Shown piece by piece: positions 1 through 32,000 of a stretch of DNA of 32,000 bases. Both the position numbers and the translations under genes were made by a program. The notes under the pieces were generated by a model. That model made no database searches, had not been told where the DNA came from, and was given only the letters and a program-made list of their open reading frames with translations. Numbering within the stretch: the stretch's first letter is position 1; each line of letters begins with the position of its first letter. Location: contig NC_017448.1 in NCBI RefSeq assembly GCF_000146505.1, positions 2,520,001 to 2,552,000 of the forward strand. The letters run 5' to 3'. The stretch comes from Fibrobacter succinogenes subsp. succinogenes S85. GTDB lineage: Bacteria > Fibrobacterota > Fibrobacteria > Fibrobacterales > Fibrobacteraceae.

Positions 1-1116
1 TTGCTTGGCCGTAGCATCTTTAACCTTTCGGGCGGCGAAAAACAGAAAATTGCGTGCGCATCTGTTTCGGCAACGGGCCCTGAAATTTTTGTGCTGGATG
101 AACCTTCTGCGAATCTGGATCTCAAGACGATTGCGGATTTGAAGGAAATTGTTTCGCGATGGAAAAAGGCGGGGAAGACGGTCGTTATCGTGGAGCATCG
201 CCTTTACTATTTGCGTGATGTCGCCGATAGAATTTGCTATGTGAAGGATGGGCAAATTGCAGAAGAGTGGATGCCTGCGGAACTCGAAGCGAAAGGCCCG
301 GAATATGCGGCAAGCCTCGGACTCCGATGCATGAATCTGGAAATGTTGAATTCAGTCTGTCATCCTGGAGCCGAAGGCGATAGGATCCATTATCTCTCGT
401 GTTCACAATTGCGACGGGATTACCAGCCTTGTGACGTCATTGCGAGCGAAGCGAAGCAATCCATAGCGAAATCCATTGTCTTTACGAACCTGACATTTGC
501 GTATCACAAAAAGCATCCAATTCTCGATATTGACCGTCTTGAACTCCCATGTGGACAAATTACGGCACTGGTTGGCCATAATGGTGCGGGCAAATCGACG
601 CTTGCCCAAGTGCTGTGCGGCTTGCAGGGGAGCTGGCATCAAAAGCGTGCAGCACGCAAACGCGGCGCATACCTAATTATGCAAGACGTGAACCACCAGC
701 TTTTCACTGAAAGCGTTCTGGACGAAGTCCTGCTCGGCATGAAACCGCAAAATGAGAACTTGGCGCTTGAAATTCTTGAAGGGCTCAATCTCAAGCAATA
801 TGCGGACAATCATCCGATGACACTTTCGGGCGGGCAAAAACAGCGTGTCGCTGTAGCGAGCGGAATTTCAAGCGGCTGCGAAATTGTTGTTTTCGATGAA
901 CCGACAAGTGGCCTTGATTATAGGCAAATGCTTGCTGTTTCTGCAACGCTTAAAAAACTTGCTGCAAACGGAAAAACTTTGCTCGTAATTACCCATGACC
1001 CTGAATTTATTTTGAATAGTTGTCAATCTGTGATTCGCATGGAACGCGGGAAAATCGTGGAACAGTATCCGCTGTTAGGGAATGAAAAACAGCTTGTCAA
1101 GGCGATGGTGGAATGA
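1..1116 (+). CDS. ABC transporter ATP-binding protein with two fused ATPase cassettes (ECF/cobalt-type), 5' partial
   Basis: The ORF is open from the window edge. It shows the tail of cassette 1 (signature LSGGEKQK, Walker B VLDEPSANLD). Cassette 2 follows, with Walker A GHNGAGKST, signature LSGGQKQR and Walker B VFDEPTSGLD. Confidence 0.85.
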   Translation: MLGRSIFNLSGGEKQKIACASVSATGPEIFVLDEPSANLDLKTIADLKEIVSRWKKAGKTVVIVEHRLYYLRDVADRICYVKDGQIAEEWMPAELEAKGPEYAASLGLRCMNLEMLNSVCHPGAEGDRIHYLSCSQLRRDYQPCDVIASEAKQSIAKSIVFTNLTFAYHKKHPILDIDRLELPCGQITALVGHNGAGKSTLAQVLCGLQGSWHQKRAARKRGAYLIMQDVNHQLFTESVLDEVLLGMKPQNENLALEILEGLNLKQYADNHPMTLSGGQKQRVAVASGISSGCEIVVFDEPTSGLDYRQMLAVSATLKKLAANGKTLLVITHDPEFILNSCQSVIRMERGKIVEQYPLLGNEKQLVKAMVE

Positions 1117-1120
1117 GAAA

Positions 1121-1144
1121 CGGATGCCGAGTTTTCGACATCCG
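1121..1144. terminator. Hairpin between convergent genes (weak bidirectional terminator candidate)
   Basis: CGGATGcCGA-gttt-tCGacATCCG lies between the ABC gene stop (1116) and the GH26 stop (1199). The flanking T/A tracts are short. Confidence 0.3.
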
Positions 1145-1198
1145 ATTTAGCGTGAATGCGTAATGTTCTTTTATCGCGCCGCCCTACACCCAATATTT

Positions 1199-2854
1199 TT
1201 ATTTCTTGAAATACACCGTATTCACAATGTGTCCTTGAATCTTTCTACGTACAACATAGTGCCCTTGCGGAAGTTCTCGTATGCTGATGCCCAAATAATG
1301 ACCGTTCATGTCAAAAATCCCAACGGTGGTTGCGGTCCCGGCCGTGCGTGGCATGGTTACGATACTGGTGGTACTTGTGTCAGGCTTGATAATTGCTGTG
1401 TACTTGTCCCAGCCAGGCATGTCTTCGAGGGTGATAATGCGTTCGTCATTCATGTTGCTCTTCCAAACGCCATCTTTTGTTTGGCCGGGCCAAGTTCCGC
1501 TCCAGGTGCTGTACCACGGCATCCACCAACTCCATACTGCTTCGTCGGTATGCATGTTGTTCACATCGGGAATGGGACCGTTTTCGCTGAGTGCGATAAT
1601 TTTCGTGCTTTTCGATGCGTTTTTGAATTTGTCAAAGGCGCTTGCGTTACTGGAATGGTCGTTTGCGCTATTGTAGATGTCGATGGAGAGTACATCGTAG
1701 TATTCGCTACCCGGATCCCAAGAGTTTACGGTACTTCCTTCAGGGTTATAGACCCAAATCATGTTTCTTACACCCTTGATTTTGACCATGCGGTCATAGA
1801 CGAGGCGATAGAGGGCTGCAAACTGTTCTCCGGAATTGATACTCCACCAGAACCACTTTCCGCCAGCTTCATGCAAGGGGCGAAAGATTCCCGCTACACC
1901 TTCTTTCTGCAATTCAAGGAAGTAATCGGCGATGTGGTCAATGTCGGCTACGATTCCTTTGTAAGCAGCACTTTCGGTATTCCATTCGGTGGTGCCTGGC
2001 TTGAAACCTGTAGAGAAATCGAAATCGGTGTATTCGTCTCCGTTTGCTGCACTTTGGATGTAGAATGCGTCTTTTTTGTCTAGCGGATCTTTCCAGTGCC
2101 AAGTGAATGCAGGGATGCCGCCCGCTTTCCAGAGGCCTTTCGCGATTGAAATAGCTTTGTCCGTGTATTCCTTGTTCCAGCTTTCGTTTGCTTTCGGACC
2201 GCTTGCAAACAAGAAATCTAAACCGACAAGAGCCGGGTACTTTCCTGTGCGCGTGTAGGTGTATTTCACGTCGTCGTGCGTCTTGAAGTCGGCTCCCATG
2301 GTGTAACCGCTCATATCGCCGGTCATCATGCCGCTAATCGTCTTTTTGCCAAAGTTTTCACGCAAAAAGCTGTAGAGCTTGACGGCGCTTTCGGTGGCGT
2401 TCGGGGTAACTGGCATTGCTGATATTTTGAAAGGGGAGGATTGATAAGGTTCGACATCGATATAGTCCACGCTAATCCAGCCCCAGTATTTCTCAATAGA
2501 GATTGTGTTTGTCCCGGCTTTAAGTGTAGCGACTGTCGTGACATCCGCCCACGAAGTGGTGGCGTTAAAGTCGATGGTGCCTGCGGTTGCGCCGTTTACT
2601 TTCAAATAGTTCGCTTTGAAATCTCCGGCCTTGTAATGGATGGTTACTTGGTACTTGCCCGCACTCTCTGCGGTGACACCATTAAAAGAAATATTTCCTT
2701 CTTGCAAGTCGGCATAACCCGTTCCCGAAACTCCAGATGCGTTGACATTTTTTGCTCCTCCGGAAAGAGTCGCTGCTTCAGCTTCGTACTTAGTTGCAAA
2801 TGCCATACTCGAAAGAGCAAGAATCAAAATAAGGAAGTTTTTTCTTTTAATCAT
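1199..2854 (-). CDS. Secreted beta-mannanase: signal peptide + CBM35/CBM6-like module + GH26 catalytic domain + T9SS-like C-terminal tail
   Basis: Signal peptide MIKRKNFLILILALSSMAFA. CBM-type YEAEAATLSGGA...GYADL...WISVDYIDVEP. GH26 hallmark FRPLHEAGGKWFWW, plus MIWVYNP and ALSENG. The C-terminus VGIFDMNGHYLG...LPQGHYVVRRK...VYFKK resembles a Por/T9SS sorting domain. Confidence 0.85.
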   Translation of the reverse strand: MIKRKNFLILILALSSMAFATKYEAEAATLSGGAKNVNASGVSGTGYADLQEGNISFNGVTAESAGKYQVTIHYKAGDFKANYLKVNGATAGTIDFNATTSWADVTTVATLKAGTNTISIEKYWGWISVDYIDVEPYQSSPFKISAMPVTPNATESAVKLYSFLRENFGKKTISGMMTGDMSGYTMGADFKTHDDVKYTYTRTGKYPALVGLDFLFASGPKANESWNKEYTDKAISIAKGLWKAGGIPAFTWHWKDPLDKKDAFYIQSAANGDEYTDFDFSTGFKPGTTEWNTESAAYKGIVADIDHIADYFLELQKEGVAGIFRPLHEAGGKWFWWSINSGEQFAALYRLVYDRMVKIKGVRNMIWVYNPEGSTVNSWDPGSEYYDVLSIDIYNSANDHSSNASAFDKFKNASKSTKIIALSENGPIPDVNNMHTDEAVWSWWMPWYSTWSGTWPGQTKDGVWKSNMNDERIITLEDMPGWDKYTAIIKPDTSTTSIVTMPRTAGTATTVGIFDMNGHYLGISIRELPQGHYVVRRKIQGHIVNTVYFKK

Positions 2855-2921
2855 AAGGGTTCCTCCATTTTACGAAATTATATTCCCCAAGTATATTTAC
2901 CAATTGTTTTTTTTGAATGGT

Positions 2922-2939
2922 GTGGACAAAAATGTCCAC
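2922..2939. promoter_or_regulatory. Perfect 7-4-7 palindrome GTGGACA-aaaa-TGTCCAC in the divergent GH26 / TIGR02147 intergenic region (candidate operator)
   Basis: Read directly from the sequence. It sits between the two divergent start codons (2854 and 3021). Confidence 0.35.
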
Positions 2940-3020
2940 GAATTGTATATTTTTTTTACGAGACGCCAGGAAATGAAACGATTTTTCAAATAGGGTCATT
3001 TTATATCCGGCGAGAGCTTT

Positions 3021-3869
3021 ATGTTTGCAAAAAACAAAATCAACATCTACGACTATTCGGACTACCGCAAGTTCCTGCAAGAGTTCTATGAACTCGAAAA
3101 ATCGCTGGATTCCTCGTTCAGTTATCGAGTGTTTGCTGCGGCGGTTGGCATGGACGCAAGCCTGCTTTTGAAAATATTGCAGGGTAAACGCCACATTTCT
3201 CCGAAATGTATAGATGTTTTCGTTAAATTTTTCCGTTTCAAAGATGCCAAGGCAGAATACTTCCGTGAAATGATTGCTTACGGCAAGGCTAAAAACGACG
3301 AGGACGTTCGTCGACATTTCGAGACTCTTCAAAAAATGCGACCTGCAGCCAGCCGAGAACTCGATGAAGCCCGGTACCGCTATTTTCAGCAATGGTATTA
3401 TCCGATGATCCGCTCGGCGCTCGATGTATTCAATTATCGCGGTACACAAGATGCTGCCGCCCTTGGGGAATGCTGCATTCCAAAGCTTTCCGCTTCGCAA
3501 GTAGAAAACGCTGTCGATGCTTTGTTGCAGCTCGGACTTGCGCATGCCCGCAATGACGGTCGCGTGGTTCCGACCGAAGCTCATCTCAAGACTATGGAAC
3601 ACTGGCTGAGTGCCTGTATCAGCGATTACCAAAGCAGCATTGCGGAACTGGCCGGCAAATCCATCCAGAATACTCCCAAAGAAAAACGCGACATCAGCAC
3701 GCTCACGATGGCTCTTGATTCGCGACAAATTGATAAAATTCGTGAAATCCTCGCCAAAACGAGAAAAGCCATCGTAAACGTAGTCAATGCGATGCCTCCG
3801 CAAATTTGCGATAGCGTTTATCAGTTAAACTTTCAGTTGTTTCCGATGATGAAAAAGGAAGAACAATGA
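3021..3869 (+). CDS. TIGR02147-family protein (Fibrobacter paralogous family, putative HTH regulator)
   Basis: The N-terminus YDYSDYRKFLQEFYELEK...SYRVFAAAVGMDASLLLKILQGKRHIS matches my recollection of the TIGR02147 family. Its stop overlaps the next start (ATGA at 3866-3869). Confidence 0.7.
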   Translation: MFAKNKINIYDYSDYRKFLQEFYELEKSLDSSFSYRVFAAAVGMDASLLLKILQGKRHISPKCIDVFVKFFRFKDAKAEYFREMIAYGKAKNDEDVRRHFETLQKMRPAASRELDEARYRYFQQWYYPMIRSALDVFNYRGTQDAAALGECCIPKLSASQVENAVDALLQLGLAHARNDGRVVPTEAHLKTMEHWLSACISDYQSSIAELAGKSIQNTPKEKRDISTLTMALDSRQIDKIREILAKTRKAIVNVVNAMPPQICDSVYQLNFQLFPMMKKEEQ

Positions 3870-5029
3870 AAAAAGGTATGGAAACTTCGTTTTGTGTTTC
3901 GTTTTGCGCCTTGCTTTGCCTGTCGCTGTTTTTAGGTTGTTCAGAAAATAACACCGCAGGTGCCACAAGTGAAACGACAAATGGAATTGCCTTCAACGTC
4001 GTTGACAGTTTAAATAAGCCGTTCGCTTGCGCACAAATGAAGGTGTATTCAAAAGATGCCTTCTCGGTCATTGATAGCGCCCTTTCGGATTCAAGCGGAC
4101 GAGTTTCTTTCTACGATAGTCTCGGTGTCTGTGCAGGCGGAGATTGCTTTGTGGAGGCCCTTGCGGGTGAAGATTCCGCATTCATGAGTTGGTCGCCGGT
4201 CGATTTTGCAGATACCTCGGTTCAGAAAATTGCATTGTTGCCTTCGGCTTCGCTCATTGTACGTACTGGCGTTTCGACCCAAGAAATCGAAGGCCTGTTA
4301 GAAAATGTTCAACTGGAATCGACCCCCTATTTTGCAAACCGCTTCGGTAGCGAGTATGTGTTTGCGCATGTGCCAGCAGGGTCCTTTACTATTGTTGCTG
4401 GAGATTCGACCGTCGCAGAAGTGGCGCTTGCGCCAAACGAATCCGCAGATACGCTCGTTCCTGTTCCAGGAAAGTCTGTTGAGTATGTTTTCGAAGACTT
4501 TGACGATGGAGATAGTTTGAATAACCTCGCCAAAACTTATCCTAACTACGGATGGTATTTTAATGCTGTTGGCAAAGCGAATTTTGCAATACCTGATAGT
4601 GCTGAAAGTTTCTCATCCGTATTAAAAGAAGATAAAGATCATGGAAAGTATCTCGCTGTTAAATTCGCAATAGATACAGGCTTCGTTTTGCTCGGAACTC
4701 ATCTAGGACTTGATACAGGATTTTTCGACCTGAGCAATCTCACGGCGATTCGCCTTACGGTAAGAGGCGACTGTGAATTGAATATCGCTTTGGAACATTA
4801 CCGTGAAGTTGGAGAAAATACCTTTAAAAAATCGTTATGGAAGGCCAAAGCGGCTGAAAACTGGAATGAAATCATCTTGCACCCCGGTAGGGAAGTTCTT
4901 GAAGAAAGCTCCTATCAAGTGGAGTGGAAAGAGATTTCTCACGAAATCGGTCTGTTTAGCATTTTTATGAGAAGCGGAACTTATCTAGAAGTTGACAAAA
5001 TCGTGTTTGAAGGAATTGATTTCAAATAA
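3866..5029 (+). CDS. Lipoprotein of unknown function (possible N-terminal CarboxypepD_reg-like fold and C-terminal CBM11/CIA30-like module)
   Basis: Lipobox LSLFLGC followed by SENNTAGATSETT. It is translationally coupled to the TIGR02147 gene. The C-terminal YVFEDFDDGDSLNNL...IRLTVRGDCELNIALE pattern looks like a beta-sandwich binding module. Confidence 0.65.
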   Translation: MKKGMETSFCVSFCALLCLSLFLGCSENNTAGATSETTNGIAFNVVDSLNKPFACAQMKVYSKDAFSVIDSALSDSSGRVSFYDSLGVCAGGDCFVEALAGEDSAFMSWSPVDFADTSVQKIALLPSASLIVRTGVSTQEIEGLLENVQLESTPYFANRFGSEYVFAHVPAGSFTIVAGDSTVAEVALAPNESADTLVPVPGKSVEYVFEDFDDGDSLNNLAKTYPNYGWYFNAVGKANFAIPDSAESFSSVLKEDKDHGKYLAVKFAIDTGFVLLGTHLGLDTGFFDLSNLTAIRLTVRGDCELNIALEHYREVGENTFKKSLWKAKAAENWNEIILHPGREVLEESSYQVEWKEISHEIGLFSIFMRSGTYLEVDKIVFEGIDFK

Positions 5030-5073
5030 GCGATTATTGCGATTGGTTATACGATAGCGGCATCGGCATCAAA

Positions 5074-5105
5074 GCCCCCTCGTTTTTCCGAGGGAGCCTT
5101 TTTGA
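5074..5105. terminator. Bidirectional rho-independent terminator
   Basis: GCCCCCTCG-tttttc-CGAGGGAGC (8 of 9 bp) followed by CTTTTT. It lies between the convergent genes ending at 5029 (+) and 5118 (-). Confidence 0.6.
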
Positions 5106-5117
5106 CGACACGTCCGT

Positions 5118-5561
5118 TTATTTCAAGAAAACGGCGAGAAGTTTATGCGCCTCGTCGCCTTCGGCAAAACGGATTCCACCTACGTTATGGTACTCGAATC
5201 CCGAGAACTGCTGCAGGTGCAGTGCCGCAAATTCGCGGTCCTGCGAGTAGCAAAGATTCAGCCGGTAGTTTCCATTGTCGCTTGTTTTAGGCCGTCCCTC
5301 TCTTTGAATTGTTGCATCCAGAGATTCCAAAGACGCTTCGACAATCGTCTGGACTTTTTGCCCTTCCGTGGGGCTAAACTCCAGGCATATTCCCACAACG
5401 GGCGAATTCGTCTTGGTGTAGGTGACATTGGTCTTGAAACCGAAAAACTTCTTTTCGGTCTTGATATAGGGCTTATTGAAGAGGGCGTTAGCCATCTCCA
5501 TCTTGGAAATGTTTTCCATGTTCTTTCTCTTTTTTAAAATGAATGTTATCGCGAGCCCCAT
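5118..5561 (-). CDS. Hypothetical protein (no family recognised)
   Basis: Amino-acid composition is balanced, unlike the overlapping plus-strand shadow ORF. An alternative start is MENISK at 5519. Confidence 0.5.
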   Translation of the reverse strand: MGLAITFILKKRKNMENISKMEMANALFNKPYIKTEKKFFGFKTNVTYTKTNSPVVGICLEFSPTEGQKVQTIVEASLESLDATIQREGRPKTSDNGNYRLNLCYSQDREFAALHLQQFSGFEYHNVGGIRFAEGDEAHKLLAVFLK

Positions 5562-5610
5562 CAGGGCCGCGGCAATCTGTTACTGATTAAGTACTTGGAG
5601 AAAGAACTTG

Positions 5611-6036
5611 CTAACAGAGCATTCGCTCTAACGTGTAAACGTAATATTCTTTAGGTTTTTGATAAACTAGCGGTAAAGGGAAGCCGCAATGGATGCAAAT
5701 AGTTGACCGTGCGATTTTAGTCGCCAACGGTGTAGCCTGTTTGAACGTTGCCGAACTGCGCCCGCCATAGCCTTGAAGGCTACCGCTTCGCGATGTCCGC
5801 AATGAAACCTGCCGGCCCGACCTGCGCGTAAGCAGTGTTGCATCAGCTGTTGATTCGCGTGACTGGTATAACGGATTATCGGCAAAATCGTGAGCAGTGA
5901 AAACTTTCTCACTTTCTGCAACCTGACCAAGTTCAGCGCCGTAATCGTAAACAAAAGAACCCTCGACAATAGCAGAAAGAATCGCGAATAACGCGACTGC
6001 AATCATTGACAAAATATTTTGTTTAACGGGCTTCAT
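5611..6036 (-). CDS. Small hypothetical membrane-anchored protein, last gene of the DUF4405 operon
   Basis: N-terminal anchor MKPVKQNILSMIAVALFAILSAIV. The C-terminal half is R/S/T-rich and may not be genuine coding sequence. It follows DUF4405 by 2-20 nt. Confidence 0.3.
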   Translation of the reverse strand: MKPVKQNILSMIAVALFAILSAIVEGSFVYDYGAELGQVAESEKVFTAHDFADNPLYQSRESTADATLLTRRSGRQVSLRTSRSGSLQGYGGRSSATFKQATPLATKIARSTICIHCGFPLPLVYQKPKEYYVYTLERMLC

Positions 6037-6056
6037 TGTACTAATAATGTACAAAT

Positions 6057-6722
6057 CTACGCCTTCATGAGTTTCGCCACATAATGCACTGCAACGGCGA
6101 ACAGCACGACGATGGCGATATAGTCCGCGAAAAAGAGGGCGTAGCCGCGTTCCGCGTCAAAGAAGAAGAAGGGCTGTTGCAGGAACAAGTATTTCCAAAG
6201 CCCGCGAATGGCGAAGGCGTAAATTCCGTAACCCGCCACAAGAACGGCAACCACGCGAGTTGCGACAAGTGCCGCCTTTGACTTGAATGCTCCCGCAAGT
6301 CCCAAGCGGTTTGCAATCAGGCTTACATGTAGCCCGATGTGAAGCGACATGAACACGTAATACCAATGGCTTGCAAGCAGGTGCGCCGTGCGGGCAAAAC
6401 TTGCGCCCGATTCAATCCCGAGCCAGGCGAACACGTGGTTCGAAAGCATGATTCCGCTCACCATCAAGAAAAATGCGCACAAAAGGATCCCGCAATTCAC
6501 GACCGCCTGCAAAATGCGGAATACGTTGTAGCGGCCCTTGAACAGCGAAAGGAAAAAACGCCGGTTCAGCGTGATATGCACCGCCCACAGAACAAGCAGA
6601 ATCACGCCTAGAATCTCGTGAACAGCAGTCGATTCAAAGAAGTAATTGCCGCCCATCAGCACGAGCGTCGCGACCGTCATCGCGATATCAAGCATCATAC
6701 GGATTTTTGCGGAAATAGGCAT
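6057..6722 (-). CDS. DUF4405-type polytopic membrane protein (His-rich, cytochrome-b-like)
   Basis: About 5-6 hydrophobic helices carry conserved-looking His residues: HEILGVILLVLWAVHITLNRRFF and AHLLASHWYYVFMSLHIGLHV. Confidence 0.75.
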   Translation of the reverse strand: MPISAKIRMMLDIAMTVATLVLMGGNYFFESTAVHEILGVILLVLWAVHITLNRRFFLSLFKGRYNVFRILQAVVNCGILLCAFFLMVSGIMLSNHVFAWLGIESGASFARTAHLLASHWYYVFMSLHIGLHVSLIANRLGLAGAFKSKAALVATRVVAVLVAGYGIYAFAIRGLWKYLFLQQPFFFFDAERGYALFFADYIAIVVLFAVAVHYVAKLMKA

Positions 6723-6737
6723 ATCAATGAATATACA

Positions 6738-8171
6738 TTATTTCGTCTTCACGCCGTTTTTCTCGAGCCACTTGGCCACATCTTTCGAGAGGCTCGAACC
6801 GCCGGAGTAATGCACCGAAAGGCCTTCGCCGATTTTTGCGTTGGGCGCAAGTTTCGCAATCGCGGTGATGCTCTGGCCAAAGCGCCCGCCACCGTGGGAG
6901 CAGAACGGCAGAATCCGCTTGCCCGTAAAGTCGTAACTTTCGAGCAAAGTCGCAATAGGCATCGGGATACTCGCCCACCAGTTGGGGTAACCGATGATAA
7001 TCGTTTCGTAGTCGACCCACTTCTTTGCGTCGGGCTTTTTCTTGAGGGCAGGGCGCGCCTGTTTGTGCTGGTCGTTCTGCGCCTGCTTCAAGACGGTGTT
7101 GTAATCGTCGGAATAGGGCTTCACGAGTTCAAGTTCCACCATGTCGAAACCGGTCTGCTTCTTGATTTCGCGGGCGACACCGCGGGTATTCCCGCTCCAG
7201 GAATAGAAAACGATCAGCGCATGGGAACTGCCTTTAGGGTTCGACGCCGCTTGCGCCTTTTCGCCCTTAAAGCCCGCCGCTTCCTGGGTCACAAAAGTTC
7301 CCTTGACGCCTGCACCCGCATTCATGGCAAGCCTGAGCCCCACATTGTAACTCTTGCTGGATTGCTGCATGGCTCCGCGATAGGCACTGCGGAGGTTCTT
7401 GCCGAAATCGTTCCAGCCGCCACCGCGATGCACGCGCCTTGTGCCCGAAGGCTTGCCCGCCGGGTCAACCGTCACGCTTGTCGAGCCCGCAGAAACACCA
7501 TAATCGCCGTAAAAGTCAAAGCACCATTCGCCCACGTTCCCGTAAATGTCGTAAAGCCCGAAGGGATTGGGCTTGAACTTACCCACGGGAAGCGTGTTCC
7601 CGCGATAAACGCCGGGGCGTGTTTCCAGAACCTCGTCGTTGAAATAATTCTGCTCGATTTGATACGGATAATGCCCGTAAAAATTCACGTCGTCGGCACC
7701 GGGAGCCTTCTTTGTGTAGAAAGGCGTGGTCGTGCCGCCTCGGGCCGCGTATTCCCATTCCGCTTCGGTAGGGAGCCTGTAGCCGTTCGCCTCGCGGTTC
7801 CAACTGACCGCATCGCCATCGATTGCGTAAACAGGAGTGCGTCCGTCGCGTTCGCTTAACTTGTTGCAAAAATGCGCCGCTTCGAGCCACGTGATGTTTT
7901 CAACGGGCAAGTCGTCGCCCTTGAAACTGGAGGGATTTTCGCCTGTCACTTCGCGGTAAAGCTTTTGCGTCACCTCGTATTTGCCCAAGTAAAAATCGGA
8001 GACTTTCACCTTGTGCAGCGTCTCGTCGTTGACACGCCAGTCCTCGTTTGCGGGGCTTCCCATGTTGAAAGTCCCGCCCTTGATAAGCACGAAGCCGTCG
8101 GGCGCAGGTGCCGCCGCAAGCGACACCGCCGAGAACAACAAAATTGCACAAGATAAAAGTTTAGCGAGCAT
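6738..8171 (-). CDS. Exported fusion protein: FGE-sulfatase/SUMF1-like domain + C-terminal flavodoxin-like (Flavodoxin_4-type) domain
   Basis: Signal peptide MLAKLLSCAILLFSAVSLAAAP. FGE-family motifs RLPTEAEWEYAARGG, GNVGEWCFD and RGGGWN. After a linker comes ALIVFYSWSGNTRGVAREI...IIGYPNWWASIPMPI...FCSHGGG, paralogous to the flavodoxin at 21088..21648. Confidence 0.85.
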   Translation of the reverse strand: MLAKLLSCAILLFSAVSLAAAPAPDGFVLIKGGTFNMGSPANEDWRVNDETLHKVKVSDFYLGKYEVTQKLYREVTGENPSSFKGDDLPVENITWLEAAHFCNKLSERDGRTPVYAIDGDAVSWNREANGYRLPTEAEWEYAARGGTTTPFYTKKAPGADDVNFYGHYPYQIEQNYFNDEVLETRPGVYRGNTLPVGKFKPNPFGLYDIYGNVGEWCFDFYGDYGVSAGSTSVTVDPAGKPSGTRRVHRGGGWNDFGKNLRSAYRGAMQQSSKSYNVGLRLAMNAGAGVKGTFVTQEAAGFKGEKAQAASNPKGSSHALIVFYSWSGNTRGVAREIKKQTGFDMVELELVKPYSDDYNTVLKQAQNDQHKQARPALKKKPDAKKWVDYETIIIGYPNWWASIPMPIATLLESYDFTGKRILPFCSHGGGRFGQSITAIAKLAPNAKIGEGLSVHYSGGSSLSKDVAKWLEKNGVKTK

Positions 8172-9385
8172 TATTTCAACTTCCCGTAGTCTTCGTCGCT
8201 CACGGGCTCAAGCCATTCGTTGCGACCACCTTCGCCAGGGACTTCAATCGCCAAATGCTGGAACCAGGAATCCGGAGCTGCCCCGTGCCAATGCTTGACG
8301 CCAGCCGGAATGTTCACCACGTCGCCGGGCTTCAATTCCACCGCCGGCTTGCCCCATTCCTGATAGTAGCCGCGTCCCGCCGTCGCGATGAGAATCTGCC
8401 CACCGCCCTTCTTTGCATGATGGATATGCCAGTTATTGCGGCACGCCGGTTCAAAAGTCACATTCCCGACGCCCACCTGTTCAGTGCTGATCATGTCGAG
8501 ATAACTCTTGCCCACGAAATACTTGGCGTAGGCGTCGTTCGGCTTACCCACCGGGAACACACTCCAGTCCTTGCCTGGCATGGATTTTGCGTCCGCCACG
8601 TTTACAGCACCAGCCTTCGTCTCCGCCACCGATTCCTTGAGCAGTCGCAGAGCGTTTAGCGTACGCGGGTAGCCGCAATACGGCAAGCAGTTGTAAATCG
8701 CCTGTTCCACGTATTCGGCCGTACGAATCTTCAGGTTCGCGCCGATGTGCGCCTTGAGCTGCGGCTCCGTTCCCAAGTTCACGAGAATCGCCATCGTCAA
8801 GAGTTCGCGGGTATTCAGGTCAAGCCCCTTGCGGGTGTAGTAATCGCCAAAGCAGTTGCTCGCAAGGAAGTAATTGATAGTCGGCATACCGCTCTTGCCG
8901 TTCTTCGCCATATCGCGGAAGGTCTGGCCGAACAGCGTTCCCTGCGCGTCGGCACCCGCCTCCAAGCGGGACTGCGCCGTCACCGTCGCACGGCTTTCGT
9001 CCACCTTCACGTTCTTCGCCTTGAACACGCTGCGGGCAATTTCAACTGCATCCACTGTCCGCGGGAACCCGGTGTAGGGAGCGCACTGGTAAATCGCCTC
9101 GAGAATTTCTTCGGGAGCAAGCCCCTGCGCAAGCGCCGTCGCCACTTCTTCTTGCAAAAGAGCGCCCGACTGCTGCGTCACAAGCGACACCAGGCGAATC
9201 AACTCCACCTCGCGCTTTTCCACAAGCGGAGTCGCCGCCGGAACTTCGTTCTGCGTGAAGTTGTCCATCACGGCACGCAGTTCCTTGTCCTGCGAAAGCG
9301 CCTTTGCCTCGCCCTGCGGACAGCAGTCACATGCGGCAAGCACCGCACCCATACCAAGCATCGTCATAATCGTCCCTAGTTTCAT
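8171..9385 (-). CDS. Lipoprotein with two carboxymuconolactone-decarboxylase-family (CMD) domains + C-terminal cupin domain
   Basis: Lipobox GAVLAAC. CMD-type AIYQCAPYTGFPR and AIYNCLPYCGYPR. Cupin_2-type WHIHHAKKGGGQILIATAGRGYY...GDVVNIPAGVKHWHGA. Its stop overlaps the start of the next gene at 8171. Confidence 0.85.
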   Translation of the reverse strand: MKLGTIMTMLGMGAVLAACDCCPQGEAKALSQDKELRAVMDNFTQNEVPAATPLVEKREVELIRLVSLVTQQSGALLQEEVATALAQGLAPEEILEAIYQCAPYTGFPRTVDAVEIARSVFKAKNVKVDESRATVTAQSRLEAGADAQGTLFGQTFRDMAKNGKSGMPTINYFLASNCFGDYYTRKGLDLNTRELLTMAILVNLGTEPQLKAHIGANLKIRTAEYVEQAIYNCLPYCGYPRTLNALRLLKESVAETKAGAVNVADAKSMPGKDWSVFPVGKPNDAYAKYFVGKSYLDMISTEQVGVGNVTFEPACRNNWHIHHAKKGGGQILIATAGRGYYQEWGKPAVELKPGDVVNIPAGVKHWHGAAPDSWFQHLAIEVPGEGGRNEWLEPVSDEDYGKLK

Positions 9386-9460
9386 GGTTTGTTCCTTTTC
9401 TATCTACGCCTTTAATATAAATAAATGCACAAATCCCGCAAAATACCATTTTTTCATGCT

Positions 9461-9483
9461 CAGTATGCACGAAACGCATAGTG
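9461..9483 (-). promoter_or_regulatory. LysR-type box 1 (ATGC-N7-GCAT) upstream of the 9385 operon
   Basis: The plus strand reads CAGTATGCACGAAACGCATAGTG. In gene orientation it lies 41 nt (hand count) upstream of TATATTA. Confidence 0.7.
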
Positions 9484-9511
9484 AAGCCTGCCAAGGGGAT
9501 TGATTCCCCTA

Positions 9512-9612
9512 GAAGATGTTATACATGACTGTTTAGGCAATCAAGCACCGCATTTTTGTAAACAATTTTGCCTATGAAACTGCGGAAATAAACATTGAAG
9601 TAAAACATCTTC
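9512..9612. repeat. Repeat copy R1, a 101-bp MITE-like unit with imperfect terminal inverted repeats
   Basis: Left end GAAGATGTTATAC versus the reverse complement of the right end GAAGATGTTTTAC (12/13). Positions 9520..9612 match 10611..10703 at 91/93. There is an internal inverted repeat TAGGCAA...TTGCCTA. Confidence 0.7.
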
Positions 9613-9980
9613 AACCTTTAAAATTCTATCAAAATGATGAAGTTGTCGTTGATTTGGAGTAAAATATGAAAAGATGGATTCAAAAGGGAACATCTTTTTC
9701 TGTAAAAAGTATTTGTCAGATGAATGCTTCTATAGCCTTCTTTTGGACTTTGCCTTTGAGTTCGGCGACTTGCCTTTTATCGCCAATTAGTATTAGTATA
9801 TATTTGTTATTGGAGGTCTATTATGCGAGTGATTTCACAAGAATTCAAGCAGATGCTGAAAGATAGTGATGTGTTGTATTTGCAGACGGCGGGTATCACA
9901 TACAAAAGTAACTAAAATTACAAAATCTTGAATATAATCGACTAGTAATAGACTAAGACAAATCGGAATTTGTGGAGGGA

Positions 9981-10553
9981 ATGATGGAAAATTGCAGGAA
10001 AACTGAACGAGAAAGAATGACAAATGGAGAATCTTTTTTTACAAATGACCCGCAGCTCATGGAGGATAAGAAAAACGCTCGTATCCTCTGTTCTCGTTTT
10101 AATAGTTCTCCGGAAGATGAGTCCTTAAGAAAAGCATTGTTAAAACAACTATTCGGGCACTGCGGGGAGAGGATAGCCATCAAGCCCCCGTTCCATTGTG
10201 ATTACGGATATAACATCTTTGCGGGCGATGACTTGTTCATAAACTTTGACTGCGTGTTCCTGGATGCAGCTCCGATTCGGATTGGAGAACATTGTATGAT
10301 CGGACCTAAAACCTGTATATATGCAATCGGTCATCCGTTGGACGCAGAATCAAGAAGAGAAAAGATTGGTATCCCTAAGCCGGTCACCATTGGCGATAAT
10401 GTCTGGATCGGCGGTGGAGTCACGATTCTTCCGGGTGTATCCATAGGAGATGGCACGGTAATCGCTGCTGCTTCTGTAGTAACTAAATCTTTTCCTGATC
10501 ATGTGGTGATTGCAGGAAACCCAGCAAAAATCATAAAGAATATTGAAGAATAA
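9981..10553 (+). CDS. maa: Maltose/galactoside O-acetyltransferase family (Mac N-terminal domain + hexapeptide repeats)
   Basis: TERERMTNGESFFTNDPQLMEDKKNARILCSRFN is Mac-like. Left-handed beta-helix repeats follow: IGEHCMIGPK, IGDNVWIGGGVTILPGVSIGDGTVIAAASVV. SD GGAGGG is at 9974-9979. The start could be ATG 9981 or 9984; the track's 9972 is a GTG. Confidence 0.85.
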   Translation: MMENCRKTERERMTNGESFFTNDPQLMEDKKNARILCSRFNSSPEDESLRKALLKQLFGHCGERIAIKPPFHCDYGYNIFAGDDLFINFDCVFLDAAPIRIGEHCMIGPKTCIYAIGHPLDAESRREKIGIPKPVTIGDNVWIGGGVTILPGVSIGDGTVIAAASVVTKSFPDHVVIAGNPAKIIKNIEE

Positions 10554-10610
10554 CTTCCAGTTTTTGGAGGAGAACATGCGCATAGATTTCAATGAGATTG
10601 CATCCATGAC

Positions 10611-10703
10611 TATACATGACTGTTTGGGCAATCAAGCACCGCACTTTTGTAAACAATTTTGCCTATGAAACTGCGGAAATAAACATTGAAGTAAAACATC
10701 TTC
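10611..10703. repeat. Repeat copy R2 (93 bp), which lacks the left terminal repeat of R1
   Basis: 91/93 identity to 9520..9612 in direct orientation, immediately downstream of the acetyltransferase gene. Confidence 0.75.
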
Positions 10704-10778
10704 TTTCCCCTAAAAAGAAAAGACTGCCAAGAGTTTCCTGGCAATCTTTCTAAAACATTCCGCCCATAAGGCGCAAGC

Positions 10779-10811
10779 CTACTTCACCCACTTATCGACT
10801 TCTTTCTGGGC
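10779..10811 (-). pseudogene. Relic of a flavodoxin gene 3' end (encodes AQKEVDKWVK-stop)
   Basis: 10771..10813 is near-identical to 21080..21122, the 3' end of the intact flavodoxin at 21088..21648 (same C-terminal peptide AQKEVDKWVK). Homology stops abruptly at about 10813. Confidence 0.65.
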
Positions 10812-10837
10812 CTTTATAACTTACTACACCGCAAAAA

Positions 10838-10875
10838 GTAAAATCTGTGTAAAGCGGCGTAAAGCCTTTGTAAAG
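10838..10875 (-). promoter_or_regulatory. Four direct GTAAA(A/G) (= TTTAC on the minus strand) repeats at 11/10/11-bp spacing; Pho-box-like array
   Basis: Hexamers start at 10838, 10849, 10859 and 10870, about 70-100 nt upstream of the PiT start. The periodicity is typical of OmpR/PhoB-family binding. Confidence 0.45.
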
Positions 10876-10909
10876 TCCTAATAAAACCTTTGGAAAACTT
10901 CATTCCATC

Positions 10910-10936
10910 GCCTTGCGTATTGTCGCAAGGCTTTTT
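10910..10936 (+). terminator. Terminator-like hairpin immediately upstream of the PiT start codon
   Basis: GCCTTGCG-tattgt-CGCAAGGC followed by TTTTT. ATG candidates lie at 10942 and 10960. Confidence 0.5.
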
Positions 10937-10941
10937 AGTTT

Positions 10942-13194
10942 ATGGCCCGAGAGGTTTTTATGACGACTTTTTATGTGATTCTTGTGGCCATGCTCCTAAT
11001 CCTTGCCCTGTTCGACCTGTTCGTAGGGGTCAGTAACGATGCCGTGAATTTTCTCAGTTCCGCTGTCGGGAGCAAGGCTTTCAAGTACAAAACCCTGATG
11101 GTCTTTGCTGCAGTGGGCGTGTTCTGTGGCGCTACGTTCAGCAGCGGCATGATGGATATTGCCCGCCATGGCATTTACATGCCCCAGTATTATACCTTTG
11201 CAGAACTTATGTGCGTATATGCGGCGGTGATGTTTACTGACGTAATCCTTCTAGATATTTTCAATTTTTACGGTATGCCCACTTCCACCACAGTTTCCAT
11301 GGTCTTTGAACTTTTGGGCGCCTCTGTGGCTATCGCCAGTATCAAGATTCTTTCTGACGATACCCTGGAACTGGGAAACCTCATCAACACCTCTAAGGCT
11401 CTGACGGTGATTTTGGGCATCTTCCTTTCGGTGGCCATCGCTTTTGTAGTTGGCCTTGCAGTGCAGTATGTGACGCGCCTGGTTTTCTCCTTTGGCTACA
11501 AGAAAAATATTCGATACTTTATTGGTGTTTTTGGAAGCGTTTCCCTGACGTCCATATTTTATTTTATCCTCATCAAGGGCCTCAAAAACATGAGTTTTGT
11601 GGGAGCAGGCTACAAGACTTTTCTCGCGGAAAATGAGACCGTTCTTGTGGCTGGCATGTTCGTCGGATTTTTCGTCCTTTGTCACTTGCTCCATGCGGTA
11701 AAAGTAAACGTGCTCAAGGTAATCATTGCTTTTGGGACTTTTTCTCTGGCTCTTGCCTTTGCCGGAAACGACCTTGTGAATTTTGTGGGGGTACCCCTCA
11801 CCAGCCTTTCTTCGGTGCAGCATTTGATGGCTGCTGGGGGCAATCCTCAGGATTTCAACATGTCCTTCTTGTTGGAGTCGGAACCAGGACAGTGGTACTT
11901 GCTGATGGTTGCTGGGCTTACCATGGTATTCTCCCTTGTGTTTTCCAAGAAGGCTCGGAATGTGGTGAAGACTTCCGTATCCCTAGCGGCCCAAAATTCT
12001 TCTGAAGAAATCTTTGGTACAAATCCGGTCGCTCGCGCCTTAGTTCGCAGTTCTAATGGTGTCGTAAAATTTGTAACAGAATTTATTCCAAGGAAAATTT
12101 CGGATAAAATTAACACCCGCTTTAATACCAAGGAAATGATTCTGGAAGAGGATGGGGCAGCCTTTGATTTGTTGCGGGCCTGCGTGAACCTGATGCTTGC
12201 CAGTTCTCTCATAGCCCTCGGAACTTCACTGAAACTTCCCCTTTCTACCACCTACGTGACCTTCATGGTGGCCATGGGTACAAGCCTTGCCGACAGGGCG
12301 TGGAACCGTGAAACTGCGGTGTACCGCATCACAGGGGTTCTTTCGGTTATTGGAGGCTGGTTCCTGACAGCTTTTGCGGCTTTTGCCAGTGCCTCGGTGG
12401 TGGCTATGGTGCTTCACTTTGGCGGGCTCCCGGTGATATTTGCCCTGTTTGCCGTGGTTATTTTCGTGCTGGTCCGTTCCAACCTGAAGTATCGTGGAAA
12501 CAAGAAGGACAAAACTGAAGAGCGTTTTGAGAAAATTCTTTCTGCAAGCCCCGAAACCAAGGTGTACCCTCTTATTCAGGAATACAGTCGGGGTGAATGG
12601 AGCGAAATTCTCCGCTGGTGTGCCGATTGCTATGAAAAACTGCTGATAGGCCTGTTGCGGGAAGATTTAGGAAGGCTCCGCTCGGTGAACAAACAAATTA
12701 AAATTCTAAAGAAACATGTGCAGCGGAATCGTCGCCACGGAACCCTGTGTACAGAAAGGCTCGCCCAAGAAGATTTGGTGGTCAAAAACTTTTTCCTGTA
12801 TCAGGCCAATGACTTTATGGGGGACGCCCTGTTTAGCCTAGAGCAGATTTCTTCGCCCTGCAAAAATCACGTGGACAACGGCTTTAACCCGATGGACAAC
12901 GAGAAGCGGAAGATGCTCCTGCGAACAGCGGCCCACGTGAAGGAGCGTATCGAGAGTGTCGCCGAGATGGTGGAAATCATGGACTTTGACCGTTATGATC
13001 AAGTCCGGGGCCAGCTGCGGGAAGAAGGTTCCAGGATATTTGCCGAACGAAAGGCCGAGATGATGAAGGCCGGTTCCGAAAACATCCGCGCAGAAATCCT
13101 TTATTTAACTATTCTTTATGAGTCCTGGGCGTTGCTGGATTCGGTCAGTTCCGTGGCCAAAGCCAGTAGAAAATTCCTAACTGTAAAACAATAA
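10942..13194 (+). CDS. Inorganic phosphate transporter, PiT family, with a long cytoplasmic C-terminal helical (PhoU-like?) extension
   Basis: Duplicated PiT signature GVSNDAVNFLSSAVGS and AGNDLVNFVGVPL, with many TM segments. The C-terminal ~240 aa are hydrophilic and helical. An alternative start at 10960 (MTTFYV) has the better SD, GAGAGG. Confidence 0.85.
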   Translation: MAREVFMTTFYVILVAMLLILALFDLFVGVSNDAVNFLSSAVGSKAFKYKTLMVFAAVGVFCGATFSSGMMDIARHGIYMPQYYTFAELMCVYAAVMFTDVILLDIFNFYGMPTSTTVSMVFELLGASVAIASIKILSDDTLELGNLINTSKALTVILGIFLSVAIAFVVGLAVQYVTRLVFSFGYKKNIRYFIGVFGSVSLTSIFYFILIKGLKNMSFVGAGYKTFLAENETVLVAGMFVGFFVLCHLLHAVKVNVLKVIIAFGTFSLALAFAGNDLVNFVGVPLTSLSSVQHLMAAGGNPQDFNMSFLLESEPGQWYLLMVAGLTMVFSLVFSKKARNVVKTSVSLAAQNSSEEIFGTNPVARALVRSSNGVVKFVTEFIPRKISDKINTRFNTKEMILEEDGAAFDLLRACVNLMLASSLIALGTSLKLPLSTTYVTFMVAMGTSLADRAWNRETAVYRITGVLSVIGGWFLTAFAAFASASVVAMVLHFGGLPVIFALFAVVIFVLVRSNLKYRGNKKDKTEERFEKILSASPETKVYPLIQEYSRGEWSEILRWCADCYEKLLIGLLREDLGRLRSVNKQIKILKKHVQRNRRHGTLCTERLAQEDLVVKNFFLYQANDFMGDALFSLEQISSPCKNHVDNGFNPMDNEKRKMLLRTAAHVKERIESVAEMVEIMDFDRYDQVRGQLREEGSRIFAERKAEMMKAGSENIRAEILYLTILYESWALLDSVSSVAKASRKFLTVKQ

Positions 13195-13209
13195 TTTGTG
13201 TGTAATCCT

Positions 13210-13887
13210 ATGATTTATATTGTGGAAGATGATGCTGAAGTTCGGGAAATGGAAACTTATGCTTTAAAGAGCGGCAGTTTTGACGTGATGGCTTTCGAAT
13301 GCGGTAAAGTTATGGACGAACAAGTTAAGGTTAAAGTGCCGGACTTGTTTATTTTGGACATTATGCTCCCCGGTGAAGACGGCTTAAGTATTCTCAAGCG
13401 TTTGCGAGGACAGGAAAACACAAAGAATATCCCTGTCATCATGCTTACGGCGAAAGGAACTGAACTTGACAAAGTGAAGGGACTTGACTTGGGAGCGGAC
13501 GACTATATCGCAAAGCCGTTTGGCATTCTAGAACTCATCTCTAGAGTACGGGCTGTACTTCGCCGTTCTGGACGAGGCTCATCCGAAAGTACGGAGTCAC
13601 TGAGCTTGGCTTTAGGAGGAGTGATTCTTGATGACCAGCGTCGTTCGGTAACTGTTGACGGGGTTGCTGTAGAACTCACTTTTAAGGAATACGAGCTTTT
13701 GAAACTCCTGATGTCCCGACCGGGAACTGTTTTCTCTAGGCAACAGATTCTAGAAAAGATTTGGGGTGTGGATTTCGATATGGATACCCGCACCGTAGAC
13801 ATGCATGTAAAAACCCTTCGTCAAAAGTTGGGGGCGCATGGTTCTATAGTACAAACTGTGCGAAACGTGGGATACAAGGCTCTATGA
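13210..13887 (+). CDS. OmpR/PhoB-family response regulator
   Basis: Receiver domain: IYIVEDD, LFILDIMLPGEDG, IMLTAKG. Winged-helix output domain: LTFKEYELLKLLM...VDMHVKTLRQKL...VRNVGYK. It begins 16 nt after the PiT stop. The track's 13198 start is a GTG. Confidence 0.9.
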   Translation: MIYIVEDDAEVREMETYALKSGSFDVMAFECGKVMDEQVKVKVPDLFILDIMLPGEDGLSILKRLRGQENTKNIPVIMLTAKGTELDKVKGLDLGADDYIAKPFGILELISRVRAVLRRSGRGSSESTESLSLALGGVILDDQRRSVTVDGVAVELTFKEYELLKLLMSRPGTVFSRQQILEKIWGVDFDMDTRTVDMHVKTLRQKLGAHGSIVQTVRNVGYKAL

Positions 13888-15248
13888 AAAACAGCATTCG
13901 TTTCAGCTTGATTTACGTAGGTGTGCTGGCCGCTCTTTTTGCGGTGTATTTTACGGCACGCGTCTTCGAAAACGAAATGTCAGAACAGCTGAAGCGAGAT
14001 TTGAGGGAAACAGCCTTTCTCGTCAAAAATTTCTATGGGCAGATTCCTTCAGAAGACTTTCGGAAAAACCTGGATTCCATTGCCAACAAACGTTTGCGCG
14101 TAACTCTGGTGGATCGGGATGGAAAGGTCCTCTACGAAAGCGACGCAAAAGCAGGCCAAATGGAAAATCATAGGAATCGTCCCGAAATTATGGAAGCGAA
14201 TTCCAAGGGTGTAGGTGAAAACCTCCGTTATTCAGTGACCCTGAATGCCAAGGTATTCTATTTTGCAGAACGACTCCCAGATGGCAAAATTCTTCGTTTG
14301 AGCCGCCGTCAGGCGAGCCTCCACGAATCAGTATCCAAGACCATGCCTTACTTGATAGCGCTGTTGACAGGTATTGTTGTTTTGGCCATTCTGATTGCTT
14401 TAGGCTTGAGCCGCGCTTTTGTACGACCCGTGCAAAAATTGGCGGAAAACTTGGGTCAGCCAGAACTTATTGATGACGAAGATATCTACAAGGAAATCGC
14501 TCCGCTGGTCAAAACCATCCGTAAGCAGCATCGTGAACTGCAACTCACCATTGAACAACTTTCTGAAGAAAAAAAGAAAACGGCCAAGATGCGAGATGAG
14601 TTTACGGCTAACGCCTCCCATGAACTCAAAACGCCATTGACATCCATTTCTGGATATGCGGAACTTATCGAAAATGGCATGGCGAAACCCGAAGATGTAA
14701 AGCGCTTTGCTGGAAAAATTCACAAAGAAGCTGGCCGTCTCCTTTCTATCGCCAACGATATCATGACCCTTTCAAAGCTGGATGCTCCGGGAGAATCTGC
14801 GATTGGACTGGACGAATCCGTGAATTTGTGGACACTGGCTTCAAACTGTATTGACGAACTCTCCTTTAACGCCGAAAAGAAGGGTGTTCGTGTGGCGCTG
14901 GAAGGTTGTAAAACCGCAGAGGTTTACGGCAATCGTCGGCTCCTATTCGAGATGCTTTACAACTTGGTCGACAATTCCATTCGCTATACAGAAACGGGCG
15001 GTTCCGTGAGTATTCTAGTGCAACAAAAATCTATTGCTGTGAAGGATACAGGGATTGGCATTCCCGAAGAAAACCAGCCACGCATTTTTGAACGGTTTTA
15101 CCGTGTGGACAAGAGTCGCTCCAAGGCTACAGGCGGCACGGGATTGGGCCTTGCCATTGTTAAGCATATCGCCGAAGTGCACCATGCAGAGATTTCGTTA
15201 CAATCCGCCATAGGCGTAGGTACAGAAATAACAGTGGCTTTCTGCTAG
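13884..15248 (+). CDS. Sensor histidine kinase, PhoR-like
   Basis: ATGA overlap with the RR stop (13884-13887). Two TM segments flank a sensor domain with ENHRNRPEI. H-box SHELKTPLTSISGYAELI, N-box LVDNSIRYT, G-boxes VKDTGIGIP and GGTGLGLAIVKHI. Confidence 0.9.
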   Translation: MKNSIRFSLIYVGVLAALFAVYFTARVFENEMSEQLKRDLRETAFLVKNFYGQIPSEDFRKNLDSIANKRLRVTLVDRDGKVLYESDAKAGQMENHRNRPEIMEANSKGVGENLRYSVTLNAKVFYFAERLPDGKILRLSRRQASLHESVSKTMPYLIALLTGIVVLAILIALGLSRAFVRPVQKLAENLGQPELIDDEDIYKEIAPLVKTIRKQHRELQLTIEQLSEEKKKTAKMRDEFTANASHELKTPLTSISGYAELIENGMAKPEDVKRFAGKIHKEAGRLLSIANDIMTLSKLDAPGESAIGLDESVNLWTLASNCIDELSFNAEKKGVRVALEGCKTAEVYGNRRLLFEMLYNLVDNSIRYTETGGSVSILVQQKSIAVKDTGIGIPEENQPRIFERFYRVDKSRSKATGGTGLGLAIVKHIAEVHHAEISLQSAIGVGTEITVAFC

Positions 15249-15250
15249 AA

Positions 15251-15275
15251 GCAAGCCTATTTCTCCCACTTATGG
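15251..15275 (-). repeat. Second copy of the flavodoxin-3'-end-like sequence (direct repeat of 10773..10797)
   Basis: GCAAGCCTATTTCTCCCACTTATGG versus GCAAGCCTACTTCACCCACTTATCG. The first 23 nt differ at 2 positions. It reads HKWEK-stop on the minus strand. Confidence 0.55.
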
Positions 15276-15287
15276 CTCTGTCGGGTC

Positions 15288-15360
15288 AAAGGCGGTCCTA
15301 TCGAAAACGCGGGTGGCCTGTTGCATATTATGGGTCACCATGACGACGGTATAGTCCTTC
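15288..15360 (-). pseudogene. pstB gene fragment (about 73 bp)
   Basis: Roughly 90% identical by eye to 16430..16502 inside the intact pstB. It encodes ...[23 protein letters not shown], with no start and no continuation. Confidence 0.8.
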
Positions 15361-15377
15361 GGGTAATTTATATTTTC

Positions 15378-15602
15378 TTAAAGCCGTTCCAGCTGGACCA
15401 GGGAAAGGCGATTGTCCAGCCACACCTTCTTGGGCACCAGCCGGTAAAGCTTGTTGATGTATCCACCAGAACCGATAATAGAAACGGGCCCCCAGTTCAC
15501 CATCATCATGCGGATTTCGTCGCACATGTCATCTACGGAATCCATGTCCACCAGGCCGCAGAGCAGCCGCAGGGTTCCGATATTGAAACTACGGCTACCC
15601 AT
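15378..15602 (-). pseudogene. Possible Ppx/GppA-type (ASKHA) fragment, 74 codons
   Basis: SFNIGTLRL and IIGSGGYINKLYRL loosely resemble the SxxxGxVRL and GxGGTxxxL segments of exopolyphosphatases. It is far too short for a full domain. Tentative. Confidence 0.3.
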
Positions 15603-15641
15603 AAACAGGCCCTAGTAAAGTCAGTTTTATAATATTTCTAG

Positions 15642-16328
15642 TTACTTTTCATCGAAATCGTCGGCCCCGTTCAAGAGATTGGCTCCATGATGAGTACCGG
15701 TTTCTGCAAAGATGGCCCACTGGGCCACGTTCATGGCGTGGTCGCCGATGCGTTCCAGGTATTTAGCGATCATGATGGAATGGATAATGCTCTCGGCATC
15801 GCTTTCCGTCTTCCTGATAGTTTCCACCAGTTCACGCTTGGCAGAGCGGAAAAGGAAATCCACGTCATCGTCACTTTCAATTACAATCTTGGCCAGCTTC
15901 AAGTCCTTACGGACAAAGGCATCGATACTTTGCGCCAGCATCTTAAGCACGTCAATGCCCATGGGCGGAATAGCGGCCAGTTTCAGGGGAGTCCCGTCCT
16001 GGTCTGTACACCCCGCCACAATTTCAGCAATATCTGCAGCCTGGTCGCCGATGCGTTCCAGGTCCCCCACCATTTTCAGGGAGGCCGAAATCAGGCGCAA
16101 GTCCCGGGCTACAGGCTGCTGGCTCAGCAAAAGCCGCAGGCAAAGAGTCTCAATTTCCTTCATCTTCTGGTCGATTTCCTTGTCGCCCACCACAATCTTC
16201 TTGGCGGTTTCACGGTCAAAGGCCAGCAAGGCGTCTATGGAGGCCTTCAGGGAATCTTCCACCAGGGCGCCCATTTCTATAATACCCCTGTTCAGGGCTT
16301 CCAGTTGCGAATCAAAACGGTTTCTCAT
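15642..16328 (-). CDS. phoU: Phosphate signalling complex protein PhoU
   Basis: Two PhoU repeats (DKEIDQKMKEIETLCLRLLLSQQPVARDLR, ERIGDQAADIAE / ERIGDHAMNVAQ). One-nt overlap with the pstB stop. Confidence 0.9.
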   Translation of the reverse strand: MRNRFDSQLEALNRGIIEMGALVEDSLKASIDALLAFDRETAKKIVVGDKEIDQKMKEIETLCLRLLLSQQPVARDLRLISASLKMVGDLERIGDQAADIAEIVAGCTDQDGTPLKLAAIPPMGIDVLKMLAQSIDAFVRKDLKLAKIVIESDDDVDFLFRSAKRELVETIRKTESDAESIIHSIMIAKYLERIGDHAMNVAQWAIFAETGTHHGANLLNGADDFDEK

Positions 16329-17086
16329 TATCCAAATCTCCCGGTAATGTAGTCCTCGGTGCGCTTGTCCTTGGGCAGCGAGAACAGGGTTTCAGTCTTG
16401 TTGACTTCGATGACTTCCCCTAAGAGGAAAAAGGCGGTCCTGTCGGAAACGCGGGTGGCCTGCTGCATGTTATGGGTCACCATGACGATGGTATAGTTCT
16501 TCTTGAGTTCCAAAACTAGGTCCTCGATAATGGAGGTGGAAATGGGGTCCAGGGCGCTGGTAGGTTCGTCCATCAGGAGCACTTCCGGCGAAACTGCCAG
16601 GGCACGGGCAATGCAGAGCCTCTGCTGTTGACCGCCGGAAAGGCCGAGAGCATTCTTTTTCAAGCGGTCCTTCAGTTCTTCCCACACGCCGGATTTCTGC
16701 AGGGACGTTTCCACGATTTCATCCAGCTCCGCCTTGTTACGGATACCGTGGGTCCTAGGACCGTAGGCGATGTTGTCGTAGATGCTCATGGGAAAGGGAT
16801 TGGGTTTCTGGAACACCATGCCCACCCTCTTGCGGAGAATATTGGGATTCATTTCCCCGTATACATCCTGGCCATCCAAGAGGATGTGGCCCGTAATCTT
16901 GCAGCCTTCCACCAGGTCGTTCATGCGGTTCAAGGACTTGAGTAAGGTGCTTTTACCGCAGCCGGAAGGCCCAATAAAGGCCAAGATTTCGTTGGGCATA
17001 ATGTTAAGGTTCACGTTTTTCAACGCATGGAAACTGCCGTAATACAGATCCATTCCTTGAATAGAAATTTTTTCGTTAGGTGTCAT
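16328..17086 (-). CDS. pstB: Phosphate ABC transporter ATP-binding protein PstB
   Basis: Walker [10 protein letters not shown], signature LSGGQQQR, Walker [12 protein letters not shown], and the PstB-typical ending YITGRFG. Confidence 0.95.
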
Positions 17087-17919
17087 TAGGTTTTTCCGAT
17101 TTTCTTTGCAAATTTGTTAGAAATCCAGTTGATAAGAAGGATTACCAGAATGAGGATAACCGAAGTGGCGTAGGCCTCGCCGGTATGGAAACCTTCTCGA
17201 GAAAGTTCGTACATGTGAACAGACAGAGTCCTGCCCGAAGAGAATATTCCCTTGGGAAAATCCGCCACCGTACCTGCCGTATAGACAAGGGCGGCAGTCT
17301 CTCCCACCACACGGCCCACCGCTAGGATTACACCTGCAAGGATTCCCGGAACGGCTGACGGTAATATTACCGACAAAACCGTACGGAGCTTACCTGCCCC
17401 GAGGCCGTAGGAACCTTCGCGATAACTATCTGGAACAGAACGCAGGGCCTCTTCAGTGGTGCGCATGACCAGGGGCAAAATCATGATGGAAATGGTCAAG
17501 ATACCGGAAACCAGGGAATATCCCAGGTGCAGGAAGGTCACGAAGAACAGCATTCCGAAAAGACCGTAGATAATGGAGGGAATTCCGGAAAGGGTTTCGG
17601 TAGTGATCCGCACCAGTCCCACGATCTTGTTTCCGCGGCGGGCGTATTCCACCGTATAGATGGCAGCACAGATTCCTAAAGGGCCTGCCACCAGGAGAGA
17701 ACCAAACACGATGATAACCGTATTCAGGATGGAGGGCAGGAAAGAGACATTCTCCGAGGTGTAAGTGAGAGAAAACAGGGAGGGTTTCAGGAATGGGATA
17801 CCCTTCACCAATATATAGAGGATCAGGAACCCCAGGGTGCATACCGTAATGGCGATGGCCAAGGACACGAGGATTCTCAGAAACAGCGAAAAGGGCGCAT
17901 GCTTATAGTATCCGATCAT
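17086..17919 (-). CDS. pstA: Phosphate ABC transporter permease PstA
   Basis: Starts [13 protein letters not shown] at an ATGA overlap with the pstC stop. Multi-TM with the EAA-type loop [19 protein letters not shown]. The upstream 230 codons of the 510-aa track ORF are an out-of-frame overlap with pstC. Confidence 0.9.
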
Positions 17920-18788
17920 TTGACAACCCTCTTCTTGAGAATGGAAAACAGCAGGTTGATAGTAAGGATAAAGGAGAATAGCACCACACCGGTGGCAATG
18001 AGGGCTTCGCGGTGCAGGTCCGTGGCATAGCCCATTTCCAACACAATGTTGGCGGTCAAGGTCCTGACTCCCTCGAAAATACCGTCGGGCATTCGGACCT
18101 GGTTTCCAGCCACAAGAATCACTGCCATGGTTTCGCCAATAGCCCGGCCAAAACCCAAGATGATACCCGCCACGATTCCCGAAGTGGCCGCCGGAAGAAC
18201 CGTGAAGAATACACTCCTTTCGTGGGTGGCCCCGAGAGCCAGGGAACCTTCGTAGTAGCTGTTGGGGACCGCCCGCAGGGCGGCTTCGGAAACGGAAATG
18301 ACGGTAGGCAAAATCATGATTCCCAGCAGAATCGACGCCGTAAAGATGCTGAAACCGCTCCCGCCAAGGTGCTGCCGCACAAAGGGGACGATGATCACCA
18401 AGCCAAAGAAGCCGTAGATCACCGAGGGAATGCCGGCCAGGAGTTCCACGGCGGGTTTCAACACCCTGTGGAGCCTTTCGGAGCAGAACCGAGCCAGGAA
18501 TATGGCCGACAGGAGCCCCACCGAGACACCGATGGCTAGGGCCCCCAGTGTCACGTAGAGGCTGCCGAGAATCATGGGAAAAATCCCGTAGATCGCAGGC
18601 TCGTCCGTGGGGGCCCATTCCGTTCCGAACAAAAAGTCCGTAAAGCCTATCTTTAGAATGGCGGGGACACCGTTTGCAAAAAGGAACGCGCAGATCAGGG
18701 CCACAAACAGGATGCTTGCTAGCGCAGAGACCAGGAAGATGGTGGACGCGGCCCGTTCCTTGAATGGACTGGATAGTTTGAATTTCAT
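17916..18788 (-). CDS. pstC: Phosphate ABC transporter permease PstC
   Basis: Multi-TM with loop EAALRAVPNSYYEGSLALGA. Its position is between the porin and pstA. Confidence 0.9.
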   Translation of the reverse strand: MKFKLSSPFKERAASTIFLVSALASILFVALICAFLFANGVPAILKIGFTDFLFGTEWAPTDEPAIYGIFPMILGSLYVTLGALAIGVSVGLLSAIFLARFCSERLHRVLKPAVELLAGIPSVIYGFFGLVIIVPFVRQHLGGSGFSIFTASILLGIMILPTVISVSEAALRAVPNSYYEGSLALGATHERSVFFTVLPAATSGIVAGIILGFGRAIGETMAVILVAGNQVRMPDGIFEGVRTLTANIVLEMGYATDLHREALIATGVVLFSFILTINLLFSILKKRVVK

Positions 18789-18792
18789 GGTA

Positions 18793-19809
18793 TTACTTGA
18801 TGGAGGTCGTGAGGCGGGCGCTAAAGCCTACATCGGACATTTTGTTTTCGCTATAGACTGTCGCCTGGATTTTACCGTGGGAACCGATCTTTTTCACGAG
18901 ACCTACGGCCCAACCCAATTCATCGGCATCGGTGTTCAGTTCGTCACGATTAGCGACGTATTCCACTTCGGCAAAGGCCTTGTCAAAAATACCACCGGTA
19001 GGAAATTCCACGCCGCCGTACACCGGGAAGTACTGGGTATCCTGACCGTAGAGGGGCTTTACGGCAGTGCCCGCTTCAATGGAAGCTGCATTCACCTCGT
19101 CGTCTTCGCCGGTCATGATAGCTGCCGCTTCTGCGTATACCGCCAGCTGCTTGGAGACCTGGTAGCGGGCCCGAAAATCCACCACATGGGTCAGGACTGC
19201 GCTATATTGCATCGGGTCAAGAACATTGGCGCGATAACCCAGACCGAGTTTCAGGGCTTCTCCCAATTTCAGGTCGTCGTTTACGCGGAGGTAACCCTTG
19301 TTGAAATTACCGTCATCGGTACCCACCATCACGTTCAGCTGGTTGCCGGCCATTTTCCAGCCCAGCTCAAAGGCGTCGTGGGCGTAATCTCGAACTAGAA
19401 AGCCCCGCTTAGAAAGATTCTGGTCCAGGTAGCCACCGAAATTACCGGCACCTTCCGTATCCGTCTTCCAGTGACCCAGTTTCAAGTTCAGTCCGGAAGT
19501 TGCCCACTTGTAATTTCCGTAATAGGTATCGGCCTGAAACTTGTCTGCACCTCCATTAAAGTGGGGGGCGTACATGCGGATAGTCACCTTGGCATCGAAA
19601 TCTTCGGAGCTGTACGTTCCGCCGATATTGGCTCGAAACCAGAAGTTATCCAGAGTGTTTTCCTTTTCATTGTCGTAAAATGCCTTGTAGGCCTGAGTTT
19701 GAATATTTCCGGTCAAGTCAAAGCCGCTGGCCTTGGATTCTTCGGCGGCGCTAGCCATGCCGATAGTGGTAACAACAGCTGCGATGATGCAAGATTTCTT
19801 AATCGTCAT
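18793..19809 (-). CDS. Outer-membrane beta-barrel porin-like protein, first gene of the pst operon
   Basis: Signal peptide MTIKKSCIIAAVVTTIGMASA. Alternating hydrophobic/polar strands are rich in Y/G/D/N. The stop lies 4 nt before the pstC start. Confidence 0.6.
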   Translation of the reverse strand: MTIKKSCIIAAVVTTIGMASAAEESKASGFDLTGNIQTQAYKAFYDNEKENTLDNFWFRANIGGTYSSEDFDAKVTIRMYAPHFNGGADKFQADTYYGNYKWATSGLNLKLGHWKTDTEGAGNFGGYLDQNLSKRGFLVRDYAHDAFELGWKMAGNQLNVMVGTDDGNFNKGYLRVNDDLKLGEALKLGLGYRANVLDPMQYSAVLTHVVDFRARYQVSKQLAVYAEAAAIMTGEDDEVNAASIEAGTAVKPLYGQDTQYFPVYGGVEFPTGGIFDKAFAEVEYVANRDELNTDADELGWAVGLVKKIGSHGKIQATVYSENKMSDVGFSARLTTSIK

Positions 19810-19938
19810 TTTGAACTCCTTTGGGCCAAGCCCTGTTTGAATGACGGCATCAACTTAGATTGTCATTGTAAAAACTGAAGAGGGGTCGAAGTAAAATATT
19901 TGAGAAGTTCTTGTAACGAATAAAAGAGGAGTAAAGGC

Positions 19939-19978
19939 TTTACAAAGATTTTACCCTACATGCTATTGGGTCTTTACA
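19939..19978 (+). promoter_or_regulatory. TTTAC(A/C) direct repeats upstream of pstS (Pho-box-like)
   Basis: TTTACA at 19939, TTTACC at 19950 (11 bp later) and TTTACA at 19973 (23 bp later). All lie 50-90 nt upstream of the ATG at 20031. Confidence 0.45.
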
Positions 19979-20030
19979 TAGCTTGTCTAACTTGTGGTCA
20001 TCATTCAAAACCAACCAAGGAGTATCAAGA

Positions 20031-20912
20031 ATGAAAAAACTGGCTTTAACCGCTTGTGTAATTAGTTTAGCTGTAATGGGTATTACGGCAGCCTGCAACG
20101 GAGAAAACGAAAAGAACGTCGAAGTCGCCACCACCAAGCAGCCTGAAATTTCCGTCATCGCCCGAGAAGCTGGTTCCGGCACTCGGGACGCCTTTACCGA
20201 ACTGGTGGGAACCCTTATCAAGCAAGATGGAAAGAAAAAGGACAATACTGCCAAGGACGCGATTACCATCGACGGCACTCAGGGCGTCATGAGTGCCGTA
20301 GCCGGTAACGAATACGCCATCGGCTATATTTCCCTTGGCTCCATGAACGGTTCCGTGAAGGCCCTGAGCATTGACGGTTTCGCTCCCACCAAAGAAAACA
20401 TTAAGTCCGCCAAGTACCCCATCGCCCGCCCCTTCAATATTGCCACCAAGGGCAAGATGAACGACGCCGTAAAGGACTTCGTGAACTTTATCCTTAGCGC
20501 CGACGGCCAAGCCGTTATCGAAGGAAACGGCTACATCAGAGTTTCCGATGGTAAAAAATTCCAAGCCCAAAAGCTGAAGGGCAAAATTGTCATCGCAGGT
20601 TCTTCCAGTGTGTCACCGGTCATGGAAAAACTCAAAGAAGCCTACACTGCCCTAAACCCGGAAATGGAAATCGAAATTCAGACCAACGATTCTTCTTCGG
20701 GAATGCTAGCCGCCAAGGAAGGCACCTGCGATATTGGCATGGCCAGCCGCAACCTGAAACCCAACGAACTGGAAGTCTTAACTTCCCAGACCATCGCCCA
20801 AGACGGTATTGCCGTGATTGTCAACAAGCAGAACCAAGTTTCCAATATTGCCCTGTCCAGGTTGCGGGATGTGTATACCGGACTTATCCGTAAGTGGAAA
20901 GACGTGAAGTAA
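20031..20912 (+). CDS. pstS: Phosphate-binding lipoprotein, PstS (PBP_like_2) family, with permuted order of the two sequence halves
   Basis: SD AAGGAG, then MKKLALTACVISLAVMGITAAC. ISVIAREAGSGTRDAF...AIGYISLG...VKALSIDGFAPTKENI...YPIARPF...FILSADGQ is the canonical C-terminal half. It is followed by KIVIAGSSSVSPV...SSSGMLAAKEGTCDIGMASRNL...AQDGIAVIVNKQN...RKWKDV, the canonical N-terminal half. Confidence 0.85.
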   Translation: MKKLALTACVISLAVMGITAACNGENEKNVEVATTKQPEISVIAREAGSGTRDAFTELVGTLIKQDGKKKDNTAKDAITIDGTQGVMSAVAGNEYAIGYISLGSMNGSVKALSIDGFAPTKENIKSAKYPIARPFNIATKGKMNDAVKDFVNFILSADGQAVIEGNGYIRVSDGKKFQAQKLKGKIVIAGSSSVSPVMEKLKEAYTALNPEMEIEIQTNDSSSGMLAAKEGTCDIGMASRNLKPNELEVLTSQTIAQDGIAVIVNKQNQVSNIALSRLRDVYTGLIRKWKDVK

Positions 20913-20940
20913 AAAACGCAACTATGAAGTAAAACGAAAA

Positions 20941-20971
20941 AGAGGTGAACAGGATTCATCTCTTTTTTTTT
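20941..20971 (+). terminator. Rho-independent terminator of pstS
   Basis: AGAGGTGAA-cagga-TTCATCTCT followed by a run of about nine T. Confidence 0.75.
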
Positions 20972-21087
20972 ACTCAAGCAAATTGGACAGGCCAGAGACA
21001 TTCTCTCCAAGGCCGATTTTAGAGAAAGCTAGCTCTTGGACTGAATTGAAGAAGAGGACTAGCAATCCTAAGTGAGGCGCAATCAGC

Positions 21088-21648
21088 CTACTTTACCCAC
21101 TTGTCCACTTCTTTCTGGGCCTTGTCGCGTTCGTTCTGGGCCACGTGTCCGTAGATGGCGAGGCCGGGGGTCACGTTCGCGCCGGTCACCTTCTTGAGGC
21201 GCTGCACACCCGAAAGGCCACTGCCTTCGTGGGTCACGAACGGGTGAATCGTTTTGCCCTTCAAATTATACTTCTCGAAGAAGGTGAACATGGGCATGGG
21301 CATTTCGCCCCACCACACCGGGTAACCGACGTAAATCTCGTCGAATTCTTCGGGGTTCACGTTCACCGGCTTGATGGCCGGGCGCGCGTCCTGCGCAAGT
21401 TCCTTCTTGGCCACGTTGATGCAGTCGTCGTATTTCTTGGGGTATTCCTTCGCGGGTTCCACATGCAAGAGCGTGCCGCCCGTCTTTTTCGCAATCATCT
21501 CGGCAATGATTTCGGTATTGCCCTTGGTGATTGTTCCGACTTCATAATTTTCATCGGCACGGGAATAGTATGCGACGAGGATTTTCTTTTCTGCTGCCAT
21601 AGAGACTCCTAGAAGAAGTGATAAAAGAATCAAGGTGATTTTTTTCAT
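21088..21648 (-). CDS. Flavodoxin-like protein (Flavodoxin_4-type) with N-terminal signal peptide
   Basis: MKKITLILLSLLLGVSMA|AEKK, then ILVAYYSRADENY...GNTEIIAEMIAKKTGG...YVGYPVWWGEMPMPM...FVTHEGSG. Confidence 0.85.
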   Translation of the reverse strand: MKKITLILLSLLLGVSMAAEKKILVAYYSRADENYEVGTITKGNTEIIAEMIAKKTGGTLLHVEPAKEYPKKYDDCINVAKKELAQDARPAIKPVNVNPEEFDEIYVGYPVWWGEMPMPMFTFFEKYNLKGKTIHPFVTHEGSGLSGVQRLKKVTGANVTPGLAIYGHVAQNERDKAQKEVDKWVK

Positions 21649-21741
21649 GGGATCCGCCTTTTTCGTAAAAAATTCCTTTGAACCGGTTGAGTATAATATA
21701 AATAAATCCAGAACGGCCGCGTAATGCGTAATTTTTATGCC

Positions 21742-21764
21742 CAGTATGCGTGTGGCGCATAGCG
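21742..21764 (-). promoter_or_regulatory. LysR-type box 2, upstream of the flavodoxin gene
   Basis: The plus strand reads CAGTATGCGTGTGGCGCATAGCG, 41 nt from TATATTA in gene orientation. Confidence 0.7.
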
Positions 21765-21854
21765 GAAAGCGGCCACCTGCACTTGAAAGAAAACAAATAA
21801 TCCATTTTCGGGCTAAAATTCCATTTGAACTGGCGCAAATTTAGAGCTTCCCCC

Positions 21855-21877
21855 GCCTATGCCTTCAAAGCATATCT
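21855..21877 (+). promoter_or_regulatory. LysR-type box 3, upstream of the aldo-keto reductase gene
   Basis: GCCTATGCCTTCAAAGCATATCT, 41 nt upstream of TATTTTT. That heptamer ends only about 5 nt before the ATG at 21931. Confidence 0.65.
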
Positions 21878-21930
21878 TTTATGCGGAATAAGTATTTGGG
21901 TTTGTTGCGGGATTTGTTTATTTTTAGGGC

Positions 21931-22869
21931 ATGAGGTGGTTCAGTTTCTTGTTCGTTTTCCTGTTCATGGCGTGTTCGAGCGATGCTGCGTCGCAGGCTA
22001 TGCCGAAAGTTTCGAACAAAGGAGATTCGATCGTGCAGAATAGCAAAGGGGCGGCCCCAACGGTCAAGTTGAATTCGGGTTTCGATATGCCGGTTCTCGG
22101 GCTTGGCACTTGGACTTTGCGCGGCAAGGTGGCTGAAGACGCGGTCTATGTCGCCATCAAGAACGGGTATCGACTGATTGATACAGCAAAATATTACGAC
22201 AACGAAGAAGCCGTGGGTAGGGGTATTCGTCGGGCGATTGACGATGGGCTTGTGAAGCGCGAAGATTTGTTCGTGACATCGAAATTGGTGCCGTGGAGCA
22301 GTTCCCTGGACGAAGACATCGACGACTCGCTCGAAAAGCTGGGGCTCGAATATATTGATTTGATGCTGTTGCACCAGCACGGGCGCGACGCCGAAGACAA
22401 GGCGGTTTACAAGGCTATGGAACGTGCTGTGAAGGCGAAGAAGATCCGTTCCATCGGTATTTCGAATTACTACACCGAAAAGACGGCGAAGCGCTTTTTT
22501 GCCGATTTCGAAATCAAGCCTGCCGTGGTGCAAAACGAGAACCATGTGTTTTACCAGAACACGGAATTCAAGGAATACGCAAAACGATACGGCGCTGTGG
22601 TGGAATCTTATTACCCGCTGGGCGGGCGCGGCCACACCGAAGACGTCTTGGGGAACAAGGTTGTCACAAAGATAGCGAAGGCTCACGGGAAATCGGCTGC
22701 ACAGGTGGTGTTGCGCTGGCATGTGCAATCGGGCTACATTGCCATTCCGGGCTCCAAGAACCCTGACCACATCGCAGAAAACATATCGATTTTCGATTTC
22801 GAGTTGACAGACGACGAAATGAAGCAAATCGCCGCCCTTGATACGGGACACCGCTACGAAAACTGGTGA
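21931..22869 (+). CDS. Aldo/keto reductase with lipoprotein-type signal peptide
   Basis: MRWFSFLFVFLFMAC plus an S/A/K-rich linker, then the AKR core: VKLNSGFDMPVLGLGTW, IDTAKYYDNEEAVG, LHQHG, IAIPGSKNPDHIAENI. Confidence 0.9.
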   Translation: MRWFSFLFVFLFMACSSDAASQAMPKVSNKGDSIVQNSKGAAPTVKLNSGFDMPVLGLGTWTLRGKVAEDAVYVAIKNGYRLIDTAKYYDNEEAVGRGIRRAIDDGLVKREDLFVTSKLVPWSSSLDEDIDDSLEKLGLEYIDLMLLHQHGRDAEDKAVYKAMERAVKAKKIRSIGISNYYTEKTAKRFFADFEIKPAVVQNENHVFYQNTEFKEYAKRYGAVVESYYPLGGRGHTEDVLGNKVVTKIAKAHGKSAAQVVLRWHVQSGYIAIPGSKNPDHIAENISIFDFELTDDEMKQIAALDTGHRYENW

Positions 22870-22893
22870 AAATCGTCAAAATTTTAGTCAAAC

Positions 22894-22920
22894 TGGATAA
22901 AAAAGTATGTTTTTTATCCA
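22894..22920 (+). terminator. AT-rich perfect hairpin downstream of the AKR gene
   Basis: TGGATAAAAAA-gtatg-TTTTTTATCCA. The stem is all A/T-rich, so its terminator function is uncertain. Confidence 0.35.
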
Positions 22921-22978
22921 ATACAGTGTATTTGTTGAATAAAAAGGCTATTTTTATGGGTAAAGGACGGTTCATCCT

Positions 22979-24196
22979 ATGAAGATTGCCATACAAAACC
23001 AGCGCAAGGAGCGGGACAGACTTCTCAGTCTGCCGTATATCCCCCGTCAAACCATATACGACTTTGACGAATTGCTGAAAAGTCCGAACATCAAGCTTTT
23101 GACGGGGCCGAGGCGTGTCGGAAAATCTACCCAGGCCCTTTTGATGTTGCGGGGCAAGAACTTCGCCTACCTGAATTTTGACGATAACGAACTATTGAAC
23201 AAGTGGGACGAACAGCAAGCGGAGATGTTGCTTGGGGAAATTTACCCGAATTACGAGTACTTGCTGCTGGACGAAGTACAGAACGTTGACGGTTGGGACG
23301 TCTGGGTTAATAAACTTTATCGACGTGGTGTAAATTTGGTCATAACCGGCAGTAACGCAAAAATGCTTTCTGGCGAAATGGCAACCGTACTAACAGGTCG
23401 CTACCTTGAAATCAACATGCTGCCATTTAGCCTTGCCGAGGCATCGCAGTTTGCTAGCCGCTTGGGTAATGCAGAAAAAATCCAGGACGACTTCTTGAAA
23501 AACGGCGGTTACCCGGAGACTTTTACTCAAAGGTCTATTACCCAAAGTTATTTACAGACCCTTTTCGACTCCATTCTGTACAAGGACATTGTCAGAAGAC
23601 ATAAGATCAGAAACGCAACTGACTTGAACAATGTAGCCATGTTTCTTTTGTCCAATTTCACGGGAACATTTAGCTACAATGACGTAGCAGATGACCTAGG
23701 GCTCTCTAGCGTCAGCACAACAAAAAAGTTCATGGATTACTTGCATGAACCGTTTCTGTTTTATTATCTGGACAGATATAACAACAAACTAAAGTTGATG
23801 AAAAAAGCGCCTCGCAAGGTGTATGTGGTTGACAACGGTTTTGTTGCATCGAAGGCTTTTAATTTGAGCGATAATCTCGGAAAACTGCTGGAAAACCAGG
23901 TCTTTGTGGAGTTGCTTCATCGCGGGTACGACACCGAAAAGTCCTTGTTCTACTATCATTCCCGAAACGACAAGGAAACCGACTTTGTACTTCGTGAAGG
24001 CAACAAGGTCAAGGAACTTATCCAGGTTTGCTACGACATGTCCAAAGAAAAGACTATAAAGCGGGAAGTGGACAGCATCGTTGAATGTGCAGGAGAACTA
24101 GGCTGTGACAACCTGACTATTGTGACATGGAACGAGGAAAGGACTATCGAAAAAAAAGGCTACACAATCAAGGTTGTGCCTGTGGGTAAGTTTTAA
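22979..24196 (+). CDS. AAA-superfamily ATPase with DUF4143-type C-terminal domain (AAA_14/DUF4143 family)
   Basis: Walker A LTGPRRVGKST, Walker B YLLLDEVQ. The length and the C-terminal ETDFVL...VKELIQVCY pattern are typical of this family. Confidence 0.8.
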   Translation: MKIAIQNQRKERDRLLSLPYIPRQTIYDFDELLKSPNIKLLTGPRRVGKSTQALLMLRGKNFAYLNFDDNELLNKWDEQQAEMLLGEIYPNYEYLLLDEVQNVDGWDVWVNKLYRRGVNLVITGSNAKMLSGEMATVLTGRYLEINMLPFSLAEASQFASRLGNAEKIQDDFLKNGGYPETFTQRSITQSYLQTLFDSILYKDIVRRHKIRNATDLNNVAMFLLSNFTGTFSYNDVADDLGLSSVSTTKKFMDYLHEPFLFYYLDRYNNKLKLMKKAPRKVYVVDNGFVASKAFNLSDNLGKLLENQVFVELLHRGYDTEKSLFYYHSRNDKETDFVLREGNKVKELIQVCYDMSKEKTIKREVDSIVECAGELGCDNLTIVTWNEERTIEKKGYTIKVVPVGKF

Positions 24197-24201
24197 ACGT
24201 C

Positions 24202-24224
24202 CACTATTCACTTGACGCATAGCA
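24202..24224 (+). promoter_or_regulatory. LysR-type box 4 (one half degenerate), overlapping the LysR gene's own promoter
   Basis: CACTATTCACTTGACGCATAGCA, only 7 nt upstream of TATATTC and 34 nt before the ATG at 24258. Confidence 0.6.
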
Positions 24225-24257
24225 GAATTATTATATTCCCCCCAAAAGGGGCTTTTT

Positions 24258-25061
24258 ATGTTTGTCGAGACCTACATTTTGCGATTGCTGGCCGGGTTCC
24301 TGGAATACGGGACCCTTTCTACCGTAGCGGACAAGCTATACACTTCGCAGCCGGCGGTGAGCCGCGCGTTCAAGAAGCTGGAAGACGAAATCGGTACTCC
24401 GCTTTTTGAGCGCAAAAAGAACCGCATTGAGCTGAACGAGAAGGGACGCACGGTCGCCGAATACGCTAAGCGCATCATGGATTTGCAGGGCGAGATGATG
24501 GAAAAGGTAAGCCCGCAGGGGGCCACGCGCACGTTCTCCATCGCGTCGGTGGCCATCCTCCCCGCCATGCGGATGGTGCAGGAACTGCAGGAGAGATACC
24601 CCGGCGCGCAAGTCACTTACGAGATTATCGACAACGAGGCGGGCGTGCTGAAGGCCTTGAACGAGGGCACGGCGGATATCGGCATCACGCTTAAGGCCCC
24701 ACGTGCAAAGAAGTACCGTGCCGAAAAATACATGCAGGAGCGGCTCTCGATTGCGCTCCCGAAAAAGCATCCGCTTGCGAAGCGCAAGTCCATCCGGCTC
24801 CGGGAACTCAAGGGCGAGACCATCATCCAGCGCAGCAATGTGGGTTTCTGGGAACAGGTCAAGCGCAAGAAGATTCCCGACGCCACCTTCATCAAGCACG
24901 ACAGCACGAAGGGCATTTCAAAGCTCATCGAGCAGTCTTCGCTGTTGACGTTCGTTTCGAACCACCAGTTCGATTACGAAATTCCCAAGGACCGCAAAAT
25001 TGTACCGCTCGCCGACCGCGAAATGAACGTGGAATTTTTTAAGGTGAAGTTAATGAAATAG
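24258..25061 (+). CDS. LysR-family transcriptional regulator
   Basis: N-terminal wHTH LLAGFLEYGTLSTVADKLYTSQPAVSRAFKKLEDEIGTPLFERKKNRIELNEKG, followed by a substrate-binding-like C-terminal domain. Confidence 0.9.
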   Translation: MFVETYILRLLAGFLEYGTLSTVADKLYTSQPAVSRAFKKLEDEIGTPLFERKKNRIELNEKGRTVAEYAKRIMDLQGEMMEKVSPQGATRTFSIASVAILPAMRMVQELQERYPGAQVTYEIIDNEAGVLKALNEGTADIGITLKAPRAKKYRAEKYMQERLSIALPKKHPLAKRKSIRLRELKGETIIQRSNVGFWEQVKRKKIPDATFIKHDSTKGISKLIEQSSLLTFVSNHQFDYEIPKDRKIVPLADREMNVEFFKVKLMK

Positions 25062-25084
25062 CGCGGGCGTTTCATTTTCGCGAC

Positions 25085-25486
25085 TTATTTCCTGATGAAC
25101 TTTTCGTCGGTCTTGGGCATGGTGTTGTCGGGCGTGAAGCGTTCGGCAGTCATTTTCAAGTCGTACTTGTCGCGGAGTTTCGCAATCGTCTTCATCATGG
25201 GCGAAGCGTGGTGCACGTCGATGGCAGCCTGGCTTTCCCACGCGTCAATCAGCAAGATGGTCTCGGGATCGTCAAGCGACTGGAAATATTCGTAGCGGAT
25301 GTTGCCCTTCTCGGCACGGATTTTCGCCACCGTTCCGCTAGAAACCATCTCTTCGGCGAACTTCTTTGCCGCCCCGTTCTTACCCGTATAGCGCAGGTTT
25401 ACCGTAATGTTGCTCATGACACTCTCCGCAAACACGCTCGCCGCGAGCGCAAGGATTGAAAACAGTGTTAAAAACTTGAGTTTCAT
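25085..25486 (-). CDS. ABM (antibiotic-biosynthesis/quinol monooxygenase-like) domain protein with signal peptide
   Basis: MKLKFLTLFSILALAASVFA|ES, then the ferredoxin-like ABM pattern ...IRYEYFQSLDDPETILLIDAWESQAAIDVHHASP. Confidence 0.7.
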   Translation of the reverse strand: MKLKFLTLFSILALAASVFAESVMSNITVNLRYTGKNGAAKKFAEEMVSSGTVAKIRAEKGNIRYEYFQSLDDPETILLIDAWESQAAIDVHHASPMMKTIAKLRDKYDLKMTAERFTPDNTMPKTDEKFIRK

Positions 25487-25560
25487 TTTGCCACTCCGAA
25501 ATGTTTCGGATATAATATAAATTTTTTCGGAGTATGCGCAAAATGCTTAATTTTCATGCC

Positions 25561-25583
25561 CAGTATGCGCATGACGCATAGTG
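25561..25583 (-). promoter_or_regulatory. LysR-type box 5, upstream of the ABM gene
   Basis: The plus strand reads CAGTATGCGCATGACGCATAGTG (near-perfect palindrome), 41 nt from TATATTA in gene orientation. It abuts the stop of the upstream gene (25589). Confidence 0.7.
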
Positions 25584-25588
25584 AAAAT

Positions 25589-26104
25589 CTATTCCACCGA
25601 AAATGTCGCCTTCACGTTCCCTTTGCCGAGAATCTGCTGGAGGCGTTTCTTATTTACGTTGTCGATACGGGCGAGGCGCGTGAAATTCCAGGAATTCTTG
25701 TCGTAGTAAATGGTGATGGAGTTGCCCTGGTAAAGGATGATGTCGCCTGCGTCGGTGTCGATTTGCTTGTCATTACGCGGAAAACTGCGCGGCAGGTCAG
25801 CCACCTTCTCGAAGCTGCCGTAGTCGTGCATGTCGAGCGTCATGTCGCCCTGCATAAGGAATTCGGCGAAGGCCTTGGCCGAGGAATTTTCTTCGAGCGT
25901 CGCTGTGAAGGTGGTATCGTTCACATGGATTTTTAGTTTCACGGGAGCCTCCGTTTGGGCAGATGAACTTGCTGGCACTGCGCCGGGCGTTTTACTGGCG
26001 GACGATTTCGGCGTCTGAGCTTCGGGTTGCGTCGAATGACTCGCCGCATCGCTGCAGGCCACGAGAAAGAACAACGCTATAAGTACAATGTTTCGCATAC
26101 ACAC
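25589..26104 (-). CDS. Cyclophilin-like-fold lipoprotein
   Basis: Lipobox ALFFLVAC plus an S/T/P/A-rich linker. This is followed by IHVNDTTFTATLEENSSAKAFAEFL...DAGDIILYQGNSITIYYDKN...ARID, typical of the cyclophilin-like family often found next to flavodoxins. Confidence 0.65.
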   Translation of the reverse strand: MCMRNIVLIALFFLVACSDAASHSTQPEAQTPKSSASKTPGAVPASSSAQTEAPVKLKIHVNDTTFTATLEENSSAKAFAEFLMQGDMTLDMHDYGSFEKVADLPRSFPRNDKQIDTDAGDIILYQGNSITIYYDKNSWNFTRLARIDNVNKKRLQQILGKGNVKATFSVE

Positions 26105-26152
26105 AATATAAATAATTGTGCGAGCGATTCAAAATACTTATTTGCTATGACT

Positions 26153-26175
26153 CACTATGCCTTTTGCGCATGAAT
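26153..26175 (-). promoter_or_regulatory. LysR-type box 6, upstream of the cyclophilin-like gene
   Basis: The plus strand reads CACTATGCCTTTTGCGCATGAAT, 42 nt from TATATTG in gene orientation. That -10 lies within about 5 nt of the ATG. Confidence 0.65.
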
Positions 26176-26178
26176 TCA

Positions 26179-26207
26179 CGGAAATAAACACCGAAGTAAA
26201 ACACCTT
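26179..26207. repeat. Partial third copy of the R1/R2 repeat (right-end portion)
   Basis: CGGAAATAAACACCGAAGTAAAACACCTT versus CGGAAATAAACATTGAAGTAAAACATCTT (26/29). It abuts the GNAT gene stop codon. Confidence 0.55.
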
Positions 26208-26818
26208 TATTTAATATCAATCAAATCAAAATACATTAAACGTGTATGCAAAGGTTTTTCTCCCAGCATTTTCACGTTTATTCCAAGAGCCCTTGCTTCG
26301 TTAATTTCGGAACTATAAAGGAATTTGAAATTGTTTTTCTGATAGTAATGAATGACTTCCGGTTTATTGATTGCATCAACGATGATAAACCGGCAACCGG
26401 TCTTGTTTTCGTCGCTACGGAACCAAGCTTTGATGAAGTCCATTACTGCAGAGCCAAAACCTTGTTTGGCAAATTCAATATTCGTCCCCAGGCGACCGAC
26501 CAAAACTCCGGGATAGCGGCGAAGATTCTTCTCGCCATTCTCAGTGACATATTCAATCTTCGCCTTGTCTTCAGGAGCAAGTTGTTTGATTCGAATTGAA
26601 TCGTTTGATATTGTAAATGCAGCAACGATGCTTTCGGGACGCTCTCTTAGCCGAAAGACATAAGTCTTTCCCAAAAGTTTCTCGCCGTACAAGCGGAAAT
26701 CCTCCCTGAAAAATTCGTCAAGGTCTTCATTTCCGCATTTGAAGGGGTTGCAACTTTGCAGCAATTCTGAAGAAAGCCGAGCAAACGAGCATCGGTTCAA
26801 AAAATCGGCAAGGGTCAT
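26207..26818 (-). CDS. GNAT-family N-acetyltransferase, toxin-like (TacT/KacT-style architecture)
   Basis: FKCGNEDLDEFFRED near the N-terminus resembles the F-x-CG-x-x-LD-x-(F/W)L motif of GNAT toxins. Acetyl-CoA region GVLVGRLGTNIEFAKQGFGSAVMDF. A small ORF lies 2 nt upstream. Confidence 0.7.
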   Translation of the reverse strand: MTLADFLNRCSFARLSSELLQSCNPFKCGNEDLDEFFREDFRLYGEKLLGKTYVFRLRERPESIVAAFTISNDSIRIKQLAPEDKAKIEYVTENGEKNLRRYPGVLVGRLGTNIEFAKQGFGSAVMDFIKAWFRSDENKTGCRFIIVDAINKPEVIHYYQKNNFKFLYSSEINEARALGINVKMLGEKPLHTRLMYFDLIDIK

Positions 26819-26820
26819 GT

Positions 26821-26976
26821 CTAGAAACCTTGTTCGCGGAGGAATTTCCTAACGAGCAGGATTTTATCACCAAAATCCTGTTTACGCTCGTTCTTTTCGG
26901 CGTATTCGGCTTCCTTGAGAAAACGTTCAGCGTCTTCCCCTTGAAGCGTTGGTATGGATCTTATTGCCACTGCCAT
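26821..26976 (-). CDS. Small (51 aa) putative antitoxin/partner protein
   Basis: MAVAIRSIPTLQGEDAERFLKEAEYAEKNERKQDF..., with SD GAGGAG 7 nt upstream of the ATG at 26976. Its stop lies 2 nt before the GNAT start. The longer 86-aa track ORF would run into the upstream terminator. Confidence 0.5.
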   Translation of the reverse strand: MAVAIRSIPTLQGEDAERFLKEAEYAEKNERKQDFGDKILLVRKFLREQGF

Positions 26977-27064
26977 AGGTTTACTCCTCAGTTTAAAAAT
27001 AGGTTTTAAAAGTCTAAATGTCAATATGGCGTTTTTGCGCATATCCTTAAAATAGCATTTGAAA

Positions 27065-27112
27065 ATGGCAAAAAATGACAAAAAGCAACCAAGGTCACAT
27101 TTGTGACCTTGG
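27065..27112 (-). terminator. Rho-independent terminator of the hydrolase gene
   Basis: CCAAGGTCACA-tt-TGTGACCTTGG is a perfect 11-bp inverted repeat. On the minus strand it is followed by TTGCTTTTTGTCATTTTTTG. Confidence 0.75.
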
Positions 27113-27149
27113 ACAGCAGCGATAATCGCCGCAGTTTGATGGCTTTCGC

Positions 27150-28355
27150 TTACTTCAAGTTCGTCTTGAAGAATTCGTTCAGCTTTTCGAAGGGAATTTT
27201 TTCCAGGTTGTCGTAGAGGTCAACATGGGAGGCTCCAGGGATAACGAGGAGTTCCTTGTTGCCGACGGTCTTGCTCCAGTTCTTGGTGGCGTCGAGTTTT
27301 GCGGGGACGTTTGCCTTCTTGCCGGTCATCTTTTCGAATGCGCCTTCGCCGAAGTAGCGGCTATGGGCCTTTTCGCCGTGGATGATGAGCACCGGGTTAC
27401 GGATTTCGTCGGCGTATGCGAGGAGCTTGGTGTTCATGAGCGAGGTGCCTGCGGAGGCGGCCCAGCCCTTGTTGCTGTTGAGGGAACGCTTGTGATAGCC
27501 GCGCGGGGTCTTGTAGTAAGCGTAGTAATCCTTGACAAAGTAAGGAGCGTCGTCCGGGAGCGGGTCAATAACACCGCCGGCCAGGTCGTACGAGCCGTTC
27601 TTGAAATCCTTGGTGCGCTGGGCCATCAGAGCCTTGCGGGCCTCGTTACGGGCGTCAGCGTTGTTTGCGGAATCGAAGTAGCCGTTCGCGGTTACGCGGC
27701 TCATGTCGTACATGGTCGAGGCGACCGTCGCCTTTACGCGGGTATCGATGCCGGCAGCGTTAATCGCCATGCCGCCCCAGCCGCAAATGCCGATGATGCC
27801 GATGCGTTCCGGGTCAACGTTGTCGCGGTTCGAGAGAAAGTCCACGGACGCCATGAAGTCTTCGGTGTTGATGTCCGGGCTGTTCATGTAGCGCGGCTCG
27901 CCACCCGATTCGCCGGTGAAGCTCGGGTCGAAAGCGATGGTCAGGAATCCGCGTTCCGCCATCTGTTGGGCGTAAAGGCCGCTGGACTGTTCCTTGACGG
28001 CACCGAACGGGCCAGAGACCGCGATCGCGGGAAACTTGCCGTTCACCTTAAGGCTCGTGTCCTTGGGCACGAACATATCGGCGGCGAGTTCAATGCCAAA
28101 GTGGTTCTTGAAAGTGACCTTGGAATGTTCGACCTTGTCGCTCTTGGGGAAAACCTTATCCCATTCGGCGGTGAGCGTGAGCTTGTTCATATTTTCGTCC
28201 TTTGTCTGTTGTGCTGCGGAGGCTGTTTCTGTTGCGGACTGCGCGGCCGGCGTGGCGGCACCTTGCGCAGCATTGTTTTCTTTTTCGGGGCAGCATGCCA
28301 TCAGGGTGCATGCGGAAACCACGGCGAGCGCCGCTTTTAAGAATCTGGATTTCAT
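27150..28355 (-). CDS. Alpha/beta hydrolase lipoprotein, dienelactone-hydrolase-like with a Cys in the nucleophile elbow
   Basis: Lipobox AVVSAC/TLMAC plus an A/Q/T-rich linker. Nucleophile elbow GIIGICGWGG (G-x-C-x-G). HG oxyanion-type IHGEKA and a late GASHVDLYD. Confidence 0.85.
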   Translation of the reverse strand: MKSRFLKAALAVVSACTLMACCPEKENNAAQGAATPAAQSATETASAAQQTKDENMNKLTLTAEWDKVFPKSDKVEHSKVTFKNHFGIELAADMFVPKDTSLKVNGKFPAIAVSGPFGAVKEQSSGLYAQQMAERGFLTIAFDPSFTGESGGEPRYMNSPDINTEDFMASVDFLSNRDNVDPERIGIIGICGWGGMAINAAGIDTRVKATVASTMYDMSRVTANGYFDSANNADARNEARKALMAQRTKDFKNGSYDLAGGVIDPLPDDAPYFVKDYYAYYKTPRGYHKRSLNSNKGWAASAGTSLMNTKLLAYADEIRNPVLIIHGEKAHSRYFGEGAFEKMTGKKANVPAKLDATKNWSKTVGNKELLVIPGASHVDLYDNLEKIPFEKLNEFFKTNLK

Positions 28356-28392
28356 GATTTATCTCCTATTTAAAAATTCAACTCTTCTTGTC

Positions 28393-28412
28393 ATGTCCGC
28401 GCAGGCGGACAT
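28393..28412 (-). promoter_or_regulatory. 8-bp/4-nt-loop hairpin in the hydrolase 5' leader
   Basis: ATGTCCGC-gcag-GCGGACAT lies between the -10-like element (about 28426-28441) and the ATG at 28355. Confidence 0.3.
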
Positions 28413-28476
28413 CTCCCTTTACATTTTTAATATTATTTATTCCCTGTACAATAGCAATTGCTTATTTACTATGGTT

Positions 28477-28499
28477 TGTTATGCTTTTTAGGCATGGAT
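28477..28499 (-). promoter_or_regulatory. LysR-type box 7, upstream of the hydrolase gene
   Basis: The plus strand reads TGTTATGCTTTTTAGGCATGGAT, 41 nt from TAATATT in gene orientation. Confidence 0.6.
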
Positions 28500-28514
28500 A
28501 TTTAATAAACGAAT

Positions 28515-29125
28515 TCAATCAGGTTGCTGGCCGTCGTGAGCTTTCCACAGGCATTCCGTCAATGCAAAGTCTGAAAATTTTGCCAAGAACGAGGAATCTT
28601 CAGGGCTACAAGCGTAAATACCAAAGCGGATTTTACCAGCACCTTCCCACATATGGCAAATGCGCATTTGCGTGAAGTTTTTTCCATCTTGCGAACATTC
28701 TATGCAATAGTCACTTTCTCGACGGCTAAAGCGGAACCACATCGTTTTAATTTCGGCACTGATAGCAGTCGTAGCCCAGTCGGAATAACCGTGGTTGGTT
28801 ACAACCGAACCAAGATGCTGGAATTTTTCATTTTCGTATTCAACAGATGCTTTCAGCCAATTTTCAGAATCAAGATACATAGCGATTCCGCACTGATCGA
28901 AGCGATGATGGCTTCCAGAAAAATCTGTTTTCATGACAAACGAGAAAAATTTTTCCTCCGTTTCAATCGAAGAACCGGCGCATTGTCGTTGCGAAAACGG
29001 TAATAAGTTCTTTGCCAAAGATCCGTATGCGGATCGGTCACGATGCAAATTTCATCCTCGCCAACTTTGTAAGTTGCAGGTTCGCGAGTCCATTTCAGGT
29101 CGGCAGAGTCAAAAACTTGCTTCAT
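28515..29125 (-). pseudogene. DUF1349-family (concanavalin-like) gene interrupted by a 1-nt frameshift
   Basis: The N-terminal 50 aa (MKQVFDSADLKWTREP...TDLWQRTYYRFRNDNAPVL) are in one frame. The rest (IETEEKFFSFVMKTDF...FDQCGIAMYLDSENWLKASVEYE...) is in the -1 frame. The switch lies at about 28965-28972. Confidence 0.7.
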
Positions 29126-29160
29126 GAGGAATACCTTTTTTCATAGTTGATCACCCTTTA

Positions 29161-29700
29161 TTAAGCTTTCTTTCCCATGGCGAACGCTTTTTTCAGGAGC
29201 GCGGAATTCTTCTTGACATCGCCTGCGCTTTCGGCACCTGTGGCGCAGAGAGCGCCCTTGAGCTTCACGCCGTCAAAGCAGGCAATCCACCCGCCAATGC
29301 CGCGCTTTGCGATGTTCATGGCCTTCGCATCGGTGTCGGCGGCAGAAGTGAGCAGGTAAATTTCGCGGAACTTGTAATCGCTGGAATAGAGGGAATTCGC
29401 GCGGTCGAGCATCGTCTTGAGCTGGCCGCTCATCTCGTAATAGTAAATCGGCGTTGCAAACACGATGACATCGGCCGATTCCATCTTCTTGGTGATGGCG
29501 GGAGCGTCGTCCTTGATGACGCATTTGCCCTTCTTCTGGCAAGCAAGGCAGCCCATGCAAAAACCGATCTTCTTGCCGCGCAGCGACTCGAATTCCACCT
29601 TGTTGCCCGCCTCGGCGGCACCCTTCGCGAACTCCTGCGCCAGGGTTTCGGAGTTGCTACCCTTACGCAAGCTGCTGGACAAGACCAATACTTTTTTCAT
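29161..29700 (-). CDS. Iron-sulfur flavoprotein-like NAD(P)H-dependent FMN reductase (flavodoxin fold), cytoplasmic
   Basis: MKKVLVLSSSLRKGSNSE (FMN_red type). The compact Cys motif CMGCLACQKKGKC (CX2CX2CX5C) matches Isf-type 4Fe-4S flavoproteins. There is no signal peptide. Confidence 0.8.
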   Translation of the reverse strand: MKKVLVLSSSLRKGSNSETLAQEFAKGAAEAGNKVEFESLRGKKIGFCMGCLACQKKGKCVIKDDAPAITKKMESADVIVFATPIYYYEMSGQLKTMLDRANSLYSSDYKFREIYLLTSAADTDAKAMNIAKRGIGGWIACFDGVKLKGALCATGAESAGDVKKNSALLKKAFAMGKKA

Positions 29701-29781
29701 AGGTTCCTCTCGGTTGAAGTCTTTACATGTTCAAATATACCTTCATTTTTCAGATATTGCAAATACTTTGTTTTCATAACT

Positions 29782-29804
29782 AGATATGCTTATAAGGCAT
29801 AGAT
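29782..29804 (-). promoter_or_regulatory. LysR-type box 8, upstream of the Isf-like gene
   Basis: The plus strand reads AGATATGCTTATAAGGCATAGAT, 42 nt from TATATTT in gene orientation. Confidence 0.65.
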
Positions 29805-29840
29805 TTAAACGGCATAAAAGGACGGGGCATTTTTTAGCAT

Positions 29841-30845
29841 CTACTTTTCTTCGATCAATTCTATCAACTGTTCCTTGTCGGGTAACACAGTTTGATACTT
29901 GCTGGCAAAGATCTGCGAATTGCCTTCAGGCAAAGTAATTTCTACAAGGGAGTCCGACTTTTTCTTGCAAAGAACGATGCCGATAGTGTTATTTTCGTGC
30001 GGAAGCTTTACAAAGCGGTCATAGTAGTGCACATACATCTGCATTTGGCCCAAATCCTGATGCGTGAGTTCGCCAATCTTCAGATCCACCAACACAAAGC
30101 ACTGCAGCAGCCTGTTATAAAGAACCAGGTCCACAAAAAAATGCTTTTCGTCCAGCGTAATCCGCGACTGCCGCCCCACGAAAGTATACCCCTTACCCAG
30201 TTCAAGCAAAAAAGACTCCAACTTGTCGATGAGCTTGCTTTCCAGTTCGGTTTCCGAATATTCGGACTGTTCCGGCAGTCCCAAGAATTCCAAAATGTAG
30301 GGATCCTTGACAATGTCCGCCGGGGACTCCACGATACACCCTTTTTTAGACAGTTCTCTCACCGATTCCTTATCCTTGCTTACAGCGAGCCGTTCATAAA
30401 GCGCGGAATCGAACTGCCTTTTGAGTTCCCGCAGGCTCCAATTCGAGTTTTTCGCCTCAATTTCATAGAATTTCCGTTCGTCGGGATTATCAATACGCAT
30501 CAGGAACAAGTAATGGGACCAGCTCAAGACGAATTGGTCAGACACTGTCTGACCAATTTGATAAGTCAGATAGAAATCCCGCATCTGCTTCAAGTTCGTC
30601 GTAGAAAATCCCTTACCATAATTTGCAGTAAGTCTGGCAGAAAGATTTTTGAGGACTTCCTTTCCATATTCTGCGCGGATGTTACCCTTCTGCTCGTTTT
30701 CGACAATCGAACGGCCAATTTCGTAATACGTGCGCACCATCGCCGTATTAACGGCAACAGCAACAGACTTACGGTTCTGTTCGAGAATCGACGCAATTTG
30801 AGAATAAAGAGCGTCTTCCCTATGATTAGCCACTTTTTTAGTCAT
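29841..30845 (-). CDS. DUF1016/YhcG-family PDDEXK nuclease-domain protein
   Basis: The N-terminal YSQIASILEQNRKSVAVAVNTAMVRTYYEIGRSIVENEQKG...YGKEVLKNLSARL is typical of YhcG. The C-terminal DLVLYNRLLQCFVLVDLKIGELTHQDLGQMQMYV is the PD-(D/E)xK core. SD GGAGG precedes the ATG at 30845. Confidence 0.85.
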   Translation of the reverse strand: MTKKVANHREDALYSQIASILEQNRKSVAVAVNTAMVRTYYEIGRSIVENEQKGNIRAEYGKEVLKNLSARLTANYGKGFSTTNLKQMRDFYLTYQIGQTVSDQFVLSWSHYLFLMRIDNPDERKFYEIEAKNSNWSLRELKRQFDSALYERLAVSKDKESVRELSKKGCIVESPADIVKDPYILEFLGLPEQSEYSETELESKLIDKLESFLLELGKGYTFVGRQSRITLDEKHFFVDLVLYNRLLQCFVLVDLKIGELTHQDLGQMQMYVHYYDRFVKLPHENNTIGIVLCKKKSDSLVEITLPEGNSQIFASKYQTVLPDKEQLIELIEEK

Positions 30846-31089
30846 ATAGCCTCCGTTTGGTTGCAATTTGCGACGCCGCTTTCGCGGCTGGTTAGTGTTA
30901 GAGGCGTCTCTTGTTTTCCGAAAATCCAGAATAAAAAAAGACGCATTTTCCCATTAGACGGAAAAACACGTCGGGCATTAATGTACCTAAATCCATCAAA
31001 ACTGGCAAGGGAAGCAAGAAAATTTTACATAACCACTGGGGTTATTCGTATTTCAATACTATTAACATCAAAGACCTTGTGGAAACTCT

Positions 31090-31112
31090 TGATTTGAACC
31101 TGTCGGAATTTC
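31090..31112. other. Perfect 11-bp inverted repeat ACCTGTCGGAA-t-TTCCGACAGGT
   Basis: Read directly from the intergenic region between hsdR and the DUF1016 gene. There is no strong T tract on either side. Confidence 0.4.
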
Positions 31113-31253
31113 CGACAGGTTTGCCCGAATTTGTAATTTGCAAAAAATGCAAAATGGTATACTGAAGAGAAATAAAATCAAACAAGTTTGATTCTGCGCC
31201 GTTCGCCTTGCTTTTCCGCCTACATGCATAAAAAAGCGGGGCATTGACAAAAA

Positions 31254-32000
31254 TTACGCTACGTACAACGTCTTCTGGAAATCGGTGAAGAGTTTCTTCA
31301 AATCCTTGCCGGTCACGCCCATTTTATCGCAGGCATCTTTGATGGTGCCATATTTGAGTTTGACAAGCTCGGGCAACTGATTCAGCGATAGTTCATCGAC
31401 TCCGTTTTCCACATACTGCTGCAAGACAAATTCCATGAAGGGAACTTGTTTCTCGGAGATTTCGTTCAGGATTTCTTCGTGCATCAGGCGGACTCTTTCG
31501 GCGCGTTCCATGGGGCTTTTGTTGTAGGCGATGAGTTCCAATACATCGAGCAGGTCGCATTTTTCGTTTTGCGTCAGCGCTTGCACTTGGCGAAGCCTTT
31601 CTTTGCTGAATCCGTTGTCGCTCAAGTTCTGGAGCAGGGCTTCGCGGGTCGTGGGGTCAGACCAACGGGCACGCAAATCCTGGCTGTCCTTAAAGAACTC
31701 AGGAATCTTGCCGAAGAGAATTTTGATAAACTGTTCGAGCGTTATGAGTTCGCCATCGAACATGAACTTTTCTTGCCACTGAGCCTGCAAACGGAGCACG
31801 TGGTTTGCGGAAAGTTTAATTTCGATGCATCTTTTTTCTTTCGTTTTGGCGTCGCATGTGCACGGGAGATTGCCACAGATTTTACAGGGTCTCGGTTTGC
31901 GTGGTCCGCCGCTAGAGCCTTTGTCATCATCGGGATCCCCACCGTTGGGCGGTTCCGGCGTATCTATAATTGGCTCGCCATCCCACTCAGGGTCACTAAA
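31254..32000 (-). CDS. hsdR: Type I restriction enzyme R subunit, C-terminal part (EcoEI-type R C-terminal domain); continues beyond the window
   Basis: By my translation the frame stays open from 31799 to the window edge. The C-terminal LPELVKLKYGTIKDACDKMGVTGKDLKKLFTDFQKTLY matches the conserved HsdR tail motif (KYG...A...lG......F..FQ..LY). Confidence 0.7.
   Translation of the reverse strand, partial: FSDPEWDGEPIIDTPEPPNGGDPDDDKGSSGGPRKPRPCKICGNLPCTCDAKTKEKRCIEIKLSANHVLRLQAQWQEKFMFDGELITLEQFIKILFGKIPEFFKDSQDLRARWSDPTTREALLQNLSDNGFSKERLRQVQALTQNEKCDLLDVLELIAYNKSPMERAERVRLMHEEILNEISEKQVPFMEFVLQQYVENGVDELSLNQLPELVKLKYGTIKDACDKMGVTGKDLKKLFTDFQKTLYVA

Follow-up and report, generated by a model that had tools for sequence, protein, structure and literature searches.

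A putative envelope redox regulon of exported flavodoxins and enzymes around a DUF4405 membrane protein in Fibrobacter succinogenes S85

In the rumen bacterium Fibrobacter succinogenes S85, one regulator appears to act on seven promoters, and most of the products are predicted to be exported forms of enzymes that are usually intracellular. At the centre of the regulon stand a predicted membrane haem protein and exported flavodoxins; electron-transfer modules of this out-of-cell type were first described in 2024. The regulon genes are a recurrent, functionally linked set. The explanation that we prefer, and to which we give roughly an even chance, is an envelope module for redox reactions and detoxification in gut and rumen anaerobes, horizontally mobile and under LysR control, in which electrons would pass from DUF4405 to exported Flavodoxin_4 (Fld4) domains. 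The observations behind it are the export signals, the regulon itself, the conservation of the gene association, the histidine ligands, and the absence of ApbE and of a flavinylation motif. The window, as we call the whole stretch of 32,000 nucleotides analysed, spans Fisuc_1692-1718 (Table 1).

The exact palindrome ATGC-N7-GCAT occurs seven times in the window as compared to 0.60±0.84 expected copies, and every copy lies in the promoter of one unit; on these seven operator boxes the genes form one regulon, as the initial annotation had treated them. The box preceding the CMD2-cupin operon is located 79 nt before the ATG and is followed by the -10-like element TTTATATT. The boxes are presumably bound by the LysR-type regulator Fisuc_1711, the gene of which is located within the regulon set and has a box with one mismatch at 24206-24220; LysR genes also flank the related clusters in survey loci L015 and L017. 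The Mac-type O-acetyltransferase, which has a box with one mismatch only and co-occurs in L015, L017 and five DUF4405 loci, is a possible associate of the system, and membership of the DUF1349 gene is doubtful; this gene has no box of its own, its Pfam match begins at profile position 45 and its N-terminal codons lie in another frame. In unstressed chemostats the regulon was expressed at a low level with little variation (PMC6204037 supplement), and none of its proteins is among the listed entries of the cell-envelope proteome tables (PMC6851124), which, as far as those entries go, fits an inducible system.

Table 1. Features of the regulon and its surroundings (positions within the window).
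Feature	Position	Strand	Basis or remark
Small signal-anchored protein, 141 aa, last in operon	5611..6036	-	no family
DUF4405 polytopic membrane protein, predicted di-haem cytochrome b (Fisuc_1692)	6057..6722	-	Pfam 33.5 bits, cut-off 26.7
Exported FGE-like domain fused to Flavodoxin_4 (FGE-Fld4, Fisuc_1693)	6738..8171	-	Pfam FGE-sulfatase+Flavodoxin_4; signal family-conserved
Lipoprotein, two CMD (PcaC-like) domains + C-terminal cupin (CMD2-cupin, Fisuc_1694)	8171..9385	-	Pfam 2xCMD+Cupin_2; lipobox VLAAC
Operator-like palindrome ATGCACGAAACGCAT	9465..9479	.	exact match; upstream of CMD2-cupin operon
Mac-type O-acetyltransferase	9972..10553	+	Pfam; divergent from CMD2-cupin operon
Exported stand-alone Flavodoxin_4, long-loop type (Fld4, Fisuc_1708)	21088..21648	-	Pfam; signal MKKITLILLSLLLGVSMA
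Operator-like palindrome	21746..21760	.	exact match; upstream of Fld4
Operator-like palindrome	21859..21873	.	exact match; upstream of AKR
Lipoprotein aldo-keto reductase (AKR, Fisuc_1709)	21931..22869	+	Pfam AKR; lipobox LFMAC + 27-aa linker
LysR-type regulator (Fisuc_1711)	24258..25061	+	HTH_1 + LysR_substrate
ABM-fold protein with signal peptide (ABM, Fisuc_1712)	25085..25486	-	Pfam; GGAG Shine-Dalgarno
Operator-like palindrome	25565..25579	.	exact match; upstream of ABM
Lipoprotein Cyclophil_like2 (CypL2, Fisuc_1713)	25589..26098	-	Pfam; lipobox FLVAC + S/T/P linker
Operator-like palindrome	26157..26171	.	exact match; upstream of CypL2
Lipoprotein alpha/beta hydrolase, S15/DLH-like (abH, Fisuc_1716)	27150..28355	-	Pfam; lipobox TLMAC
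Operator-like palindrome	28481..28495	.	exact match; upstream of abH
Frameshifted, N-truncated DUF1349 gene	28515..29048	-	Pfam; downstream of Isf
Cytoplasmic Isf-like Fe-S flavoprotein (Isf, Fisuc_1718)	29161..29700	-	FMN_red (Pfam); no signal
Operator-like palindrome	29786..29800	.	exact match; upstream of Isf

Export signals were called by our own n/h/c-region and lipobox rules, in place of SignalP. The seven proteins for which the initial annotation had proposed export all carry textbook Sec or lipoprotein signals, namely MKLGTIMTMLGMGAVLAA before C (CMD2-cupin), MLAKLLSCAILLFSAVSLAAA before P (FGE-Fld4), MKKITLILLSLLLGVSMA before AE (stand-alone Fld4), MRWFSFLFVFLFMA before C (AKR), MKLKFLTLFSILALAASVFA, ending in ASVFA, before ES (ABM), MRNIVLIALFFLVA before C and an S/T/P linker of about 40 aa (CypL2), and a signal ending in ACTLMA before C and a linker (abH). 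A twin arginine (Tat) was absent from all seven, every cytoplasmic protein of the window was negative by the same rules, and no signal was called in the Isf-like protein, in agreement with its earlier description. Export is thus predicted for 7/8 soluble regulon products versus 4/16 other soluble products of the window (Fisher p=0.006).

It is very improbable that these signals are annotation artefacts, or go unused through downstream translation starts, and that the proteins are ordinary cytoplasmic stress enzymes. GenBank lists Fisuc_1708 as a 170-aa form starting at the internal M17, this Met and M24 of ABM fall precisely at the signal/mature junction, and in other loci the ABM orthologues next to DUF4405 are cytoplasmic and begin where M24 lies; Fld4 and ABM could therefore be translated from these internal codons too, making an additional cytoplasmic isoform possible. 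However, AKR, FGE-Fld4, CMD2-cupin, CypL2 and abH have no usable second start between the first ATG and the domain. Moreover, the upstream ATGs of CMD2-cupin, Fld4 (AAAGG), ABM and abH follow Shine-Dalgarno sequences, and a -10-like element puts the first ATG of AKR and CypL2 at the transcript start. Nor do homologues uniformly lack signals, as had been contemplated: those of FGE-Fld4 (61-97% identity) nearly all bear them, the exceptions beginning at a Met within the signal, and signals were found in 105/150 nearest cluster representatives of the stand-alone Fld4 and in 77/121 members of the closest AKR clade (searched with the mature part only), where members without one are mostly internal-Met truncations. 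Across Fibrobacter populations CMD2-cupin has two alternative signal alleles, CypL2 has three and the abH linker shows in-frame indels; signal conservation extends across phyla, with other functional alleles taking over in places, which also argues against artefacts.

The CMD2-cupin operon has the order CMD2-cupin, FGE-Fld4 and DUF4405 with overlapping or closely adjacent genes, the start of Fisuc_1693 overlapping the stop of the gene upstream. The DUF4405 protein has about six TM segments, and H35, H49, H114, H128 and H132 are invariant among four sequences of 29-53% identity. A relationship of this family to cytochrome b was predicted earlier (PMC5898192), and a member has been shown to bind haem b (Huang et al., 2024; PMC11334425), both in line with the cytochrome-b-like character initially proposed. 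The 141-aa protein, without Pfam or NCBIfam match, follows DUF4405 only in Fibrobacter-type loci. The "SUMF1" domain of the fusion has to be relabelled: in sequence comparison the catalytic Cys pair of FGE is absent, and a formylglycine-generating enzyme was rejected for this reason. Its fold is shared with FGE, PvdO, PorK-GldK and Treponema denticola TvpA (variable protein), and exported members are common (PvdO, PorK, TvpA); unlike Fisuc_1693, no characterised member is fused to a flavodoxin. The FGE-like domain is probably ligand- or partner-binding, and the AF2 model of the fusion (pLDDT 61.7) is too poor for reading the domain interface. The FMN-binding loops of the Fld4 domains are conserved, with SWSGNT, YPNWW and SHGGG invariant in the fusion.

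Together with the FGE-flavodoxin fusion or DUF4405, the families of the regulon are found again in Treponema of the rumen and gut, in Firmicutes and on metagenome contigs. In the gene-neighbourhood survey suggested by the initial annotation, all six independent FGE-Fld4 loci carried 2-6 of the other regulon families as compared to 0/78 control FGE loci, and 38 of 63 diverse DUF4405 loci had a gene with a Fld domain on the same strand no more than 1.5 kb away. Among the complete stand-alone Fld4 genes at DUF4405 loci, 33/39 were exported and 6 cytoplasmic. The constant core is an exported Fld4 domain adjoining DUF4405. Exported AKR genes occur together with CypL2, CMD, Fld4 and DUF4405 (survey locus L097), CypL2 is fused to AKR in other organisms, exported abH homologues occur in L009 and L011, and Isf homologues in L011, L018 and five DUF4405 loci; with 5/63 loci, Isf is not an obligate partner. 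Other neighbours elsewhere include TetR, MerR, Rrf2 and HxlR regulators, rubrerythrin, ferritin, AhpC and a rubredoxin fusion. The initial view that almost everything is exported thus describes S85, the extreme case in what is a mosaic of accessory-enzyme localisation across taxa: beside DUF4405 elsewhere, exported forms made up 0/22 ABM, 0/4 abH and 0/3 CMD/cupin proteins, all of these being cytoplasmic, while AKR was split 5/5. The flavodoxin is therefore not a universal donor of ABM, abH and CMD/cupin.

For the DUF4405/Fld4 core, the statement that no system of this make-up has been characterised no longer holds, since clusters of a DUF4405 cytochrome, flavinylated Flavodoxin_4 and ApbE have been described (Huang, Meheust, Barquera and Light, 2024, mSystems; PMC11334425). 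Common to both are the DUF4405 membrane protein with conserved central histidines, the directly adjoining gene for an extracytosolic Fld4 domain and, presumably, outward transmembrane electron transfer. In contrast, S85-type loci have no flavin transporter, apbE was found neither in the window nor in about 70 related loci, and the [S/T]GA[S/T] insertion (flavinylation motif) neither in the two Fld4 domains nor in their 150 nearest relatives; the S85 flavodoxin is fused to an FGE-like domain, the set belongs to a LysR regulon that also includes exported AKR, CMD-cupin, ABM, CypL2 and hydrolase, and this branch occurs in Fibrobacterota and Spirochaetota besides Firmicutes. MsrPQ of E. coli with the cytosolic flavin reductase Fre (PMC12525009) likewise leads from a cytoplasmic flavoprotein or quinol through a haem-b membrane protein to a periplasmic partner with a repair or detoxification role in the envelope, and is stress-inducible; however, MsrQ belongs to the Ferric_reduct Pfam family, outside which DUF4405 falls, and its partner is a molybdoenzyme, whereas by analogy the S85 partner would be a flavodoxin and the donor an Isf-type Fe-S flavoprotein. 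Listeria flavin-based EET (Ndh2/EetAB/PplA) and PepSY-like/FMN-bind systems also feed extramembrane lipoprotein flavoproteins from a dedicated membrane component, but use ApbE-flavinylated FMN_bind domains and quinone-linked Ndh2, where S85 has flavodoxin-fold domains, no flavinylation machinery and a predicted cytochrome b.

In the mechanism that we prefer, the DUF4405 di-haem cytochrome b would carry electrons outward across the cytoplasmic membrane to an exported Fld4 domain with non-covalently bound FMN; in S85 this acceptor would be the domain fused to the FGE-like domain, with the free exported flavodoxin alongside. The electron source would likely be cytoplasmic, either the co-regulated Isf-like protein, which has a CX2CX2CX5C motif (C47-C59), much as Fre feeds MsrQ, or the quinol pool. 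Reduced flavodoxin may then serve the exported CMD-cupin, AKR, ABM, cyclophilin-like protein and hydrolase, or may itself reduce a small oxidant or electrophile able to cross the membrane, such as a quinone, an aldehyde, a lactone or a species derived from O2. The transfer from DUF4405 to periplasmic flavodoxin, central to the initial annotation, gains support, though with precedent, from the published link of DUF4405 haem b to extracytosolic flavodoxins (Huang et al., 2024) and from the prevalence of exported Fld4 beside DUF4405; we infer which way and between which partners the electrons flow, as well as the extracellular FMN loading and the substrate. Besides the low co-occurrence of Isf and the cytoplasmic location of ABM, abH and CMD/cupin in other taxa, further points count against this mechanism. 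FMN must be acquired outside the cell because export is by Sec, and the window revealed no flavin exporter. The exported AKRs form a whole conserved clade that retains the D-Y-K-H tetrad, an invariant IPGSxNPxHIxEN and the nicotinamide-cofactor residues, but outside the cytoplasm no NAD(P)H supply is evident and the cofactor source is unexplained. That an enzyme with a nicotinamide cofactor can be active there has a precedent in the periplasmic glucose-fructose oxidoreductase of Zymomonas, from which NADP does not dissociate; it is exported folded through Tat with the cofactor already bound, in contrast to the Sec-type lipoprotein signal of the S85 AKR.

A less likely but still sizeable prospect is that no electron chain is shared and that LysR switches on independent envelope enzymes directed at a toxin of plant or oxidative origin; DUF4405/Fld4 would be one tool among several, e.g., a surface quinone, flavin or O2 reductase, and AKR, CMD-cupin, hydrolase, ABM and CypL2 would work without flavodoxin. 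The mosaic localisation is consistent with this, as is the tight adjacency of Fld4 alone to DUF4405. The best PDB matches of AKR and cupin, TM1009 and TM1010 of Thermotoga (consecutive locus tags, from which we infer adjacency), show no sign of export and point the same way; the Fisuc_1694 cupin is also near the Mn-dependent hydroxynitrile lyase GtHNL. Independent enzymes would, however, leave the cofactor supply of exported AKRs equally unexplained, and the strong and specific co-occurrence with DUF4405/Fld4, together with AKR-CypL2 fusions indicating at least some physical coupling, argues against them. We consider it unlikely that exported Fld4 proteins are flavin-binding or scavenging proteins or flavin-shuttle carriers, with DUF4405 reducing flavin, bound or free, in extracellular electron transfer. 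Many Fld4 relatives are cell-surface proteins of several domains that have multiple Fld4 repeats or an SLH-like N-terminus, L017 has five lipoprotein Fld4 copies beside DUF4405, and DUF4405 was described in the context of flavin-based extracytosolic transfer (PMC11334425), but the clusters contain no flavin transporter, ApbE or FMN_bind protein, and the FGE-like fusion and co-regulation with enzymes suggest a more specific role.

While the DUF4405/Fld4 core thus has a precedent from 2024, this branch differs from it in lacking ApbE and a flavinylation motif, in the FGE-like fusion without the catalytic cysteines and in the exported AKR clade.

The promoter regions of the set share a dyad, whose exact form, the palindrome ATGC-N7-GCAT (the box), occurs seven times in the 32 kb against an expectation of 0.60 ± 0.84, a count reached in 0 of 100 shuffled sequences. 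The boxes lie upstream of the CMD2-cupin operon and of the Fld4, AKR, ABM, CypL2, hydrolase and Isf genes, each at the promoter of a single unit and nowhere else in the window, in agreement with the single regulon proposed in the initial annotation. Behind each box, at similar spacing, come a second, degenerate dyad and then a -10 element resembling TTTATATT. Recognition and activation dyads ahead of the -10 element are the usual layout of LysR-type sites. The window regulator carries the HTH_1 and LysR_substrate domains of this type, its own gene is preceded by a one-mismatch box, and the dyad shared by the target promoters is of the T-N11-A type; the LysR protein is the putative binder of the boxes. 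An identical box stands ahead of a CMD-AKR-...-FGE-Fld4 operon on a metagenome contig that is unrelated (L013). Taken together, these findings give co-regulation good sequence support. At the AKR and CypL2 genes the -10-like element (TTTATTT/TTTATATT) ends 5-6 nt before the ATG, suggesting leaderless or nearly leaderless transcripts. Expression of the regulon in unstressed cultures is very low and flat, with log2 values of 3.8-6.9 compared to 10-14 for abundant transcripts (Neumann, 2018; PMC6204037).

Features of the box-controlled gene set and its surroundings, in window coordinates
Feature	Position	Strand	Content
Minus-strand operon	9385 to 5611	-	2xCMD+cupin, FGE-sulfatase+Flavodoxin_4 fusion, DUF4405, small membrane protein
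CMD2-cupin	8171-9385	-	cupin part 8171-8560
FGE-Fld4	6738-8171	-	FGE-like domain fused to Flavodoxin_4
DUF4405	6057-6722	-	PF14358
Signal-anchored protein	5611-6036		141 aa
Mac-type gene	9972-10553		maltose O-acetyltransferase-like; one-mismatch box at 9724
Pho genes	10942-20912
Second group	beyond the Pho genes		Flavodoxin_4, AKR, AAA_14 ATPase, LysR, ABM, Cyclophil_like2, GNAT toxin pair, alpha/beta hydrolase, frameshifted DUF1349, FMN_red
Fld4	21088-21648	-	stand-alone Flavodoxin_4
AKR -10-like region	21900-21933
AKR	21931-22869	+	aldo-keto reductase
ATPase	22979-24196		AAA_14/DUF4143
LysR	24258-25061	+	HTH_1, LysR_substrate
ABM	25085-25486	-
CypL2	25589-26098	-	Cyclophil_like2
CypL2 -10-like region	26098-26135
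GNAT toxin pair	26207-27081		GNAT toxin with small upstream partner
Hydrolase	27150-28355	-	S15/DLH-like alpha/beta hydrolase
DUF1349	28515-29160		frameshifted
FMN_red protein (Isf-like)	29161-29700	-	PF03358; CX2CX2CX5C (C47-X2-C50-X2-C53-X5-C59), read off the sequence
Nuclease	29841-30866		YhcG/DUF1016

Every domain call of the initial annotation was reproduced with Pfam. The CMD-cupin gene maps to the Fibrobacter succinogenes S85 chromosome (CP001792.1), and the genes correspond to locus tags Fisuc_1692-1694 and Fisuc_1708-1718, as taken from accessions together with the PMC6204037 expression table. The FMN_red protein combines the fold and the compact CX2CX2CX4-7C motif by which Isf proteins are recognised, and the DUF1349 gene, previously suspected to be broken, is indeed frameshifted, its first ~25 codons (ATG near 29125) being out of frame with the 177-aa ORF. 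The Pho genes were rejected as members of the set, as they have no boxes and belong to unrelated families; this Pho regulon lies between the first operon and the second group. The signal-anchored protein that ends the first operon matches no family and follows DUF4405 only in Fibrobacter-type contigs. Divergent from this operon, the Mac-type gene has a one-mismatch box only; such genes also accompany FGE-Fld4 or DUF4405 clusters at L015, L017 and five metagenome loci. The ATPase, GNAT toxin and YhcG nuclease genes interspersed among the regulon genes give the region the appearance of a variable island.

N-terminal export signals had been claimed for seven soluble products, namely CMD2-cupin, FGE-Fld4, Fld4, AKR, ABM, CypL2 and the hydrolase. 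We applied explicit, heuristic rules (a basic n-region, an uncharged hydrophobic h-region of at least 10 residues, and an AXA-type site or PROSITE-type lipobox Cys), and all seven satisfied them, three as SPase I-like and four as lipoprotein-like signals, while the cytoplasmic proteins of the window were all negative, which bears out the initial annotation. Exported products thus make up 7/8 of the soluble regulon products versus 4/16 of the remaining soluble window products (Fisher p = 0.006). Mature CMD2-cupin starts with CDCC and the hydrolase with CC, giving extra cysteines immediately behind the lipidated one. The accessible part of the S85 cell-envelope proteome tables (supplement of PMC6851124) lists none of the proteins of the set, which says nothing about their location.

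Two explanations other than Sec export of genuine precursors were considered, namely Tat export with a pre-loaded cofactor and N-termini that arise from wrongly chosen start codons. A Tat motif is present in a few distant relatives among the best 150 Fld4 matches, but the n-regions of the seven window proteins contain no twin-arginine, and Tat export was therefore rejected. As regards the start codons, the absence of signals from homologues elsewhere had been named as the decisive test, and signals are present in the homologues of FGE-Fld4, AKR and Fld4. They occur in ~120 FGE-Fld4 homologues (61-97% identity) from Fibrobacter, Treponema and Firmicute-like contigs, the few exceptions beginning at a Met within the signal. 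For AKR, searched with the mature part as sole query to prevent bias, 77 of the 121 proteins of the closest clade (62-68% identity; Spirochaetia, Synergistaceae and others) have signals, and the remainder are mostly evident internal-Met truncations. When mature Fld4 was scored against 1.8 billion cluster representatives, 105 of the 150 best-scoring ones had signals or lipoboxes. Moreover, Fibrobacter metagenome variants of CMD2-cupin and CypL2, at least 93% identical otherwise, carry two or three unrelated signal alleles that look equally functional, and the hydrolase linker shows in-frame indels among Fibrobacter populations, which points to selection on export and not on sequence.

For Fld4 and ABM, on the other hand, a second, internal start deserves attention. 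The GenBank start of Fld4 is an internal Met (M17), and in both proteins a Met is kept at the junction between signal and mature part. A Shine-Dalgarno sequence precedes the upstream ATG of each gene, but internal-start isoforms may also be made. At 22 other loci, a gene directly downstream of DUF4405 encodes an ABM protein with ~75% identity to that of the window; every one of these proteins is cytoplasmic and begins (MAITVNLRY) exactly at the internal Met M24 of the window protein. Hence, the ABM signal seems to have been added at the N-terminus specifically in Fibrobacter, and the gene may use two start sites.

The central idea of the initial annotation, that a cytochrome-b-like DUF4405 protein is tied to an exported flavodoxin, is supported and has a precedent. 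The window membrane protein matches PF14358 with 33.5 bits (cut-off 26.7), has about six predicted transmembrane segments by hydropathy, and its H35, H49, H114, H128 and H132 do not vary across four sequences that share 29-53% identity. A cytochrome b relationship of DUF4405 was predicted earlier (Makarova et al., 2015; PMC5898192), and Huang, Meheust, Barquera and Light (2024; PMC11334425) showed that a purified DUF4405 protein from a member of the Oscillospiraceae binds haem b, the family having four central histidines and a six-transmembrane fold like MsrQ and PepSY-like cytochromes. The statement that no characterised system resembles this one is therefore outdated, since the DUF4405/Fld4 core has been described; our literature search on exported flavodoxins, exported AKRs and the combined family set gave nothing relevant beyond these two studies. 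In the system of Huang et al. (2024), DUF4405 genes occur mainly in Firmicutes and Proteobacteria, together with apbE, a flavinylated Flavodoxin_4 and a flavin transporter. The window shares with it the DUF4405 membrane protein, the conserved central histidines and an adjoining extracytosolic Flavodoxin_4, as FGE-Fld4 with its signal peptide is encoded 15 bp upstream of DUF4405 in the same operon. In contrast to that system, apbE (PF02424) was not found in Pfam scans of the window genes, in the called genes of nine related loci or among the families listed for ~200 ORFs flanking DUF4405, two of these lists giving 25 families each. Likewise, the flavinylation motif [S/T]GA[S/T], which in that system lies in an insertion between beta1 and alpha1, is absent from both window Fld4 domains, which have only TGGT and SGGS at other places, and from the beta1-alpha1 loop of the 150 nearest representatives. 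Further differences are the recurrent neighbours (DUF3737, extra AKRs, Fe-ADH, DXP-synthase-like and PNPOx genes) and the fusion of the partner flavodoxin to an FGE-fold domain without the catalytic cysteine pair.

This domain is nearest by sequence to the Treponema denticola variable protein, FGE, PorK and PvdO. A formylglycine-generating enzyme was rejected, as the catalytic, copper-binding Cys pair near the domain C-terminus was not found and the equivalent segment, RGGGWNDFGKNLRSAYR, is Cys-free and invariant in the family. An AlphaFold2 model of FGE-Fld4 from a 14-sequence alignment had a mean pLDDT of 61.7, with the FGE domain mostly below 50, and was discarded as too poor for a fold search or an analysis of the domain interface.

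The exported AKR presents a different problem. Its catalytic tetrad Asp-Tyr-Lys-His is kept, with DTAKYY, VTSKL and LLHQH conserved in 112 members of the exported clade, as are most contacts to the nicotinamide cofactor. The Lys/Arg contacts to the NADPH 2'-phosphate (IPKS...R..EN) were not found in these 112 sequences, in which IPGSxNPxHIxEN, with Gly and His instead, is invariant. Sec export means that a bound cofactor cannot be co-transported. Nothing that we found explains how AKR would turn over outside the cytoplasm, and this enzyme is the most surprising element of the set. Among solved structures, AKR and the cupin domain match best to TM1009 (1VP5) and TM1010 (2F4P) of Thermotoga maritima, respectively, whose consecutive locus tags indicate that the pairing is probably conserved in Thermotoga in cytoplasmic form. 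With the NCBIfam model for (R)-mandelonitrile lyase the cupin reaches 113.8 bits, below the cut-off of 140, and it has a further match in GtHNL, a Mn-dependent hydroxynitrile lyase. A sequence search of the PDB with CypL2 gave no match.

A gene-neighbourhood survey, as called for in the initial annotation, revealed that the families recur with FGE-Fld4, exported AKR or DUF4405 elsewhere. A genome scan with the FGE-Fld4 alignment was dominated by generic FGE domains, with true fusions in 2 of 80 loci, and the remaining 78 served as a control set. The fusion was found in six independent loci (Treponema sp. JC4, three metagenome contigs, a Mollicutes MAG and a Lachnospiraceae MAG), each of which has two to six of DUF4405, a further Fld4, CMD, cupin, AKR, CypL2, S15-like hydrolase, ABM, FMN_red, LysR and Mac acetyltransferase, whereas none of these partner families occurred in the 78 control loci. 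A further locus (L097) combines an exported AKR with CypL2, CMD, an exported Fld4 and a DUF4405 protein (E = 5e-84 against the window protein), and AKR-CypL2 fusions exist in cytoplasmic as well as lipoprotein form. DUF3737, a beta-helix protein absent from the S85 window, adjoins FGE-Fld4, a CypL2-AKR fusion or DUF4405 elsewhere (L009, 7090-7989; L098, 1663-2520; seven DUF4405 loci).

A metagenome scan anchored on DUF4405 gave 63 diverse loci of 41-64% identity, many on short contigs. A flavodoxin-domain gene lies within 1.5 kb of DUF4405 on the same strand in 38 of the 63, and stand-alone Fld4 proteins with a complete N-terminus were exported in 33 cases and cytoplasmic in 6. CypL2 was exported in 7/8 cases and AKR in five versus five cytoplasmic, while ABM (0/22), hydrolase (0/4) and CMD/cupin (0/3) were cytoplasmic. 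These results define an exported flavodoxin plus DUF4405 as the constant core; S85 stands at the extreme, almost all of the partners there having gained a signal. The S85 operon (6000-9400) has 52-58% GC against a background of 44-49%, its FGE-Fld4 is 72% identical to the Treponema sp. JC4 protein, and ParB, Mob, integrase, TnpV or resolvase genes often border related clusters, which together indicates horizontal transfer between rumen phyla.

An inducible envelope redox module is the best-supported model for this gene set. Cytoplasmic reducing power would reach the exported flavodoxin domain by way of the two DUF4405 haems, and the electrons would then be used outside the membrane. The source might be the co-regulated Isf flavoprotein, in a role analogous to that of Fre, which reduces MsrQ, or the quinol pool. 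Related loci encode TetR, MerR, Rrf2 or HxlR regulators and frequently rubrerythrin, ferritin, AhpC or rubredoxin-type neighbours, and these, as well as the very low unstressed expression, fit an oxidant or electrophile response. That the location of the accessory enzymes varies from taxon to taxon suggests a substrate that is small and membrane-permeant, and argues against the flavodoxin as their obligatory donor. The earlier interpretation is partly supported, its core being right and the electron donor, acceptors and substrate being candidates. We regard as improbable a more far-reaching reading, in which a mobile, ApbE-independent envelope reductive pathway of gut and rumen anaerobes uses a haem-b cytochrome and Sec-exported non-covalent flavodoxins to power classically cytoplasmic, nicotinamide-dependent folds, including the exported AKR clade, these enzymes either taking flavodoxin electrons or holding a non-exchangeable cofactor recycled by the flavodoxin.

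To our knowledge, the cases of extracytosolic electron transfer described in anaerobes to date largely involve ApbE-flavinylated proteins. This locus, together with its many relatives, suggests that DUF4405 and exported flavodoxins form a second route, independent of flavinylation, that is common among bacteria of the rumen and gut and is passed from phylum to phylum. With a clear operator at seven promoters the regulon is experimentally tractable, and the exported AKR clade poses the question of what drives a nicotinamide-type reductase outside the cytoplasm. If the module shields strict anaerobes from oxidants or plant electrophiles at their surface, it would bear on rumen fibre degradation and gut colonisation.

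Follow-up and report, generated by a model that had tools for sequence, protein, structure and literature searches.

Two subtypes of a LysR-type operator in seven promoters of Fibrobacter succinogenes S85 suggest two regulators

Promoters of the BenM/CatM/CbnR type combine a recognition site, ATAC-N7-GTAT, near -65 with an activation site near -35. The promoters described in the present study have the same layout and T-N11-A dyad. In both cases, a divergent regulator promoter may lie over the recognition site, here that of the LysR-type regulator (LTTR) T1 in four related loci and that of another LTTR, T2, in many loci. However, BenM/CatM/CbnR-type systems usually have one divergent target operon, whereas seven promoters and, most likely, two regulators are involved here. 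The OxyR operator, said to have been described by Toledano et al. in 1994, is reportedly ATAG-N7-CTAT-N7-ATAG-N7-CTAT. Its four half-sites are in the same N7/N7/N7 register as those found here, whereas the half-site letters differ. OxyR is a single LTTR that acts on stress-response promoters at several dispersed locations and is also the repressor of its own gene, and we liken the present system to it. Bacillus subtilis MhqR/YodB and Escherichia coli YgiN-MdaB function in quinone/electrophile detoxification, with MarR/DUF24-type regulators and cytoplasmic enzymes. They offer a functional analogy only, with a similar FMN-dependent reductase, ABM-type monooxygenase, dienelactone-hydrolase-like esterase, and aldehyde/ketone reductase. 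However, their regulators are not LTTRs, and seven of the target products here have signal peptides or lipoboxes (by inspection), alongside a DUF4405 cytochrome. NtcB, a cyanobacterial LTTR of nitrite-responsive genes, has the box ATGC-N7-GCAT-N7-ATGC-N7-GCAT, which is read by two DNA-binding-domain dimers of one tetramer (bioRxiv 10.1101/2022.10.10.511513). The same operator form is present in four N7 promoters here, with a degenerate second dyad. The NtcB box is located at -100 to -64 and acts with NtcA through DNA looping; in contrast, the second dyad here abuts the -35 element. Moreover, the targets of NtcB are unrelated to the genes in the present study.

F. succinogenes is among the major degraders of cellulose in the rumen. 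We analyzed a 32,000-nt stretch of the S85 genome (NC_017448.1, positions 2,520,001 to 2,552,000, and ~2.073-2.105 Mb in CP001792; hereafter, the window), in which an initial annotation had read the same 23-nt box eight times. Seven copies are exact ATGC-N7-GCAT cores, starting at 9465, 21746, 21859, 25565, 26157, 28481, and 29786 (23-nt box starts plus 4), and the copy at 24206 has one core mismatch, in an ATTC half. The 7 exact matches to ATGCNNNNNNNGCAT compare with 0.60 expected in the window and a maximum of 4 among 100 shuffles. The core contains TGC-N7-GCA, namely, the T-N11-A motif. The structural promoters are on the minus strand, except for that at 21859.

All seven exact copies lie within one common promoter module of 66-67 nt (Table 1). 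The 41-42 nt previously counted by hand between the 23-nt box and TATATT were confirmed: four promoters have 41 nt and three have 42 nt, the difference being an extra base between box 1 and a second site, box 2. The distance from box 2 to the -10 element is a constant 22 nt in all seven. The center of box 1, with its T-N11-A dyad, is 53-54 nt upstream of the first TATATT base in 7/7 promoters, which corresponds to -65 if the start site is presumed to be ~7 nt past the predicted -10. Box 2, the degenerate site already noted in several promoters, is YATR-N8-GYAWT (also written ATRN-N7-GYAW), an imperfect version of ATGC-N7-GCAT that follows box 1 after 7 or 8 bp. It is centered near -43, directly before a weak TTGnnn -35 element, and is retained in orthologs. 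A composite pattern (box 1, N7-8, AT-N9-GYAWT, N22, WATWTT) matched 7/7 structural promoters in the window with 0 expected, in a scan biased to the letters that the pattern demands; a position-weight scan of the window identified no composite site beyond the seven. We know of no Fibrobacter promoter consensus established by experiment. A scan with the sigma-70 consensus, which may not be that of Fibrobacter, placed TTGCAA-17-TATATT in the FMN reductase promoter, TTGAAT-16-TATATT in the cyclophilin-like promoter, and TTCACT-16-TATTAT in the T1 promoter, where the -35 element (TTCACT) is within the box itself. These arrangements support the boxes being LTTR-type operators, with a putative recognition site near -65 and a putative activation site near -43.

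Table 1. Features in and around the promoter modules of the window. T1-type and T2-type denote the two box subtypes described in the text.
Feature	Position	Strand	Details
CMD-cupin operon, five genes	5118..9385	-	Pfam
DUF4405 membrane cytochrome	6057-6722	-	Pfam
FGE-sulfatase+Flavodoxin_4	6738-8171	-	Pfam
CMD+cupin lipoprotein	8171-9385	-	Pfam
CMD-cupin operon promoter module	9414..9479	-	Box 1 ATGCGTTTCGTGCAT 9465-9479, T1-type (R at position 5, Y at 11), N7 spacing; box 2 ATGAAAAAATGGTAT; -10 TATATT 9414-9419
Flavodoxin_4 gene	21088-21648	-	Pfam
Flavodoxin_4 promoter module	21695..21760	-	Box 1 ATGCGCCACACGCAT, T1-type, N7 spacing
Aldo/keto reductase (AKR) promoter module	21859..21924	+	Box 1 ATGCCTTCAAAGCAT, T2-type (Y at 5, R at 11), N7 spacing
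AKR gene	21931-22869	+	Pfam
AAA_14/DUF4143 ATPase gene, between AKR and LTTR	22979..24196	+	Pfam
T1 own operator and promoter	24206..24237	+	Box ATTCACTTGACGCAT 24206-24220; TATATT 24232-24237
T1, LysR-type regulator, 267 aa	24258..25061	+	HTH_1 + LysR_substrate
ABM monooxygenase-like gene	25085-25486	-	Pfam
ABM monooxygenase-like gene promoter module	25514..25579	-	Box 1 ATGCGTCATGCGCAT, T1-type, N7 spacing
Cyclophil_like2 lipoprotein gene	25589-26104	-	Pfam
Cyclophilin-like promoter module	26105..26171	-	Box 1 ATGCGCAAAAGGCAT, hybrid (one half T1-type, other half T2-type), N8 spacing; T2-like box 2
Alpha/beta hydrolase lipoprotein gene	27150-28355	-	Pfam
Alpha/beta hydrolase lipoprotein promoter module	28429..28495	-	Box 1 ATGCCTAAAAAGCAT, T2-type, N8 spacing; box 2 + -35 AAGCAATTGCTAT
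DUF1349 gene, after FMN reductase	28515-29126	-	Frameshifted in window
FMN reductase gene	29161-29700	-	Pfam
FMN reductase promoter module	29734..29800	-	Box 1 ATGCCTTATAAGCAT, T2-type, N8 spacing
Start of DUF1016/YhcG + type I restriction-modification island	29841..32000	-	

Every gene call of the initial annotation was confirmed by Pfam. A Pfam search of the two 147-aa ORFs at the end of the CMD-cupin operon (5611-6054 and 5118-5561, minus strand) gave no match. The gene order of this operon is identical in five related loci. The AAA_14/DUF4143 gene is probably an insertion and outside the regulon because it is missing at that position in several relatives; AKR is directly followed by T1 in six loci. 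No terminator was predicted between AKR, with its T2-type promoter, and T1.

Related Fibrobacter genomes retain both the boxes and their target genes. In protein-anchored loci, which were retrieved via the T1 or T2 proteins independently of the motif, the exact core is located upstream of AKR in 12/12, ABM in 14/14, flavodoxin in 8/8, CMD-cupin in 3/4, and cyclophilin-like genes in 4/4; orthologs of the CMD-cupin promoter module were found in relatives. Promoter homology begins ~6 nt upstream of box 1 despite differing upstream neighbors. The T1-type modules are mutually paralogous (75-79% identity over ~77 nt), and paralogous promoters of one strain sometimes have common spacers.

The identification of T1 as a LysR-type regulator was borne out by its PF00126 HTH_1 domain (54.6 bits versus a cut-off of 26.6; residues 8-64) and PF03466 substrate-binding domain (63.8 bits versus a cut-off of 28; residues 95-256). 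T1 is short, and all of its orthologs are 267-270 aa. Relatives with at least 88% identity were Fibrobacter-type sequences only. Its best relative among solved structures is 5y2v (E = 9e-14), and BenM is a distant sequence match (E = 1e-10). We rejected an OxyR identity: NF008361 scored 60.1 bits for T1 and 77 bits for T2 versus a cut-off of 329, and T1 does not have the redox cysteine pair. T1 contains zero cysteines; therefore, an OxyR thiol switch is impossible for T1. An NtcB/CmpR/CbbR ortholog was also rejected, with the CbbR model scoring 74.7 bits for T1 and 69.5 bits for T2 versus a cut-off of 450.

The box of the T1 promoter keeps the flanks CACT and AGC, and the distance to TATATT is 7 nt from the 23-nt box and 11 nt from the 15-nt core. 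Autorepression had been proposed from this geometry, and the box overlaps the predicted -35 region as expected. T1 may, thus, repress its own gene. Among the 24 regions upstream of T1 in protein-anchored loci, most have either the ATTC box or a form of it with one base changed, and two have a full dyad. The claim that the regulator is not divergently paired with a target holds for S85, but not for four related loci, in which T1 is divergent from the flavodoxin promoter, has the box in common with it, and has a full dyad 11 nt from its -10 element. These four loci are orthologous and, thus, count as approximately one evolutionary observation.

The boxes are of two subtypes, which differ symmetrically in both half-sites. 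The ATGCR-N5-YGCAT subtype with N7 spacing (extended, CACTATGCG-N5-CGCATAGTG) is present in the CMD-cupin operon, flavodoxin, ABM, and T1 promoters. The ATGCY-N5-RGCAT subtype (ATGCYT-N3-ARGCAT), mostly with N8 spacing and AAGTATTTGCTAT as box 2/-35, is present in the hydrolase, FMN reductase, and AKR promoters. A tabulation of position 5/11 and spacing separated the structural promoters in the same manner (R5/Y11 and N7 versus Y5/R11), although the classes are not clean: the T2-type AKR box is spaced N7, as T1-type boxes are, and the box of the cyclophilin-like promoter is a hybrid. R/Y-type boxes were found in Fibrobacter sequences only.

The Y/R subtype is paired elsewhere with T2, a different LTTR with ~27% identity to T1. 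A T2-family LTTR was divergent from 28 promoters, at most 200 nt from box 1, in Alphaproteobacteria, Lentisphaerae, Spirochaetes, Firmicutes, Desulfovibrionaceae, Oxalobacter, and Fibrobacter; Treponema, gut Alphaproteobacteria, and some Fibrobacter are among those with this pairing. These promoters have a pyrimidine at position 5 in 28/28 and N8 spacing in 26/28, and drive homologs of the hydrolase, cyclophilin-like, FMN reductase, flavodoxin, AKR, and ABM genes. Judged by the full T2-type pattern (ATGCYT-N3-ARGCAT, N8, and the box 2/-35 sequence above), 28481 and 29786 match, 21859 fits in box 1 with N7 spacing, and 26157 is a hybrid. The recognition helices, SQPAVSRA in T1 and TQPTVSRQ in T2, are both generic LTTR sequences by which specificity is not settled.

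The S85 T2 gene is intact and located outside the window, at a window-equivalent position of about 36959-37840, ~7 kb beyond the 29786 box. An inserted DUF1016 and type I restriction-modification island lies between them, and no box of its own is left at the T2 gene. Therefore, S85 has no T2 gene diverging within ~100 nt of box 1, whereas T2 is adjacent in two related loci. In another relative, a toxin-antitoxin module occupies the spot of the island and identity to S85 stops ~6 nt past the box. The FMN reductase promoter appears to be the ancestral divergent partner of T2, from which the island would have severed it.

The initial annotation had assigned all seven units to one regulator. T1 is an LTTR and the boxes are of the LTTR type, which agrees with this assignment; however, the presence of two symmetric subtypes does not. 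In that form, we found it unsupported: the subtype of the hydrolase, FMN reductase, and AKR promoters pairs divergently elsewhere with T2, which is present in S85. Most likely, each subtype has a regulator of its own, and the gene for one of the two is outside the window. Based on gene neighborhood and the two-position symmetric difference, we lean toward the R/Y subtype of these predicted LysR-type operators being assigned to T1 and the Y/R subtype to T2.

It is unlikely, although worth considering, that T1 alone binds the eight boxes and controls the seven units, with T2 being irrelevant to them in S85 or redundant. The eight sites have a common ATGC/GCAT core and the same module geometry, the T1 gene is central in the cluster, the T1-type modules are paralogs with 75-79% identity, and T2 has moved 7 kb from its partner promoter and lost its box. 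However, the symmetric difference at positions 5/11 and the conservation of the spacer track which LTTR is the divergent neighbor. The Y/R subtype also occurs with the same targets in many phyla, where no close T1 homolog was found, and T2 remains intact in S85. We regard the converse as highly improbable, namely, that T2 is the master of all ATGC-N7-GCAT promoters and T1 acts on its own promoter only, or as a modulator or anti-activator (e.g., by competing for boxes). The T2 family is large, widespread, and tied to the core in many phyla, and one protein may in principle read both subtypes through this core. Nevertheless, a purine at position 5 was found in 0/28 T2-divergent promoters, and R/Y boxes are confined to Fibrobacter, as are close T1 homologs, with T1 divergent from them in four loci.

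The similarity of the modules raises another explanation, to which we give hardly any credence: a promoter repeat that duplication, gene conversion, or a mobile element has dispersed and whose dyad is not a protein site or belongs to a non-LTTR regulator. The 75-79% identity of the T1-type modules over ~77 nt, the sharp upstream edge of homology, and the spacers occasionally shared within one strain are consistent with a repeat. However, the core and spacing of the dyad and its placement with respect to the -35 and -10 elements are maintained across phyla in promoters that otherwise diverge, a divergent LTTR gene adjoins the dyad in more than 30 loci, and the architecture equals the structurally characterized LTTR site of the NtcB box.

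In our reading, an LTTR tetramer would occupy both dyads, and effector binding would lead to the activation of RNA polymerase, as at classical LTTR promoters. T1 would act on the R/Y subtype and T2 on the Y/R subtype. Cross-talk between T1 and T2 is possible because both subtypes have the ATGC/GCAT core. We tentatively speculate further, with somewhat less than even confidence, that two unrelated LTTRs, whose near-identical operators are distinguished by the purine/pyrimidine swap at positions 5/11, form a cross-talking or hierarchical circuit over an exported flavodoxin/DUF4405 cytochrome/reductase system, the T2 half of which is a horizontally spread cassette that includes its operator. If so, the T2 cassette would be common to anaerobes of the gut and rumen spanning at least six phyla and may represent a widespread envelope stress or detoxification response.

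DUF4405 is a heme-b cytochrome associated with exported Flavodoxin_4 proteins (PMC11334425). Most of the targets are redox enzymes with a signal peptide or lipobox, and this heme-b membrane cytochrome is also among them; we, therefore, suggest that the regulon serves a reductive or detoxifying response outside the cytoplasm. Our guess for the inducer is plant compounds that are quinone-like or electrophilic. We found no published regulon for these genes, and the literature naming F. succinogenes and LysR was unrelated. The regulon is uncharacterized but of a well-known kind, and its mechanism would be textbook LTTR biology.

The putative sites provide a testable operator code for two uncharacterized LTTR families, both of which are linked to exported Flavodoxin_4 and the DUF4405 cytochrome, components that recent work connects with extracytosolic electron transfer. 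Treponema, Bilophila/Desulfovibrio, Lentisphaerae, gut Alphaproteobacteria, and Firmicutes have the same operator together with the same gene set; therefore, a single binding result would annotate thousands of regulators. The present results also show how two LTTRs could divide near-identical sites between them.

The exact dyad ATGC-N7-GCAT (box 1, 15 nt) was found at seven positions in the window by a pattern search; 0.6 were expected and shuffling gave a maximum of four. An eighth site, ATTCACTTGACGCAT at 24206, has one core mismatch and precedes the gene for T1, the window's own LysR-type regulator (LTTR). The boxes read in the initial annotation were re-found, at a density above chance. 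When read toward the downstream gene, the seven exact sites align without gaps except at one position; six face minus-strand genes and the site at 21859 faces a plus-strand gene. Box 1 is followed by an invariant A in all seven structural promoters. A gap of 7 or 8 nt separates it from a degenerate second dyad (box 2, ATRN-N7-GYAW), which is followed by T and then by a -35-like TTGnnn element. The module ends with exactly 22 nt and then WATWTT; five of the seven promoters read TATATT here. The composite pattern of this layout matched 7/7 sites, with 0 expected in the window. The second degenerate site and the spacing of 41-42 nt between the box and the -10, both proposed in the initial annotation, hold in the aligned promoters, as does the distance of 7 nt at the regulator gene. 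A position-weight scan detected no further module copies in the window or in 10 kb around T2, a second LTTR encoded outside the window; the enrichment analysis took in the window together with roughly 46 kb of surrounding sequence.

Consensus promoter scans, in which a sigma-70-like consensus was assumed for Fibrobacter, returned TTGCAA-17-TATATT at the FMN reductase gene and TTGAAT-16-TATATT at the cyclophilin-like gene. The remaining promoters have weak -35 elements, which are usual for activator-dependent promoters. If transcription starts approximately 7 nt after the predicted -10, box 1 would be centered near -65 and box 2, which abuts the -35, near -43. This predicted pairing of a recognition site with an activation site is the canonical LTTR layout, and the boxes are very likely LTTR operators. 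At the T1 gene, the same scan returned TTCACT-16-TATTAT, whose -35 falls within the box; this arrangement is compatible with autorepression. The region's best match to the sigma-70 consensus (TTGCCA-17-TATAAT, 11/12) is located at 25488-25516 on the plus strand and runs antisense to ABM. The -35 of this match lies within the 5' untranslated region of that gene; the TATAAT hexamer adjoins the ABM -10 and shares part of it.

Box 1 sites and Pfam-annotated genes in the window; operator classes are inferred from association rather than from binding
Feature	Position	Strand	Box 1-box 2 gap (nt)	Class or basis
Box 1	9465		7	T1-type
Box 1	21746		7	T1-type
Box 1	21859		7	T2-type
Box 1, one mismatch	24206			T1-type
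Box 1	25565		7	T1-type
Box 1 (ATGCG half, AGGCAT half, T2-like box 2)	26157		8	Hybrid
Box 1	28481		8	T2-type
Box 1	29786		8	T2-type
DUF4405	6057-6722	-		Pfam
FGE-sulfatase + Flavodoxin_4	6738-8171	-		Pfam
CMD + cupin	8171-9385	-		Pfam
Flavodoxin_4	21088-21648	-		Pfam
Aldo/keto reductase (AKR)	21931-22869	+		Pfam
LTTR, T1 (HTH_1 + LysR_substrate)	24258-25061	+		Pfam
ABM	25085-25486	-		Pfam
Cyclophil_like2	25589-26104	-		Pfam
Alpha/beta hydrolase	27150-28355	-		Pfam
FMN reductase	29161-29700	-		Pfam

All earlier gene calls were confirmed by Pfam. The first box is separated from the others by a phosphate cluster (10942-20912) that encodes a 750-aa PHO4-family transporter, an OmpR-type response regulator and histidine kinase, PhoU, PstB, two Pst permeases, and a phosphate-binding protein; the boxes are unrelated to this cluster. 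Over the stretch shared with the S85 record CP001792 (about 2.073-2.105 Mb), the sole difference found is a T at about 28969 that the window lacks; its loss frameshifts the DUF1349 gene (28515-29126, minus strand) downstream of the FMN reductase gene. A strain difference, an assembly variant or a sequencing mistake in either record could account for it.

The composite pattern retrieved at least 120 stretches from species-representative genomes, with a bias to the core letters that the pattern demands. Fibrobacter MAGs accounted for approximately half of the matches listed, with the module upstream of orthologs of the same first genes. Because of this demand for core letters, loci were also fetched via proteins (30 metagenome loci via T1 and one cultured F. 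succinogenes strain, L131, via T2). Among the loci fetched in this way, the exact core was present in 12/12 AKR, 14/14 ABM, 8/8 flavodoxin, and 4/4 cyclophilin-like promoters and in three of the four CMD-cupin promoters, the exception being ATAC. Orthologous promoters are homologous from about 6 nt before box 1 onward, regardless of the sequence further upstream. Two different insertions, in S85 and L131, stop just a few bases from the 29786 box, which indicates that rearrangements have repeatedly spared it.

Many of the non-Fibrobacter matches listed carry the module upstream of hydrolase, cyclophilin-like, FMN reductase, flavodoxin, AKR, or ABM homologs. They originate from Treponema and other spirochaetes, gut Alphaproteobacteria, Lentisphaerae, Oscillospiraceae, Lachnospiraceae, Desulfovibrio, a Bilophila wadsworthia ATCC 49260 isolate, Oxalobacter, and Metabacillus, and share letters beyond those demanded (ATGCYTnTCAAGCAT ... 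ATAAGTATTTGCTAT). T2 is encoded divergently, within 200 nt of box 1, at at least 28 of the matches listed, two of them Fibrobacter loci. This protein of about 293-300 aa starts with MELRVLRYFL, has TQPTLSRQL in its helix-turn-helix, and is about 27% identical to T1. Its family is very large (4067 matches at E < 1e-20), and Fibrobacter and Treponema members share about 70-75% identity.

In L131, both regulators lie in one cluster and T2 is divergent from the FMN reductase gene, with a PhdYeFM/ParE toxin-antitoxin pair inserted between them at the same spot as an island in S85. The S85 island (window 29841-32000 and beyond; 4525-11005 of locus L167) places DUF1016/YhcG and a type I restriction-modification system (HsdM, HsdS, and HsdR) between T2 and the 29786 box, whose promoter is the ancestral partner of T2. 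Although tblastn gave no T2 remnant in the window, deletion from S85 was ruled out: located via the window's DUF1016 gene, T2 is intact (293 aa) 7 kb away, at window-equivalent positions of about 36959-37840. Upstream of it, some 85 nt of the original sequence are left, with no box beside the gene. A GNAT gene adjoins T2. The T2/FMN reductase intergenic region seems to be a hotspot for insertions, and the box is left intact each time.

Promoters divergent from T2 have a pyrimidine at box position 5 (28/28 of the matches listed), mostly a purine at position 11 (26/28; T in one and one not assigned in the tabulation), and the 8-nt gap in 26/28. The CMD-cupin, flavodoxin, and ABM promoters have the reverse, a purine at 5 and a pyrimidine at 11, with the 7-nt gap; their extended dyad, CACTATGCG-N5-CGCATAGTG, is the 23-nt box of the initial annotation. 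The gap was discarded as the only class marker because the AKR promoter is T2-type with 7 nt and two T2-associated Firmicutes promoters also have 7 nt. The T2 consensus reaches into the spacer (TCAA), and the AKR box, which is T2-type, shows hardly any variation in its spacer. The central pentamer of T1-type boxes (e.g., 25571-25575 in the window and the orthologs in L137-L158) is hypervariable among strains that otherwise share 87-97% identity. The 14 ABM promoters contain 11 different pentamers, although outside the pentamer they are nearly invariant, at about 87-95% identity to S85. Spacers are sometimes identical between the paralogous promoters of one strain, and gene conversion or palindrome-linked mutation is possible as the source of the hypervariability. 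The three T1-type modules at 9414-9479, 21695-21760, and 25514-25579 are paralogous, with about 75-79% identity over about 77 nt. Since this exceeds the need of shared binding sites alone, duplication of promoter cassettes is suggested as the mode of spread.

T1 homologs with at least 88% identity were found only in F. succinogenes-like sequences; the next was at 51%, followed by others at 37% or less. The proposal that the regulator is not divergently paired with a target is correct for S85; however, T1 is divergent from the flavodoxin promoter in four loci that are not independent of one another (L036, L090, L141, and L146), with the full dyad 11 nt from its -10. In non-divergent arrangements such as that of S85, CACTATTCACTTGACGCATAG or a one-base variant lies upstream of T1 in nearly all of 24 regions, whatever the upstream gene. 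An AAA_14/DUF4143 ATPase gene (22979-24196) lies between AKR and T1 in S85 and some relatives; in others it is absent and T1 directly follows AKR. No terminator was predicted between AKR and T1, and read-through from the AKR promoter is thus possible. Among curated NCBIfam models, neither T1 nor T2 reached an equivalog cut-off. An OxyR-like redox switch was rejected: T1 lacks cysteine, and its score falls far short of the cut-off of the model. More distant metagenomic relatives (34-37% identity) are transcribed divergently to operons of the Flavodoxin_4-DUF362 or ADH-hydrolase-AKR/Fer4-FMN_red type. The dyads in between, ACAATAT-N7-GCATTGT, are only partly like ATGC-N7-GCAT and gave no help with specificity; in L133 (about 5870-5900) and L135 (about 4280-4305), the intergenic regions share GTACAATAT-N7-GCATTGTGCTAT, which is related to the dyad of the window but different from it. 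A comparison of the T1 and T2 recognition helices was uninformative.

The initial annotation described one LysR regulon. Its reading of the boxes as LTTR operators stands, and the control of all seven units by T1 alone appears unlikely given the two box subtypes. The comparative data fit this single-regulator model less well than a partition of the promoters between T1 and T2, possibly with cross-talk, and we consider the partition the probable arrangement. A different conserved element, CTTGACTTAGAGT..., which resembles MerR-type promoters, occurs upstream of a second AKR paralog in L030, L120, and L130 and upstream of Flavodoxin_4 in L041. This is a hint that one more regulator acts on these gene sets.

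The NtcB box, ATGC-N7-GCAT-N7-ATGC-N7-GCAT, is read by two DNA-binding-domain dimers of one tetramer in a cryo-EM structure (bioRxiv 10.1101/2022.10.10.511513). The window modules resemble it in their two-dyad form with 7 bp between the dyads. We found no paper on this regulon, and one S85 transcriptome paper makes no mention of its genes. The system is new and uncharacterized, and of a well-known kind.

The target enzyme families presumably resemble those of quinone and electrophile regulons. By inspection, a signal peptide or lipobox was predicted in seven products (CMD-cupin, FGE-flavodoxin, flavodoxin, AKR, ABM, cyclophilin-like, and hydrolase) and none at the N-terminus of FMN reductase. 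DUF4405 has been shown to be a heme-b membrane cytochrome; it is linked both to FMN_red proteins and to Flavodoxin_4 proteins that are extracytosolic and flavinylated by ApbE (PMC11334425). Flavodoxin_4 followed by DUF4405 is a recurrent order downstream of the box in several loci. With these signal peptides and lipoboxes and the DUF4405/Flavodoxin_4 association, the predicted target set resembles a reductive or detoxifying system of the cell envelope.
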